A stretch of DNA of 64,000 nt from Salinispira sp. (GTDB taxonomy: Bacteria > Spirochaetota > Spirochaetia > DSM-27196 > Salinispiraceae), in assembly GCA_965602015.1 (NCBI GenBank), contig OZ271918.1, forward strand, positions 3,488,001 through 3,552,000, written 5' to 3'. Position 1 is the stretch's first letter, and each line of letters begins with the position of its first letter. Under the pieces are notes generated by a model. The model worked only from the letters and a program-made list of their open reading frames with translations, had not been told where the DNA came from and made no database searches. This document shows, one piece after another, positions 1 to 64,000 of the stretch. Made by a program: the position numbers and the translations under genes.

Positions 1-766
1 GCGGACCGTTGTTGTTTCCCACATTGGTGCGTACAGCGCCGGGATGCATTGCATTAATGCTCAAGCCGAGCCCGTCAGCCGATTCAGATTTTGGCGGGTC
101 AGGCTCATTGCTCTCGCCTATCCCGCTGATCTGTTCGGCAAACTCCCAGGTGCACAGAAGTTGAGCGGTTTTCGCCGCCCCGTAGGCCCGCAAGCCCATA
201 TAGGGCCTGCGCTGCCAATCCAGATCATTGATATTAAGGCCGAAAAATCGGTGACCCTGGCTATTAACCTGAATAATCCTTCCCTTGCCCCGGGCTGTCA
301 TGCCCGGCAGCAGCGCCCTGGTGAGGATAAACGGGGAGAGATGATTTACCGCGAAGACCATTTCGAATCCTTCGGAGGTGAGTTCCCGGGTCGTCATGTG
401 GATTCCTGCGTTATTTACCAGGATGTCCGCCTGTTTGCCTCGGTCCAGGACCTGTTTTGCTGCCCTTGCAGTCTCGTTCAAACAGGAGAAATCCGCAGTA
501 ATAGAGTCGATTGAACCTGTTAATCCGGAATTCCGCAGTTCTGCTATGAGGGTTGTGGTCTTAGCGGGATTCCGGTTGATGAGCAACAGGTCGGCTCCGT
601 ATTCTCCCAGGCGGCGGGCCGCGGCCAGTCCGACGCCGGAGGTTGCCCCGGTTACAATTGCAAGCCGCCCGTCAAGCCGTTCTTCGCTGACAGCCGGCGG
701 CAGTTTGCCGTTTCGGATCACCTGCTGCATGTCCCTGAAGCTGTACTCTTTGAGGTATTTGAACAT
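1..766 (-). CDS. Short-chain dehydrogenase/reductase (SDR); 3' end runs off the window
   Basis: Manual minus-strand translation from ATG 766 gives MFKYLKEY...GRLAIVTGATSGVGLAAARRL, with the TGxxxGxG Rossmann motif. Not in the ORF track because the stop lies outside the window. Confidence 0.85.
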   Translation of the reverse strand, partial: MFKYLKEYSFRDMQQVIRNGKLPPAVSEERLDGRLAIVTGATSGVGLAAARRLGEYGADLLLINRNPAKTTTLIAELRNSGLTGSIDSITADFSCLNETARAAKQVLDRGKQADILVNNAGIHMTTRELTSEGFEMVFAVNHLSPFILTRALLPGMTARGKGRIIQVNSQGHRFFGLNINDLDWQRRPYMGLRAYGAAKTAQLLCTWEFAEQISGIGESNEPDPPKSESADGLGLSINAMHPGAVRTNVGNNNGP

Positions 767-767
767 A

Positions 768-1211
768 TCAGCCGAACTTTTTGCTCATGAATCGTCGATA
801 GGGCTTGGCAAACCAGGGGATGTTGTCGAATATGTCGCCCCATAAATCATAGTAATCCCGTTGATGGGTAATCATCCCGTGTTCATCAAGGCTCAGTTTT
901 GTTGTGCCGTACAGGGTTGAACTGGGGAATTTTTTAAACATCATGGTCATTTCCCACTGCATAAATACCGAACGTTCACCCATGACGATGTCGGGAATAT
1001 ACATGCGCAATTCCTTGCAGCGATCGGTGAGGCGCTGGCACAGCTCCTTGAAATTCTCCTTGCCTTCCACCTGCTGTATCGAGTCCTTGAACACGATGTC
1101 CTCGCGGTAGTAGGGGAAGATGTGTGACCAATCAGGTTTTCCGTGAGTGTTGTAGGTTTTCGACCAGAGTTCGAGTACCTGCTTGCTGTCGCGTAGCGAA
1201 TAGTCCGTCAT
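768..1211 (-). CDS. SnoaL-like / NTF2-family protein
   Basis: ORF 768..1223 has NTF2-like motifs (YREDIVFKDS, ITHQRDYYD). Start moved to ATG 1211, which follows SD GAGGA. Confidence 0.8.
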   Translation of the reverse strand: MTDYSLRDSKQVLELWSKTYNTHGKPDWSHIFPYYREDIVFKDSIQQVEGKENFKELCQRLTDRCKELRMYIPDIVMGERSVFMQWEMTMMFKKFPSSTLYGTTKLSLDEHGMITHQRDYYDLWGDIFDNIPWFAKPYRRFMSKKFG

Positions 1212-1264
1212 TATGTTCCTCATCTCGGGGGCTGCTCACCCGTGTATTTGAACCAGTTGCGGAA

Positions 1265-2125
1265 TCAGTAAAATGCCGGTTCCGGGGGGAAAATATCTTC
1301 CCTAATCGCCAGCAGGGCCTGGCGTCCTTCCATGCGGGAATCCACAGGCACCAGAATGACGGGGTTCAGTCCCGGGTCGGCATTCTGGATATTGTTGGAC
1401 GGCTGACGCAGAATCCTCATATTTGCATCGATGACGAACTGCTCCGACAGGTCTTCCACATGCCCGGTAATGCGGCCGTCCCGCTGAAGGGTGAGGTAGT
1501 AGCGGTAGATCTCTCTTCGGGTGATGTATATCTCACCGGAAATAATCCCTCCAATGGTAATGCCCACCGTAACGCCGGGCTTGCCGTCATTGTCCGCATC
1601 GATAATGTTCGGATCGTTCGGGTTCCGGGAAAGAGCCATAGACGGATCTCCCGTGATGCCCAGGAGAACCGGAGTTTCCGGGCGGTACATCCGCCAAAGG
1701 CCGTCCACAAATTCGAGCTCCACCTCCCGGGGTTCCGGCTCGATGGCTTCAACGGCGGCGGGGTCGAATCGGGTCTGGACATTTTGCTGATTAAGAATAT
1801 AACTGGCAAAGAGAAAATCGTTGTACTGGTACAATCTGTCCCCTTCAGCGACGAAGTCGGTGTACCCGTAGCTGACAATGAAGCTCCGCATTGCCGTCCT
1901 GGTGCTGTTATCCTCATACGCTACAACATCAAAATGAGCATATCGGCCGCTTATCGCCTCAATGGCTTCATTCCTGGTTTGGGGGTATCGGTTTCCCGAA
2001 TCGGGGAATTGCAGATCATAAAGGGGGGAATCGGGCCAATTCTTGGGGCCGCCGCACGAGACAAGGGTCATGAAAAATGCGGCGGTGAATATCGCATAAG
2101 CGACGCCTTTGGTTCTATGGTCCAT
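1265..2125 (-). CDS. Hypothetical lipoprotein
   Basis: Signal peptide with lipobox LVSC after ATG 2125. Contains one DADNDGKPG Ca-binding-like loop. Confidence 0.7.
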   Translation of the reverse strand: MDHRTKGVAYAIFTAAFFMTLVSCGGPKNWPDSPLYDLQFPDSGNRYPQTRNEAIEAISGRYAHFDVVAYEDNSTRTAMRSFIVSYGYTDFVAEGDRLYQYNDFLFASYILNQQNVQTRFDPAAVEAIEPEPREVELEFVDGLWRMYRPETPVLLGITGDPSMALSRNPNDPNIIDADNDGKPGVTVGITIGGIISGEIYITRREIYRYYLTLQRDGRITGHVEDLSEQFVIDANMRILRQPSNNIQNADPGLNPVILVPVDSRMEGRQALLAIREDIFPPEPAFY

Positions 2126-2179
2126 GTCATTACTATACCGGCTTTGATCAGCTCTGACCAATGAAATTACTCGGCTGGT

Positions 2180-3613
2180 TTACAACTCATCGTGCTTGCT
2201 GCGGTCCAAGGCCCAGATCTGACTGCCCCGGGCAAAGGCCTTCTTTCTTGCCAGAATCATGTACCAGGCTGTGGTGACCACAATATACCCTGCGGCTACG
2301 CCAAGGCCCGCCAGAAACCACCGCATGTCTCCGGTTTGATAGGCCTTAGCCGGGAAGTTAATCGCGAGGATAAAGGGAATGGCGGCGACGAAGGTGATGC
2401 CCGAAGCGTAACTGTAATCAGATGCCACCGGGGTTTCGAACTCCGGATCCAACACCCGAAGCAATGCCAGCCCGGTTGTGAGGGTTCCGGTGCATGCGCC
2501 GTATATAATTATAGTGCGTAAAAAGCGGTTATCGCTGAACACCCGGGATCCCATCCAGGGAATCACCGTCAAAATAATCGCGGTTCCCACGACTGCCGTA
2601 ATGACGATGGGCAATAAATATCTTACCGCAACCACCAGGCTGATGGCGGCGATGGAGCTGGTAACCATAAAATCGACGGAAATTCCCGAGACCCGGCTGA
2701 GCATGGCGTTGTCCAGAATATGGTCGACCTTGAGGCGATTCATAATGTGGCGAATCAGAAGTCCCATGAGTGCGGCGAAAATGAAGCTTATGCCCCAGAG
2801 ATTGGTGGCTAATTCGGTCCCCATCGGTCCGGCGAATGCCAGGAGCCAACCCATACCCTTAAGGAACAGATAGCTCATCAAATACGTAAACAGCACGAAC
2901 ATCATGTTCGCCGTAAGGGAGTCGATGGCTTCGGTCTGGGTGGTCTGATATGAGCCCGGGCTCAGGCGGCTGCTCCGGGAGAAAATACCGGTCTGAACGT
3001 CGCTACGTTTGATTTTCCTCATGTAATCCGGACTAATCCAGTGATGGCGGATTCCATAGTGTATGAGAAAGATACCGCCGAAGCTCGCCATGATGAACCC
3101 CAGAGCGGCGAAGGTAAGTCCGACGGTGCCCGCATCCTCAATTCCGAACACCCGCCAGCCTTCGCCGATCGCAAAGGCCTGACCGGGGCCCAACGCGAAT
3201 CCCAGGGGGAAGAGGAAGCCGAAGCTGTGGAACAGGTCCGGCATTATGGTATTCATAAAAATAAAGGTGAGGACGATTCCCAGAAATGCCTGAACGCCGT
3301 ATTGATTAAGGACGATAACCGCCTGGGCCTGTCGGTTTCGGCCAGCCCCGCTGCTGCGGGTGGTTTTGCGAAGGGTGAGGGCGATGAAGGACATGCTCAG
3401 CAGGTGATAGGCGATTTCCCCCAAATACTCCTGGGTAAATCCCATGCGGGGGAAGACGAAATTATAGAGGGGAAGCAGAATAAAGCCGGCGACTATCGAG
3501 TTCGGAATAAGATAGCGCTGAAGGAAGCGGATTCGCGAACGCAGGAAGGTCGCGATTATCAATCCGATGGCGATAATGCCCGCATGGATGTAAAAATTCC
3601 AGTTGAAAGACAT
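2180..3613 (-). CDS. Sodium/glutamate symporter (GltS/ESS) family protein
   Basis: 477-aa polytopic membrane protein with IPNSIVAG, GFALGPGQA and GTLTTGLALLRVLDP motifs. SD GGAGG upstream. Confidence 0.75.
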   Translation of the reverse strand: MSFNWNFYIHAGIIAIGLIIATFLRSRIRFLQRYLIPNSIVAGFILLPLYNFVFPRMGFTQEYLGEIAYHLLSMSFIALTLRKTTRSSGAGRNRQAQAVIVLNQYGVQAFLGIVLTFIFMNTIMPDLFHSFGFLFPLGFALGPGQAFAIGEGWRVFGIEDAGTVGLTFAALGFIMASFGGIFLIHYGIRHHWISPDYMRKIKRSDVQTGIFSRSSRLSPGSYQTTQTEAIDSLTANMMFVLFTYLMSYLFLKGMGWLLAFAGPMGTELATNLWGISFIFAALMGLLIRHIMNRLKVDHILDNAMLSRVSGISVDFMVTSSIAAISLVVAVRYLLPIVITAVVGTAIILTVIPWMGSRVFSDNRFLRTIIIYGACTGTLTTGLALLRVLDPEFETPVASDYSYASGITFVAAIPFILAINFPAKAYQTGDMRWFLAGLGVAAGYIVVTTAWYMILARKKAFARGSQIWALDRSKHDEL

Positions 3614-3758
3614 AGAACCTCCGTTCCGGTTTGAATCAGGGGGTTCTCTAAGTATAGGGCAAAAACTCTTTTCTGTGGTTCCCGTCCGGCACTCGCCGCT
3701 CTCATTCTGCGGATCCGGGCCGGCATTGGAGCTGTTCCCCCGCCGGCGTTATTCCGCC

Positions 3759-4805
3759 TTATCGTATGGCTATTATCGCGCCTTTCCTCGGATCGCCGAG
3801 GCTGCCGATGCTGGCGGCATTCAGGCCTTCGGCGAGGAGAATTTCCTCAACCTGTGCTGAGGCTTCCTCAGCCGCGCTGATGAGCAAGCCACCGCTGGTT
3901 TGGGCGTCCGCCAGGATGATTTTTCGGTAATCCGACGGATTGAGGTCCACATGGGGCTTGCAATAGTTCCAGTTTCGTTTGGTTCCCCCGGGAATCTGAC
4001 CCTGAGATATATAATCCTGAACGGGGTCAAGCACGGGCACCGCTTCGAAATTGATTTCCGCGGAAACCCCGCTTCCCCGGCAGATTTCAAGCAGGTGGCC
4101 TAAAAGGCCAAAACCCGTAACATCGGTCATGGCGTGAACGCCGGAAATCGCCCCCATTCGGCTCCCGACCTTGTTGAGGCGGAGCATGGTTTCCGGTCCG
4201 AGGCGGCCATGCTCCGGTTTGAGGGCGCCGTTTTTTTGTGCGGTGGACAGAACGCCGATGCCCAGGGGCTTGGTGAGGTAGAGTCTGTCCCCCGGCATGG
4301 CCTTGTCGTTTCGTTTGAGCTCAGGCAGATTTACCAGCCCGTTCACCGCAAGTCCGAAGAGGGGTTCGGGATTGTCAATGCTATGCCCTCCGGCCAGAGG
4401 TATGCCCGCGTCGGCGCATGCCCTCCTGCCGCCTTCAACCACCCGGTTTGCGCTTTGGGTGTCCAGGGTGCCCAGCGGCCAGCCGAGAATGGCGATGGCG
4501 ACGATAGGTTTTCCACCCATGGCGTACACGTCGCTGAGGGCATTGGTTGCGGCGATTCGCCCGAATTCAAAGGGATCGTCGACGATGGGCAGGAAAAAAT
4601 CCGTCGTGCTTATCAGGCCCCTGCCGTCACCCAGATCGAATACTGCCGCATCGTCCCTGCTGTCATTGCCGACGATGAGATTGGGAAAGACCCAGGACTC
4701 CCGGGATGTTTGCAGCACTTCTTCAAGGACTGCGGGAGACAGTTTGCATCCGCAGCCGGCGCCGTGGCTGTATTGGGTTAATTTGGGTTCGACCTGGTCA
4801 TTCAA
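3759..4805 (-). CDS. selD: Selenide, water dikinase (selenophosphate synthetase), Cys form
   Basis: LTQYSHGAGCGCK, TTDFF, NALSDVYAMGG, DVTGFGLLGH and DAQTSGGLL motifs. Likely TTG start at 4805 after AGGAG. Confidence 0.95.
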   Translation of the reverse strand: MNDQVEPKLTQYSHGAGCGCKLSPAVLEEVLQTSRESWVFPNLIVGNDSRDDAAVFDLGDGRGLISTTDFFLPIVDDPFEFGRIAATNALSDVYAMGGKPIVAIAILGWPLGTLDTQSANRVVEGGRRACADAGIPLAGGHSIDNPEPLFGLAVNGLVNLPELKRNDKAMPGDRLYLTKPLGIGVLSTAQKNGALKPEHGRLGPETMLRLNKVGSRMGAISGVHAMTDVTGFGLLGHLLEICRGSGVSAEINFEAVPVLDPVQDYISQGQIPGGTKRNWNYCKPHVDLNPSDYRKIILADAQTSGGLLISAAEEASAQVEEILLAEGLNAASIGSLGDPRKGAIIAIR

Positions 4806-4829
4806 TGGGTTCTCTCCTTCTTGCCGCAT

Positions 4830-5885
4830 CTATATGTGCCGCCTCAATTGTGCCGCCTCCGTCCTTACTGTATCCAGGAGCAGATCGGCGTTCTCTTCCG
4901 GATCGGTTCCGGGTGCGGGAATAACGCTGATGAGTGCGGCATCCCGGCGTTCCATGCTTCGCCTGTAGGCTTTGTCGTAGTATTGCAGGCAGATGCCCGC
5001 GGCCTCGCTTATGTTTCCCCCGTCTAATGCATTGTGCGCCATGGCAGTGCGTTCGCCCCCGAGTCTTTTTGCAATCATGTCGACCGCTGCGCCCAGGGCC
5101 TCCCGGGGAAAGCCGCCATAGATTTTGCACAATAATTGGATTCGCTTGTCCACCGGCACATCGAGGAAATAAAGCCGGCTGTGTGTCATTTTATCGAAGA
5201 GGGCCTTGGGCACGGCGACCCGGCCGATGTTTGTGCTCTCGTCTTCGAGCCAGATGGTCTGTCCTAAATCGAGGGATTGTAGAGCCGTAAAAAGCTGGTT
5301 CTCAAACTGCTCGTTTCGAGGTTGGGATTCCTCCCCCAGTGAGCCGAAGGCCGAGCCCTTGTGCCTGGCCAGACCCTCGAGATCGACCGTTTGGTAACCG
5401 CGCTCTTGAAGTACCTGTAGAACCCGGGTTTTTCCGCTGCCAGTGTATCCGCCGAGGACGGACAAGGACATCGGTTCGCTGAACAGCTCCAGAACCACGC
5501 GGCGGAATGCCTTGTATCCTCCCTCGAGAACCAGAACCTGGGAAAATCCGTTAGATGCCAAATGGTCCGCGAAGGCCTGGCTGCGCATTCCTCCCCGCCA
5601 GCAGTGAACGGCGGCTTTACCGTCCGGTGCATGGCGGAGAGACTCATCGATAAACTGTTCTAGCTTTGGCTGGACAAAATCCCTGCCCAGGGTGACTGCC
5701 GCTTCACGGCCCTGTTTTTTGTAGACGGTCCCGACCTCCGCCCGCTGCATATCGGAAAAAAGAGGAATAGTGCACGAGCCGGGAATATGGCCCTTGGCAT
5801 ACTCTCCCGGAGACCGGACGTCAATGAGTGGAACCGACTTGTGTTCTCGATAAAATTGCTCGATTGAAATGCGTGTTACGGCTAT
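4830..5885 (-). CDS. selU: tRNA 2-selenouridine(34) synthase
   Basis: CWRGGMRS rhodanese motif, P-loop GYTGSGKT, DLEGLARHKGSAFG. The frame stays open upstream of the listed ATG 5750 through LIDVRSPGEYAKGHIPG. Probable start is AUA at 5885. Confidence 0.9.
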   Translation of the reverse strand: MAVTRISIEQFYREHKSVPLIDVRSPGEYAKGHIPGSCTIPLFSDMQRAEVGTVYKKQGREAAVTLGRDFVQPKLEQFIDESLRHAPDGKAAVHCWRGGMRSQAFADHLASNGFSQVLVLEGGYKAFRRVVLELFSEPMSLSVLGGYTGSGKTRVLQVLQERGYQTVDLEGLARHKGSAFGSLGEESQPRNEQFENQLFTALQSLDLGQTIWLEDESTNIGRVAVPKALFDKMTHSRLYFLDVPVDKRIQLLCKIYGGFPREALGAAVDMIAKRLGGERTAMAHNALDGGNISEAAGICLQYYDKAYRRSMERRDAALISVIPAPGTDPEENADLLLDTVRTEAAQLRRHI

Positions 5886-5976
5886 GGGCTCAGCCCTCCG
5901 AATTGCATTGTAGCCCGAGGGCGCAGCCCTGTATATGCGGGTTTGCTGTCAATGTTCGCGGGTAATTCGCTGTGAC

Positions 5977-7422
5977 TCAGATGCAGGAAAAGCGAACGCT
6001 TCGGTTCTTCCCCAGGTCTTTTGCCCGGTAGAGGGCCTGGTCGGCCCGGAATATCAGCAGGTCCGGTTCCTTCCGATCCTCATGGCGGAACTCGGCGCAG
6101 CCCAGGCTTACGGTTACCCGCTCCTCTTGCTGGGTAAATGCATTTTCAACCGCCCTGCGTATGCGCTCGGCAATGCGTTCAGCCTGGCCCTCGTCGCTGT
6201 GAGTGAGGATGGCGGCAAACTCTTCTCCCCCGAAACGCGCCAGATAATCGGCATTTCGGAGCTGGTCCTGGGCGGTCTCGCAGACCTTCCTGAGAACCGA
6301 GTCCCCATACAGGTGACCCTTTCTGTCGTTAACCTTTTTGAAATCATCGAGATCGAAGAGAATCAGCGACATTTTCATATCGTGCCGTATGGATAAATCC
6401 ATCTCGCGCTGCAGCATTTCGTACATCCAGCGCCGGTTGTATATGCCTGTAAGCGGATCGCGGATTGAGATTTTCTTCATTTCTTCGAAGAGTTGGGCGT
6501 TTCTCAGGGCTATGGCAACATGATTGGCGAAATTCTGACCGCTCTGCATTTCCCTCTGGGTGAAATACGGACCGTCAACGCGGTCGAAGGTCATTACGCC
6601 AACCAGTTCCTGTCGGTGGATCAGGGGGAGTCCCATCCAGCAGGAAACCCTGCGTTCCGCCACCCGGGAAAATCCCGGGAAACGAATGTCCGGATCCTCA
6701 TTGAGGACTAGGGGCGCACGATTCTCCACTACTTCGGTGTTGGGGTTGTCGCCGGGGATGGCAAACCTCAAACCCATTAGCTTGTCCAAGGAATCGAACC
6801 CCCGTCCCCCGGCAATTTCCAGGTGATCTCCTTCCATAATTTGGACCGATGCGCTGCTGAAGGGAATGACCTGCCGAGCCTGATCCAGAATGGCGTTTAT
6901 TGTATGTTTGAGATCCAGGTGGCTGTTTATAATTGCCGCGGCGGAAGCCAGGGTGGATGCCTCCTGGGCGAGATGCTCGGCGCGCTGTTTTTCCAGCATC
7001 TGTTCGGTCATGTCGTAGTCGAACCCGATATAGTGGCGAATGCTTCCGTCGGCATTCCGGGAAACCGTGAGGCTGGTCGAATACACCCAGCGCCATTGGC
7101 CGCCTCTGGTTTTGATTCTGAATAAGACGCCGTTATCCGCATCTGACCCGTTTTCAAGGTTCGCCAGCGCGGCCTTTAAATCTCCAACATCCTCGGGGTG
7201 GACATGCTCCATAAACCGCTGATCCCGCATCTCGCCTTCGTCATAGCCCCATCGGTACCAGTACTTGTTCGGGTAGACGACTCCGTGCTCCCGGTCCTGG
7301 ATAAACAGTCCGAGTTCCCGAAGTTTCGCAATAAAAAGCGGGAGATCGATTTGCAGTGCGAATTTTGCCATGTCCTTCCGGATTCGCTCTTCAGGACTGT
7401 CATTTTTTACGCGATCATTCAT
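5977..7422 (-). CDS. PAS-GAF-GGDEF diguanylate cyclase
   Basis: PAS3 region (VHPED, WRWV), GAF region, and DPLTG...FKKVND...RFGGEEF. Confidence 0.9.
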   Translation of the reverse strand: MNDRVKNDSPEERIRKDMAKFALQIDLPLFIAKLRELGLFIQDREHGVVYPNKYWYRWGYDEGEMRDQRFMEHVHPEDVGDLKAALANLENGSDADNGVLFRIKTRGGQWRWVYSTSLTVSRNADGSIRHYIGFDYDMTEQMLEKQRAEHLAQEASTLASAAAIINSHLDLKHTINAILDQARQVIPFSSASVQIMEGDHLEIAGGRGFDSLDKLMGLRFAIPGDNPNTEVVENRAPLVLNEDPDIRFPGFSRVAERRVSCWMGLPLIHRQELVGVMTFDRVDGPYFTQREMQSGQNFANHVAIALRNAQLFEEMKKISIRDPLTGIYNRRWMYEMLQREMDLSIRHDMKMSLILFDLDDFKKVNDRKGHLYGDSVLRKVCETAQDQLRNADYLARFGGEEFAAILTHSDEGQAERIAERIRRAVENAFTQQEERVTVSLGCAEFRHEDRKEPDLLIFRADQALYRAKDLGKNRSVRFSCI

Positions 7423-7495
7423 GTCGGCCGTTTTTTGTCGTCATAGGTAATAGACATTATACCTGATATAAAATAATTGGGGAATTATTAGGCAG

Positions 7496-7529
7496 AAAAA
7501 AACGGCGGAGACAATGCTCCGCCGTTTTT
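7496..7529 (-). terminator. Rho-independent terminator (possibly bidirectional)
   Basis: Stem CGGCGGAG/CTCCGCCG flanked by A7 and T5 runs, just downstream of the ABC operon and small gene. Confidence 0.85.
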
Positions 7530-7559
7530 CCATTCCTCTGACTGCTGACCGCTGGATCG

Positions 7560-7763
7560 TCAGGCGATAAAGAAGGTTATCCAGATTCCAAACCCAATTG
7601 CAATGAGGCCCCAAATGGAGAAGAAGATCGTGGTCCCTGTTTCACCAAGGAGTTTGACGAAGCCCTGGACCTTGCCCAGTTTCCAGATCGGCTCAAACTT
7701 GAACACTCCGATAACGATACAGGCTACTCCATAAACCAGCAGAAAAATTCCTAAAAACAACAT
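7560..7763 (-). CDS. Small two-TM membrane protein
   Basis: 67 aa with two hydrophobic helices. SD AAGGAG upstream. Confidence 0.75.
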   Translation of the reverse strand: MLFLGIFLLVYGVACIVIGVFKFEPIWKLGKVQGFVKLLGETGTTIFFSIWGLIAIGFGIWITFFIA

Positions 7764-7819
7764 ATGCGCTCCTTCCGGGTTTGTACCCGATTCTATACCG
7801 GCGGATAGCCGGTCTGCTT

Positions 7820-8875
7820 TTATGCAACCGTCGAGAGTCCTTTGGCAATTTTTCCCCTAAGCAGCAGGAAGTATACACCTGCCACGGCGAAGGCGGTGCC
7901 GGACTTCCAGATTACCGATATCCAGTCCGCCGTCTGGGTGAAAATTCCTTCGAGGATGTCGTAGGTCCAGTACATCGGTGACCACCAGACGACCCAGTGC
8001 CAGTTGCGGGGAAGAAGGGTGGCTCCGAGAATGGCGAAAATAAACACCATTGAACCGACCTTCCCGATCCCCATAGCCTCTACTTCATTCTTGCCCATCC
8101 CCCCGATAAAGAGTCCGAATACCAGGGCCGATGAAAATGACAGGATTATAACCACGATCATCTGGAGGATGTTTATCCCCGCCAGACCTAAAACAAACAC
8201 CGCAATTACCGAGTAGACAAGAGTGACCAGGAAGGGGAACAGGCTCCTGCCGACATAATAGTCCGCCGTTGAAACCGGACTGGTCCTCAATGCCAGAATG
8301 GTGCCTTGATCCTTGTCCTCAACAATCGCCAGGCCCATGATAAATGCCACCATGATGTTTATGAAGACGATGAATATCGAACCGCCCATTGTCGCCACCG
8401 GCGAAATTGCCGTTCGATCCGACAGTTCCGCGGGGACTCCCGAGCTGAAGCTGGTGATTCGGGGGATATCGGGATAATTCTCCGACAGGTACAGCTGACG
8501 AATGAAGCGGGTGGTGATAGTGAAGCTTTCGTTCTCCACGCCGGTTCGCTCGACCACCGAGACATATTGCCCGTTCAGAGGGTCCCAATACAGCCCCTCC
8601 AGCTCGCCCACCGCCCGAAGCCGCCGTTCCATTTCTTCAGTGGTCGCATGTGGAATTACCTCGCCTATTTCCGCAAGCACGTCGATGACCGATTGATCCA
8701 CGGCGTTGGGCCCCTGAGTGACCACTGCGAATTTCGCCGTGGTGCTGTCTACCGCCGGAAGAAAGCTGCGAAGTATCAGCAGTATGACTATGGGCACAAT
8801 CATGAGGTATGCGCCCATGAAATTCTTGAAACTCATGCGGATATCGAATATGAAAATTCGCCATAGCTGTTTCAT
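7820..8875 (-). CDS. ABC-2 type transporter permease
   Basis: N-terminal TM, extracytoplasmic loop, EDKDQGT motif, several C-terminal TMs. Confidence 0.85.
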   Translation of the reverse strand: MKQLWRIFIFDIRMSFKNFMGAYLMIVPIVILLILRSFLPAVDSTTAKFAVVTQGPNAVDQSVIDVLAEIGEVIPHATTEEMERRLRAVGELEGLYWDPLNGQYVSVVERTGVENESFTITTRFIRQLYLSENYPDIPRITSFSSGVPAELSDRTAISPVATMGGSIFIVFINIMVAFIMGLAIVEDKDQGTILALRTSPVSTADYYVGRSLFPFLVTLVYSVIAVFVLGLAGINILQMIVVIILSFSSALVFGLFIGGMGKNEVEAMGIGKVGSMVFIFAILGATLLPRNWHWVVWWSPMYWTYDILEGIFTQTADWISVIWKSGTAFAVAGVYFLLLRGKIAKGLSTVA

Positions 8876-8876
8876 A

Positions 8877-9947
8877 TCAGGCCTCCTTCCGTATGCGGAC
8901 AGTAAAGAATGCCGCGGTTACCGGACCCAGCACCGCAGCCAATAGGGCGAGAACTCCGGCGCTCCGCCAGATTAGGTCGGCATTATTGTCGGGGAACATG
9001 GCCGCATCCAGTCCGAACAGGCTGTGAAACGTCGGTATGAGCTGTATCCATCCCGGTGAAAAAACCGGATTCAGGAGCGATACCCCCGGCAGGGCAAATA
9101 TCAGCATGAGTACGAAGACCCAGCCGATAGCCTCCATCGGACCCTTGTAAAATGACGCCAGGAAAATCCCAATGGACGACATGGCCAGAACCGTTACGAT
9201 CATTACCAGAAGGCCCTCCAGGTATCCCGCAAAACCCATTATGGGAAGGTAGATGATGGAGAAATTGAGAACGCTCACCGCAGTTATTACCAGGTGCTTG
9301 CTGAAGACGAACATGCCCAAACCGGAGGGTGACAGTCGGTAAGCCCTGATTGTGGCGTCCATCCTCTCCTGGCCGATGAGGGACACCATGGCGAATAATC
9401 CTATTAGCCCGATATTGAAGACGATGACCGGCGGCAGCAGCTGCTTGTTAAAGGCAGGAATTACCTGCTCACCGCGTTCCAGGGCTTCGACCCGTACAGA
9501 GGCGTACACATCGGCGGGGTATCTGCCGGCGGGAGGGTGCAGAATGTTCATCAGGTCCTCAAGATCCACTTCCAGGTAATCAACAAGGGCCTGCTTTGTG
9601 TAGGGCTGGGTAAGGGCTTCAATCTGATAGCGCCCGCCGGGGGCCGAATCGATAATCAGACCGATTGCGCTCCGGTCCTCTGTCATTCCGGCGATGAGTT
9701 CTTCCCGATCCGCGACATAGTATTCCCCCATGACCTGTTCATGATCCGGCACGTTTTCCTGTACAAAGCACTGGATTATGCCCGTATTGTCGAGTATATA
9801 TGCCCGGCCTTCGGTGCGCACATCTTCGGGAATCACAAACAAGAGCAGGAGCATGAATACAACGGAAAAGACGATTTCCAGCAGAAGAAAAATGTCCTTG
9901 AATCCAAGAACGATGTCCTTGCGCAGGAGATTAAGCAGTTTTTTCAT
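8877..9947 (-). CDS. ABC-2 type transporter permease
   Basis: Same architecture as its neighbour, with a QERMDATIRAY motif. Confidence 0.85.
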   Translation of the reverse strand: MKKLLNLLRKDIVLGFKDIFLLLEIVFSVVFMLLLLFVIPEDVRTEGRAYILDNTGIIQCFVQENVPDHEQVMGEYYVADREELIAGMTEDRSAIGLIIDSAPGGRYQIEALTQPYTKQALVDYLEVDLEDLMNILHPPAGRYPADVYASVRVEALERGEQVIPAFNKQLLPPVIVFNIGLIGLFAMVSLIGQERMDATIRAYRLSPSGLGMFVFSKHLVITAVSVLNFSIIYLPIMGFAGYLEGLLVMIVTVLAMSSIGIFLASFYKGPMEAIGWVFVLMLIFALPGVSLLNPVFSPGWIQLIPTFHSLFGLDAAMFPDNNADLIWRSAGVLALLAAVLGPVTAAFFTVRIRKEA

Positions 9948-9956
9948 AGCTTCCTC

Positions 9957-10817
9957 CTATTCGAGACCACGTCCGGTGAGTTTGATGAAAATATCCTCCA
10001 GGGAGGGTTCGAGCGAGTGAATGGTTTTTACATCGTGCTCTCCGATGAAGTTTTGCAGCTGCTGCTTCCCATCTCCCTGCATGCTGAACTCCGCAGCCTG
10101 CAGTTCGCCGTTTACCTCGTACTCGACTTTTGCCATGAGCTGTCCGTATTTAAGCTTCAGATTTTTCGGGCTGTCGACGGCCACCAGGCTTCCGTCCACA
10201 ATAAAGGCAACCCGGTCGCAGAGTTCATCGGCGACAAACATATTGTGGGTGGTCAGAAAAATGGTCGTACCCTCGGCCTGCCGCCGCCGAATAATCGACT
10301 TGATGCTGTTTGCCGTCGATGGGTCGAGTCCCATGGTCGGTTCGTCCAGAAACCAGATATCCGGATTATTGATCATTGACCGGGCGAACCCCAGGCGCTG
10401 CTTCATACCTTTCGAGTACTGTCCGGCTTTTTTGTCAGCGTCCTCGGCCAAGCCCACCATTTCCAGCACCTCCATGGGATCCATGGTCGGCCTGTCGTAG
10501 AGTTGGGAGTGAAATTTCAGGTTGTCCTTGCCGCTGAGCTTCTTGTACACGTTTGGAATCTCGAAGCCCATTCCGATTCGGTTGAAGAAATTTTTGTCCG
10601 GATGTCCCCTGCGGGTATCGCCGTCGATACTGATGCTGCCGGACTGGATCTGCTGCAGACCGGCAAGAATTGCCTGTGTCGTGGACTTGCCCGCGCCGCT
10701 TGGTCCCAGAAAGCCGAAAATTTCTCCCTTGGCGATGGAAAAACTGACGTCCTTCACCGCGGGGACCTTGGATTTCTGGTATGTGTGGGTCAAATTCGAA
10801 ACCTCGATCATGCTCAT
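9957..10817 (-). CDS. ABC transporter ATP-binding protein
   Basis: Walker A GPSGAGKS, signature YSKGM, Walker B WFLDEP. Start ATG 10817 after GGAGG. Confidence 0.92.
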   Translation of the reverse strand: MSMIEVSNLTHTYQKSKVPAVKDVSFSIAKGEIFGFLGPSGAGKSTTQAILAGLQQIQSGSISIDGDTRRGHPDKNFFNRIGMGFEIPNVYKKLSGKDNLKFHSQLYDRPTMDPMEVLEMVGLAEDADKKAGQYSKGMKQRLGFARSMINNPDIWFLDEPTMGLDPSTANSIKSIIRRRQAEGTTIFLTTHNMFVADELCDRVAFIVDGSLVAVDSPKNLKLKYGQLMAKVEYEVNGELQAAEFSMQGDGKQQLQNFIGEHDVKTIHSLEPSLEDIFIKLTGRGLE

Positions 10818-10853
10818 ACGCACCTCCGATAAGCAGATTGGATGACTGACTTT

Positions 10854-10889
10854 TGTAGTATTGTACTGTTACTATAGTACAATAATACA
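10854..10889. promoter_or_regulatory. Long inverted-repeat operator upstream of the ABC operon (GntR/YtrA-like)
   Basis: TATTGTACT-N8-AGTACAATA at 10859-10884, extendable to TGTAgTATTGTACT...AGTACAATAaTACA with one mismatch. Confidence 0.7.
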
Positions 10890-10951
10890 TCCACACAAGT
10901 TACTTATCAAGATTAATTATGTAAAACTTTGAGATTTCTTTTTTTGATTCG

Positions 10952-11995
10952 CTACCCCGCAAAAGGCGATTCACAGAGCCTGAGAACTCCCGTGAGGGGA
11001 TCACTTTCGACTTCAATTCCAAGCGGAAGAATAATCTGCGGATCGCAGTGACCGAAGCTGAGGTTTGATGCGATGGGCAGTTCCGGATGCCCGAATTCAT
11101 CCCCTACCACCCCTGTCAAAACCGAGTCCAGTGCCGCCTTCTCCTCGACGCTGTATCCCCGGGCCCTGCTGAACATAATTCCCCGGATACGGTCGTAGAC
11201 CCCCATGGCTCCGTAGTTCCGCAGCCAATATCGGACGAAATCCACTGGTGGAACTTCTTCGGAGGTTTCGAAAAACAGCACCTTATCGTTCCAAAAATTC
11301 TCATCGGGCCAGTAGCGGGTGCTCTTTTGCATTTCCAGGACCTCGATGCACCCTCCCCATAGCTGACCGCGAAAAGCTTTTTCACCCTGGAGCCATCGCC
11401 GGCCATCGTCATAACTCTGCGGATTAATTTTGCCGACGTTCTCCCTGCTCCATGGGGGATAGCCCTCGCTGTAGGCGGTAAAATCGGGGATGGCTGCCTC
11501 CGCACCGCGGCCGAACAGAAAATCATTGAAGTACTCGCCATACCCGGCGCCGAAGGCAGGAAGCTGGGAAAAGCCCGCCATCACCGAAGGGCCGTTGAAG
11601 CTGACCAGTCCGAGGCGGGCGAAATAGCTGGTGTAGCCCGAGGTATCGGAGAATCCCATAAAGAACTTCGGATTGCGTTGAATGGCCTCCAGATCCAAAA
11701 ATTGCAGGACCCGGACTGAATCGCTTCCGCCGATAGAGGCAATGATTCCCTGTATCGAGCTGTCTGCAAAAGCTTCATTAATATCGTCGGCCCGCATTTG
11801 GGGCCGGGAAAAGAGCAGGCCGGCATCGGCCCGGGCTGTGGGGAACTCAACCACCTCGAGCCCGAGGCTGCGCATATTGGCAAGACCTGAGTCATACACG
11901 TGCGGACAAACCGATGGACCGCCCCATGACGGGGAGATTATCGCTACCCGGTCACCGGGTTTGAGCTGAGCAGGTTTTGCGTTGGAATTTAACAT
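10952..11995 (-). CDS. S66 peptidase (LD-carboxypeptidase / MccF family)
   Basis: LKPGDRVAIISPS, GFSDTS (catalytic Ser), FFETSEE (Glu), FGHCDP (His). Confidence 0.9.
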   Translation of the reverse strand: MLNSNAKPAQLKPGDRVAIISPSWGGPSVCPHVYDSGLANMRSLGLEVVEFPTARADAGLLFSRPQMRADDINEAFADSSIQGIIASIGGSDSVRVLQFLDLEAIQRNPKFFMGFSDTSGYTSYFARLGLVSFNGPSVMAGFSQLPAFGAGYGEYFNDFLFGRGAEAAIPDFTAYSEGYPPWSRENVGKINPQSYDDGRRWLQGEKAFRGQLWGGCIEVLEMQKSTRYWPDENFWNDKVLFFETSEEVPPVDFVRYWLRNYGAMGVYDRIRGIMFSRARGYSVEEKAALDSVLTGVVGDEFGHPELPIASNLSFGHCDPQIILPLGIEVESDPLTGVLRLCESPFAG

Positions 11996-12079
11996 GAGTT
12001 TTGCTCCATTACATTGGGTATGGGGGCCGGATCAGATTTACGCGCGCATCGCGCCCCGATGATCCGCGCGCAAGGGAGT

Positions 12080-13048
12080 TTATCCGATCCAGTTAAGAAG
12101 CAGTTCTGAAAAACCTTCGATCCGTTTTCGGTTCAGGATAAAGAAAAGACTTTTGTTTCCCCCGGCGCGCTTTGTTATGAGGCCGGCCTCCTCAAGGATG
12201 GCCATGTGCCGGGAGATCGTCGATTTTGCGTAGCCCATTCGCTCTCCGATTTCTTTTTGATTCATTTCCTGATTTGCAATGAGCAAAAGGATTCGAAGCC
12301 GGCTTTTATCAGAAAGGGCGAATGCAAGCCCGGAGATCTGGTCGATACCGGCGGATCGCCGATGGGTATCATTAAAAGGTATATCCCATGCGAGCACGAA
12401 GGATTCACCTGCGTCGTAACCGATCATCATGTGGGGAAACGCGAACATGCTCACTACGATCCCGAAACCTTTCATGCTCGCCGCATCAAAATCCATATCG
12501 AGCCACTTATCGAGAACAATGACATCTTTTGAGGGGCGATGGACAACTCTGTCGGAGATGCTGCCGACAAACTCTTCAACGCTGCTGTCGGCAATGCGTT
12601 GACGTCCGTAGAGAATACGTTCCCGAATCGCGGTCTCCCTCTGGTCAATCAGCGGTTTGAAATAGGAACGGTGGAAGTACCCGAGGAACTCAACCAGCCT
12701 GACCCGGTCATCAGCGCTGAGGCGCTCGTCCCCCGGCTCACGATAATTGGCCGGATCAGAAAGAAAGGACTGATAGTCCTGAGTAAACCCGTCCGCCCCG
12801 ATAAGGTCAGTATCATCCCCAAAAAAGGAGTCAAGTCGGAGGAAGCCGCCGACCATTTCTCCGACTGTTTGGAAATCGGCTCGCTCCTTGACGCTCATTC
12901 GCGAAAGTACCCGGTATGCCCATTCGCGATGATCCGGGTGATGGTCCGGTTCGCCGAGGACGTCAAGGCAGAGGGCTATCTCACTGGCCTGGGAGAAATA
13001 CACCGTAGTAATCGCATTGAGCCGGGAGGCATTGTGGATAGTAATCGT
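12080..13048 (-). CDS. ArsR-family transcriptional regulator with large N-terminal domain and C-terminal wHTH
   Basis: C-terminal ALSDKSRLRIL...STISRHMAILEEAGLI. The frame is open upstream of GTG 13003 to an ACG at 13048, which is preceded by AGGAG. Confidence 0.8.
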   Translation of the reverse strand, partial: TITIHNASRLNAITTVYFSQASEIALCLDVLGEPDHHPDHREWAYRVLSRMSVKERADFQTVGEMVGGFLRLDSFFGDDTDLIGADGFTQDYQSFLSDPANYREPGDERLSADDRVRLVEFLGYFHRSYFKPLIDQRETAIRERILYGRQRIADSSVEEFVGSISDRVVHRPSKDVIVLDKWLDMDFDAASMKGFGIVVSMFAFPHMMIGYDAGESFVLAWDIPFNDTHRRSAGIDQISGLAFALSDKSRLRILLLIANQEMNQKEIGERMGYAKSTISRHMAILEEAGLITKRAGGNKSLFFILNRKRIEGFSELLLNWIG

Positions 13049-13074
13049 GACGGGGCTCCTGATAGTACTGGCTC

Positions 13075-13083
13075 AGTATATCA
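13075..13083 (-). promoter_or_regulatory. Extended -10 promoter element of the ArsR gene
   Basis: TGaTATACT on the minus strand, about 15 nt upstream of the SD. Confidence 0.55.
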
Positions 13084-13093
13084 CGCCGCGTCC

Positions 13094-13912
13094 TCAGCTG
13101 TAACTCAGGTCCCCTCGCTCTTTTCCCCGCCGCTCCCCAAATCGGAGCAGGTCTGTGGCGAGGATGCCATATGCTATTGCCAGCAGAGCCAGGACACCTG
13201 CCGAGCGGAGCATGGCGCCGTAGTCCGGTTGCTCAGTGAGAGCCAGGCGGATTAGGCTGATCGAATGGGAAATAGGGTAGAGAAGAGCCATACCGGCGAA
13301 CCCTGCCGGAAGTGCTGAAACCGGGAAGCGGAATCCCGAGAAGAAGTCTGCTGGGGTTTCAAAAAGAGCATAAAGAAATCGGGCATTCCGCCCTATGAGG
13401 AAAACCGACGAGACGAAAGCCCCCCAGGGTATGCTCGCCAGGATTACATACATTATGCTTCCGGCCACCAGAAACGGGTGTACTAAAGAAATATCGAAAA
13501 GAATAATTGCCGAAGCCATCAAGCTGACAACGCTAATCACTGCACTTATTACCGCGCTCAACGAGAGACCCATTAACCAGGCCAAACGGGAAGCCGGTGA
13601 GAGGTATAGTATTTCCAGAACGCCGAAATCCCGTTCCGTACTTATACCCATGCCGATTCCGATGTATTCCTGGAAGAGGAACAGAACGAATATGCCTGAA
13701 AATAAGTAGGTCCACAAATCCAGGTCTCCGCTCACAGCCGGTACGCCGCCCTTTCCGTCCCAGAACGGTGCATAGGACAAATAGACGCTTGCTATATGAA
13801 GCAGGGGCCAGAGCAGCTGTTGAAGGAAGAATACCGGGAGGTTGAAGTGTATCCTGCGAATTGTGTTTGTCAGCTGCATCTTGTAAAGCAACGTCAGATT
13901 GCCGGGGCTCAT
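13094..13912 (-). CDS. ABC-2 type transporter permease
   Basis: ERDFGVLE motif, FSGFRFPVSALP, about six TMs. Confidence 0.85.
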   Translation of the reverse strand: MSPGNLTLLYKMQLTNTIRRIHFNLPVFFLQQLLWPLLHIASVYLSYAPFWDGKGGVPAVSGDLDLWTYLFSGIFVLFLFQEYIGIGMGISTERDFGVLEILYLSPASRLAWLMGLSLSAVISAVISVVSLMASAIILFDISLVHPFLVAGSIMYVILASIPWGAFVSSVFLIGRNARFLYALFETPADFFSGFRFPVSALPAGFAGMALLYPISHSISLIRLALTEQPDYGAMLRSAGVLALLAIAYGILATDLLRFGERRGKERGDLSYS

Positions 13913-14874
13913 GCAGTAATCCTTGATGATAAGCTGAGAACTGCCTCTTCCAGGTCGGGCCGTTCGCTTTCGTACCGGATATCCCGGGCATCATTACGGT
14001 TCAGGACTTCAATAATCTTGGAAGCAATGGGGGAGTCGCTGCGAACCGAGAAACGCATTTCCCGTGCTTTGATTTCACTGCACTCTGTGTTTTTACCGAT
14101 GCTTTTGAGTATTCTGTTCACCTGGTCCTGGGATGTGACCGAGCAGGTAAAGCTGTGCCTGGTAGAGAGGCCCAATCTGCAATTCAGCTCCGCCGGGCTG
14201 CCATGAAATATCATATGGCCTTTATCCAGAATTGCGATATTCGGACACAACTCTTCTACTTCTTTCATATAATGGCTCGTGAGCACCACGGTGCGCCGGG
14301 GGTCGCTGAGGAGCCGGTCGCGGATAAAACTGCGAATCTCGCTGGCAAACTCCACGTCCAGCCCAAGGGTCGGCTCATCCAGAAAAAGGTATTCCGGATC
14401 ATTTATCAGCCCCCGGGCGATTGACAATCGCTGTTTCATGCCCCGGGAGTACTGTTCGACCCTTCGGTTTCCCTCTCTGCTAAGGTTGACGAATTCCAAG
14501 AGCCTGTCGGCATGAACCTTAGCCTCCTTACCGGTCATTCCATATAGCGCTGCAAAGTATTCAAGATTTTCCCTGCCGCTCAAGCGAAAATACAGCATCC
14601 GGTCGCTTCCGGTTATCATGTTCACCTTTGCCCGAATGACTGATTCATTATGTATGCTGTCCGCCCCGTCCAGCAGAATGGTTCCGTCTGTCGGTCTGAG
14701 CAGAGTTGCCATCATTTTTATTGTAGTGGTTTTACCGGCTCCATTAATTCCGAGAAGCCCGAATCCCCCCCGATCGATTTGCAGGTTGAGGCCGACTACT
14801 GCTTCAGTCTCGTCATTACTGCGCAAAAGTCTTTTGGTCACATAGGTCTTGCGTACGTTCCGTAGTTCAATCAT
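13909..14874 (-). CDS. ABC transporter ATP-binding protein (DrrA/NodI-like)
   Basis: GINGAGKT, YSRGM, LFLDEP. Confidence 0.9.
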   Translation of the reverse strand: MIELRNVRKTYVTKRLLRSNDETEAVVGLNLQIDRGGFGLLGINGAGKTTTIKMMATLLRPTDGTILLDGADSIHNESVIRAKVNMITGSDRMLYFRLSGRENLEYFAALYGMTGKEAKVHADRLLEFVNLSREGNRRVEQYSRGMKQRLSIARGLINDPEYLFLDEPTLGLDVEFASEIRSFIRDRLLSDPRRTVVLTSHYMKEVEELCPNIAILDKGHMIFHGSPAELNCRLGLSTRHSFTCSVTSQDQVNRILKSIGKNTECSEIKAREMRFSVRSDSPIASKIIEVLNRNDARDIRYESERPDLEEAVLSLSSRITA

Positions 14875-14898
14875 CGGTACCCCCTTATATTGCGATTG

Positions 14899-15693
14899 CT
14901 ATGACAGGTGTTTCTCAACGGCCCGCCGCTCGATAACGGGCAATAACATTAATCCGAGAAGCGAAGCGCCAAACCCGAAGGCGAAACGGGGAATATCCGC
15001 CGAACCGAGCTCTGATGAAACAGGCAGCAATCCTATGCGCACCAGATGAACTGCTCGATGCAGGGGCAATAAAAAGAAGATTTTTTCCAGCCAATCCGGG
15101 AGGAATTCAAGCGGAAAGAGAAAGCCTCCGCCCATAATGAGTATTGGAAATATACTGTTCTGGATGAGATAGGTGTCCTTCAGATGTATCATAAGCAGGC
15201 TGGTCAGGACTGATATGCCAAAAAGACTGAGGTACAGCAGAGCGAAACCGAGAATGAGCATATACGGGGAAAATTCAAATCTGATGCCCATAATCCCCCC
15301 AATCGCAAAGGCCAGAAAAAGGTCAAAAGAAGTGAGGAGTATCTGGGCGCCATGAGCCCCGAGGTAAAACTGCCAACGGGGGAAGGGAGCCAGAAAAACT
15401 GATTCTATGGTTCCCTGTCGCAGCTCTGTCATGAGAATGCGGCTTACATTGAGAAATATACTCATGCTGACTGCGTATAGGGCTGCGCCGACGACGATGT
15501 AGGCTCGATAGTCCACATCGTCAGTTAGCGTCTTGAAATCCGGAGACGTTTGTCCGGCCTGGAGCTGATAAAGAATCTGGGCTGTAGCGATTATGAACAC
15601 TGCGCCGGTGATCCTGCTAATGACGAAGTCTATGTATTCCCCCCGCAAAGCTGAAATGAGATTCTTGCGGAGCACTGCCAAAATCAGCATCAT
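14899..15693 (-). CDS. ABC-2 type transporter permease
   Basis: ELRQGTIE motif, GGFLFPLEFLP. Confidence 0.85.
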   Translation of the reverse strand: MMLILAVLRKNLISALRGEYIDFVISRITGAVFIIATAQILYQLQAGQTSPDFKTLTDDVDYRAYIVVGAALYAVSMSIFLNVSRILMTELRQGTIESVFLAPFPRWQFYLGAHGAQILLTSFDLFLAFAIGGIMGIRFEFSPYMLILGFALLYLSLFGISVLTSLLMIHLKDTYLIQNSIFPILIMGGGFLFPLEFLPDWLEKIFFLLPLHRAVHLVRIGLLPVSSELGSADIPRFAFGFGASLLGLMLLPVIERRAVEKHLS

Positions 15694-15715
15694 GGCCCTC
15701 CCAGAAAATGTTAGT

Positions 15716-15737
15716 TAGTTCGCTAATAAGCGAACTA
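15716..15737. promoter_or_regulatory. Palindromic operator overlapping the ABC operon -10 box (probable ArsR site)
   Basis: Perfect TAGTTCGCT-N4-AGCGAACTA, overlapping a minus-strand TATAGT. Confidence 0.7.
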
Positions 15738-15855
15738 TACAAGTATCGCGCACTATTCAATTTGATGCAAGCACCTTGGATCTTTGACCGCGAAAGCTTC
15801 TTTTTGCCCGGATCTCGCGATACAATTGCATCGCAGGTTCTGCACAGGAGGACCG

Positions 15856-17040
15856 ATGTCGACATGGTATCAGCGATGGGCCTTCTCTATGTTGCGTGCC
15901 GGCCATATCCGCCGGTTGCTGCGGCGCTATTCGGTGAGTTTCACCGGAGACTTGAGCGAGCCCGATGCGCCGTATCTGTTTGTCAGCAATCATCAGCATA
16001 TGGCTGACTCGTATATTCTGGCCGCCAGAATGGCCGATCCGGTAATGGGCATGGCCGATCACGAGGCCAGTGAGTTGCTGCAGCGCATCGGGGGAAAAAT
16101 TCTCGGCCTGTATTTCAGACGGCCCGGAATTGATGATACTGCAGTAATCAGGAAAACCAGGGAGTTGTTGTCCGCCGGCCATAACGTCGGCATTTTCCCG
16201 TCGGGCGCCATGAGCTGGACAGGAAGGGATGAGATCAACTATCTGCAGACCGCAAAACTTGCGAAAATTCTCAGGGTCCCCCTGCGGATAGCGCGGATTC
16301 GGGGATTATACCTCGCCGGTCCCCGTTGGGCGGAAAGCCCCAGGCGCTGCCCTGTGACAGTGGAACTGTCCCGGCTCTCTGCCGATGAAATCCGCGAACC
16401 CAAAGCCGCGGATCTCGCCGCCCTGCTGGAACACCGCATGGCTCATGATGAAGTCCGTGACCTCCGGGGATATGACGTGCGCGGAAAAAACCTTGCGGCG
16501 GGAATCCATAATATCATCTGGCGATGTCCGTCCTGCGGTACCCAGGACAGCATGTACGGATCGGCGGACCGCATCAGCTGCCGCGCCTGCTCGGAGGAAT
16601 GGAATCTTCGCGGCGACCTGACCATCGGCGGTGGCGGATTTTCTGATATTATCCAATGGCATGATTGGCAGTGCGAATCCCTGGTGGTATTTCCTTTCGG
16701 ACATCATGCGGAGGTATCACCCATAACAACCGAAAACGCAGAGCTGAAAATAGTTCCCCAGCCGGGGGCGAAAAGTGCGGGAGCTGACGGAAAAGCCCCC
16801 GCTTCGGGCAGCTACCGCGGGGTATCCGTGCTGCAGGGGGAGAACAGCATTGAACTGGCACTTGCCGGACGCCGCCAGTGGAACCTGCCGCTTCAGTCTA
16901 TCCGGGCAGCTCGGGTATTAAAGAACCGCAGTTTCTGCTTTAGTCATGCAAACTCCAGATACCGGCTGACGGCACCGGGGGTGAATCTGCTCAAATGGCT
17001 GAGGCTGTGGGAACGGGCGGCAGAAATGCGCCGATTGTAA
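15856..17040 (+). CDS. Lysophospholipid acyltransferase (PlsC-like) with Cys-rich C-terminal part
   Basis: NHQHMAD (HX4D), IFPSG, and CPSC/CRAC pairs. ATG 15856 after AGGAGG. Confidence 0.8.
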   Translation: MSTWYQRWAFSMLRAGHIRRLLRRYSVSFTGDLSEPDAPYLFVSNHQHMADSYILAARMADPVMGMADHEASELLQRIGGKILGLYFRRPGIDDTAVIRKTRELLSAGHNVGIFPSGAMSWTGRDEINYLQTAKLAKILRVPLRIARIRGLYLAGPRWAESPRRCPVTVELSRLSADEIREPKAADLAALLEHRMAHDEVRDLRGYDVRGKNLAAGIHNIIWRCPSCGTQDSMYGSADRISCRACSEEWNLRGDLTIGGGGFSDIIQWHDWQCESLVVFPFGHHAEVSPITTENAELKIVPQPGAKSAGADGKAPASGSYRGVSVLQGENSIELALAGRRQWNLPLQSIRAARVLKNRSFCFSHANSRYRLTAPGVNLLKWLRLWERAAEMRRL

Positions 17041-17056
17041 AGGCTTCGCAAGCAAA

Positions 17057-18319
17057 CTATCGGCGGGCGGCGATTTCCCGGCATTTTTTACTGTAATGAT
17101 CCAGCATATCCCGCTCGAAAGAGTCATTGTCCGGGTACTGACGGCCGAGTACCGGTTGCCACAGGCCGGGGTCTTCCATGCACAGATAAAAAAACACCGC
17201 ATCCCGCCAAGAATAAAGTTCATCCGCAGCCAGGGAGAACATCTTCCGCTTTATCTCAAAAGGATATGAGTACTTCCCGGCAATCTCCTCCATGGGCATC
17301 TGAAGAATTGCGCTCTTGAAATCCCTATTGCGGATTTTTTTTAATACCGGCTTGATGTAGGTGAGGGTTCCCAGGCTGACGAGCACCACCTCCGAAGGAG
17401 AGAACCGCCGCTTCATTTCGCGGAAGAGTTGGCGGTACTCTTCTTCCCAGTTTTTGTAATGCACCATAGGATGAAAATGAAACCCGATAGGAATCCCCCT
17501 GTCAGCGCAGGCCCGGGCGGCTGACAGACGCCGCTCAAGATCGGCGGTTTGGTGTTCTTCATTCGCTATGACGGCGTCGGTATTAAGCGACCAGGTCACT
17601 AGCACATTCGCAGGAACCGGGTTTTCCATCAGCCAACGGATATTGTCTGATTTCGTTTTTAGCTCGAGAATGACCTGTGGTCTTTTCGCTGCGAAGCTCA
17701 TAAGATTTTCCAGCAGCCCCTCCCGGTTGCCCCACATGAGGGAATCCGATGACTGGCCGGTGCCGATGTGGTAGGGTTTTTCCGAATCCAGGTCCAGGTT
17801 CTCCAGCTTGTCGGCGAGATTTCCGTGAAAGGATATTTTTCCGTCATCATAAAATGACTGGATGGAGCAGTAGGAGCAGTCAAAACCGCAGCGGAACACC
17901 GCATCCAGGGTGTACAGATTGCAGCAGCGGGTCTTTTCCGACGCCACCGGGCAGCGGCCCATTATATTGCGACCGTCGCTGATCTCGATAAAGCGCGATG
18001 TTGTCGCTGGGGGAGCATCAGTCGGGCTCGAGAGATAATCGTGCCCGGCGGCAGCGAGGGTGCGGTAATAATCCCTAAAAGCAGTCATCAGGGTTTCACG
18101 CGGTCGGGGACTCCGGAGGTCTACTGTTGCTTCCGGCTTTTTTTGGGCAAAGCTCGCTTCGTTCCACATATTCATGTCCCGCATCATGACCATCAGTTGT
18201 TGTTGCTGGGACCGGGTCAGACAGTAGGTCTTGGAGACTTTGCTCAGGTAATCCTTGTCGTCTTCAGAGAGAAGGATGAATAGGGCTTGATTTGAGAGAT
18301 GCTCCTGACCGTCCTGCAT
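17057..18319 (-). CDS. Spore photoproduct lyase-like radical SAM protein
   Basis: CGFDCSYC cluster motif, GTGQSSDS, LELKTKS, WSLN, GFHFHP, YLCME. The true start is likely ATG 18319, since the listed upstream part overlaps the neighbouring gene. Confidence 0.8.
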   Translation of the reverse strand: MQDGQEHLSNQALFILLSEDDKDYLSKVSKTYCLTRSQQQQLMVMMRDMNMWNEASFAQKKPEATVDLRSPRPRETLMTAFRDYYRTLAAAGHDYLSSPTDAPPATTSRFIEISDGRNIMGRCPVASEKTRCCNLYTLDAVFRCGFDCSYCSIQSFYDDGKISFHGNLADKLENLDLDSEKPYHIGTGQSSDSLMWGNREGLLENLMSFAAKRPQVILELKTKSDNIRWLMENPVPANVLVTWSLNTDAVIANEEHQTADLERRLSAARACADRGIPIGFHFHPMVHYKNWEEEYRQLFREMKRRFSPSEVVLVSLGTLTYIKPVLKKIRNRDFKSAILQMPMEEIAGKYSYPFEIKRKMFSLAADELYSWRDAVFFYLCMEDPGLWQPVLGRQYPDNDSFERDMLDHYSKKCREIAARR

Positions 18320-18338
18320 TGCCGGAAGTATACCAGAA

Positions 18339-19451
18339 TCACCCTCGTAATTCAGCGTTTTTATGTGAAGGAGTATTCGAAGCGTCCCGAGGCAGAGCCC
18401 AAAACGACTGGTCGGGCATATCGATGCAGGAGCCGCAATACTCGTTCTGGGAATTGATAATCCCGGCCCGCCGGACACCGGGAATTACCTGGAGATCAAA
18501 AATCTCGTCCACCGATGATTTGTAGGTGAGCTGTCCGACCTTTGAGGCGGTGGGGAGGTGGATGATTTCTATGCCCGCCCTGCTTGCTCCATCGCTGATT
18601 TCCAGATCGCGAAAAATCGACGAGTTCTTTCGTAGCCGCGAATAGGCAATAAAAAGGAAATCACCCCATTTCGCCATTCCGCGGACAAAACCGTTTATTT
18701 TCCGCACCAACTCACGCCGTCCGTTTTTCCGGTCAATATGAACCAGTTCACCGGTGGCCGACAATAAGAGGTATAACTCTCCGTCATAGAGCCTTGGTGT
18801 ATGGGGCATGGGAAGTTCGCGGGAAATAATCTCTCCGTCCGGCAGACTGTAGAGCACCCCGCCCCCGGGTAGTCCCGGTTTCCAGGAGCGCGGGCTGTCC
18901 CCCGTGTTAAAGGCCGTGGCATAGGCCGGTTCACCGTTATCCATTGCCATTCCGTTCAAATGGCAGCGGTCCTCCGGCGCCAGTCGGGAGATGGAAGGCG
19001 GTTTCCAGGCGGGGTAGAATGAGTAATTCTCTCCGACAATCCCGATGCAGGACATGGTGGTGTTTACCGCCCAAAGTCCCTTATTGCCCCATTCGAGGCT
19101 GTGGATATCAAGGGGCCCCGTGTGGTACTCGGCCTGGGGCACATAGATGGTCTCGTAGAGTTCTTTCTGCCGGGGATAATCAGGAGCCAAGCGGGGAGAG
19201 GAGCGCAGCACCACCACCCGGGAGCGACAGGCCACTGCCAGGGATGCGCCTCGTATGCCCAGAGCCATTGCCTGCTCGAAGTTTCGCGGCAGCTGTATAA
19301 GCTGTTCATCATTCAGAGCCGACAAAAAAATGACCTTGCCAGCCTGGTATGTGGAGACCGCGAGGGTGAGCCCCGCCTGGTTAAAAAATTCCGGGACATT
19401 CGGCGAGTAGGTGCAGGTGAATGGTGCTGGAGGCTGATTTACCCTATCCAC
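18339..19451 (-). CDS. TIGR03032 / DUF4915 family protein (unknown function)
   Basis: Family motifs STYQAGK, TGPLDIH, EDRCHLNG, MPHTPR, GFVRG. Confidence 0.85.
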   Translation of the reverse strand: MDRVNQPPAPFTCTYSPNVPEFFNQAGLTLAVSTYQAGKVIFLSALNDEQLIQLPRNFEQAMALGIRGASLAVACRSRVVVLRSSPRLAPDYPRQKELYETIYVPQAEYHTGPLDIHSLEWGNKGLWAVNTTMSCIGIVGENYSFYPAWKPPSISRLAPEDRCHLNGMAMDNGEPAYATAFNTGDSPRSWKPGLPGGGVLYSLPDGEIISRELPMPHTPRLYDGELYLLLSATGELVHIDRKNGRRELVRKINGFVRGMAKWGDFLFIAYSRLRKNSSIFRDLEISDGASRAGIEIIHLPTASKVGQLTYKSSVDEIFDLQVIPGVRRAGIINSQNEYCGSCIDMPDQSFWALPRDASNTPSHKNAELRG

Positions 19452-21484
19452 TAAAACTCGGTGTTCTCAAAAAAGTAGACCTGGGTAGTGCTCGGTCCGT
19501 AAACGCTGCCGTACACCGCGACGAACAGATCGACGTCTCCGTCGGCATCGATGTCAGCTGCGTCTAGTTGGATAACAGGGCTGGTAAGCTGGGCAAGGCC
19601 GAAGGGATTTATCGTCGCCTGATCAAAATCCAGACGCTGCCGGTCACCGATGTTTTCGATAAAGTAAAAATCGCCCTCCTGGCTGAGGGTGAAGACGTCA
19701 ATATCCCCGTCCCGGTCGAAATCCGTGGCGGCGATCCGGGGATTTGAACCGGTATTTATGGGCAGGGGCCGGCTGTCTACCAGACCGTAAGGGGCGTAAT
19801 AGGAGAAATCCGGAGCAGTCGTGCTGCCGTTGTTTCTGCTCAAGGTCAGGCTCCCTTCGGAGTTGGCATATACCAAGTCGAAATCTCCATCGAAATCGAG
19901 GTCCGCCGCGGCGAAACGACGGGCATAGGTGGAGTATTGGAGGGACGCGGTGAGCGTTACATCATTGGTAAAATCCATCGAGTTGACGCTTCCTTCATTC
20001 TCCACAATTTCGGTGTAAAAACTGCCGTATTGCTCATTGATCTGGATTAAATCCAGATCGCCGTCGGGATCGACACTAATAAACGAGAAGTCCGTCACCG
20101 TGTAATACAGGTCAGATGGCATATTAATCGGATTCGTTCCGGTCCGCGGTTCAAACACCGGGGAAGCAGCGCCGCCCGAGTTGTATTGGACAAAAATCTC
20201 CGGAGTTACCGATGTGGTCAGTTGACGAAATACCGCATCGAGATCGCCGTCGCCGTCAATATCGGCCAGGGCAAAACTGTATTCGTAATAGGTTTCGTAA
20301 GGATTCAGCCCGAAAGCGATTCCCGTATCACGGACATTTGTAGTTTCCTCCGGCGCGGCGAAGGCCGGAGCACTGTCATTTCCGTATGTGAACACCGCTG
20401 CGGCGCTATCGGTCAAGCCGCGGTCATCGGTAACCGTCAGTTCAACATCGAAAATATCGAACTCGTTGAAGCTTACGCTTCCGCTGACCCCGCTTTCATT
20501 GTAGACCTGAGCGTAGTTCCGGCCGGTAAAAGTCCAGGAGTAGGTCAGACCGCCGCCCTCGGGGTCCGATGATGCGCTGCCGTCGAAGGTAAACACATTG
20601 TCATTCTGCTGATTCTGATCCGGTCCAGGGTCTGCTACCGGAGGAAGGTTTATGCTGTGGGCAAACACTGCGGTATCTGTTGCCGTGAGGCCGTCGGGAT
20701 CCTGGACGGTGAGGGTGACGTCAAAAATGTCCTCTTCCGGAAGGGCGACGATGCCGGTAACTCCCACCGCGCTGTGACTTGCGGCGCTGTTGCGGCCGAC
20801 GAAGGTCCAGCTGTAGATAAGTGTATCGCCGTCGGGGTCCGAAGAGCCGCTGCCGTCATAGGTGAAATACTGATCATCGGTCTGGCTCTGGTCGGCGCCG
20901 GCGTCTGCCACCGGGGATTGATTGGCAGCGATGATCTGATGGGTAAAAACTGCGCTGTCCCTGCTCATGGCCCCGTGTTCATCGGTGACCGTGAGCACCG
21001 CATCAAAAATATCTTCCTCGTTCAGGGCGATGGACCCAGCCGCGCTATCGGCCTGATATTCTGCGGAGCTGTTGCGTCCGGTGAACGTCCAGGAATAGTC
21101 CAGGGAATCCCCGTCGGGATCTGAGCTGGCCGAACCGTCAAATGAAAATTCCGCAGGGCTTTGGGTTATGTCGCCCCCCGCATCGGCTTCCGGCGGATGG
21201 TTAGTGAACTCGCGTAGATTGGCATGCCCCAGATTCAGTTCCGACAGTGTGCAGGCATTGCCGCTGATAAGCAGTCCTGCGGTAAGGAGTGCTGCGACGG
21301 CTCCCGGGCCGGCTGACCCTTCACGGACGAGACTGTTGAGCATGCGTTTGATTTCTCCGACCCGTCTGGTTCTATGTATAAGAGAAAGACTGTAGAAGTG
21401 ACCCGTTTCAAGGTCGCGAATTAATTCTGAATTGAGTTGAGCCAGTCTGTTTATTGCTTCTCTGTTCCGGATGCTCATGGCCAT
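19451..21484 (-). CDS. Lipoprotein with three PKD-like domains and C-terminal FG-GAP/VCBS-like repeats
   Basis: Three PxAD.G.D...DGS.SSDP.G..L.YSWTF.GRN units and five DxDxDGDxD-type loops. Lipobox-like SGNAC at residue 78. Confidence 0.85.
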   Translation of the reverse strand: MAMSIRNREAINRLAQLNSELIRDLETGHFYSLSLIHRTRRVGEIKRMLNSLVREGSAGPGAVAALLTAGLLISGNACTLSELNLGHANLREFTNHPPEADAGGDITQSPAEFSFDGSASSDPDGDSLDYSWTFTGRNSSAEYQADSAAGSIALNEEDIFDAVLTVTDEHGAMSRDSAVFTHQIIAANQSPVADAGADQSQTDDQYFTYDGSGSSDPDGDTLIYSWTFVGRNSAASHSAVGVTGIVALPEEDIFDVTLTVQDPDGLTATDTAVFAHSINLPPVADPGPDQNQQNDNVFTFDGSASSDPEGGGLTYSWTFTGRNYAQVYNESGVSGSVSFNEFDIFDVELTVTDDRGLTDSAAAVFTYGNDSAPAFAAPEETTNVRDTGIAFGLNPYETYYEYSFALADIDGDGDLDAVFRQLTTSVTPEIFVQYNSGGAASPVFEPRTGTNPINMPSDLYYTVTDFSFISVDPDGDLDLIQINEQYGSFYTEIVENEGSVNSMDFTNDVTLTASLQYSTYARRFAAADLDFDGDFDLVYANSEGSLTLSRNNGSTTAPDFSYYAPYGLVDSRPLPINTGSNPRIAATDFDRDGDIDVFTLSQEGDFYFIENIGDRQRLDFDQATINPFGLAQLTSPVIQLDAADIDADGDVDLFVAVYGSVYGPSTTQVYFFENTEF
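20383..21202 (-). repeat. Three tandem ~90-aa PKD-like domain repeats (intragenic)
   Basis: Repeated peptide motifs are visible in the translation. Confidence 0.8.
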
Positions 21485-22095
21485 ATAAGTCTCCCGGCGT
21501 ACGATGCACTCAGCAGCTTGTCACCCTCTGCCTTGAAGCGCACATCCACGGGAACCTGGGGGAAGTTTTCGCTGCCGCTGATTATCAGTGCGTAGCCCTG
21601 AAGTCCTCCGGTCCGCGGAAGATCCGTATACCTGTTGATGAAGCTGCCGTTTATATGCAAATCGTAATTTCCGGCGGCATTCTGCGTGAGGCGTATAATA
21701 TTCGTATCACCGTAGGCGCTGAGTATCGAGGGCTCCTGGGTCCAGGCGCAGTGGCTGCGGTAGGTGCCGTTTACCAGGGACTCGACGCAGTAGGCCCCGT
21801 CCAGCGATATAAGTACAAGGGTATAATTGCTTTCGTCGAGGTAGTTCACCAGCATGCCGTATCCTGCGCTGTAGTCTCCGCTCATTTTCTTCACCTGCAG
21901 CTCGTACGCGGAAAACGGCTCCTGACTAAGATCGCTCAGCGGCAGGTAAGCAAGGCTCTCGGCCACCAGCTGATTATTCGATGAGAACTGCCGGAAACCC
22001 TGGGCGTCGGGCTCCCAGGGTATGGTGACTACCCTGTTTTCGCCGCAGGAAACCAGGAGGAAAACCGATAACATCAGGAAAATGAATGTTCGCAT
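21475..22095 (-). CDS. Hypothetical lipoprotein
   Basis: MRTFIFLMLSVFLLVSC signal peptide and lipobox, beta-rich mature part. Overlaps the start of the PKD gene. Confidence 0.75.
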   Translation of the reverse strand: MRTFIFLMLSVFLLVSCGENRVVTIPWEPDAQGFRQFSSNNQLVAESLAYLPLSDLSQEPFSAYELQVKKMSGDYSAGYGMLVNYLDESNYTLVLISLDGAYCVESLVNGTYRSHCAWTQEPSILSAYGDTNIIRLTQNAAGNYDLHINGSFINRYTDLPRTGGLQGYALIISGSENFPQVPVDVRFKAEGDKLLSASYAGRLIWP

Positions 22096-22200
22096 AAGTA
22101 AACCCTCATTCACAATAATGCGTTTGGGGTGTCAGCGCAATAGTTTATCGGTATTAATGAGATTTTTTATCGAGGAAAATTCGAATTGTGTGTGAAAATA

Positions 22201-22938
22201 TCAATCGTTGAGCAATGTGGACCATCGGTATACATCGGTGCGCCACTTGAGAGTGTATCCGTTGTTCATTGCGACGCGAAGAGAGCCGGGGTTTCCGTCC
22301 CAGGTGCGCCATAGCGGAGTGCGTCCGTTAGCCAGACAGGCCGCGGTAACCTCACCCACCAATGAGGACCCCAGTCCTCGCCCCCGGCTGTCGGGATGAA
22401 TGAGGATGCCCGTGTCCGAAAGTCCCTTCTCCCAAACCCGGTACCCCGCATACCCAACGGGAATGTTGCCGTAATAGGCCATGCGGATTTCCTCATCGGG
22501 ATCGTCGACGTCGATGAGCGCGTCTTCTACGTCGCTTTTGCTGTTTCGATCCAGAAAAGCTTGTATGGTCTGATGATCTCCCGGATCGATTTTGCGAATC
22601 TCAAAACCGTCGGGGTGTGTAAAATCCGGTCCGCTTTCTTCTTCATAGATCAGATGAGGATGACGTTCCTCAAGCTCCCAGCCCGTGAACCGTTTCCCCA
22701 GTTCTTCCGCCGTGCAGCGTTGCAGGAAGTGATCGCCGAGGTAGTCTGATAATTCCGGCGATACGGTAATGAGGGTTTTTTCAAGCGGCCGGGTGATGTA
22801 GAGGTTTTGTTCGCCCGAGAGACCCTCGATAACCCGAATGGCGTTGCCGACCTCTGTCATTTCATCCGCTTCGATGCCGTAGAGCTCGGCATATACCTCA
22901 AGGAGTACCTGCTCGGCTTTGCTGCGGGTCCTTTCCAT
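22201..22938 (-). CDS. GNAT family acetyltransferase
   Basis: HPDSRGRGLG acetyl-CoA motif, NPGSLRVA. Confidence 0.8.
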   Translation of the reverse strand: MERTRSKAEQVLLEVYAELYGIEADEMTEVGNAIRVIEGLSGEQNLYITRPLEKTLITVSPELSDYLGDHFLQRCTAEELGKRFTGWELEERHPHLIYEEESGPDFTHPDGFEIRKIDPGDHQTIQAFLDRNSKSDVEDALIDVDDPDEEIRMAYYGNIPVGYAGYRVWEKGLSDTGILIHPDSRGRGLGSSLVGEVTAACLANGRTPLWRTWDGNPGSLRVAMNNGYTLKWRTDVYRWSTLLND

Positions 22939-22953
22939 ATGTTCACCTCACCG

Positions 22954-24696
22954 TTATTGTTGTTCACCGGAGGCCAGATTTTCCACATAGCCCGCGTAGA
23001 CGCCGGATTGAGCCATGAGTTCCTCATGACTGCCCCGTTCGACGACCAGGCCGTCTTCCAGAACCAGAATGATGTCCGCATGCCGAATAGTGGATAATCG
23101 GTGGGCGATGACGAAGCTGGTCCGGCCCTCCATCAGCGGAACCAGCGCCTTCTGGACCATGGCCTCGGTTTCGCTGTCCAGGTAGGCGCTGGCCTCGTCG
23201 AGGATGAGAATGGACGGATTGCGTATCAGCGCCCGGGCGAAGGCTATGAGCTGTTTTTGGCCCAGAGAGATATTGTTCCCGTTTTGACCCAGTTCGCTGT
23301 GGTATCCTTTAGGAAAGCCCTCGATCATCCGATGTATTCCCAGTGTTTTTGCGACCTGCACGATTTCATCCATCTCCGCATCGGGCTTCCCGAATCTGAT
23401 ATTCTCAGCCACGCTGCCGGAAAAAATCTGCGGATCCTGCATAACCGAGGACATTCCGGACCTGAGGGATCTCTGCGCGAAGTCTCTGATGTTCCTGCCG
23501 TCTATCAGTATCTCGCCGGAACTGCAGTCGTAAAACCGGTTTATGAGATTCACCGTTGTCGATTTGCCGGAACCGGTGTGCCCGACGATGGCGCACATGG
23601 ATCCCGCCGGGATAAAAAAGCTGATGCCCCGAAGCACCGGTTCGTCTGCTTCGTATGAAAACTCCACATTGCGGAATTCCACATCCCCCCTAAGAGAGCA
23701 ATCTTCTATCGCCCCAGGGGCGTCCTCAACCTTCACCGGCTCCTCGAGAACTTCGAAAATGCGCTGGCCGGAAACCACCGCCCTGCTCATTTGATTGAGC
23801 ATGTTGCTGATTTTTTGCATCGGCTGGAATAGCCGGGTCACGTAATTCAGAAATGCGACGATCACCCCCAGCGTGATGAGTTGGTAGTGAAGAAGTACCC
23901 CCCCGACGAGTATCACCAGCCCCTGGCTGACGGTATTGAGGGATGCCACCGACTGCCAAAAAATGGCGTGAAGGGGGTAAAATTTACGGGTGCTGTGGTA
24001 ATACTCTCCGTTGAGTCTTTGAAACTCAGCGATGTTCCGTTCTTCCCTGGCGAAGGCCTGTATCACCTTTATTCCCGAGAGGGATTCGTTGAGAAAATTG
24101 TTTACCCCGGACAATTCCCTCTGAATCCTGGAGGCAACCTCCATGATGTAGTTCCTTAATACGAAGACGATAACTGCCAGGAGCGGAACGACAAAAAGCA
24201 GAATGAGGCTGAGTCTGGGGTTGAGGCTTATCATGGTGATGATCAGGCCGAGTATCATTAACACATCGACAAGAACCGTATCGAGCCCGGCCATCAACAG
24301 TTCTTCCAGCACCTGAACGTCGCTGGTGACCCTGGTGATGAGGGTTCCCGACTTGTTTTTATCGAAGAAATGTATCGACTGACCCTGGATTTTGGAAAAT
24401 AGGTCCCTGCGCAATGAAAAGAGGACCCGGTTGCCGATTTTCATCATGAGACGGCCCTGAATTCTGAAGCTGATAAACTGCAGGGCTGCGGCAAGTCCGA
24501 CGTAGATCGCCATCCGCAGCATCACGTTCCGGTCGCCGGGGACGATGCCGAAGTCGATGGCCCTCTGGATGAGCAGGGGGATCAGGATGAGGGATAACAC
24601 GTTGAGCACGGCAAAAATATACATGACCGCTATGGCTGCACGGTGGGGTGCCAGGTAGGCGATGAGTTTTTTGAGAAAAATTTTGAGGTCTTTCAT
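22954..24696 (-). CDS. ABC exporter subunit (TMD + NBD)
   Basis: GHTGSGKS, degenerate signature ISLGQ, ILDEA, IAHRLST. Confidence 0.92.
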   Translation of the reverse strand: MKDLKIFLKKLIAYLAPHRAAIAVMYIFAVLNVLSLILIPLLIQRAIDFGIVPGDRNVMLRMAIYVGLAAALQFISFRIQGRLMMKIGNRVLFSLRRDLFSKIQGQSIHFFDKNKSGTLITRVTSDVQVLEELLMAGLDTVLVDVLMILGLIITMISLNPRLSLILLFVVPLLAVIVFVLRNYIMEVASRIQRELSGVNNFLNESLSGIKVIQAFAREERNIAEFQRLNGEYYHSTRKFYPLHAIFWQSVASLNTVSQGLVILVGGVLLHYQLITLGVIVAFLNYVTRLFQPMQKISNMLNQMSRAVVSGQRIFEVLEEPVKVEDAPGAIEDCSLRGDVEFRNVEFSYEADEPVLRGISFFIPAGSMCAIVGHTGSGKSTTVNLINRFYDCSSGEILIDGRNIRDFAQRSLRSGMSSVMQDPQIFSGSVAENIRFGKPDAEMDEIVQVAKTLGIHRMIEGFPKGYHSELGQNGNNISLGQKQLIAFARALIRNPSILILDEASAYLDSETEAMVQKALVPLMEGRTSFVIAHRLSTIRHADIILVLEDGLVVERGSHEELMAQSGVYAGYVENLASGEQQ

Positions 24697-26501
24697 TATG
24701 CGCCTCCGCTCATGGCATCTTCGCCGATTGAACCGAAATTCATCTGGGTTTGGTAGGCCGAACGGTATACCGGGCTTTTTTTCAGGAGCCCTTCATGGGA
24801 ATCCATGTGATCGACCCTCCCCTCGTGAAGGACGATGATCCGGTCCGCAAGACGGAGGGTGGACATCCTTTGGGCGATGATCACCGTTGTTCTTCCGGAC
24901 ATCAGTTGGCGCAGTTCTTCCTGGATTTCCCGCTCGGTTCGGCTGTCCAGGCTCGATGTGCAGTCGTCGAGGATGAGTATCGAGGGGTCCTTGAGGATGG
25001 CCCGGGCGATTGCAATGCGCTGTTTCTGACCTCCGGAAAGCCCCAGACCGAATTCGCCTACGGTGCTGTCGTAGCCGTCGGGTAGCGTCATGATGTGGTC
25101 GTGAATCCGCGCAGCCTTGGCCGCCTCGATGATTTCTTCCCTGCAGGCTCCCGGCCGGCCGTAGGCGATATTGTCCATGATGCTCATTGAAAACAGGAAG
25201 CTTTCCTGCAGCACCATGCCTATCCTGCTGCGCAGGTACTCCAAATCCCAATCCTCCAAAGCTGCGCCATCGAGGGTAATTGAACCCTTGTCAGCCTGGT
25301 AGAATCGGGGAATCATGGAAATCATGGAGCTCTTCCCGGAGCCGGTTAGGCCGAATACCGCCACACGCTCGCCGGGCTTGATGCAAAAATTGACATTTTC
25401 CAGGACCGGAGCGCTGCCCTCGGGATAGGAAAAACTTACGGACTCGAACCGGAGTTCGCCCCGAATCCGGTCGCGCCGGTGTCCGGTATCCAGATGCCTC
25501 TGGTCCGGCTGAGAAAGAATCTGGTGGATCCGTGCCGTCGCACCCGAAGCCAGGCTCATGGTGCTGGTATTGAATGCCAGGATGTACATCGGGAAACCGA
25601 TAATCGCTAAGTAGGTCATGAAGCCCAGCAGGGTTCCCAGGGTCATGCCGGCGGAGCCCTCGAGAATTTGCCAGCCGCCGTAGAGAACGATAATCAGCGA
25701 TCCGATAGTGTTGGTGAGGATGAGCACGGGATTCATCCGTGCCTGGAGGTCGGCGGCCTCGGTCGAGGATTCCAGGAGGGTTTCGTTGGCCTGGGAAAAT
25801 CCGCTAATTTGGTGATTCTCAAGTGCGAGGGCTTTGATGATGCGGATCCCGTACAAGTTTTCCTGCAGGAAGCTGGAGAGTGCACCGGTACTCTGCTGCT
25901 TTCTGACCACTGCGCTGTTCATGCGGCTGCTGAAATAGATCACCATATAGAGAATCACCGGGATAATGCTGTACACCACAAGGGCCAATCGCCAGTTCTG
26001 CCAGAGCATGAGGCCGAGCACCGCGGTGGTGATAAGAACCACCCTGACCCGGTGTTCTATACCGAATGCGAAAAAGTTCCGGAGCATTTGAACGTCCGAG
26101 GAAACCCGGGACATCAGGTCTCCGGTTCGGGCGCTATCATAAAACGGAGCGGGAAGATGCTGCAGTTTTTCGAACAGCTCGTTTCGGATGTCCCGTACCA
26201 CGGTTTCAGCCAGGTACCAGAAGCTCCGAATCATCAGGTGGACCATCCCGCCCCGGACAAGGCCGGCGGCAATTATCAATCCACCAAAGAGAAAAAGAGG
26301 CGGAAGAGAACCTTCGCTGCCGAGATTGGGATAAATATTGTCGGTAACGTGTCTGATTAGCAGCGGCAGGGTATAGGCGAGAATATCGATGATTACCATA
26401 AAAGCGAGCGCGGTAATCAGCGCTTTGCGGTGCCTTTTGAGAATATGAGCGAAGGGTTTAATGATGCCCCGAAGGCCGTTGTACGTGTTTTGCTTTGTGA
26501 T
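24696..26501 (-). CDS. ABC exporter subunit (TMD + NBD), heterodimer partner
   Basis: GLTGSGKS, LSGGQ, degenerate ILDDC and IAQR. The frame is open upstream of ATG 26399 to an AUC at 26501 preceded by AAGGAG. Confidence 0.9.
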   Translation of the reverse strand: MTKQNTYNGLRGIIKPFAHILKRHRKALITALAFMVIIDILAYTLPLLIRHVTDNIYPNLGSEGSLPPLFLFGGLIIAAGLVRGGMVHLMIRSFWYLAETVVRDIRNELFEKLQHLPAPFYDSARTGDLMSRVSSDVQMLRNFFAFGIEHRVRVVLITTAVLGLMLWQNWRLALVVYSIIPVILYMVIYFSSRMNSAVVRKQQSTGALSSFLQENLYGIRIIKALALENHQISGFSQANETLLESSTEAADLQARMNPVLILTNTIGSLIIVLYGGWQILEGSAGMTLGTLLGFMTYLAIIGFPMYILAFNTSTMSLASGATARIHQILSQPDQRHLDTGHRRDRIRGELRFESVSFSYPEGSAPVLENVNFCIKPGERVAVFGLTGSGKSSMISMIPRFYQADKGSITLDGAALEDWDLEYLRSRIGMVLQESFLFSMSIMDNIAYGRPGACREEIIEAAKAARIHDHIMTLPDGYDSTVGEFGLGLSGGQKQRIAIARAILKDPSILILDDCTSSLDSRTEREIQEELRQLMSGRTTVIIAQRMSTLRLADRIIVLHEGRVDHMDSHEGLLKKSPVYRSAYQTQMNFGSIGEDAMSGGA

Positions 26502-26600
26502 TCCGTGCTCCTTGAGGATGACCTGTGGTTATCGGGACAGTCTACTTGCGATGATTTTCCCTGTCGATAGGAAGGGAATCCGCCGGAACATTTCCCGACC

Positions 26601-28445
26601 TTACAAAATAGTATTGGCACGCAGGTTATTGATGGAGGGTAGGCGCATCGGCGCTTTGAGTGAGAAGTTCCCTGATGCGTTCTGTGCTTCGTTTCCCGCC
26701 AATTCTTGAAGCCGGGATGGGTCGGCACCATATTCCCGGGCGCAATACTCGATATCTTCTTCATCAAGTTGGAGGCCCTGATATCTGAGAAGATTTTGAA
26801 TGGTCTCGTGGAGCGCTTCCATAGCGGGGTACCGCTCTTCAGCGACAGGAGTTAGACCCCACAGACTGCCGGCCGTACCGGTACGGTGTTTTCCGCTGCG
26901 GCTTATATATGCGGAAGCGGTACGTTCTATTGCTCTTTGAACGGGGATTTCCTCCAACGGGAGGTAGTCATCGGCAATTAGAAGCAGATCGATGGCCAGC
27001 TCTTTCTGATCATTCATGTGAATTCTACGATCTTCATGGACTTCATCAAATTCCTGGAGTTTTTCCATGACGTGCCGGGCAAACGGCAAAATCTTTTTGT
27101 CAGGAAGGACGAGAGTAGACGGTATAAGCGTGATTCCCGTCCCCCGACCGCCTTTTCGCAAAAGACTCACACGCTCAGGACTCCAGGTCTCATTGGCCTT
27201 CAGCAGCGTTCCCATTTTTCTCCATGCACTGCTGAATTTCTCATATGAATCACAGACTGCTTTGCTTTTTTGCTCCAAATCCTTATAGAGCTCACAGCAG
27301 CGCCGGGTATGGGGAGAGTTCCGCTCTTTTCCGTGAAGCAGCTTACTCATGGCTTCCACAATTCTTTCCTGCAGAACCTGTGCTGAACGAATATCGGGGA
27401 TGCTGGCTATTATCCTGTGGATCCCGGCTCCCCGCCTTTTTCGCGGTTTGATCATCAGGGATGAAGCCCTTTCGGCGAGTCGGGGCAGGGGCATATAGAG
27501 CTGTTCCGCGAGGATTCGTATTCGGTCATTGCGGCGATATAGTGACTTCCGGTACTCGCTCTGGGCTTTTTGAAGCTCACGGGCTGCGGAGGTGTATCTG
27601 CTGTTCCCCCGGTACTCCACCCGAAAACGCGGGAAACTTCTGCCGTTGATGATCTAGAATATAAGAATGCAAATTTCTTCGGCATCCGCCAAGGACATCC
27701 GATCAATATCGTCCCGGTCCGCCGCCTCATAACAGCGGCCGATAAATCCTTTTGTCCGTTCGCGCCCGGTGCGCGGATCGCTACGCACTTCGCTGAGCCG
27801 CCGCAGAAGCATTGACGCGACGGTTTCCGAAACCCTGTCGAGGGTTTCGCGGTGAGGTTCAATGAGGGGCTCCAGTTCAGATATGACGTCCCTCGCCCGG
27901 GCATCCAGTCCGCTCGAGCGGAAGGATTCCAGCCGTCGGGCACCGCTGGACAATCTCTCATCACCCAGAACATCCCAGACTGCCGTCGATAAGGCGTCGG
28001 CTCCTGCCCGCGGGTTTTCCAATAGATATTTGGCTCCGAGAACCCGACGTCCGTAGTCGTCGAGGGAGGTCAGCAGAAGATTCCGTATTTCTATTACCCG
28101 CTGGGGCAGAGCATCGAAAACATACTCCAGTGCGGACAGATCGGAACTTTTATCGTCGCCTCGGGTCGCATTGTATAAAAACCGTGCCGCCAGAGCGAAG
28201 ATGCCCGCAACCGCCGTATATCCTGCGAAATAAATAAACGAAGTGGAAGGAGCCGCGCTGCCGTATGCTATGTAGTACCCGCTTTGCAATCCAAGATAGG
28301 TTACCGGTCCTGCTGTCCAGGCAATCTGAAGGATTGAACGGCCCCACCTCTCCTTTTTCGCAGCGCCCCGGATACGTCTCATCAAGGAGGAAGCCAGTCG
28401 GTATGACGGGGACGTCGTTGATTGTGAGGAACGAAGACTGTCCAT
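26601..28445 (-). pseudogene. Large hypothetical membrane-anchored protein interrupted by one in-frame TAG (27654-27656)
   Basis: ORFs 27654..28445 and 26601..27620 are in the same frame. The junction reads ...LIF-TAG-IINGRSFPRFRVEYRGN, with no SD before the second part. Confidence 0.7.
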
Positions 28446-28525
28446 TCGGCTATTTCACACAAAAACCCTGCCGCTGTAAAGCGGCGCTATGGTGAATGGG
28501 GCTATCAGTCTGCTAAGCTTGGCTG

Positions 28526-28909
28526 ATGGACATTATTATTATTTTCGGACCTCCGGCGGTAGGTAAAATGAGCGTCGGCCGGGCTCTTGCTGACAAGACA
28601 GGGTACAAACTCTTTCATAATCACGTGATTATTGAGCTGCTTCTTGAGTTCTTTGAATACGGCAGTCCGCCGTTTAATGCGCTCCGCAGGGATTTCAGGA
28701 GCCGGATTATTGCCGAACTTCGCGAAAGCGGAGCTTCAGGTGTAGTCTTTACCTACGTCTGGGCACTCGACGATCCACGGGATGAGGCGGAGCTTGCGGG
28801 GTACTTCGAGGGAATCGGGATCGATCTTGCCCAGGTGAAATTCGTTGAACTCTACGCCGATCAGGCAGTCCGTCTTGAGCGAAACACCGGCGAGTTCCGG
28901 CTGAGATGA
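28526..28909 (+). pseudogene. P-loop (AAA_33 / shikimate-kinase-like) protein, apparently C-terminally truncated
   Basis: GPPAVGKM P-loop and LFHNH motif. Ends abruptly at RLERNTGEFRLR with TGA TAG after only 127 aa. Confidence 0.55.
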
Positions 28910-28972
28910 TAGTTCGGTTTTTTAATCTGCCCATTGTGGCAAAATCCATAAAAGCATAAAAGGAAGACAGTA

Positions 28973-29716
28973 ATGAAGATAAAACGAGTACTACTTGGCA
29001 TCGGAATAGGTCTTGCGGTTCTGGTCATCGTCACTGCGGCTGGTCTGTACATCTGGTCGGTAACCGGTAGCTATGCCGCCGGGCAAGCCGCTCGGAATGC
29101 TCTCGAGTCGGATGATCTGGTCGAGGTGACTGTCGACCGCCGGATCAGGTTTGAGCCCCGGGACGGATATGATACCGGCGTGGTGTTTTATCCCGGCGGA
29201 CTGGTTGAGCCGGCAGCATATGCCCCGGTGCTCCGCAGAATGGCCCAAGACGGTGTTCTTGTGGTAATCGCTCCCATGCCCCTGAACCTGGCGCTGTTCA
29301 ACACCGGTGCTGCTGATGCGGTCTTTGGCGAGTACCCTGAGGTTTCCCGATGGGTTCTCGGCGGCCATTCCCTGGGCGGAACTGCAGCCGGCATCTTCGC
29401 ATCGGAAAACTCACAGCTCATTGATGCGTTGTTTTTCTGGGACTCCTATCCAACCGACGGCTCCAATCTTAGCACCCTGGAGCTTCCCGTTTTGTCGCTG
29501 TACGCATCGGCCGGGGGAACTGCTATTATCGAGGGCTTTGACTCACTAAAAAGTCTGCTCCCCCCGGGAACTCGATTCGAGGCTATTGAAGGAGCAAGCC
29601 ATGCTCAGTTCGGCGATTACGGAGCTCAGCGGGGTGATGTGGAGCCCCAAATCTCAATGGAAGCCCAACACGACATAATCTACATCCTAATGTCCGATTT
29701 TCTGAGCGGCCTGTAG
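28973..29716 (+). CDS. Alpha/beta hydrolase with N-terminal membrane anchor
   Basis: FYPGG, GHSLG nucleophile elbow, GASHAQFGDYG. Confidence 0.85.
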   Translation: MKIKRVLLGIGIGLAVLVIVTAAGLYIWSVTGSYAAGQAARNALESDDLVEVTVDRRIRFEPRDGYDTGVVFYPGGLVEPAAYAPVLRRMAQDGVLVVIAPMPLNLALFNTGAADAVFGEYPEVSRWVLGGHSLGGTAAGIFASENSQLIDALFFWDSYPTDGSNLSTLELPVLSLYASAGGTAIIEGFDSLKSLLPPGTRFEAIEGASHAQFGDYGAQRGDVEPQISMEAQHDIIYILMSDFLSGL

Positions 29717-29765
29717 CGAGGGTCGTAGCAAAGATTTTGAGCCGGAATCAAGATATCAGGAAGCT

Positions 29766-29800
29766 AAAAAAAAACCGCGGCCCGGGAGGGAGGGCCGCGG
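29766..29800 (-). terminator. Rho-independent terminator of the htrA pair
   Basis: Stem CCGCGGCCC/GGGCCGCGG followed by T9 on the minus strand. Confidence 0.85.
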
Positions 29801-29837
29801 CGGAAAGTCCGGTGCATATACGCACTCAGTGTCGATC

Positions 29838-31190
29838 CTATTGCTTCTCCAATCCGATAACGAATTGTACGTCATCCCGTTCGAGGCGGAACCGGTGCTC
29901 CCGGGAGCTTCCATGCTCCGAAAAAGCCCGACTTAAATCGTCCTGATTTTCTATTTCACGGTCGTTGATGCTCACGATTATGTCGCCGTTGCGGAATCCG
30001 CTGACCGCCGCCGGGCTGCCTTCCAGGACGCCGGCTATGCGCATTTGTCCCTCCGGGTCCTCAGCTGCGATAAAGCCGGGCCATACCCGGGTGTTATCCC
30101 GCTGCTCGTCGGATTCCCGATTTTGGAGGCGAACGCTGACAGTCTGCTCTCTGCCTGTCCGAATTATGGTCATCCGAAGTCGGCTGCCCGGTCTGCTGTT
30201 GCCGACGATGCGGATAAGGTCATCAGCGCCGGTTACCAGCGCGCCGTCAATTTCCGTCACCAGGTCGCCGGGAAGCAGATTACCCCGGTCGGCCGGTGAA
30301 TCGATAAAAATGTTGGAAATAAATGCGCCGGGTATATCATCGCCGTCGCTTACATAGGCCCCAAGCCAACCGTATTCAACCCGGCCGGACTCCGACAGCT
30401 GTTCAATGGTTCCGGTTATCGAATTGACAGGCACGGCGAAACCGATGCCGACGCTGCCGCCGGATGGCGATGCGATCCAGGTGTTGATGCCCACAACCTC
30501 GCCGCGGAGATTAACCAGCGGACCGCCGCTGTTACCCCGATTTATGGCGGCATCGGTTTGGATGTAATCCGTAAAGCTCGTACTACCCTGATTCGGACCG
30601 GTCCGCCGACCGGTTGCGGATATAATGCCCGAAGTCATGCTCGAGCTGAAACCAAGGGGATTGCCGATGGCCAAAACCCAATCGCCGACCCTCAAGCCGT
30701 CGGAATTCCCCAGGGTTGCCAGGGGCATGGTTTCATCGCTTTCGAAGCGGACCAGGGCGATATCTTTGCGTTCGTCGCTGCCTACCAGGGTACCGATAAA
30801 TCGCCGTCCGTCGGACAGGCGTACGCTTATCTCTTCGGCGTCGCCCACCACATGGGAGTTGGTGATTACCGTCACTGTGCGGCCCCTTTGGCTGATCATC
30901 ACGCCGGAACCCAGGCCGGTCTGGCGCAGTTCCCGGGTGCCGTTTTCCCGGCCGCGATTCTGGCCAAAGAACAGATCAAACGGGCTGTTGGTCGCAGGCA
31001 CTTCCACCACATCCACGACGTCGAGCTGAACGACGGTGGGAATTACCCGGTCGGCCACATAGTGAAAGCTGTTCTCCAGCTGCTCCAGAAGAGCGAAGCC
31101 CCGCTGAACATCCTGGTCGCCGTCCTGGGCCGTCATGCCCGGGGAAACCAGCAGCAATAATACGATTGAAGCAAAAAGGAATTTTCTCAT
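29838..31190 (-). CDS. DegP/HtrA serine protease with two PDZ domains (cleavable signal peptide)
   Basis: TNSHVV, DIAL and GNSGGPL triad motifs, IQTDAAIN. Confidence 0.92.
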   Translation of the reverse strand: MRKFLFASIVLLLLVSPGMTAQDGDQDVQRGFALLEQLENSFHYVADRVIPTVVQLDVVDVVEVPATNSPFDLFFGQNRGRENGTRELRQTGLGSGVMISQRGRTVTVITNSHVVGDAEEISVRLSDGRRFIGTLVGSDERKDIALVRFESDETMPLATLGNSDGLRVGDWVLAIGNPLGFSSSMTSGIISATGRRTGPNQGSTSFTDYIQTDAAINRGNSGGPLVNLRGEVVGINTWIASPSGGSVGIGFAVPVNSITGTIEQLSESGRVEYGWLGAYVSDGDDIPGAFISNIFIDSPADRGNLLPGDLVTEIDGALVTGADDLIRIVGNSRPGSRLRMTIIRTGREQTVSVRLQNRESDEQRDNTRVWPGFIAAEDPEGQMRIAGVLEGSPAAVSGFRNGDIIVSINDREIENQDDLSRAFSEHGSSREHRFRLERDDVQFVIGLEKQ

Positions 31191-31236
31191 CTCTTTCCTC
31201 CTGGTTAAACCTAACCTATGTTTGTCGATCCCGGCT

Positions 31237-32703
31237 TTATTGCTCGAGGATCAGGATAAAACGAGTACCGTTCCGAAGCACCTGCAGGGAAATCTCCTGA
31301 CCGGCGTCGGCTGAATTTATTTCTGCGTACAGGTCGTCCAGATTGGCTACCCGCCTCTGGTTGACCGCGACGATGATATCCCCCCGAAGCAAGCCTGTGG
31401 TCTCAGCCCGTGAGCCGTCGACCACCGCCGAAATCATTATTGATCCGTCATTGCGGCCGAGGTTAAAGCGGCGGCGCATCGAATCATCAATTTCGGCCAC
31501 TGAAAAACCCGGCCATATTCTTCTTGTCTGCCCGGAAAAACTCGCGTCATCCGGCCGTGTTCCCAGGGTGACGGAAATGCTGATGTCTTCCCCGCCGCGG
31601 GTTACAAAGACCTCGATCTCAGTCTCAGGGGGAAGCCTGCCAATAGAGGTGGTGAGCTGGCGGCTGTTTTCAATTTCACGCTGGTCGACTGCGGTTATCA
31701 GATCTCCGGGGAGAAGGCCTGACCGGTCCGCCGGCGAATCGAGGACGACGCTGGACACCAGACTGCCGGAGTTGTCTCCGGTGTCTCCGCTGAGAACGCC
31801 GAGCCAGCCGTAACTGATTCCCCCGTCGGCGATGATTTCATCGAGTCTGGCGTTGTTGATGGGCACGGCGAAGCCAATGCCCACGCTGCCTCCCGAGGAA
31901 GAGGCGATCCAGGTGTTAATTCCCACCACTTCACCCCGGGTATTCACCAGCGCGCCGCCGGAGTTACCCGGATTGATGGCCGCATCGGTCTGAATGTAAT
32001 CGGTGAATCCCGCTACCCGGCTATTGCCGGTGCTTTCCCGGCCTAAGGCGCTGACGATGCCCTGCGTCACCGTTGAACGGAAGCCCAGGGGAGACCCGAC
32101 GGCCATAACGATATCGCCGACCTGGAGTCCGTCGGAATCGCCTATTTCGGCAAGGGGCATTTCCTCATCGGTGATGACCCGGACTATCGCCAGGTCCCTG
32201 CCGGGATCGCTTCCCGCCAGTTCGCCATTAAATTCCCGGCCGTCAAAAAGAGTGACTAAAATCTCGTCCGCATCGCCCACTACGTGGTAATTGCTCAGGA
32301 TGTATACAGATTCCTGGTCGCGGCTTACGATTACGCCGGAACCTATGCCTTCCTGCTGTTCTTCCCGGGGCGTGCGGTTGTTGTCGAAGAAAAAATCAAA
32401 GGGCGAGCGGTTCGAAGGCACCCGCCTCTGCACATTTTCCACTACCTCTACCGAGACCACCGCCGGCAATATTCCCTCGGCAGTGCTGCGAAGAGCGGCC
32501 TGCATCATATCAAGGTCACGGGAGACCGGTCCTTCAGCTCCGGCGTCGAAAGAGGCTGAGGGCTGAATTTCAATAATCGAACTGCCGCCGCTGCCCAGTA
32601 AGTATCCGGCTCCCAAGGCAGCGCCGAGGGCCGCCAGGGAAATGAGAACAACGACAATTCTTTTAATCCCGCTGTTTGGTCTTGGGGTTACATTGCGTTC
32701 CAT
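31237..32703 (-). CDS. DegP/HtrA serine protease with two PDZ domains (N-terminal anchor)
   Basis: SNYHVV, DLAI, GNSGGAL. Paralog of the neighbouring gene. Confidence 0.92.
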   Translation of the reverse strand: MERNVTPRPNSGIKRIVVVLISLAALGAALGAGYLLGSGGSSIIEIQPSASFDAGAEGPVSRDLDMMQAALRSTAEGILPAVVSVEVVENVQRRVPSNRSPFDFFFDNNRTPREEQQEGIGSGVIVSRDQESVYILSNYHVVGDADEILVTLFDGREFNGELAGSDPGRDLAIVRVITDEEMPLAEIGDSDGLQVGDIVMAVGSPLGFRSTVTQGIVSALGRESTGNSRVAGFTDYIQTDAAINPGNSGGALVNTRGEVVGINTWIASSSGGSVGIGFAVPINNARLDEIIADGGISYGWLGVLSGDTGDNSGSLVSSVVLDSPADRSGLLPGDLITAVDQREIENSRQLTTSIGRLPPETEIEVFVTRGGEDISISVTLGTRPDDASFSGQTRRIWPGFSVAEIDDSMRRRFNLGRNDGSIMISAVVDGSRAETTGLLRGDIIVAVNQRRVANLDDLYAEINSADAGQEISLQVLRNGTRFILILEQ

Positions 32704-32767
32704 GCTTTACCTCCGGTTTCTCTGATATGAAAATAACCGGCGTTCCTATCGCATGCATGAACGCAGC

Positions 32768-32783
32768 ATTACATTTTTGTAAT
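32768..32783. promoter_or_regulatory. Cop-box / CusR-box-like palindrome upstream of the htrA pair
   Basis: ATTACA-TTTT-TGTAAT, 65-80 nt upstream of the htrA ATG. Confidence 0.6.
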
Positions 32784-32848
32784 TCTAGTACTGCCCCGAA
32801 AACAGCTGATTTCCACCCGCCCATGGTGCCGGCACGGGAACGCGGAGG

Positions 32849-34243
32849 TTAACCCGGAGCCTCGGATTCCGGCAGCAGGACCGAGAACCTGCTCCCTCTT
32901 CCCGCTGTGCTTTCCGCTTCAACCCGTCCCCCATGGGCTTCAGCCAGGGCCTTCACCAAAGCCAAGCCGAGGCCGCTGCCGGGAAACGACCGGCTCTTGT
33001 CCCCCCGATACATCCGCTCCCAAATATGCGGAAGGTCTTCTTCCTCGATTCCCGGACCCCGGTCGCTGACCGATATGCAAATATTAGCTTCCTGCCGACG
33101 GATTTCTATGGCGATGGGGCTTCCCTCCGGGCTGTACTTAATCGCGTTGTCCAGGTAATTAGCGAGAATCTGCCTAACGGCGTCGGGGCGGACCGTGGCG
33201 TACAGCGGAGCCTGGGGAGCACGCACCTCAATGCGACCCTCGCCCTCGGGCCCGGAATAAGAATAGAGGTCCGCCAAATCCGAGGCCAGCTCAACAATAT
33301 CATGGGTTTCCAGTTTTCCCGGAACCATGTGGTTCTCCGCCCTGCTTATTTCCATAACGGTTTTAATGATTCCCTCAATATGCCGGGCCTCGTCGAGACA
33401 GACTTGCAATGCTTTTTCGCTTTCCTGTACATTCCCGGGATTCTGGAGGGCCATCTCCGCCCTCTGTGCAAGGCGGGTTATGGGGGTCCGCAAATCATGG
33501 GCGATGTTGTCCAGACCGCTGCGGGATCCCCTGATGAGTCGGGCAATCTGGCCGCTCATTTCGTTGAAGCTTTGGGTCAACAGCTCGATTTCCTCTCCGG
33601 CTCCCGGAGCGGACAGGGCGACTCTTCCGATTTCCGAAGCCTGTATGTTTCCGATCTCTCTCGCGAGATCGCTTATGGGCCGGACCATTCGCCTGGCAGC
33701 CGCTGCGGACACGCCGAGTCCGGGCAAGGCTATCAGCAGCACCATCAGCAATGAGCCAGAGGTGAACCTGGCCAGTATGCCCCTGCGCTCTTCTGCGGAA
33801 ATTATCAGCTGCAGCTGATTTCCGTCCCCCAGTACCAGGTTGCGGATTTCCAAATTTCCTCCGGGAGTACGGCTGTCCAGAGTATATATGCGGTTTTCCT
33901 CCATAGGTAATTGCGAAAGGGCGTTGTCCAGAACGGGCAGGTTCCATACCGAGGGCGCATAGAAATACAATGTCCGGTTTTCCGCGCTGGCGATGCGGAT
34001 GGCGAATAATCGGTCTTCGGCGGCCAGCTGCTCCAGGCTGAGCTCACGCCTGATCAGGTTTATTCCTCCGCTGCGGTATACTGCCCAATACTCCAGCAGT
34101 CGGTTGTCGAGGAAGCCCCGGTCCGCCCTGGTGAGGCTGGAGCGCAGGTAAAAAATCGACGCCAGAGTTACTGCGCCGGCGGTTACGGTGAACAACAATA
34201 GAAATGACGCGATAAAACGGGTGCTAATTTTCCCGAATGACAT
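32849..34243 (-). CDS. HAMP-domain sensor histidine kinase
   Basis: Two TMs, H-box IAHDLRTP, N-box NYLDNAIKY, DRGPG, GSGLGL. Confidence 0.92.
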   Translation of the reverse strand: MSFGKISTRFIASFLLLFTVTAGAVTLASIFYLRSSLTRADRGFLDNRLLEYWAVYRSGGINLIRRELSLEQLAAEDRLFAIRIASAENRTLYFYAPSVWNLPVLDNALSQLPMEENRIYTLDSRTPGGNLEIRNLVLGDGNQLQLIISAEERRGILARFTSGSLLMVLLIALPGLGVSAAAARRMVRPISDLAREIGNIQASEIGRVALSAPGAGEEIELLTQSFNEMSGQIARLIRGSRSGLDNIAHDLRTPITRLAQRAEMALQNPGNVQESEKALQVCLDEARHIEGIIKTVMEISRAENHMVPGKLETHDIVELASDLADLYSYSGPEGEGRIEVRAPQAPLYATVRPDAVRQILANYLDNAIKYSPEGSPIAIEIRRQEANICISVSDRGPGIEEEDLPHIWERMYRGDKSRSFPGSGLGLALVKALAEAHGGRVEAESTAGRGSRFSVLLPESEAPG

Positions 34244-34904
34244 AGCCGGTTCCCCTGACGGTGTGGATAAGCTCGTGTTCCGGATCCACTTTCCCCCGGA
34301 GTCGATGGACCAGGACGTCTACCACATTGGTTTGAGGATCGAAGTGATAATCCCAAATGTGCTCGAGGATCATGGTTTTGGACACCACATTGCCCTGATT
34401 CACTAACAAGTATTCCAGGAGGGCGAATTCCCGTTTGGGAAGTTCGATTGCCGCACCGCGGCTTCTTACAAGTCGTTTTAACCGGTCCAGTTCGATAAAT
34501 CCGCAGCGCAGCAGGCCTTCGGCAGGTTTTTGCCCGGTGGCTCCGGCGGCCCTGCGCAGCAACGCCTGCACCCGGGCCAGCAGCTCGGCAAAGCTGAAGG
34601 GTTTGGTGAGGTAGTCATCGGCCCCGGCCGCAAAGCCTTCCAGGCGGTTGTCGACGTCGGTGCGGGCGCTGAGAATGATTACCGGGGTTTGAAATCCCCT
34701 GCCACGCAGTTCATGTATGATCTCCAGCCCCGACATCCCTGGCAGCATGATGTCCAATACGAGACAATCGTATTCATGTTTCACGGCCATTTTCAGACCT
34801 TCTGAACCATTACCGGTGGTGTCGCAGTCAAAGCGGTGCTGTTCAAAACCCTTTGATATAAACCGGCGAATGGCCTCGTCATCTTCAACAATGAGAATCC
34901 GCAT
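34224..34904 (-). CDS. OmpR-family response regulator (CusR/CopR-like)
   Basis: LDIMLP, DDYLTKPF, IWDYHFDPQTNVVDV, TVRGTGY. Confidence 0.92.
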   Translation of the reverse strand: MRILIVEDDEAIRRFISKGFEQHRFDCDTTGNGSEGLKMAVKHEYDCLVLDIMLPGMSGLEIIHELRGRGFQTPVIILSARTDVDNRLEGFAAGADDYLTKPFSFAELLARVQALLRRAAGATGQKPAEGLLRCGFIELDRLKRLVRSRGAAIELPKREFALLEYLLVNQGNVVSKTMILEHIWDYHFDPQTNVVDVLVHRLRGKVDPEHELIHTVRGTGYVIREN

Positions 34905-35009
34905 CTGATCTCCAGTTTTATTATAGCAAAAATGTTGATTGATATGAAATTTGCGGCAATGGCGAGGATGAAATACAATTCCATAGATCGCAATGCTTGA
35001 GGAGTATTA

Positions 35010-35456
35010 ATGAGAAAGCGGCAAATGACAATTCTGCTTGGTATTCTATTATTTTGCGTATTTACCACCGGCGCGGTCGCCCAGGGCTTTGGAATCGGGG
35101 TAATTGCCGGCGAGCCAAGCGGCATAAGCATGAAGTCCGGGAGCTTTCCGGTTATCGGCATCGGCTGGTCGACCATCCTTAACCGTCTGGACGCCACGGT
35201 GGATATGTGGATTATCAATGAAGCCCTTGCAGACCCTTTCAACTGGTACCTCGGTGTGGGAGGGAAGCTCGGACTCAGATTCGCGGATGACAAAGACGGG
35301 GGCCCAGTGGGTCTCGGAGTACGGGTGCCTGTGGGCCTGCAGTGGTGGTTACGTGGAGACATTGAACTGTTTCTCGAGCTGGCTCCTGGCCTGGCCCTGC
35401 TTCCGTCAACCGTGTTTGATTTCGGCGGCGGAGTGGGCATACGCTTTTATTTTTAG
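35010..35456 (+). CDS. Small outer-membrane beta-barrel protein
   Basis: Signal peptide AVA-Q, amphipathic strands, C-terminal GIRFYF. Confidence 0.7.
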   Translation: MRKRQMTILLGILLFCVFTTGAVAQGFGIGVIAGEPSGISMKSGSFPVIGIGWSTILNRLDATVDMWIINEALADPFNWYLGVGGKLGLRFADDKDGGPVGLGVRVPVGLQWWLRGDIELFLELAPGLALLPSTVFDFGGGVGIRFYF

Positions 35457-35501
35457 CGTATTTCCTTTTAGCGCTCTTACAGACGAGGAGCCTGTTTTAA
35501 G

Positions 35502-36848
35502 GTGGGCGGGTTGATTCTTCAAATAGTGGCTCTGTTGATCTCTGTATTTGCCCTGGTATACTTCGCCTACCGCGGGGTAAGCGTCCTTGTGCTCGCCCCC
35601 CTTTTGGCGATGATTACTGCGGTCATGGCCGGTGATTTTCCGGGCTTAACGGCTCTTTCGAGCCACTTCATGCCCGCTGCGGCACAGTACATCTCGATAT
35701 ATTTTCCGGTCTTTCTGAGCGGAGCCTTATTCGGCAAGCTGATGAGCGCTTCGGGCTCCGCCGAACGGATAGCCCATTGGATAGTCGGCCGCTTCGGCGC
35801 TCGACGGGCGGTGCCTGCGGTGTTCATTGCCACGGCGGTGCTTACATACGGCGGCGTATCGCTGTTCATCGTGGTTTTCGCCATGTATCCCATTGCCGCA
35901 ATGCTGTTCCGCGAGGCGGACATTCCAAAGCGGCTCATACCTGCAGTGATTGCAGCCGGCGCCTTCACTTTTACCATGACCGGCATGCCCGGTTCTCCGC
36001 AGGCGCTCAACGCCATGCCGACAGTTTATTTTAATACGGGAATTTATGCCGGCGCCGTTCCGGGACTGGCTGCTTCTGCGGTTATGGTAGTCCTTTCCCT
36101 GTGGTGGCTCGGCCGTTCGGCCCGGCGGGCCGCCGCCCGGGGTGAGGGTTACGGAACTCACCGGGAAGTCGAGCTTTGTGAGGCCACTGACCGACTGCCC
36201 CCCCTGCGGGCCGCAGTGCTTCCCCTTCTGCTAATTTTTATCTTCAATGCGCTGCTCGACGGCCTGATTTTTGCCGATGTCAGGGTTGCGGACCGCTTCG
36301 GGAACTCGGTCAACGGAACCTGGCCGGTAATCATTTCCATCAGCCTGACCTCATGTGTAATGCTTGTCTACTTGAGAAGATATCTTCCTTCGCCACTCAA
36401 ACTCGTCAGGGAGGGAGCCGAATCTTCACTCATTCCGACATTCAATACCGCCTCCGTGGTGGGCTACGGAGGGGTAGTCCGGGCCCTGACCTCCTTCGCC
36501 CTGATCAAGGGCGCTCTTTCGGCAATGAGGCTTCCTGAAGTTCTCAAAGTCGGTCTGTCGACCGGCGTAATTTCGGGGATTGTCGGTTCGGCTTCCGGCG
36601 GCACGGCAATTGCCCTGGATTTGCTGGCTCCTGAGTTTCTTGAAATGTCGGTTCATCCCGGCACGCTGCACCGCATCCTTGTATTGTCATCGGGAGTTTT
36701 TGATTCACTGCCCCACAGCGGCGGGATAATCACCCTGCTGGCAGTAACCGGCCTGAGTCATCGCGAAAGCTACGCAGACATCGCGGCGGTTACCATAGCC
36801 TCGCCGCTGTTGGCAACCGGGGTCGCAATGGCTGTTGCCATGCTGTAA
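35502..36848 (+). CDS. GntP family permease
   Basis: LTYGGVSLF, PGSPQALN, GSASGG, DSLPHSG motifs. Confidence 0.85.
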   Translation: MGGLILQIVALLISVFALVYFAYRGVSVLVLAPLLAMITAVMAGDFPGLTALSSHFMPAAAQYISIYFPVFLSGALFGKLMSASGSAERIAHWIVGRFGARRAVPAVFIATAVLTYGGVSLFIVVFAMYPIAAMLFREADIPKRLIPAVIAAGAFTFTMTGMPGSPQALNAMPTVYFNTGIYAGAVPGLAASAVMVVLSLWWLGRSARRAAARGEGYGTHREVELCEATDRLPPLRAAVLPLLLIFIFNALLDGLIFADVRVADRFGNSVNGTWPVIISISLTSCVMLVYLRRYLPSPLKLVREGAESSLIPTFNTASVVGYGGVVRALTSFALIKGALSAMRLPEVLKVGLSTGVISGIVGSASGGTAIALDLLAPEFLEMSVHPGTLHRILVLSSGVFDSLPHSGGIITLLAVTGLSHRESYADIAAVTIASPLLATGVAMAVAML

Positions 36849-36849
36849 A

Positions 36850-37044
36850 TCAGGAATTAATGACCTTTACCCGCCCGACCTGGCCGTCGTCCAGCCGAAC
36901 TTTAATTCCGTGGGGATGGTAGGCTGACTTGGTGAGTATATCCTGTACAGTGCCCTCGGTCAGTTTTCCGCTGCGCTGATCGTGCTTGAGTACGATTGAG
37001 ACCTTCGCGCCGGAAACTATATTCTTACGTTCCCTGCCATCCAC
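36850..37044 (-). CDS. YwbE (DUF2196) family protein
   Basis: IVLKHDQRSGKLTEG...HPHGIKVRL..GQVGRV. Confidence 0.85.
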   Translation of the reverse strand: MDGRERKNIVSGAKVSIVLKHDQRSGKLTEGTVQDILTKSAYHPHGIKVRLDDGQVGRVKVINS

Positions 37045-37078
37045 TGGCTGCCTCCTTGCTGTGAAATCCTGCCGCTGA

Positions 37079-38200
37079 CTAAATAACCGACATCAGAATG
37101 CCCGCCGCAAGTGCCGACCCGATAACCCCGGCCACATTGGGTCCCATGGCGTGGACAAGCAGGTAATTGTCCGGATCTTCCTGCCTGCCCAAAGTATGGG
37201 CCACCCGGGCTGCCATGGGGACCGCCGAAACCCCGGCGGCTCCCACCAGAGGATTGATTTTTTCCTTTGAGAGAAGATTCATGAGTTTGGCAAAGAGCAC
37301 ACCGCAGGCTGTTGCGACGGAAAACGCCACAGCTCCGAGAAGAAAAATTTGAATGACCTCCCAGCTCAAAAACTTGTCAGCCCTGGTGCTTACCCCGATG
37401 GAAAAACCGAGCAGGATGGTAACCGAGTCGATAAAACTGGTGCGGGCGGTCTGGGCGAGCCGTTCGGTCACCCCACTCTCCTTGAGTATATTCCCGAAAA
37501 AGAGGGTGCCGAGCAGGGGGATGGCCCCCGGGGCCAGCAGGGTGGTAATGATCAATCCAGCGATGGGGAAGAGCACCTTCTCCCTGCGGGAAACCTGTCG
37601 CTGGGGCTTCATGCGAATTCTCCGTTCTTCCTTGCTGGTGAGCAGCTTGATAATCGGAGGCTGGATAAAGGGAACAAGGGCCATATAAGAATAGCCGGCG
37701 ATGGCCGTGGCGCCCAGGAGCTGGGGGGCCAGCTTGCTGGTCACGAAAATGGTCGTGGGCCCGTCGGCACCGCCGATAATGCCGATGCTCGCCGCCTCGT
37801 TTATCGGGAAACCGAGGGCAAGAGCCCCCAGCATGGTCAGGAAGATGCCTGCCTGGGCGGCGGCCCCGAGCAGGATGAGCTTCGGGTTCGCCAACATGGC
37901 TGAGAAGTCGGTCATTGCGCCAAGACCGAGGAAAATCAGCGGCGGAAAAATGCCCTGCTTTACTCCCGTGTAGATTGTGTTAAGGAAGCTTCCTTCTTCA
38001 AAAACCGACACCCCTTCTACCATGCCGGCGGGAATATTCCCGACGATAATGCCGAAGCCTATGGGAACCAGCAGCAGGGGCTCCCAGCCCTTGGTTATCG
38101 CCAGAATTATCAGGACTATGCCAACGGCTCCCATCAGCACGTTTCCCCAGCTGAGGCCTGCGAATCCCGTGCCGGCGAGATAGTTCAAAATGCTGTCCAT
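37079..38200 (-). CDS. mmdB: Na+-translocating decarboxylase beta subunit
   Basis: EPLLLVPIGFG, GIIGGADGPT, GVSAVPMAARV, MGPNVAGVIGSA. Confidence 0.92.
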   Translation of the reverse strand: MDSILNYLAGTGFAGLSWGNVLMGAVGIVLIILAITKGWEPLLLVPIGFGIIVGNIPAGMVEGVSVFEEGSFLNTIYTGVKQGIFPPLIFLGLGAMTDFSAMLANPKLILLGAAAQAGIFLTMLGALALGFPINEAASIGIIGGADGPTTIFVTSKLAPQLLGATAIAGYSYMALVPFIQPPIIKLLTSKEERRIRMKPQRQVSRREKVLFPIAGLIITTLLAPGAIPLLGTLFFGNILKESGVTERLAQTARTSFIDSVTILLGFSIGVSTRADKFLSWEVIQIFLLGAVAFSVATACGVLFAKLMNLLSKEKINPLVGAAGVSAVPMAARVAHTLGRQEDPDNYLLVHAMGPNVAGVIGSALAAGILMSVI

Positions 38201-38212
38201 AGGGTATTCTCC

Positions 38213-38641
38213 TCAGTCCCCGATATGGGCTATCAGGTCGCCTTCCATGACGTTTTGGCCTTCGCTGACTGCCAGTTCTTTCACGGTGCCCGAATACGGG
38301 CTCATCACCTCATTCTGCATTTTCATCGCTTCCAGAATACATACGGTATCGCCGCTTTTTACCTGGTCTCCCGGTTTGACGTTGACCTTGATGACCGCTC
38401 CGGGAAGCGGGGCGGAAATCCTTCCGCTGGCGCTGAGGCCCGCCGGAGAGGTCCGCTTCACCGCCGGTACCTGTGAGACCGAAGTTTTCGGAATGGTGAT
38501 GGTGGGAGTTTTGCGCTGCTCCTCCTCGAGACTTACCTGATATTCTTCGCCGTTCACCGACAGCGTGAGCTGGCTGCCGTCGATGGCGTGAATATCGACC
38601 TTGTACGAATTGCCGCTTATTTTGAATGTGAACTGCTTCAT
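38213..38641 (-). CDS. mmdC: Biotin carboxyl carrier subunit
   Basis: EAMKM biotinylation motif. The start ATG 38641 overlaps the upstream stop. Confidence 0.9.
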   Translation of the reverse strand: MKQFTFKISGNSYKVDIHAIDGSQLTLSVNGEEYQVSLEEEQRKTPTITIPKTSVSQVPAVKRTSPAGLSASGRISAPLPGAVIKVNVKPGDQVKSGDTVCILEAMKMQNEVMSPYSGTVKELAVSEGQNVMEGDLIAHIGD

Positions 38642-39015
38642 CTGTTCTTCTCCTGGATTCGACGGCTCTGCATGTGCTGGTGTTGGGAAATGAGGTCGAC
38701 GGTTTGTCCCTGCTTCCACGGCGAAAAGGGCTTGGTCACCTTGGTGATGGTCAGCCGGGCCTCCTTCTCGAGATCAAATGACCGCAGGTCAAGAAATATT
38801 GCCGCGGCGATGGCCGCCACCACCTCGGTATTGGCGGGCTGGCAGCGGGCGGGACCCGGGTCTTCCGGGTCAGGGCAGCCTTCACCGTTCTTGTTTGCGA
38901 TCCTCATAAATAGCGCTTTGCTGATTGTCAGGACTATTGTCAGGAGCAGCAGCCCGAGGAAGACGCCGAGTATTCCGAGGGCGGCGATGTAGAGGTATTC
39001 TCCCAGGCCGGTCAT
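38638..39015 (-). CDS. mmdD: OadG-family (delta) membrane anchor subunit
   Basis: N-terminal [12 protein letters not shown] motif, SPWK, and operon position. Confidence 0.8.
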
Positions 39016-40562
39016 AGGGGTATGTTCCCGTGTTTTTTCGGCGGATTCGAGGCCCTTTTGGTGGACAGCATTTCCAGGGATCGGATAACCCGGAAGCGGG
39101 TCTTCGACGGCTCGATAATATCGTCGATGTATCCCCGCCTTGCAGCAGCATAGGGGGATGTGAATTCGCTGCGGTAGTATTCAATTTTTTCATCGAGAAG
39201 CGCCGCGGGATTATCGCTCTCTTTTATTTCCTTGGAAAAAATGATCTCCGCGGCTCCCTCGGCGCCCATCACGGCAATTTCCGCGCTGGGCCAGGCGAAG
39301 TTGATGTCGCCTCCGATGTGTTTGGAGCTCATCACGTCGTACGCGCCACCGTAGGCTTTGCGGGTTATAACCGTCACCTTGGGCACCGTCGCCTCGGAAA
39401 ATGCGTAGAGCAGCTTGGCCCCGTGGGTGATAATTCCGCCGTATTCCTGCACGGTGCCCGGCAGGAAGCCCGGAACGTCGACGAAGGTGAGGATTGGAAT
39501 ATTGAATGCGTCGCAGAAGCGGACAAATCTGGCGGCCTTGCGGCTTGAGTTGATGTCCAGGACCCCGGCGAGGACCTTGGGCTGATTGGCTACAATGCCT
39601 ACCGACCTGCCGTTCATTCTGGCGAAACCGGTAATAATGTTCGCCGCGTAGAGCCGTTGGATTTCCAGAAACTCGCCGTCATCCACCACTTCTGTTATAA
39701 CGTCTTTCATGTCGTAGGCGATATTCGCCGATTCGGGGATGATGGCGTTTAACGCATCGCTCTCCCGGTGTTCCGGATCGTTACTGGGAACAAGGGGCGT
39801 CTCATTGAGATTGTTCTGCGGAATGTAGCTCACCAGTTTCCGGATAAGCAAGAGGGCTTCCTCTTCGCTTTCCGCCGCAAAGTGGGCATTGCCGCTTTTG
39901 GTAGAATTTACCATGGCTCCGCCGAGCCCCTCGGTATCCACATCCTCATTGGTCACCGACTTCACCACCTTCGGCCCGGTAATAAACATGTAGCTGGAAT
40001 CTTTCACCATCACCGTGAAATCCGTCATGGCGGGGGAGTACACCGCACCACCGGCGCAGGGCCCAAGGATGGCTGAAATTTGGGGCACCACCCCCGACGC
40101 CCGGACGTTGCGGTGAAAAATTTCCGCATAACCCGCCAGGCTTTCGATGCCCTCCTGAATACGGGCGCCTCCCGAGTCATTCAGTCCAATTACCGGTGCG
40201 CCGACCTTCATGGCCATATCCATGATTTTCGTGATCTTTTCCGCAAAAGTTTCTGAAAGAGAGCCGCCGAAGACGGTGAAATCCTGGGAGAACACAAACA
40301 CCTGCCGCTCATCAATTGTGCCGTATCCGGTAATCACCCCGTCAGAGGGGAACTGTTTGTCTTCCAGGCCGAAATTATGGCAGCGGTGCTCCTTGAGAAT
40401 ATCGAACTCCTCAAAGCTTCCCTCGTCCAGCAGGATTAATAGTCGCTCACGGGCGGTGAGCTTGCCCTTGGCGTGCTGGGCGTCGATGCGCTTCTGGCCT
40501 CCGCCCAATGCGGCCTGCTCTTTTTTTTCCCGGAGCCGTAGTATTTGTTCGCGGTCAGCCAT
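39012..40562 (-). CDS. mmdA: Methylmalonyl-CoA decarboxylase alpha / acyl-CoA carboxyltransferase
   Basis: [37 protein letters not shown]. The real start is ATG 40562. Confidence 0.92.
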
Positions 40563-41085
40563 TCTGTCCCTCCTCTGTACCCTCCTCTGTACCCTCCTCT
40601 GTACCCTCAGCTGTGGCTGCCTCTGGGCCGGCCGGGGCGGTACGCGATCCTGTGGCATGCACGGCTTCTCCCGAGGCATGGGATTTTTTCGGCTCGCAGA
40701 GCTCGGTGAGAACCCCGTGGGTCGATTTGGGGTGAGCAAAGGCAATAGTATTTCCATGGGCGCCCGGACGGGGTTCTTCGTCGATCATCCGGATACCCCG
40801 GTCTTTCATGTGATTCATATCGTTTTCCAGATCGCCGCTCCGGTATGCGATGTGGTGTATCCCTTCGCCCCGTTTTTCAATAAAGGCCGCAACGCTGCTG
40901 TCCGGCCCCGTTGGTTCCAGCAGCTCGATGCGCGTTCCACCCGCTGAAAAGAATGCCACCCGCACTTTCTGATCTTCAACGGTTTCGCTCCCTTCGAAAT
41001 AAAGCCCCAACACATCCCGGTAAAACGGAATCTGGTCATCGAGGGATTTGCACGCGATGGCGATGTGATCCACTCCCTGTATCAT
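40555..41085 (-). CDS. mce: Methylmalonyl-CoA epimerase with C-terminal extension
   Basis: [35 protein letters not shown]. Confidence 0.9.
40568..40608 (-). repeat. 12-bp tandem repeat (~3.4 copies) containing a Shine-Dalgarno sequence
   Basis: Plus strand (CCCTCCTCTGTA)x3 + CCCTC. Each full unit contains GAGGAGG on the minus strand. Confidence 0.95.
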
Positions 41086-41996
41086 AGGTCCTCCCATATT
41101 CGCCTGATCTTTTTTCCGATGCCGTCGGCCAACTCGTAGGGCGAGACCCCGGAACTCAACGCCTTATCCAGAGCCTCGGCGCCGTCTTTTGATTCGAGGA
41201 TGTCGTTGAGAATTTCTTCAATGAGCCTGGCGGCGACGTGACGGTTTCGGCTTTCGAAAACCCCATGGGCTTCGTGACCCGCCAGGCTGACTTCCAGCAC
41301 CGCCTGCACAAGGTCATCGATATTGGTGCCGCTCAGGCTGTCCACCTGAAAAAGATGATCGTTGTTTTTGAGATATCCGCTCTGTAGCAGCTGCCTGACG
41401 GTTCGGCCCGGCGGGTTGACGTCTATTTTATTCAGGACGAAGTAGTCAGCGACTTCCATGATTCCCGCCTTGAGGAACTGGATTTCATCACCCATGCCCT
41501 CTACCATGATAAGAAAGACTGTATGGGCCACATCCCGTATTTCGATCTCGTTCTGGCCGACGCCCACCGATTCTACCAGAATGATGTCGTAGCCTGCGGC
41601 GGCATATAAATCGGTGATGTCGATAATTGATCGGGACAGGCCGCCCAGGTCGCCCCGGCTTGCAATGCTGCGGAAAAAAACCCGGTTCATGTCCCAGTCG
41701 TCGGCCATTCGAACCCGGTCGCCGAGGAATGCGCCGCCGCTGAACCGGCTCGACGGATCAACCGCCGCCACGGCTATTCTGAGGTCTTTTGCGGCGAGCC
41801 GACCGATGAGGGCGTTTATGCAGGTGCTTTTTCCCGCTCCGGGTGCGCCGGTTATGCCGATTACCGGCGTGCGCCTTGTGCCGTTGTGACGGTGAACCGC
41901 ATCCATCAGCTGAACATAACCGGCCTTCCGGTTTTCCACCACGGAAATGGCCTTGGCCAGGGCGAAGGTATCCCCCTCGATTATCTGATCTATCAC
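41082..41996 (-). CDS. meaB: Methylmalonyl-CoA mutase-associated GTPase
   Basis: GITGAPGAGKST, AVDPSSRFSGGAFLGDRVRM, ESVGVGQ, KAGIME. GTG start at 41996. Confidence 0.92.
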   Translation of the reverse strand: MIDQIIEGDTFALAKAISVVENRKAGYVQLMDAVHRHNGTRRTPVIGITGAPGAGKSTCINALIGRLAAKDLRIAVAAVDPSSRFSGGAFLGDRVRMADDWDMNRVFFRSIASRGDLGGLSRSIIDITDLYAAAGYDIILVESVGVGQNEIEIRDVAHTVFLIMVEGMGDEIQFLKAGIMEVADYFVLNKIDVNPPGRTVRQLLQSGYLKNNDHLFQVDSLSGTNIDDLVQAVLEVSLAGHEAHGVFESRNRHVAARLIEEILNDILESKDGAEALDKALSSGVSPYELADGIGKKIRRIWEDL

Positions 41997-41997
41997 G

Positions 41998-42402
41998 TCA
42001 GCCGACTTCCTGTCCGATTCGGTCTTCGATAAATCGCGCCACTTCACCCAGATTCGACCCGGGCTGGAAAATTCCCGCAATGCCGAAGGATTTGAGCTCG
42101 GGTATATCGTCATCGGGGATCACCCCGCCGCCGAAAACAAGGATGTTTTCCATGTGGCGGGTTTTCAACTCCTCCATTACCTGACGAAACAGGGTCAGAT
42201 GCCCGCCGGAAAGACTGCTCAAACCCACCACGTCGACATCTTCCTGCAGGGCGATATCCGCGATGGTCGCCGGGGTTTTTCGTATGCCCGTGTAGATCAC
42301 TTCCATCCCGTGGTCCATGAGATATTTGGCTACAACCTTCGCTCCCCGGTCATGACCGTCCAGGCCGGGCTTTGCTATCAGCACTTTTATTTTTCTCGCC
42401 AC
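41998..42402 (-). CDS. Methylmalonyl-CoA mutase, cobalamin-binding subunit
   Basis: KPGLDGHDRG (DxHxxG), VGLSSL, GGGVIP. Confidence 0.95.
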   Translation of the reverse strand: MARKIKVLIAKPGLDGHDRGAKVVAKYLMDHGMEVIYTGIRKTPATIADIALQEDVDVVGLSSLSGGHLTLFRQVMEELKTRHMENILVFGGGVIPDDDIPELKSFGIAGIFQPGSNLGEVARFIEDRIGQEVG

Positions 42403-42426
42403 AGATGACTCCTTTGCCGGCAGATA

Positions 42427-44067
42427 TTACAGAACGACATTTTCCCGGTATTCTCCGAACACGTCCTTGAGTACTCCGACGATTTCGCCCAGGGTGACGT
42501 AGGACCGGGCCGCTTCGACGAACAAGGGCATGAGGTTATCGCTGCCCTCGGCGCATTTTCTGATATCAGCGAGAATCGTATTTACCCGCTCGGCATCCCT
42601 ACCGGCTTTGACTTCGGCAAGCCGCCGAATCTGCTTCTTTTCGACTTCCGGGTCAACCCGGTGAAGACCCTTCGGGGAAGTCTCTTCGATCTGGAATTTA
42701 TTAACGCCGACGATTATCCGCTGGCCGGATTCTATATCTTTCTGGTACTCGTACGCGCTGTTTTGAATTTCCCGTTGGGGCCAGCCTTCTTCGATTGCCC
42801 TGACCATGCCACCCATGTTGTCCACCGTCTCAATGTAGCCCATGGCGCGTTCTTCGATGTCGTCGGTGAGGGATTCGATGTAATAGGAGCCCGCCAACGG
42901 ATCGATGGTGCCGGTGACGCCGCTTTCCTCCGCGACGATCTGCTGGGTCCGCAGCGCGATGCGGACGCTCTCTTCGGTCGGCAGCGCCAGGGCTTCGTCC
43001 CGGGAGTTGGTGTGAAGGCTCTGGGTGCCTCCGAGCACCGCCGCCAGGGTCTGAATGGTGACCCGCACAATGTTGTTGTCCGGCTGCTGGGCGGTTAAGG
43101 TGGATCCGGCGGTCTGAGTGTGAAAGCGGAGCATCATCGACTTGTCCTTTTTGGCCCCGAAGCGCTCCTTCATTATTTTTGCCCAGAGCCGGCGGGCAGC
43201 CCGGTATTTCGCTACCTCTTCCAGCATATCGTTGTGGGCATTAAAGAAGAAGGAGAGCCGGGGGGCGAAACTGTCCACATCAAGCCCGGCTTTAATGGCC
43301 GCCTCCACGTAGGCTATGCCGTCCGCCAGGGTGAGCCCCACTTCCTGAGCCGCGGTGGAACCGGCTTCCCTGATGTGGTAACCGGAAATTGAGATGGTAT
43401 TCCAACCGGGAACTTCGCGGCTACAGTAGGCGAACAGGTCGGTGGTCAGACGCATGGAGGGCCCCGGAGGGAAAATGTAGGTGCCCCGGGCTATGTACTC
43501 TTTTAATATGTCGTTCTGAACAGTTCCCTTGAGGGCGTCCGGGGAAATCCCCCGTTTTTCCGCCAGTGCGATGTAAAAGGCCAGCAGGATGCTGGCCGTC
43601 GCGTTGGCGGTTACCGAGGTCGATATTTCATCCAGGGGAATGCCGTCGAATAAGCGCTCGAAATCCGCAAGGCTGTCTACGGCGACGCCGACCTTGCCGA
43701 CTTCTCCGGCCGCGATGGGATCATCGCTGTCAAACCCGATTTGGGTGGGCAGATCCATGGCGATCGAAAGGCCGTTCTGACCCTGGGAGAGAAGATATTT
43801 ATACCGTTTATTGGATTCGTCGGCGTCGCCGAAGCCCGCGTACTGGCGCATGGTCCACAAGCGGCCGCGGTACATAGTCGGCTGAACGCCCCGGGTGTAG
43901 GGATACTCGCCGGGAAAGCCCAGCCCTTCATCGGCGGGGTCCGGGCTGTAGAGCGCGTGAATGTCGCTGCCCGAACCGCTGGCGAAGCGCTTCTTCCGTT
44001 CGCCGAAGCGTTCCACCGCCTTGCCGTAGACATCACTCAACCATCGGGAAAAACTCCGGTCTGCCAT
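42427..44067 (-). CDS. Methylmalonyl-CoA mutase, substrate-binding (large) subunit
   Basis: [40 protein letters not shown]. Confidence 0.95.
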
Positions 44068-44178
44068 AGGTCCCCCATCCGCCGGGGAACCAAAACGTAC
44101 TCCCGGTCCCGGCGTATGAACTCATCTTAACAGCAGTTTCGTGAGTTGAGTACCGTGAAATTGTAATGAATTTTCCGC

Positions 44179-45063
44179 TTATATAGCGCTCAGGCTTTCT
44201 GCGATTTCCCGGATATATTCCGGACCGAAACCGCAGCATCCGCCGACTATTCGGGCTCCCCGGCGAACCCAGCCGAGAACCATCTCCCGGTAATCCGGGC
44301 AGCTTACTCCTTCGTCTATGGGGTTGAGCCCCCCCTTGAGGGTGAAATCCGGCCTGACCTGGGTGAATCGGTTGGCATATGCGCCGTATCGCAGCCCCGA
44401 TCCTTCGAGGGACTCAGCCAAGGCATCCAGGGCTGCGTCGATTTCATGGGGCGTTGAGCAGTTAATGAGCACTGCAGACGCCCCCATTTCACTGCAGACC
44501 CCGGCGGCCTCCGCCAGGCTTTCGCCGCTTCTGAGGCGGCCGTTCCCCGAAACCGTGAAACTGATCCAGGTTTCGATTCGCTGTTCTCCCGTATTGGCGA
44601 GAATCGAGCGTGCTTCTGAAACCGTCGAGAGGGTTTCCCCCAGGAGTATGTCTGCGCCTGCCTCCGCTGCGCTGTGAATAAGCTGCGGGTATTCCACAGC
44701 CATCTGCCGCTCATCGACCAGATCCGGTCGATATGACTCGTTCAGCGGAGGTATGCTGGCGGCGATTCGCACGTCCCTGCGGCCCAATACCCGCCGGGCC
44801 TGATGAGCCAGGGCGTAGGAGGCCTTGAGCAGCTCCTCCTTCTGATCCATCAGCCCCGCCATAGTGAGGTAATAGTCCGTGAGGGCATAGCCGTTTGTGG
44901 TAATGACCTGAGAACCCGCACGGATGAAATTCTCATGGGCTTTTTGAATGAGATCCGGCCTGCTCAGAAAGGCCCGGGCCGACCACAGAGGGGCGTCCAG
45001 AGAGACACCCAGTTCGCTGAGGGCCCTGCCCATGCCCCCGTCAAGCAAGGTGACACCGCTCAT
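44179..45063 (-). CDS. Homocysteine S-methyltransferase family protein
   Basis: LLDGGMG, INCS, GGCCG Zn ligands. Confidence 0.9.
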   Translation of the reverse strand: MSGVTLLDGGMGRALSELGVSLDAPLWSARAFLSRPDLIQKAHENFIRAGSQVITTNGYALTDYYLTMAGLMDQKEELLKASYALAHQARRVLGRRDVRIAASIPPLNESYRPDLVDERQMAVEYPQLIHSAAEAGADILLGETLSTVSEARSILANTGEQRIETWISFTVSGNGRLRSGESLAEAAGVCSEMGASAVLINCSTPHEIDAALDALAESLEGSGLRYGAYANRFTQVRPDFTLKGGLNPIDEGVSCPDYREMVLGWVRRGARIVGGCCGFGPEYIREIAESLSAI

Positions 45064-45096
45064 TGGGTCCGCCTCATGGGATTCTCCATGCGGACT

Positions 45097-45693
45097 TCAG
45101 AACCATTGGGATACCGGCGTAATCGAGGGTTTGTATATCATCAAGGCGAATACTACAAGCAGGGGGATGACCCCGGCAAGGGAAATTAACAGGCGAAGTT
45201 TTAACAAGCGCAGCAGTTCCGGGGGTAATTCTTCGGAGAAGCCCTCCCGGTCACCCATCATACGCTTCACCCGGTATTGAGTCGGAATATCCCCGATTAC
45301 CCATATGAGACCTGAAAAAAGAAACAGCAGGAAGCCCAGCGACAGCCATCCGACATCCCAAATACTCCCCTTACTGATGCTGAGCATGATTCCCGCAGCA
45401 GTCGAGATAATAATCAGGGGAGATGAGAAACGGGCGTCGAGCCATGTCACGGTGCGGTAGGTGTACAGCACCGTATCTGAGCTGCCGGAGGCCAGGCTCC
45501 GGGTCTCCCAAAGGATGCCGACCACCGCATTCGCGAAAAATAGACTGGCAGAAAGGATGTGAATGAACAGCAGATGGCCGTAGATATCCCGGCGGTTGAG
45601 CACTTCCATGAGGGCTGCGGGAAACATCAGTGCGAAAAGTATCATCCCGGCCATGGTAATGAGAAAAAAAATGAGTATGGATTTCGACTTCAT
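45097..45693 (-). CDS. DUF2269-like membrane protein
   Basis: LFIHILSA near the N-terminus, C-terminal LMIYKP, about five TMs. Confidence 0.65.
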   Translation of the reverse strand: MKSKSILIFFLITMAGMILFALMFPAALMEVLNRRDIYGHLLFIHILSASLFFANAVVGILWETRSLASGSSDTVLYTYRTVTWLDARFSSPLIIISTAAGIMLSISKGSIWDVGWLSLGFLLFLFSGLIWVIGDIPTQYRVKRMMGDREGFSEELPPELLRLLKLRLLISLAGVIPLLVVFALMIYKPSITPVSQWF

Positions 45694-45715
45694 GCTTTCC
45701 TCCGGGTCGGCGAAT

Positions 45716-46507
45716 CTATTTCAGAAGGAACGACAGGGGCACCTCGAGTCTCCGGCGCCAGGCTTTCTCCGAATGGTCGGCTGCTTCGAAGCGGTGGCTG
45801 ATAAAATCCTCGCCGAACTTCCATCCGCTTGCAATAAGATGCTCGTCTACCCGGTTTTGATAGGGCTCATATTCCGCATCAAGATCTTCTGTGCCGAAAT
45901 CGAAGTAAATTCGATGGTTTCCCGGTGCGGGAAGGCGGGGCAGGAAATACTCGACTGTGGGATCATCGGCTGCGCTCCAGTGGGTGGAAAGACAGCCGGC
46001 TCCTTCAAAGCGCTCCGGGTATTCGGTCAGCAGCTCAAGGGATATAAGGCCGCCCATGCTCGAGCCAATGGTGTAGACCGCTGAGTCGGCATCTTCCATT
46101 TCGAGGTGAGCCAATGCGGCGGGAATTGCCCTTTCTACCAGCCATGCCGAATAAATATCTGAAACCGGCTTTTCTGTTTTGGAATGCTCACGGGACAGTT
46201 CAGCCCACAGCGGATCGCCCAACGGCCGGATGAGGGGCATGTACTCCGAGAATCTGGCATTCCCCCCGTTCCAGACTCCCAATACGGCTGTCGGGCGGAT
46301 GGCTTCGAGGGAGGAAAGCCGCTTGAGTGCGGGCGCTATTCCCCAGATGCCGTCGAAGGAATCCTTCTCGAAAAAAAGATTCTGTCCGTCGTGCATGACC
46401 AGCAGGGTCTTGCGCTTCGAATCGCGCCAGTTATCGGGTTTCCAGATCTGTAAGGGCCTCGGCCGGAGCTCGGCGGGAAAATCGATGGTAAGCTCGCTTA
46501 CATCCAT
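45716..46507 (-). CDS. Alpha/beta hydrolase-fold esterase
   Basis: MHDGQNLF, GSSMGG, HSEKAWRRR. Confidence 0.88.
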   Translation of the reverse strand: MDVSELTIDFPAELRPRPLQIWKPDNWRDSKRKTLLVMHDGQNLFFEKDSFDGIWGIAPALKRLSSLEAIRPTAVLGVWNGGNARFSEYMPLIRPLGDPLWAELSREHSKTEKPVSDIYSAWLVERAIPAALAHLEMEDADSAVYTIGSSMGGLISLELLTEYPERFEGAGCLSTHWSAADDPTVEYFLPRLPAPGNHRIYFDFGTEDLDAEYEPYQNRVDEHLIASGWKFGEDFISHRFEAADHSEKAWRRRLEVPLSFLLK

Positions 46508-46604
46508 GGTCTCTCCTTTTATGCCCGCATCCGTCCATGCTAGCGGGGTCCACAGCCGAAGGCATTGGCAAAAATACTATTCCCAATCCTCCGGGCTGTC
46601 CAGC

Positions 46605-46640
46605 CGGTTCCGTCGGTTCGTACGGTTCGTACGGCTCCGC
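46605..46640. repeat. Degenerate 9-bp tandem repeat (4 copies) in a divergent intergenic region
   Basis: CGGTTCCGT CGGTTCGTA CGGTTCGTA CGGCTCCGC. Confidence 0.7.
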
Positions 46641-46685
46641 CTCTTCAAGCTGAGCCCATCCCATATGGTCTCCCCAGCTGAGTTC

Positions 46686-46694
46686 TGCTATAAT
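46686..46694 (+). promoter_or_regulatory. Extended -10 promoter of the S1 gene
   Basis: TGcTATAAT, 37 nt before ATG 46731. Confidence 0.65.
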
Positions 46695-46730
46695 GCCGGC
46701 ACATTTCAGAAGCTAGTTGAGGAAGCGATT

Positions 46731-47900
46731 ATGAGCGGCGAAAAGCAGGGTATGGGCGAAGAGAATTTCGCGGAGATGTTCGAGCAGAGCATGCAGGAAG
46801 TGGGGCGTTATGAGCCCGGCCAGATGGTAGAGACTTCTGTGGTTTCGGTCTCCGGCGGCGCCGTATTCCTCGAACTCGGCGGAAAAAGCGAGGGAGTACT
46901 CGATGCCGACGAACTGCTCGGTGAAGACGGACAGGTCACGGTGCAGGCCGGCGACCAGATCCGGGCGTACTTCGTCGCCGCGAAAAACGGTGAGCTTCAC
47001 TTTACCACCAAAATCAGCGGTGACCGGGCCGGCAGGGAAATGCTTCAGAACGCCTATCAGGCCGGGGTGCCGGTTGAAGGCAATGTTGATAAAGAGATTA
47101 AGGGCGGTTTTGAAGTAAAGGTCGGTGAAACCCGAGCCTTCTGTCCGTTCTCTCAAATGGGTCTGCAGAGGATCGATGACCCCGCCCAATGGGTCGGAAA
47201 AACCCTGACCTTCAAAATAATTGAATATAAAGAAGAAGGTCGAAATGTTCTTGTCTCCCACCGCGTCATATTGGAAGAAGAGCGGCAGCAGCAGATTGAA
47301 AAACTTAAATCAAGTCTCGAAGAGGGTATGACCGTCAGGGGAACTGTTGTCTCGCTCAGGGATTTTGGCGCCTTCGTAGACCTTCAGGGGATACAGGCTC
47401 TGCTTCCGGTCTCGGAAATCAGCAGGAGCCGGATCGATAAGGTCAGTGATACGTTGACCGTCGGTCAGGATATTGATGCGCAAGTCCTGAGCATCGATTG
47501 GGACCGGGAACGAATCTCACTCAGCCTCAAGGCCTTGCAAGCCGATCCCTGGGATGATGCGGAATCGAAATACCCCAGGGGATCAGAACACCAGGGAACC
47601 GTTGTGCGGCTGACGGATTTCGGCGCCTTTGTCAGCCTTGAACCGGGACTCGACGGGCTTATCCATGTATCTGAATTACGGGGAGACGGCGGCAGGGTGA
47701 ATCCCCGGAATGTGCTTTCGAAAGGCGAAGAAATCAGCGTGCGCATCAACTCCGTGGATACCGAAAGTCAGAGAATTTCCCTCAAGCCGGCATCCGTCGC
47801 AGCTGAGGAAGAAGGCATTTCAGATTATCTGGGCAGCGCAGATGACGGTGGCGGTCACAACCCCTTTGCCCAGTTTATGAAGGAAAAGAAGAAAAAGTAA
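46731..47900 (+). CDS. Ribosomal protein S1-like protein (four S1 domains)
   Basis: GGKSEG, KGGFEV, DFGAFVDL, DFGAFVSL..GLDGLIHVSEL. ATG 46731 after GAGGA; the listed upstream extension is antisense to the esterase gene. Confidence 0.88.
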   Translation: MSGEKQGMGEENFAEMFEQSMQEVGRYEPGQMVETSVVSVSGGAVFLELGGKSEGVLDADELLGEDGQVTVQAGDQIRAYFVAAKNGELHFTTKISGDRAGREMLQNAYQAGVPVEGNVDKEIKGGFEVKVGETRAFCPFSQMGLQRIDDPAQWVGKTLTFKIIEYKEEGRNVLVSHRVILEEERQQQIEKLKSSLEEGMTVRGTVVSLRDFGAFVDLQGIQALLPVSEISRSRIDKVSDTLTVGQDIDAQVLSIDWDRERISLSLKALQADPWDDAESKYPRGSEHQGTVVRLTDFGAFVSLEPGLDGLIHVSELRGDGGRVNPRNVLSKGEEISVRINSVDTESQRISLKPASVAAEEEGISDYLGSADDGGGHNPFAQFMKEKKKK

Positions 47901-48645
47901 TATCGCCGATAAACTTTCTCCCGCCGCAGAGTTGTTCGTGCTCTTCGGCGATGACTTCCAGAATCGATGAGGGAGCGTCTGCAGCGACAGACATCTCAGG
48001 AATTCGCGGTTCCACAAGTTGCAGGATATCGGCGCTGAGGTCCACGAATGCATCGATGTGCCGGGGAAGCAGGTAAATTCCCGGTACATCGAATTCTCGT
48101 CCGGCATTGTAGAAGTCCTTTATTTCCCGCTGCTTTTCTGCAATGTTCTGCTGAGGGTAGATGTCCAGGGCATCGATCTCGTACCGGGACTCCATAAACA
48201 CCCTCCAGACAGGCCATTCGGGATTTTCTTCCAAAAACTTGAAATCCGCAGCATACCAATCCTTTTTCACTTCCCAAATGAATAACGGATCCTTGTACTC
48301 CTCGCTGAAGCGGGCAACAGTAGGGTGATGGATAAAAAAACCCCAGAGCGAATCGACGATAAGATGATGAAAATATCCCTTGAGGAAGGAGAATAATTTC
48401 TCTTTCGCAGGGTCAGCCTTGGCAAGGTAGTCCCTGATGAATTTGCCGTCCTCCGCATCCCAGATGTTCGCCCCCCGTTTCCGGAAATGCACCAGGTTCC
48501 CGTCCGGGCTATACGTGAGCTTGTCGTCATTGAGCTTTCCCGAATCCGGTGCGAGGTTCCCAATAAGGTAGTAAGGAAAGTCAGGTATTTCCGCCTTCTG
48601 CGCGTAGGCTTCGGCGATGCGAAGATGGGTGATCCAAGTGGCCAT
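47875..48645 (-). CDS. Zinc-dependent phospholipase C family protein
   Basis: N-terminal WITHLRIA, GNLAPD, GYFHHLIVD. Confidence 0.75.
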   Translation of the reverse strand: MATWITHLRIAEAYAQKAEIPDFPYYLIGNLAPDSGKLNDDKLTYSPDGNLVHFRKRGANIWDAEDGKFIRDYLAKADPAKEKLFSFLKGYFHHLIVDSLWGFFIHHPTVARFSEEYKDPLFIWEVKKDWYAADFKFLEENPEWPVWRVFMESRYEIDALDIYPQQNIAEKQREIKDFYNAGREFDVPGIYLLPRHIDAFVDLSADILQLVEPRIPEMSVAADAPSSILEVIAEEHEQLCGGRKFIGDITFSSFPS

Positions 48646-48654
48646 GTGCCGCTC

Positions 48655-49167
48655 CTATTGCCGTCTCGAGGGTCGGGTTTTGACGATTCTCTGATAAATC
48701 ATGTTGTTTGGTATGTGAACCAGTCTGCGATCCTCATCGAGGAGTATCACGAAGAAGCCGTTAATATCCTTGACCCTGCCGCTTATCCCTTCGGGGAGTA
48801 TTTCGATTTCATCGTCGATCTTGAACGGCCGGTAAAAAAACAGCATGACCCCGGCGAAAATATTGCTCAGTATGCTCCATACGGCAAAAAACCCGATGGC
48901 AATCAGGCCCAGGAATCCGGCAATAGAAACCCAGGCATTTTCGAAGGATACTCCCCAGACTACAATCAGGGAGAGCAGGGCCGCGAGGTGAAGCACCACA
49001 GTTTTGGTCTTATGCATCGCCAGGTTACGGGTTTGGGACATTTGATTCTTTTGGACGAAGGAGTCGATGGCCCGCTGACTGAGTTTTTGCATCAATAGGT
49101 CGATGAGGATAACCCCAGCGGATAGAAGGAGCTGGATTACGAGGGTTGTACTAATAAAGTCATTCAT
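48655..49167 (-). CDS. Small MscS-family mechanosensitive channel protein
   Basis: LSNIFAG...RPFKIDD..G.SGRV...HIPNN. Confidence 0.85.
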   Translation of the reverse strand: MNDFISTTLVIQLLLSAGVILIDLLMQKLSQRAIDSFVQKNQMSQTRNLAMHKTKTVVLHLAALLSLIVVWGVSFENAWVSIAGFLGLIAIGFFAVWSILSNIFAGVMLFFYRPFKIDDEIEILPEGISGRVKDINGFFVILLDEDRRLVHIPNNMIYQRIVKTRPSRRQ

Positions 49168-49216
49168 AACGTAAGTATACCAAATGCCGGCTCGCGGATC
49201 AGCGGATGGTCTCCCG

Positions 49217-50200
49217 CTACCAACGGATCAGGTTTCCTCCGTATGTCAGCCCGGCGCCGAAACCCACGGTGATGATTCGCTGCCCTTGTTTAAGAAGACC
49301 CTTGCGCAACATTTCATCCAAGGCCAGCGGAATTGATGCCGCGGAGGTATTTGCGTAGCGTTCGAGGTTCATAAAAAACCGCTCTATCGGCAAGCCCAGG
49401 CGCTGTGCGGCGGCTTCAATGATTCTCGAGTTGGCCTGATGGGGAACGAACCAGTCGATGGCGTCTTCATCGGTCTCACAGTCCTTGCAAATCTGCCTGA
49501 TGGTTTGGACGATTGCGTTAACCGCAAACAGATACACTTTTTTCCCGTTCATTTTGATGCTGAAATCCTCAGCCTTCGAGGTCTCCTTGTCGAAGGGCAG
49601 CCTCGTTCCGCCGGCCTCGCGCTTGAGGGCATCAGAATCGGCTCCCTGGGACCTGAGCCAGGAGTGCTCGATGATGTGCCCCGAGGAATCCACCGCTTCG
49701 ACCAGTACAGCTCCGGCTCCGTCGCCGAAGAGCACGCAGGTGTTGCGGTCGCTCCAATTGGTAATTTTAGTGAGAACCTCGGCGCCGATCACCATGACCC
49801 GGCGGACGCTGCCGGCACTCACGAATCCCCGGGCAGTTTCCAGACCGTAGGCAAAGCCGCTGCAGCCCGCCTGTAGATCGAACGCGCCGGAGTTACCGCA
49901 ACCCAGACGATGCTGAACGATGGATGCCGTCGAGGGGAAGGGATTGTAGTCCGGCGACGAAGTCGCCACGATAATCAGGTCGATATCCGCCGCATCGACC
50001 CCCGAACGCTGCAAGAGGGCGCGGCCGGCCTCCACCGCCAGATCGGAAGCAAAGGTCTGGCTGTCGGAAATTCGCCGTTCGCCGATGCCCGTATGGGACC
50101 GTATCCATTCATCGGAGGTAGGCACAGTTTTGGAGAGTTCTTCGTTGCTCACGATTCTCTCGGGAACGTAAGCAGATACCGCTGTGATTCCAATATTCAT
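49217..50200 (-). CDS. fabH: 3-oxoacyl-ACP synthase III
   Basis: AGCSGF, LFGDGAGA, PHQAN, NTSAAS, GFGAGLT. Confidence 0.95.
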   Translation of the reverse strand: MNIGITAVSAYVPERIVSNEELSKTVPTSDEWIRSHTGIGERRISDSQTFASDLAVEAGRALLQRSGVDAADIDLIIVATSSPDYNPFPSTASIVQHRLGCGNSGAFDLQAGCSGFAYGLETARGFVSAGSVRRVMVIGAEVLTKITNWSDRNTCVLFGDGAGAVLVEAVDSSGHIIEHSWLRSQGADSDALKREAGGTRLPFDKETSKAEDFSIKMNGKKVYLFAVNAIVQTIRQICKDCETDEDAIDWFVPHQANSRIIEAAAQRLGLPIERFFMNLERYANTSAASIPLALDEMLRKGLLKQGQRIITVGFGAGLTYGGNLIRW

Positions 50201-50262
50201 GGCTCAAGTATATGAAGACCGGCCTGGGCTTACAAGGAGTCAGGGCGCCGCAGACGACGCTC

Positions 50263-50952
50263 TCAGTTATAGAAAATCTCGATCACTTCTTCCCGTGCCG
50301 GAACCTTTCTGGCCTCCAGTTCACGGTGCAGGATAGAAACATCCCAGTCCAGCGTATGCTCTTCAATACGGTAGGCTGCAGGGCCGATTTCCAGCAGCAT
50401 ACACTGCTTTCCCCTGCCATTCTTCATAACGCAGCCCGAGGTTCCGAAACTGATAAACTCGGTCTGGCCGCAGCTACGGCGGAACCGGCGGTGAATGTGG
50501 CCGAACACAATGAGCTCTTCTGCCTGAATGTCGAATTCCGAGCGAAGATCCGCTTGGTTCAGGTCGATTCGTCGCGGGGAGATGATGCCGTCCCGTATGA
50601 AGTGTTGCAGCCGAATACCCGGGGTCGGGGCATGGGCATAGGGCATGGACTGACAGAGGGCTTTTTGATCCTCTCGAAGCTGCCCAACGAGCCATGTATT
50701 GTGCAGGGCCTCGCCTTCCCCGATTCCTGCCTCAGCAGGGGGCTGCATGTATACATACTCTTCATGGTTGCCTTTGAGAAGACGAACTCCGCCTGAAATT
50801 AAACAGTCCAGGGTCTCTGATGGCCAGGGTCCGATTGCGACAGCATCGCCGATGTGGATTATTTCATCGGCGCCAAGATTTCTGCCCAGGTGCAGCGCCG
50901 ACTCGGCTGCCGGCAGGTTTGAATGTATGTCCGAAATCAGAAGAAGGCGCAT
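50263..50952 (-). CDS. Metallophosphoesterase
   Basis: SDIHSN, GDAV, GNHE, FGHIH. Confidence 0.88.
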   Translation of the reverse strand: MRLLLISDIHSNLPAAESALHLGRNLGADEIIHIGDAVAIGPWPSETLDCLISGGVRLLKGNHEEYVYMQPPAEAGIGEGEALHNTWLVGQLREDQKALCQSMPYAHAPTPGIRLQHFIRDGIISPRRIDLNQADLRSEFDIQAEELIVFGHIHRRFRRSCGQTEFISFGTSGCVMKNGRGKQCMLLEIGPAAYRIEEHTLDWDVSILHRELEARKVPAREEVIEIFYN

Positions 50953-50983
50953 GCAAAAATCATGGAGGAAAATTGCGAGCCTA

Positions 50984-52213
50984 TCAAGACAGGCTGCGGG
51001 AATTCCCCGTAGGCTCCCGCTGAGCGGACAGGGTCCGATGATGGTATGCGATAATCAGGATGGCCGGAACCATGAGAAACTGCACAATGAGAAACGATAC
51101 CCGGACGCTGAAATGATCGGCGATCAGCCCGATCAGGATGCTCGCCGCGGCGAACAGCAGGCTTCCCAGCAAGGATGCAATTGAACCCATGGTGGCCCTC
51201 AGACTGCTGCTGAATTCCTTTTGCATGAGAGTTTCTTCGGCAACGGACTGTACCCCGAACATCAGACCGCCGAGGCTCATGATAAACGGCGAGAGCTTTG
51301 TTACCCAGATAAGGGAAGCTATCACTAAAACCCGGCCGTATATTCTGCCGAACAGGGCGCATGCCAAAGGACCAAAACGGCGGATAACCGCACCGCTGTA
51401 CCGGAAACTCAGGGCGGCGGTCAGGTTTCCCAAGGTTTTGACAAAACCGATGGCCCAGATGGGGAGAACCTGAGCGATAAAGGCTGCCTGGAACTGGTAC
51501 GCGCCTTCTCCGAATGCGTTGCCCCAGGCCTTCGCCAGGCTGATCCGGCGCAGCGAGGGATTGCGGATGAACAGGCGAAATGCCCTAGTCAGTTCGCCGA
51601 AGGGCTTTCTTTCGGTTGCTGGGGCGTCGGTTTCTTCTGTTGTCCGTATAAAAGCCCCCATGTCGGAAAAAAATACGCTGATCACCAATGCCAGGATCTG
51701 AGGAATTATGGAGACTGCCATCATCAGTCGTAGTGATCGCGCTCCGATAATTCCGCCGAGTACCGCCGATGTGGCCAGGGCGAACTGAAACATGCTGGAC
51801 GTTTTTCCCAGGTATTCGTGAAAATCCTTCTCCCTGTCGAGAACTTCAAGGCTTTCATGGAGAAGGGCATTGTTGTTCCCGCTGAACATCGCACCGGCTG
51901 CCCCACCCAGGGCTGCCGCCAGAGCGAAGACCCAGTATTCCCCGCCGAATGCGAAACCGGCCAGACTCAGAACTCCGAACAAGGTGCCGAGCACAAGGGT
52001 CAGCTTTCTGCCCATAGTGTCCGAAACAAGGCCCAGCGGAATTTCTAACACTGCGGAGCTGATGGTTGCGATTCCGAACACCGCCATGCCTGCCGCGTAA
52101 CTGCCGCTTTCCCGGGCGAAGTATACAATGCCCAGTGCTGCATATGGCCGAAAATCCAGAAGGAAATTATACAGGTAGAACAGTCGGATGTTTCTGGCGG
52201 CTTTGGTCTTCAT
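50984..52213 (-). CDS. MFS transporter
   Basis: About twelve TMs, EIPLGLVSDTMGRK motif A. Confidence 0.88.
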   Translation of the reverse strand: MKTKAARNIRLFYLYNFLLDFRPYAALGIVYFARESGSYAAGMAVFGIATISSAVLEIPLGLVSDTMGRKLTLVLGTLFGVLSLAGFAFGGEYWVFALAAALGGAAGAMFSGNNNALLHESLEVLDREKDFHEYLGKTSSMFQFALATSAVLGGIIGARSLRLMMAVSIIPQILALVISVFFSDMGAFIRTTEETDAPATERKPFGELTRAFRLFIRNPSLRRISLAKAWGNAFGEGAYQFQAAFIAQVLPIWAIGFVKTLGNLTAALSFRYSGAVIRRFGPLACALFGRIYGRVLVIASLIWVTKLSPFIMSLGGLMFGVQSVAEETLMQKEFSSSLRATMGSIASLLGSLLFAAASILIGLIADHFSVRVSFLIVQFLMVPAILIIAYHHRTLSAQREPTGNSRSLS

Positions 52214-52346
52214 CTCTTGTGCAATCCTACCACATCATCGTCATTTCATAGCAGCGCAGGCAAGAGGCTTAAGAATAGGATCGGTTTTTATCCCGGCGGG
52301 ATCAGCCCCGGGACAGACGGTATTTTTGACTCCGGTGACCCTTCTA

Positions 52347-52964
52347 TCAGACATCGGTTAGCCGCCTGGCCATTTTTACTGACCCGGGATTTTCCTCGAT
52401 GAGTGTAAATCCGTGTTTTTCATAGAACCTGGTGGCAACGAGGTTATCAGGGCCTGTATGGAGATAGACTCCCGGTACATTTTTTCCGGTCAGGATGTCG
52501 GTAAACCTCTGGAGCAACTGACTTCCCAGGCCACGTCCCTGAGCATCGGGGAGCAAATTGATATGCAGGTGCGCGGGATACTCCGGTGAAACCGGAACCG
52601 CTGTTTTATCGATATGAAGTCTTGAGAGAAAAAACTCCTCGACTTCCGAACGGCAGCTCATTGATGGAGGATACCGCAGTCGAAGCGGGGGAAGAAAATC
52701 GTCTTCCATCCAGCGGTAAAATTCTTCCGTGTCCGAGGCGCCGAGAATATAGCCTACGGGAACGCCGTCTTTTTCGGCCACCAGACACAATTCCGGGCTA
52801 TGCGTGACGTATGGCAGCACATAGAGCTGGCCGATAAACCACTGATCGCTGTACAGCTCGCTTCCGTCATCACCGTCGTTGCCGGTTTTTAGGCATATAT
52901 GCATCAGGTGTGGAATATCGCAGGGATGGTACGGTCGGACGCCAATAGTAGCTCTCACGTGCAT
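52347..52964 (-). CDS. GNAT family acetyltransferase
   Basis: YPAHLHINLLPDAQGRGLG, ATRFYEKHGF. ATG 52964 after GGAG. Confidence 0.85.
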   Translation of the reverse strand: MHVRATIGVRPYHPCDIPHLMHICLKTGNDGDDGSELYSDQWFIGQLYVLPYVTHSPELCLVAEKDGVPVGYILGASDTEEFYRWMEDDFLPPLRLRYPPSMSCRSEVEEFFLSRLHIDKTAVPVSPEYPAHLHINLLPDAQGRGLGSQLLQRFTDILTGKNVPGVYLHTGPDNLVATRFYEKHGFTLIEENPGSVKMARRLTDV

Positions 52965-53057
52965 CTCGGGCTCCAATGATTATGGTGTTTGTGATGTATC
53001 CTGCATGAATTGCAAATAAATGGCTACCCGATTGTAGACAGCCAATAGATGTACAGG

Positions 53058-54908
53058 TCAGTCCTTATGCGGAGACGGTTTTTCGCCTAATGTGAATTGC
53101 GCAAAACGGGCGGTCAGCTTTGCCGCTTCTCGGTGGAGACCGCCGCTGTTTTCTCCAATGGAGCCGGCCATTGACATGAGTTCTTTGACATCATTGAGAA
53201 TTAGTCGAATCTCAGCCTGGACGGCGTCGGCGCTTTCCTTGGTGGAACCGGATGCCTGATCTAGAGATTGGATGCTCGTATCCAGGTTGACGCTTCCGCG
53301 GTTGACCGTGTCGTTGAGGCCCTGGAGGGTCTGCATCCGTTGGACAATGAGGTTTGAGCTCTCCTCCATTTCCTGCGAAGCCGAGGCGATTTCCTCCAAT
53401 CCTGCAATGAAGGATTCGCTGACCTGTTTCACATTCTTGAATGAGTTCCCGACGACACCCAGGCTCGTGTTGCTCTCTTCTATGCTCTTGATGACCCCCT
53501 TAACAAAGGCCGATGAGTTTTTGGAATTTTCCGAGGTCGACTCGGCGAGTTTGCGAATTTCCTCAGCTACCACGCTGAATCCCCTGCCGGCGTCTCCTGC
53601 GTGAGCGGCCTCAATTGCCGCGTTCATTGCCAGGAGGTTTGTCTGGGCAGCCACCGAATCGATAACCTTGTTGATTTCCGAAAGACTGTTCAACTGATTC
53701 ATGACTTCTTCCATGGCATTGAGGCTGCCGTTGAGGTTGGACTGGCTGTCCGTGGTGACCTCGTTCAGGGAGGAGGCGGCGCTTCGGCGGTTGCGGGCGA
53801 TGTCTGCGATATTCTTTGCGCTGGCCAGCATTTGCTCAGCTGCGCTGGTTGTCTCCTCCACCGAAATGGACTGGGTTTCCAGGCTCTCTCTCAGGCCGGC
53901 GGCGACCTCCGCTATGGTACGGGTTTCGCCGGCGGTGAGGGCGCTGTTCTCATTGAGCGTGGTGGCGATGCTAAAAATTTTATCCATTTCAGACTGGATT
54001 CTGGTAAGAAGTTCTTTTTGCCGCTCTACCAGGTCCTCGAGTATCTCGCTCTGACTGGTGTTGGAATCTGCATTTTCAGCGGCTTCGCCTATCACCGTGC
54101 GCAGTTCCTTTATAAAGCGATTGAGATTAATAAAGAGCTGCCCGAGCTCGTCGCGCCCCGGCACATCCAGATTTTTACTGAGGTCCTTGTCGGTCAGCGC
54201 CCGTATTTTTCCCATCGAGCGGCTCAAAGGCCGGGTCATCACCTGCGATAAAAACGCAACAAGTATAAGCGTCATTAGGAGAAAAGGTCCGGCAATAATG
54301 ATTATGCGGGGAATTGCCTCAAGCACTGTCTGGCCTGCGCTTACCGGCATTAGCGTTACACCAATTGATCCCACCAGGAAGGCGGTCACCACCAGGGTCA
54401 CGCTGAGAAAAAGCTTGGATGTCATTCCGCCGCGAACCCTCCCGGATTTTAACTTGTCTTCCGGAATGAGCATTTCCAGTTCTGCTGTCGTGCCGACGAC
54501 CATCAGTATGCCAAAAAACAGCCCCACTGCTGCGGAGTACATTCCCCCGAGGATATGCACTGCAGAATTCGACGCATAGATGCTGTTCGAGTGATGCAGG
54601 AGTGAATAGGTTAAATTATTTATTGTGCCCCATACCGGTAGTCCGTAGCGGAGGCTAAATAGCCATTTGAAACTTCCACTGGCCGCCAGCCTTCGTGCAA
54701 TTACCATCAGCAGGGTTGCCCCGACAGCGGCGGATATAAGCAGGTATATTAATGGGAGCCCCAGCGCCGCATTGATGAATTCTCCAGGTTTCGCAACTCC
54801 CGTGACCAGCTCTGCGAACGCCAGAGCCAGCGGGGTGCTCAGGCTCAGCAGTGCGAAAAATGAGACTATCTTTCCCTTACCGGACAGGACAGGCGCAGTG
54901 TTCTGCAT
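53058..54908 (-). CDS. Methyl-accepting chemotaxis protein
   Basis: Multi-TM sensor, HAMP, QTNLLAMNAAIEAAHAGDAGRGFSVVAEEIRKLAE. Confidence 0.93.
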   Translation of the reverse strand: MQNTAPVLSGKGKIVSFFALLSLSTPLALAFAELVTGVAKPGEFINAALGLPLIYLLISAAVGATLLMVIARRLAASGSFKWLFSLRYGLPVWGTINNLTYSLLHHSNSIYASNSAVHILGGMYSAAVGLFFGILMVVGTTAELEMLIPEDKLKSGRVRGGMTSKLFLSVTLVVTAFLVGSIGVTLMPVSAGQTVLEAIPRIIIIAGPFLLMTLILVAFLSQVMTRPLSRSMGKIRALTDKDLSKNLDVPGRDELGQLFINLNRFIKELRTVIGEAAENADSNTSQSEILEDLVERQKELLTRIQSEMDKIFSIATTLNENSALTAGETRTIAEVAAGLRESLETQSISVEETTSAAEQMLASAKNIADIARNRRSAASSLNEVTTDSQSNLNGSLNAMEEVMNQLNSLSEINKVIDSVAAQTNLLAMNAAIEAAHAGDAGRGFSVVAEEIRKLAESTSENSKNSSAFVKGVIKSIEESNTSLGVVGNSFKNVKQVSESFIAGLEEIASASQEMEESSNLIVQRMQTLQGLNDTVNRGSVNLDTSIQSLDQASGSTKESADAVQAEIRLILNDVKELMSMAGSIGENSGGLHREAAKLTARFAQFTLGEKPSPHKD

Positions 54909-55038
54909 AGAATTTTCCTCTTAAGCTCGGCGGTGCGTAATTTTTTGGGGCGGGTCCTTTATTCAAGTATAAGAGCTGAGGCGGCATCGGGCAAATTTGC
55001 GTATTACTCGATCAGTTATTTTGCGTTTGCCGGAGTAT

Positions 55039-56373
55039 TCAGATGTGGGCTTGTGGGGTAGGAATCCACTCGCGTTTGATGAATCGGGCGGCGAAAACCA
55101 CAGCCCTGATTGCAATAGTGAGCGCGAAACCCGCCCAGGCCCCATAGACTCCCCAGTTGAACAGCCTGATAAACACTAGCACCATGGGAATCATCAGAAA
55201 CCAGCCGCTGAGTATATTAATGTTGCGAACGAACTTCGCGTCTTCCATACCCAACAGCCCGCCCTGAAAACTGATAAACAGGGCATCGGCAAACTGGTAG
55301 AGCCCCATTATCACAAAAAGAAGCCGGCCTTTTGCAATGAGTTCAGGATCCTGGGAGAACAACCTGATGAAGGGCTCGGGAAACAGCAGCATGACCATTC
55401 CCAGTGCGCCCATTACCACCGACAGAAAGAGAGCACCGGCTATGCAGGACTGCTTGGCTTCGGCTTCCCGGCGGCTTTCGATTTTTTTGCTCACCTGCGA
55501 CATGGTAACGTCCCTGACCGGCCCTGCGAGCATCAGGATAAAATCCTTCACGCGCATAGAGATTTCGTGAATGCTCAAGGCGACCGGCCCGATGGTGGAA
55601 ATGATGCTGACGAATACCGTCCAGGAACCCTGTTCGAAAAGCCTGCTTTGCATGATGGTAAAACTGAGGTCAAATCGTTCTTTCAGAATCTTCCGCGAAA
55701 GCGAAAAACCCGTGGGCATCCGTTCGAAATGAGCTGTTACCCGGTTAAAATATCCGATGAGAATCGCCGAATGGATGCACATGGACAGCACCGATGCAAG
55801 GCCGGCGCCGAACACTCCCAGGGCCGGTGCGCCGAGCTTTCCATAAATAAAAATCCAGTTGAAGAGCACATTGAAACTCAATCCCGCGATGGTAAAAACC
55901 GGCAGAAGCTGATTGCGCTCGATTGCGATGAGGAGTTTGCTGTAGGTTGCCATAAGGAACATGGGCAAAATTCCCAGGGTCCTTACCAGCAGGTACTGTC
56001 TCGAAAATCTGAGAACCTCTGCGGAATCTGTGAGAAAACGAAGGCCCAGGAGGGTAGGGCCCAACAGCAAAAGTCCGAGCAGGGAAAGAATCAGGCCGAT
56101 TACGACTTCATGGCCGACGTAATTTCGTAGAAGCGCGCCTTTTTCAGGTGCGGCGTACTTCGCAAAATGAATGAGGTTGCTCTGTAAAAATGCGAATACC
56201 ACAATGTAATAAAAGAGATTGAAGTAGGTCAGGCCGAGACTGAGCCCGGCAATACCTTCGGTGCCCAGGGAGCCCACCATGGCGACATCCACGATTCCGA
56301 ACAAACGGCCCGCGACCATGGCCGCCAGTAGCGGCCAGGTGAGCCGCAATAGTTCCTTGATATTCTTGTACAT
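55039..56373 (-). CDS. MATE family efflux transporter
   Basis: VDVAMVGSLG, FNWIFIYGKLGAPALGVFGAGLAS, WGVYGAW. ATG 56373 after GGAG. Confidence 0.88.
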   Translation of the reverse strand: MYKNIKELLRLTWPLLAAMVAGRLFGIVDVAMVGSLGTEGIAGLSLGLTYFNLFYYIVVFAFLQSNLIHFAKYAAPEKGALLRNYVGHEVVIGLILSLLGLLLLGPTLLGLRFLTDSAEVLRFSRQYLLVRTLGILPMFLMATYSKLLIAIERNQLLPVFTIAGLSFNVLFNWIFIYGKLGAPALGVFGAGLASVLSMCIHSAILIGYFNRVTAHFERMPTGFSLSRKILKERFDLSFTIMQSRLFEQGSWTVFVSIISTIGPVALSIHEISMRVKDFILMLAGPVRDVTMSQVSKKIESRREAEAKQSCIAGALFLSVVMGALGMVMLLFPEPFIRLFSQDPELIAKGRLLFVIMGLYQFADALFISFQGGLLGMEDAKFVRNINILSGWFLMIPMVLVFIRLFNWGVYGAWAGFALTIAIRAVVFAARFIKREWIPTPQAHI

Positions 56374-56487
56374 GGATGCTCCGGTCCTGAAGTCTGCTGT
56401 GCTCAATGATAATTCACCAAAATCTCATCTAATGCAAGCCGCAGGTTTTTTTGCTGATACCTAAATCATCTGCTATAATTCGCCGTT

Positions 56488-57792
56488 GTGAAGGAACGGA
56501 AATTCTCTGACGATACTCTCCTGTTTATTTTGCTGACCACTGTTGTCGCTGCCGCCGTGGCGCTGGCGCTAGCCATTGACGGTCTTCCCCGGGTCGCCCG
56601 GGGATTTGTTGAAATTCAGCTCCATCCGGCGCGGCTGTTAAATGATTTTACAGTGATCGGGGGCGAAGGGGCTGCGCTGGTAAACGCCGCTGTTGTCGCC
56701 CTCATTGGTATGGCGACAATCCGGCTGACCGGCGCAAAGTTTTCGGGACCTACGGTTTCGGCAGTGCTTACCATGTATGGTTTCGGGCTCTTTGGGAAAA
56801 CTCCGATCAATATCCTGCCGATTATCTTCGGGGTATTTATCGCCGCGAAAATCGTGAAAAAGAAGTTCCGCGATTACCTGATTATCGCCCTTTTCGGCAC
56901 CGCCCTGGGTCCCCTGGTTTCGCTCATCTCATACGAGTTGGCGCTGCATCCGGTACTCGGCTTGCCCATTTCTATTACGGCGGGCATTTTCGCCGGCATT
57001 CTGTTGGCGCCAACGGCAATCGTTATGCTCAGACTCCACCAGGGGTTTAGTCTGTATAACATCGGCTTCACAACAGGGTTCGTGGCCCTGTTTGCCGCGG
57101 CAATTATTTTCGGGGGGGGAGATCAGCTGCCCGGGGGATCAATTTGGAATGATTCGCCATCGGCGGCTCTTTTCTGGTCCATTCCGTTGATGTCACTTGG
57201 GTTTCTCATTATCTCCGCATTCATCGACGGCCGCTCGGTCGTCAAAGATTTTCTTCGGATCATGAAGAATCCCGGCCGGCTGCCCTCTGATTTTATTTCC
57301 AATGAATCTCTGGCCGGTTCTCTGGCCAACATGGGAGTAATGGGACTATTGTCCTGGGGATATGTGGTGATGGTTTCCGCCCCGTTAAACGGCCCGGTCC
57401 TCGGGGGAATCTTCACCATAGTCGGGTTTGCCGCGTTCGGAAAGCATCCCCGCAATGTGTGGCCTATCGTCCTGGGCGTCGCCGGTGCCGCCCTGCTGTT
57501 CGGCCACGAGCTTTCGGCTCCAGGAGTAATCCTCGCGGTGCTGTTCGGCACCACTTTGGCTCCGCTGGCCGGTGAGTTCGGCCCCCTGGTGGGCGTTACC
57601 GCAGGCTTTTTGCATTTCGTCATGGTAATGAGGACCGGCGACTGGCATGCGGGAATCGGCTTGTACAACAACGGTTTCGCTGGCGGACTGGCTGCAACAA
57701 TGCTGGTTGCGATAATCGAATGGTTCCGCAGCAATGCGGTTGAGAAGAATCCCGCAAAACAGGGAAGCTTCCGGAGTAAAGCGGAGAAATAA
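56488..57792 (+). CDS. DUF1576-like polytopic membrane protein
   Basis: Internal duplication GFGLFGK/GFAAFGK, LFGTALGP/LFGTTLAP, LYNIGF/LYNNGF. Confidence 0.8.
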   Translation: MKERKFSDDTLLFILLTTVVAAAVALALAIDGLPRVARGFVEIQLHPARLLNDFTVIGGEGAALVNAAVVALIGMATIRLTGAKFSGPTVSAVLTMYGFGLFGKTPINILPIIFGVFIAAKIVKKKFRDYLIIALFGTALGPLVSLISYELALHPVLGLPISITAGIFAGILLAPTAIVMLRLHQGFSLYNIGFTTGFVALFAAAIIFGGGDQLPGGSIWNDSPSAALFWSIPLMSLGFLIISAFIDGRSVVKDFLRIMKNPGRLPSDFISNESLAGSLANMGVMGLLSWGYVVMVSAPLNGPVLGGIFTIVGFAAFGKHPRNVWPIVLGVAGAALLFGHELSAPGVILAVLFGTTLAPLAGEFGPLVGVTAGFLHFVMVMRTGDWHAGIGLYNNGFAGGLAATMLVAIIEWFRSNAVEKNPAKQGSFRSKAEK

Positions 57793-57793
57793 T

Positions 57794-58174
57794 ATGAATC
57801 GAAAAGAACTGATCCTGCAGATGATTACCGAATTAGCCCATTATGTGCTTGATGAAGATCCACTGAGAATGGTGATTTCTGTGCATCAGGAAGAAGACGG
57901 GCTTCACCTGGCCATCCTCGATACCATTGTCCGGGGAGAAGAAGAGTTGGACCGGATCCGTCAGCTACTCAACAACGAAAAACGGCCCGAGATGGCCAGC
58001 TACTACGGAAGCCTGGCGGGTCATGATTCCCTGGGAAAGGCCCGGCTCAACCTCATCGGCTGGCAGGTCAAGGGTGCAGACGTGAGCTGCAGCGACAGCG
58101 GGACAAAAATCGATCTATGGCTCGGGGGAGATCGATTCGATCCTCAGTCATTTTCCATCAAGACAAAGGAATAA
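57794..58174 (+). CDS. Hypothetical protein
   Basis: ATG 57794 directly after the upstream stop, with SD GGAG. Confidence 0.7.
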   Translation: MNRKELILQMITELAHYVLDEDPLRMVISVHQEEDGLHLAILDTIVRGEEELDRIRQLLNNEKRPEMASYYGSLAGHDSLGKARLNLIGWQVKGADVSCSDSGTKIDLWLGGDRFDPQSFSIKTKE

Positions 58175-58175
58175 G

Positions 58176-59777
58176 CTAATCCTGAGCAGATTCCGCGCTC
58201 CGTTTCGCGGCGTACATGCGTTGATCGGCTATCTGGAGAATTTGTTGAAGGTCGAGGTTTCTATCGGCCTTTACTCCGCCGAGGCTCATTCGCACCGTCA
58301 ACTCCGGTGAAATCTCATCCCAGTCCTCGCTTTCCACGGCCTTATTAATTTTGGAAATAACCGTATTTACCTTGTTCTCCCCAGCGCCCGGCAGGAGCAG
58401 AATAAACTCGTCTCCACCGTAGCGGATCACTAGATCGGCCTTCCTCAGGCATCCTGTCAACAGGGACGCGACCCGTTGGAGCACCTGGTCGCCGGCCTGA
58501 TGGGAATGGGTATCGTTAATCATCTTAAAATTGTCGACATCGGCAAATACGACACCGAAATCTTCTCCGCTGCGGGTAATTCTCGCAAGTTCTCCCGGCA
58601 TATGGGTCATCAGGTAGCGGCGGTTCAACAAGCCGGTGAGCGGATCGTGAATGAGCTGCTTTTTCAATTTCCTGTTACTGTCTTCCAGGCGGGTTTTTAA
58701 ATCCCGCAGCTCGGTGTTTTGAATCCTGTATAGTTCGCCCTCGAGTTTGACCCTCTCCAGATCAAGGAGGGCGAGGGCTTTGCTTAAGTTGTTATCCCCT
58801 ATAAGCCGTCCCAACTCCTTCTGCTTGCCGAGGGCCCTTCGCTGATAGGACAGTGCTTTCTCCAAATCGCCCTGGTGCTCATAGTACCTGGCGAGCAGTT
58901 CATAGCAACGGATATTCATGGGAATGGGCTGCTGATTCGCCAGCTTTTTTTCGGCGGAGAGGAGAAGTGCTCTAGCTTCACCATGGCGGTTCGAATCCAT
59001 AAGCAGGGTGGCGAAGTTGAGAAGGATTTCCTCGAGCCAGCTTTTTACCGGGACTCCTTCCATGAGCTCCAGAGCCTCCCGGTAGCGGGCCTCGGCTTCG
59101 TCGCCCCGGCCTTCCTCGCATAGCACATCAGCGTATTTTGCTATGCTATGAGCCTGGTAAGCAGGCTTTTCACAGCTGCGAAATATGTCCCGGGACTGTG
59201 TCAAAAAGGAATAGCCTTCTTTGTATGAACCTCCTGCTCCCAGTAAGCGACCGAGATTAGATAGAATAATCCCCAGGTTCATTGCATCCGCTTCGCCTAA
59301 ATCCTCAGCGGATGGAGATTCAGAATTCTGCATGGCTTTTCTTGCAGAGTCGTAATATTCAATTGCCCGTTCCGATTGTCCGAGTTCTTTGTAGATAATT
59401 GCGGTATTATTCAGCGCTGAAGCTGCCCTAAGAGGCCACTGGTCCCGAAAGAGCTGATAGGCCTTGGTGCAGTGTTCTATGGCAAGCTGATAGACCGAAA
59501 GCTGGCCGTACAGGACGCCTTGGGTTAGATGGGCCTCCGCCTGCTCGCGGGCGTCTCCCTGAAATTTTGCAGCCTGCTCCGCCTTCCTGGCGTATTCAAG
59601 TCCGGTGGCATGATCCTGAGACATAAAGGCGCATTTGGCGCACATGCGCAGCGCCTCAGCCCGCCCGCCCGGTAGTTCACGGCAATCAGTTTTCTCCGCA
59701 GCCTGGGAAAAGAGGGGCAGTGCCTCTTCGAACTCCCCCCGACCCATTGCCTTCCGGGCATTAGCAATCACCGACAT
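58176..59777 (-). CDS. TPR-repeat GGDEF diguanylate cyclase
   Basis: TPR helices, DPLTGLLNRR, RYGGDEF. Confidence 0.9.
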   Translation of the reverse strand: MSVIANARKAMGRGEFEEALPLFSQAAEKTDCRELPGGRAEALRMCAKCAFMSQDHATGLEYARKAEQAAKFQGDAREQAEAHLTQGVLYGQLSVYQLAIEHCTKAYQLFRDQWPLRAASALNNTAIIYKELGQSERAIEYYDSARKAMQNSESPSAEDLGEADAMNLGIILSNLGRLLGAGGSYKEGYSFLTQSRDIFRSCEKPAYQAHSIAKYADVLCEEGRGDEAEARYREALELMEGVPVKSWLEEILLNFATLLMDSNRHGEARALLLSAEKKLANQQPIPMNIRCYELLARYYEHQGDLEKALSYQRRALGKQKELGRLIGDNNLSKALALLDLERVKLEGELYRIQNTELRDLKTRLEDSNRKLKKQLIHDPLTGLLNRRYLMTHMPGELARITRSGEDFGVVFADVDNFKMINDTHSHQAGDQVLQRVASLLTGCLRKADLVIRYGGDEFILLLPGAGENKVNTVISKINKAVESEDWDEISPELTVRMSLGGVKADRNLDLQQILQIADQRMYAAKRSAESAQD

Positions 59778-59828
59778 GGTTTAAGTATACGAAGGTAGTT
59801 GGGAAAACTCAAAAGCCTTGCGCGCATC

Positions 59829-60668
59829 TCAGCTGTTTTTTTCAGTCCATTTGCCCCAATTATGTCGAGGCCGCCAGGTAAACGCCTGCTTCACTTTGGA
59901 ATTGTCCAGTAGTGTGGAGAATGGGTCAGCGTGCTTATCAATCTCTGATCTCCAGCGGACATGTGGATGGAGTCGTTGGGTCCACTCGATTCTGTGGGGA
60001 CCGGATGTGGTGATATCGTCGGCAGACACATGGTACATCCGGTAGCCCGGTTGATTTTCTGAAACGAGCATAGCGTAGATCAGGTCGCAAAGATCCCGGA
60101 CATCGATAAAGGCTCCATACTCCCAGAACGGCTGATATTCAAAGACAGGATTGCTTCTCCGCTCTGCAGAAATATACTCGTATGTTTGCTCATCCCAGAT
60201 TCCCGGCGGACGCAGAGCGATGAGTGACATGAACTGATTGCTTTCCGCAAATCGTCGACACAATTGCTCTCCCAGAAGCTTAGACATGCCGTAATCGCTG
60301 TGCGGATCGCAGGGGTGGAGCTCGTCAATCGGGAAGTATTTCGGGGGAGACTCACCTTTGAAAATCCCCAAGGCGTCGACACTGCTGATAAAGATAAATT
60401 TTCTGATATGCTTCTGTCCGGCTGCACTGAGTAGGTTTTGCAGTGCTGCGCTATTGGAATGCATTTCATTCGATCCGCAGGTTCGCGGAAGAACGGCGCA
60501 GTGAACAAGACCGCTGCAGCCGGAAATGCGCTCTTTGAGAGAATCGGCATTGAGGAGGTCGAGTCCGTCCCTGATATCGAATCCCGTCACCGAATGACCT
60601 TCTTGACCTAGTCGGTGTTCCAGACGGGTGCCAAGAAAACCTCTGTTGCCGGTCAGTAAGATTTTCAT
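59829..60668 (-). CDS. NAD-dependent epimerase/dehydratase family protein
   Basis: ILLTGNRGFLG, ISSV, YGMSK. Confidence 0.85.
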   Translation of the reverse strand: MKILLTGNRGFLGTRLEHRLGQEGHSVTGFDIRDGLDLLNADSLKERISGCSGLVHCAVLPRTCGSNEMHSNSAALQNLLSAAGQKHIRKFIFISSVDALGIFKGESPPKYFPIDELHPCDPHSDYGMSKLLGEQLCRRFAESNQFMSLIALRPPGIWDEQTYEYISAERRSNPVFEYQPFWEYGAFIDVRDLCDLIYAMLVSENQPGYRMYHVSADDITTSGPHRIEWTQRLHPHVRWRSEIDKHADPFSTLLDNSKVKQAFTWRPRHNWGKWTEKNS

Positions 60669-60694
60669 ATCCTTCCTCATAACCCATGCAGGGC

Positions 60695-61990
60695 TTACCG
60701 GCTGGATTTTTTGAGCATATTTCGACTAAGCCATAAGGCGTGGTCTCGGTACATCGCCGCGTGTGACAGGAGCTCATCTTTACCGCTTGTTTCGGCGAAG
60801 CCGGCAGTCCAGTCGGCAAGGGTTCTGAGCCGCCGCACAGCGCTAGCAATCAGTTCTTCAGCCCGGTAGTGGAGCTCGGTTCGAGTCCCCGCATACCCAT
60901 GGAGGAATACTTCAATCCGGTCTTGCATTTCTGCGATGTCAAAGGGGCCGGGACCGTGACCGTTGATTTCCTCCGTCGGGTAAAGGGGTATAAAGCGGTA
61001 GGCGGCGTATCCCAAATCCCAAATCCGCGGTCCCGGAGCGCACACATCAAAATCGATCAGGCCGGCAAATCGGCTGTTGCGGAAAATGCAGTTGTACGGT
61101 GCCAAATCGTTGTGGCAAATAACCTCATGAGGCTCATCTAGGGTTTGAAAGAACTGATCCTCCGGTCGAATGGCAAAGTCCGAGCCGGCGTCATGGAACT
61201 CCCGGATTCGCCGGGCCACAGTTTGCAGCAGCGGCTCCTCCCATAGCCAGGAGTCTTCATCTGCACTGTCGCCTTTGATGTATGTGAGCACGTGGATTCC
61301 GTCCTCGATGCCCAAAGACCGGGGCACCCAGGTTATTCCTTTTTTCTCAAGATGCCGAAGCAGCCGGTGAACAGTTGCCGAATGACTATCCGCCTGTTTA
61401 TAGATTGTGTTATTCCAGAGCACCGGCGGATTCATATTTTCGCCGCTCAGAACTGTTCCCCGTTTGGTTATCCAGTCTCTGCGCAAGAGGGAAAAGACAA
61501 GCTGGTCGTATTTGCGATCGCCAATCCAGTAATGCTCGCGGTTGCTGCCATCCTGTTCAAAGTGACAATGCCTGAGGATGGCCACCGATGGCTGATTGAA
61601 CTCACCGGTGGTGGCATAAATTTTATGAACATCGTGGGTGGAAAAAAGCTCGTCGCACAGCCGGCTCAATGCCGCCTTGCCGTAACCCCTGCCCCGGTTG
61701 ATTTCAGGGAAGTAATACCCAATCTCGATGCTTTTATTTCTGGGGTTGTAATCAAACGCAAAAAACTGACCAACTATCTCACCGGACTCCCCATCTTTCA
61801 CGAGAAAATTCATGCTGTTATCGGAGGTAATTCTCCGCAGAATTTTTTCACTGAAGTCGGAAAAGCTCATGCTCCGGTTCTCAATAGGACGGCAGCTGTG
61901 ATATTCGGGCTGTTTCTCTTCGCTATGCCATTGGTAGAGCACGGGAATATGGGATTCATCGAGTTTTATCAGAAACACTGCGGGAGGCAT
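60695..61990 (-). CDS. Fusion protein: RimJ/RimL-type GNAT + aminoglycoside-phosphotransferase-like kinase
   Basis: N-half IEIGY..RGRGYG..NQPS; C-half CHNDLAPYN and LIDFD, in a single open frame. Confidence 0.85.
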   Translation of the reverse strand: MPPAVFLIKLDESHIPVLYQWHSEEKQPEYHSCRPIENRSMSFSDFSEKILRRITSDNSMNFLVKDGESGEIVGQFFAFDYNPRNKSIEIGYYFPEINRGRGYGKAALSRLCDELFSTHDVHKIYATTGEFNQPSVAILRHCHFEQDGSNREHYWIGDRKYDQLVFSLLRRDWITKRGTVLSGENMNPPVLWNNTIYKQADSHSATVHRLLRHLEKKGITWVPRSLGIEDGIHVLTYIKGDSADEDSWLWEEPLLQTVARRIREFHDAGSDFAIRPEDQFFQTLDEPHEVICHNDLAPYNCIFRNSRFAGLIDFDVCAPGPRIWDLGYAAYRFIPLYPTEEINGHGPGPFDIAEMQDRIEVFLHGYAGTRTELHYRAEELIASAVRRLRTLADWTAGFAETSGKDELLSHAAMYRDHALWLSRNMLKKSSR

Positions 61991-62193
61991 CTGATATAGT
62001 ATCAGGACCGGGTGTTGTAGGCAAATTTGATCTTGTCTGAAATGTTCCGTTGGTTTCTGTATGAAGCAAACCTCCAGGAAGACCGGTCTGCCGTTTTAAG
62101 AAAGCAAACGGCTTCATAGTAAGGCCCGGCCTTCTGCGGGCTGCTTAATATTTCGGTCCCGAATTTCATCGAGCGCAGCTGTGAAGAGATAGT

Positions 62194-62493
62194 TCACATT
62201 GTCTCCTGGTCAACCAATTTGGAATACATGAGCAGATCGACATGACCCTTGCCCGGCTAGTTTTCATATTTTCGCAACAGCCCCTCGCGTTGAAACCCGG
62301 CTCTTTCGAGAAGGCGCAGCGACGCGCTGTTTTGTGGGAGAACCAGGGCCTGAATTCTGATAAAACCCCAGGTAAGAAAACAGTGTTCGCAGAATGCCAT
62401 GAGGGCCTCGCCCATATATCCCCGCCCCCAGAAATCAGGGTGTAAATCATAGCCGATTGAAGCCCGTGGCGTGTATAACCGGGGAGTTATCAT
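62194..62493 (-). pseudogene. RimJ/RimL GNAT pseudogene (internal deletion plus in-frame TAG at 62257-62259)
   Basis: MITPRLYTPR is joined directly to ASIGYDL..WGRGY. After the TAG the frame continues PGKGHVDLLMYSKL to TGA 62194. Confidence 0.75.
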
Positions 62494-63021
62494 GTACACA
62501 ATGTCCTGTAGAGACTAACGGGAATGCTTCCATGAAACAGGCTTTCCTTGTAATATCTGAGACCAATTTTTTCCGCTACCCGTATCGATGCAGAGTTTTC
62601 CTTTTCAATTATGGCGATGAGCTGGGAAAACCTTCCGGACTCACAGGCGGAACTGAGAATTTTTCGTGATGCTTCAGTCGCATATCCTCGACCCCAAACA
62701 TCGGGGATTAAACGGTAACCTATCTCGGGGAAAGTGGTACCATCGATTTCCTGCATGGTGATTCCGCAGTAGCCAATTAGTTCATTTGTGGCTTTATCTA
62801 TCACTGCGTGAAGGCCTAACCCCTCGTTGTCATATAGAATGAGGTTTCGCTCGATGAATTTCGCTGTCTTTTTTATGTCATATGGTCCCGATAGCGAGTA
62901 CTGCATGACTCTTGGGTCGCCAAGCAGACGATATACGTCGGGAGTATCGCTATCCTGGAATCGGCCTGAGCGACAGCCGGGACGTGTGTAATTGCGGCGT
63001 CTCAAGTTTTATACTCACCAC
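62490..63021 (-). pseudogene. RimJ/RimL GNAT with a +1 frameshift near the 5' end
   Basis: The SD-led GTG frame reads VSIKLETPQLHTSRLSLRP. One extra base at about 62961 separates it from FQDSD...EIGY..WGRGYATEA. Confidence 0.75.
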
Positions 63022-63058
63022 CACCAATCTCCCTGGTAACTATCCTGGAAATGCAGTT

Positions 63059-63652
63059 TCATCTGGGTCTCGGTATTGCATCGGGCAGCAGCAGATGAGC
63101 TTGATATTCCCCGCCGCGGAAATCAGCACGAACGACCAGGGGCATAATATCCACGATAGATAAAAATCCTTCGTAGCTGAACGTCTCATCGAAGTGATTC
63201 AACACTGTGCTCAGGGCCGTGCCGTGAGTTCCGATTGCCATGCATCCTCCGGCATGGCGCTTTAGGAGCGGGTTTAGCGCGGCGATGCTGCGTTCTTTGA
63301 CTTCAGAAAGCGATTCTCCGCCATCCAGGGCGTAGGTAAAATCTTCCCATTGACGCCTGGCATATGCAAAGAAATCGTCCACCCAGCCTCCGACCCTGCG
63401 TTCCCCGAGGTCAGGAACTTCCCGTATCGCCATTCCTCGGGTTTTCGCCAGCGGCTCGATGGTGGATAGGGTTCGCAGGTACGGGCTTGAATATATGGCA
63501 TCCAGCGGAGTGTCGGCGAAATAATCGACCAGCCTTGCTGCGGCGGTCTTTCCGGATTCGGTGAGAGGGCGGCTGACATCGTCTTTAACGGAAAAATCCG
63601 ATTCGGCGTGGCGTATAAAATATACAGTGCAGGCGTTGGCGCTTATATCCAC
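63059..63652 (-). CDS. Histidine phosphatase (PGM-like) family protein
   Basis: FIRHAES, SSPYLRT, GGES, GTHG. Confidence 0.9.
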   Translation of the reverse strand: MDISANACTVYFIRHAESDFSVKDDVSRPLTESGKTAAARLVDYFADTPLDAIYSSPYLRTLSTIEPLAKTRGMAIREVPDLGERRVGGWVDDFFAYARRQWEDFTYALDGGESLSEVKERSIAALNPLLKRHAGGCMAIGTHGTALSTVLNHFDETFSYEGFLSIVDIMPLVVRADFRGGEYQAHLLLPDAIPRPR

Positions 63653-64000
63653 TTCAAGTCCTCATCGCTGTAGCGAATTCCCCGGCCCTTGCTTCCCGGA
63701 CGGGGCATTTCAATTTTCGCCTTCCAGGCCCTGTCGACATCAGCCTTGGTAAGATGCGGGTTATTGCGAAGGAAATCCCTGGTGTACTGATTGTATTGGT
63801 TGTGATCCTCGATTGGCTGGTCCTTCCTCAACTGGGTTATCTGAGGCCAGGCATCTATGGCATCCCCAAGGGTATAGCCGATATGGGCTTTCATCCACTT
63901 CATAAAGGTGATGCTGAAGCGGAAACCCGGTCCCAGGTGCTTAACAAAAAAGCGGCGCACATTGGGATTGTTGCGGTAGTTATCGGTGATTACCGTTGTC
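63643..64000 (-). CDS. DUF6434-like hypothetical protein; 5' end outside the window
   Basis: Frame open to the window edge (TTVITDNYRNNPNVRRFF...QYNQYTRDF). Family call is from recalled motif similarity. Confidence 0.6.
   Translation of the reverse strand, partial: TTVITDNYRNNPNVRRFFVKHLGPGFRFSITFMKWMKAHIGYTLGDAIDAWPQITQLRKDQPIEDHNQYNQYTRDFLRNNPHLTKADVDRAWKAKIEMPRPGSKGRGIRYSDEDLKWI

Follow-up and report, generated by a model that had tools for sequence, protein, structure and literature searches.

Three genes within the window, the 64,000-nucleotide stretch of Salinispira DNA analysed here, most likely begin translation at near-cognate codons placed behind good Shine-Dalgarno (SD) sequences. 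These are selU, an ArsR/DUF5937 regulator and an ABC exporter subunit. We consider it probable that initiation in this bacterium is ordinary and that the three belong to a small minority of near-cognate starts that are weak and led by an SD; because such starts concern about half a percent of genes and the initiation machinery looks normal, they resemble a known device for keeping products scarce rather than a loosened initiation system.

Candidate near-cognate start sites in the window

The three genes and their upstream signals are as follows (duplex energies were calculated against the genome's own anti-SD):

3759..4829, minus strand: gene with AIRS and AIRS_C domains, tentatively selD from its domains and neighbour; its ATG directly follows the selU stop
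4830..5885, minus strand: selU/mnmH (tRNA 2-selenouridine synthase), 351 aa if ATA 5885-5883 is the start
5895..5899, minus strand: selU SD GGAGG, duplex -10.0 kcal/mol, 9 nt to ATA (8 from GGAGGG)
5907..5912, minus strand: selU -10-like hexamer TACAAT, putative promoter element
12080..13048, minus strand: regulator with DUF5937 and ArsR-type HTH (Pfam), 322 aa if ACG 13048-13046 is the start
13056..13060, minus strand: regulator SD AGGAG, duplex -6.6 kcal/mol, 7 nt before ACG
13075..13104, minus strand: regulator sigma-70-like promoter GTTACA-18-TATACT with TG, a consensus match only
24696..26501, minus strand: ABC exporter subunit (ABC_membrane and ABC_tran, Pfam), 601 aa if ATC 26501-26499 is the start
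26508..26513, minus strand: ABC subunit SD AAGGAG, duplex -7.5 kcal/mol, 6 nt before ATC

None of the three has an in-frame NUG (ATG, GTG or TTG) at or upstream of the N-terminus typical of its family. The first NUGs downstream are ATG 5750 in selU, GTG 13003 in the regulator and ATG 26399 in the ABC subunit (45, 15 and 34 codons after the near-cognate codon); they lack an SD (duplex +3.4, -1.5 and -1.1 kcal/mol, respectively), and domain models and homologs indicate that starting there would remove conserved sequence. The forms held in the protein collection (306, 307 and 567 aa) begin at exactly these downstream codons. The original prediction of a near-cognate codon at the expected N-terminus, with a good SD and no usual start, was therefore confirmed for all three genes, as was its suggestion that gene callers miss such starts and truncate the proteins. 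The database forms are short by 15-45 N-terminal residues, including most of the first part of the selU rhodanese domain and the lead-in to the first membrane helix of the ABC subunit, and the signal-like N-terminus of FliO (see below) is likewise absent from its database form; annotations in the family therefore need correction.

The NCBIfam MnmH model scores selU at 349 bits (cut-off 241) and begins at residue 30 of the ORF, with the first ATG at residue 67. Most homologs (84/119) begin one codon past the ATA column. Orthologs in the sister species (G001) and in G005 start with ATG; the ATG column of G001, preceded by TATGAT at 8 nt, corresponds in selU to an in-frame AGG (5897-5895) that makes up the last three bases of the SD, so that the GGAGG arises by the same ATG-to-AGG change. 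Decoding of this AGG as Met was set aside, a normal tRNA-Arg(CCT) being present in the genome. A search of 41 genomes detected selU in 4, in one case through a weak 27-aa match, and did not find it in the complete same-genus genome (G002).

For the regulator, the ACG column is Met1 in 10 of 11 homologs aligned. Full-length genomic homologs carry ATG in this column and are leaderless, whereas the gene under study has a putative promoter, a leader of about 20 nt and an SD; one promoter match was found against 0.1 expected in shuffles. No close ortholog was found in five family genomes or in the genome-contig and metagenome-contig collections. The ABC subunit gene leads a pair of subunit genes, the second being 22954-24696, and its ABC_membrane domain begins 29 residues after the ATC. 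Its G001 ortholog has ATC at the same column and no NUG upstream; others have ATG (G002) or GTG (G005) one codon later, or GTG at the same column (G007). Among 30 order-level matches, the surrounding DNA was covered for 11, as short 5' stretches.

Whether the codons are kept in sister genomes, or replaced there by ATG, thus had a split answer. The ABC subunit ATC is kept in G001, while the selU ATA and the ArsR ACG occur in no relative and ATG takes their place (in G001 and G005 for selU, in distant homologs for ArsR). The codons of selU and the regulator could be recent down-mutations.

Frequency and conservation across the genome

Near-cognate start candidates numbered 14 among 3,093 called genes (0.45%) and 6 among the 1,083 for which an ortholog was sampled, for an overall rate of 0.45-0.55%; this count misses starts masked by a chance upstream NUG, which 98 of 349 SD-led starts have. 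The window is denser (3 of 59 called genes), so that three cases in about 60 genes did not turn out to be typical of the genome. Assuming uniform placement and tested post hoc, the clustering has p=0.03 for three candidates in 21 kb and p=0.003 for five in 100 kb.

The arrangement of an SD and a near-cognate codon ahead of the first NUG occurred in 37 of 502 SD-led codons, versus 37.5 expected (p=0.56). Near-cognate codons were slightly more numerous than expected behind strong SDs (6 or more matches; 16 vs 10.5, p=0.06), and among genes without a signal-bearing NUG strong SDs gave 6 vs 2.7 expected (p=0.045). Most of the 37 matches were judged to be chance (surE, a HAD nucleotidase, a flippase, a GNAT gene), since they are followed by the start of the domain or by a NUG that has a signal of its own; in the window, ATA 62062 is an example, as ATG 61990 already opens the GNAT domain. 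SD strength at the 12 SD-led near-cognate sites was ordinary (42nd-96th percentile).

Further candidates were dropped. An ortholog-anchored test left 17 of 518 anchors in the genome under study (G000) without a NUG within 4 codons, 15 of which reflected N-terminal length variation or mis-anchoring; the ABC subunit and an MFS transporter were kept. rpiB (G000 905237) has a frameshift and no near-cognate start, two ORFs with an identical upstream stretch look insertion-broken, other ORFs were internal fragments, and one column near-cognate in both genomes was internal to what we take to be a fabG-like gene. A count of conserved residues ahead of the first NUG was discarded as too noisy, since near relatives have this DNA in common.

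Relatives preserve seven of the candidates, some across genera: the ABC subunit (ATC), a lytic transglycosylase (ATC/ATT), fliO (CTG), a cyclase (ATC), an ECF-sigma-like gene (CTG), the MFS transporter (CTG/ATC) and a DnaJ-domain protein (ATC). The fliO CTG is found in six family genomes (G000, G001, G002, G004, G005 and G006), with ATG in G003 and no fliO found in the 57%-complete G007. It also occurs in G014, from another family, which was verified as fliO. A tight fliO pattern matched in 3 of 201 class genomes; a looser one gave chance matches, a reversed control also being positive, and only G014 was verified among them. The transglycosylase starts with ATC in G000 and ATT in G001, G002 and G003, with an upstream ATG in G004, G005 and G007.

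Five other changes are confined to G000, relatives having a NUG: the ArsR regulator (ACG), selU (AGG/ATA), a TetR gene (ATC), a GntR gene (AAG) and McsA (CTG). In TetR the ATC sits at a leaderless position, where 6 of 6 homologs have ATG or GTG. Clear nonsense lesions amount to 2 in 1,135 genes (27 apparent lesions resolved on inspection into these and two uncertain C-terminal cases). Set against them, the five unshared changes suggest that start changes are better tolerated than nulls.

The strongest competing explanation is that selU and the regulator, together with TetR and GntR outside the window, have lost their starts as dispensable genes and are effectively silent, the SD and near-cognate codon being incidental. 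Each of the four is one base off the ATG of its relatives in the same column, and the selU GGAGG was made by that very change; the rarity of selU and the lack of a match to it in G002 fit as well, as does the leaderless position of the TetR ATC, given that leaderless initiation in mycobacteria needs ATG or GTG (PMC4633059). We nevertheless regard this as unlikely: the frames are otherwise intact and score over curated cut-offs, the regulator combines a putative promoter, a leader and an SD in contrast to its leaderless relatives, only one codon separates the selU ATA from the Met that is usual in its family, few clear nonsense lesions exist, and the conserved class would be left unexplained.

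Initiation machinery and leaderless genes

infC is single and intact, scores over both Pfam cut-offs and encodes a full-length IF3 that aligns end to end with that of E. coli (E 4e-50) and resembles those of other class members. A nucleotide search (blastn) of infC against E. coli gave no match. In all 7 family genomes the start of infC is TTG, as it is in 10 of 11 further genomes examined from the class. There is one canonical tRNA-fMet, the anti-SD is normal, and infA, fmt, rsmH, ksgA and rpsA are present without stops, along with a second, shorter S1 gene. The genome yielded no missing, truncated or divergent IF3, no altered initiator tRNA or anti-SD and no loss of Fmt, RsmH, KsgA or IF1. 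Inspection of infC and tRNA-fMet, as the original prediction had proposed, revealed ordinary genes. The 734 shared canonical starts (621 ATG, 83 GTG, 30 TTG) resemble published usage of 81.8/13.8/4.35% ATG/GTG/TTG (10.1101/063800).

Leaderless candidates were called from TAnnnT 6-9 nt before ATG or GTG with no strong SD. Seven of 59 called genes in the window qualified:

1265..2125, minus strand: TATAGT + 6 nt + ATG
17057..18319, minus strand: radical-SAM (SPL-like) gene, TATACT + 7 nt + ATG
28526..28909, plus strand: TAAGCT + 6 nt + ATG, start common to an ortholog
48655..49167, minus strand: mechanosensitive-channel-domain gene, TATACT + 6 nt + ATG
49217..50200, minus strand: fabH-like gene, TATACT + 6 nt + ATG, start common to an ortholog
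56488..57792, plus strand: DUF1576 gene, TATAAT + 8 nt + GTG
58176..59777, minus strand: TPR-GGDEF gene, TATACT + 6 nt + ATG

The earlier figure of about eight leaderless genes is close for the whole window, but a single candidate (18319) falls inside 4830-26513. As an excess among the 734 shared starts, the leaderless share is 8.2% in G000 (10.5% in G001, 3.2% in G002), below the level of about 20% or more for leaderless-rich status (threshold from PMC3160421), and the 78 leaderless starts comprise 73 ATG and 5 GTG. A link between near-cognate and leaderless initiation was not borne out, the latter using ATG and GTG throughout.

Relaxed start-codon discrimination through weak or scarce IF3, with near-cognate and leaderless initiation as a lineage-wide regulatory layer, is very unlikely. 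It could draw on the seven conserved starts, the slight excess behind strong SDs, the second S1 gene and the TTG of infC: PMC5499595 describes an AUU/AUC start of infC as general and UUG as accepted by IF3, which may mean that the classical feedback is absent. Against it, near-cognate codons show no overall excess (37 vs 37.5), usage is not shifted toward GTG/TTG, the leaderless shares fall short of those of Actinobacteria (19%) and Deinococcus-Thermus (39%; PMC3160421), the leaderless starts of G000 are ATG or GTG, neither IF3 nor its TTG start is special to this lineage, both being found across the class, and feedback loss alone would not lower IF3. With the low near-cognate rate and ordinary IF3 and tRNA-fMet, the general claim of a new initiation system does not hold up.

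Assembly errors at the start codons are extremely unlikely and, for the three window sites, largely refuted: the sites differ from ATG by single bases and the sequencing runs represent one sample from one study, possibly the source of the assembled DNA, but contigs from 4 of 4 runs contained no other letters over 5600-13300 (the selU and ArsR sites), two runs span this region in a single contig at a depth of about 31-32, and the ABC subunit ATC is common to G001.

Proposed mechanism and comparison with known systems

From the sequences, orthologous positions, conservation and counts observed, we infer that translation would start at the near-cognate codons, at a low level and with a possible benefit. 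The SD would put the near-cognate codon in the 30S P site, where fMet-tRNA would pair with one mismatch; normal IF3 would reject most of the mismatched complexes, leaving an output of roughly 0.02-3% of an AUG start if E. coli figures apply to this organism. The conserved starts would be held by selection across species, probably for a scarce product, and the changes found in G000 only would be leaky down-mutations or early decay; the selU start was probably rescued at ATA after ATG became AGG. Leaderless genes (about 8%) would be a separate, common feature.

The fliO CTG, the transglycosylase ATC/ATT and the class-wide infC TTG offer leads on the limiting of assembly factors and on IF3 control; titles and abstract openings contained no earlier report of them, most subscription papers lying outside this coverage. 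One rather improbable extension is that Spirochaetia swapped an infC AUU for a conserved UUG and that the order keeps a set of genes, perhaps 15-25, for the envelope, motility and regulation (fliO, lytic transglycosylase, cyclase, sigma factor, exporters, repressors) on CUG, AUC, AUU or ACG. Their output could then track IF3 level or nutrient state as a small translational regulon, near-cognate initiation being efficient enough for new ATG-to-ACG/ATC changes to stay functional.

Among known systems, PMC13009471 describes four SD-led non-canonical sites in S. aureus, including infC AUA, cvfC1 AUU and ccpN AUA. As here, these are few per genome, have an SD at normal spacing, are kept among relatives (for seven candidates here) and include a transcriptional repressor; they differ in being proven by ribosome profiling and reporters and in having extended SDs, where ours are predicted and their SDs ordinary, and they involve other genes, CTG, ATC and ACG dominating here. 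D. deserti (dnaA ATC, rpsL CTG, Deide_03051 CTG, infC ATA; PMC2830850) likewise uses the same codons, genus-conserved and mis-annotated by callers, alongside leaderless genes, but with peptide evidence and core-gene targets; the leaderless share is far higher there (39% for the phylum, PMC3160421). Our rate is higher than in S. aureus and D. deserti, where roughly four genes per genome are known from experiments and were found by other methods. The AUU starts of E. coli infC and pcnB, with IF3 autoregulation (PMC5499595, PMC2830850), offer a parallel in which a weak start caps expression via IF3 proofreading, assumed to operate here; in contrast, infC here has its TTG and no feedback loop is evident for the three window genes. 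The leaderless signal, TAnnnT about 6 nt before ATG or GTG, resembles that of Actinobacteria and Deinococcus-Thermus (PMC3160421, PMC4633059). At about 8%, its share is a little higher than the 1.8-6.9% that a different method gives for Spirochaetes and falls far short of 19-39% (PMC3160421). By analogy, the near-cognate starts described here match the known SD-led weak starts of E. coli, S. aureus and Deinococcus.

Candidate start sites of the three window genes

The Salinispira sp. genome (G000) is a single contig of 3.87 Mb with 53.8% GC. As originally noted, three window genes carry a near-cognate codon behind a Shine-Dalgarno (SD) sequence, with no in-frame ATG, GTG or TTG (NUG) from the upstream stop to the downstream NUG given here (window positions):

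5885, minus strand, selU: GGAGG-9-ATA; next in-frame NUG 45 codons downstream
13048, minus strand, ArsR regulator: AGGAG-7-ACG; next in-frame NUG 15 codons downstream
26501, minus strand, ABC exporter subunit: AAGGAG-6-ATC; next in-frame NUG 34 codons downstream

No SD was found before any of these downstream NUGs, and domain and homolog comparisons indicated that starting there would remove conserved sequence; the database proteins are just these truncated forms (306, 307 and 567 aa, respectively). Between 5600 and 13300, contigs from all four runs, which derive from one sample, matched the window sequence, in agreement with a true sequence at the selU and ArsR sites.

As a feature shared with sister genomes, the near-cognate start was upheld for the ABC subunit and not for the other two genes. 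The ABC ortholog of the sister species G001 (79% identity) has GGGGAG-6-ATC at the identical column and no NUG upstream. G007 of the same family has GTG at this column, G002 (same genus) and G005 start one codon later with ATG and GTG, respectively, and all ten order-level homologs whose 5' end was examined have a NUG within 9 codons; the ATC is thus derived and common to two species.

In G001 the selU start is an ATG lying four codons further upstream, 8 nt behind TATGAT; at that place G000 has AGG, 9 nt behind TACAAT. This single ATG to AGG change both abolishes the ATG and gives rise to GGAGG. Since 84 of 119 selU homologs start one codon past the ATA column, ATA would nonetheless make a good fallback start. 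A selD-like gene adjoins selU (window 3759-5885), ARAGORN listed no tRNA-Sec in G000, and the best-scoring selU homologs carry Bacteroidota names, a hint of possible horizontal transfer.

The ArsR ACG aligns with Met1 in 10 of 11 homologs. The five full-length genomic homologs examined (three distinct sequences) have ATG at this column with a -10 box 6-8 nt before it; G000 differs in that its ACG follows an SD in a leader of 20 nt, downstream of a promoter-like site. A close relative of this gene was sought in five family genomes and in genomic and metagenomic contigs, and none was found. Named homologs of the G000 ArsR and FliO belong to Spirochaetales, Salinispira and Marispirochaeta, on which basis G000 is taken to be a free-living spirochaete.

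Initiation machinery and leaderless genes

A relaxed initiation system joined to leaderless genes, as originally proposed, is not supported by either the machinery or the leaderless starts. The single initiator tRNA, recognised by general identity rules, has a CAT anticodon, a first base left unpaired and an anticodon stem with three G-C pairs, and both 16S ends carry CACCTCCTTT. The one IF3 gene is full length and preserves Y75, R129, R131 and R133, residues that E. coli mutants mark as important; R99 to Q and R116 to E, relative to E. coli, are common to the class. Genes infA, fmt, rsmH, ksgA and rpsA (full length, G000:C1:1429550-1431091) were found free of stops. A second, shorter S1-like gene (∼390 aa; window 46734-47900, plus strand; G000:C1:3534761-3535783) has an ATG preceded by TATAAT and GAGGAG.

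The infC start is TTG in all seven family genomes, G000 included (2054858 region), and in 10 of 11 further class genomes examined (of 40 found), with the SD mostly 3-5 nt ahead; ATT or ATC is not the usual start. PMC5499595 describes IF3 as tolerating UUG and the AUU or AUC start of infC as universal among bacteria. Measured against this, the TTG is a real departure; being class-wide, it is no evidence for relaxed initiation.

Among starts shared with a relative, TAnnnT peaks 6 nt upstream, and the leaderless-type excess was 8.2% of 734 in G000, 10.5% of 260 in G001 and 3.2% of 473 in G002. Leaderless shares given in PMC3160421 are 3.9% (1.8–6.9) for Spirochaetes, 19.2% for Actinobacteria and 39.4% for Deinococcus-Thermus. 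Seven of 59 window genes are leaderless candidates. All 78 leaderless-type shared starts are ATG (73) or GTG (5), so start choice among leaderless-type genes is strict.

Genome-wide candidates

A dicodon model called 3,093 genes in G000, 618 in 0.75 Mb of G001 (about one fifth of the genome) and 1,237 in 1.6 Mb of G002 (about two fifths). The 734 shared starts (621 ATG, 83 GTG, 30 TTG) resemble the 81.8/13.8/4.35% given in 10.1101/063800. Among 2,841 well-scoring genes, 502 in-frame codons lie 5' of the first NUG behind an SD of five or more matches, and ATC, ATA, ATT, CTG and ACG showed no excess there (37 vs 37.5 expected, p=0.56). With counts this near expectation, the pattern by itself is mostly chance and homology is needed. 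Once homology is weighed, these candidates are left besides selU and ArsR (G000 coordinates; strand where assigned):

Conserved
3514501, minus: ABC subunit, ATC, also in G001
3710849, plus: SLT lytic transglycosylase, ATC behind AGGAG(G); ATT in G001, G002, G003
2110928, minus: fliO, CTG behind an SD, found in 6 of the 7 family genomes holding fliO
2988276: cyclase, ATC right behind the upstream stop, G000 and G002 alike
3256467: presumed ECF-sigma-like protein (judged by eye from sequence), CTG in G000 and G002; upstream ATGs also in G000
2546578: MFS, CTG; ATC behind AAGGAG in G001, leaderless ATG in G002
1247203: DnaJ-domain protein, ATC; in G001 ATC, with ATG two codons downstream
Unshared (with selU and ArsR, five)
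2611373, minus: TetR, TATAGT-6-ATC (extended -10); ATG/GTG in 6 of 6 homologs
3461578, minus: GntR, tentative, AAG at the ATG column of G001 and G005, no SD; 27 kb upstream of the window
2464727: McsA, CTG behind a 7-match SD
Putative, from G000 sequence
3559605: CPBP protease, CTG
3818157: glycosyltransferase, CTG

Such candidate starts number 14 among 3,093 genes (0.45%), or 6 among 1,083 with a sampled ortholog (0.55%); the three in about 60 genes first noticed are a local density unrepresentative of the genome. Candidate numbers in G001 and G002 were comparably small. Because 98 of 349 SD-led starts carry a chance NUG upstream, the true number may approach 20.

The transglycosylase start is near-cognate in four of seven family genomes, with an upstream ATG in G004, G005 and G007, and the fliO CTG recurs in G014, of a different family. 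Several database forms of fliO begin within or ahead of the signal-like N-terminus. The TetR gene lacks a further NUG for 74 codons and its ATC, at a leaderless position, suggests either a silent gene or a rare leaderless near-cognate start. The GntR upstream stop lies 12 nt before the AAG, and an ATA two codons earlier might be used via re-initiation. One G001 gene has CAGGAGG-5-CTG where G000 has GTG (1131590), a switch in the reverse direction, and an rpiB-like gene (G000:C1:905267-904740, minus strand; 88% identical to G001) has an apparent frameshift near its 5' end.

Probable weak starts and known systems

The likely explanation, in our view, is ordinary initiation plus a small number of weak starts led by SDs. 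A purely ordinary reading agrees with the absent overall excess; against it stand a slight near-cognate excess behind SDs of six or more matches (16 vs 10.5, p=0.06) and in 178 genes without a signal-bearing NUG (all seven near-cognates, 12 vs 7.9 expected at five or more matches and 6 vs 2.7 at six or more), as well as clustering around the window, with three candidates within 21 kb (p=0.03) and five within 100 kb (p=0.003), both tests being post hoc. Another point against it is that five start changes are unshared, whereas clear nonsense lesions number two among 1,135 genes; the denominators differ. The 100 kb region (G000:C1:3461578-3559605), with 5 of the 14 candidates, holds many transporters and regulators.

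Under the favored explanation of few weak starts, an SD-led near-cognate codon would give low output; in E. coli, near-cognates reach 0.02–3% of what AUG yields, and an N-terminal Met was demonstrated for AUC and ACG (10.1101/063800). Conserved weak starts probably limit products needed scarcely or harmful in excess (wall hydrolase, assembly chaperone, exporter). Three of the five unshared candidates are repressor-family genes, in which negative autoregulation could compensate for weak initiation. None of the strongest leads falls inside the window: they are the CTG conserved in fliO, the ATC/ATT of the transglycosylase and the TTG with which infC begins across the class.

In published work, annotated genomes very rarely show a switch to CUG/AUU (PMC5622118), CTG, ATT and ATC are not enriched in M. 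tuberculosis profiling (PMC9094748), and of the 17 upstream alternative starts that N-terminomics found in E. coli one is ATC (PMC13245402). Two further reports describe four such sites by ribosome profiling in S. aureus, the repressor ccpN included (PMC13009471), and at least four such starts in D. deserti (PMC2830850). SD-led weak starts are already a known kind, to which the G000 genes add a new set of members.
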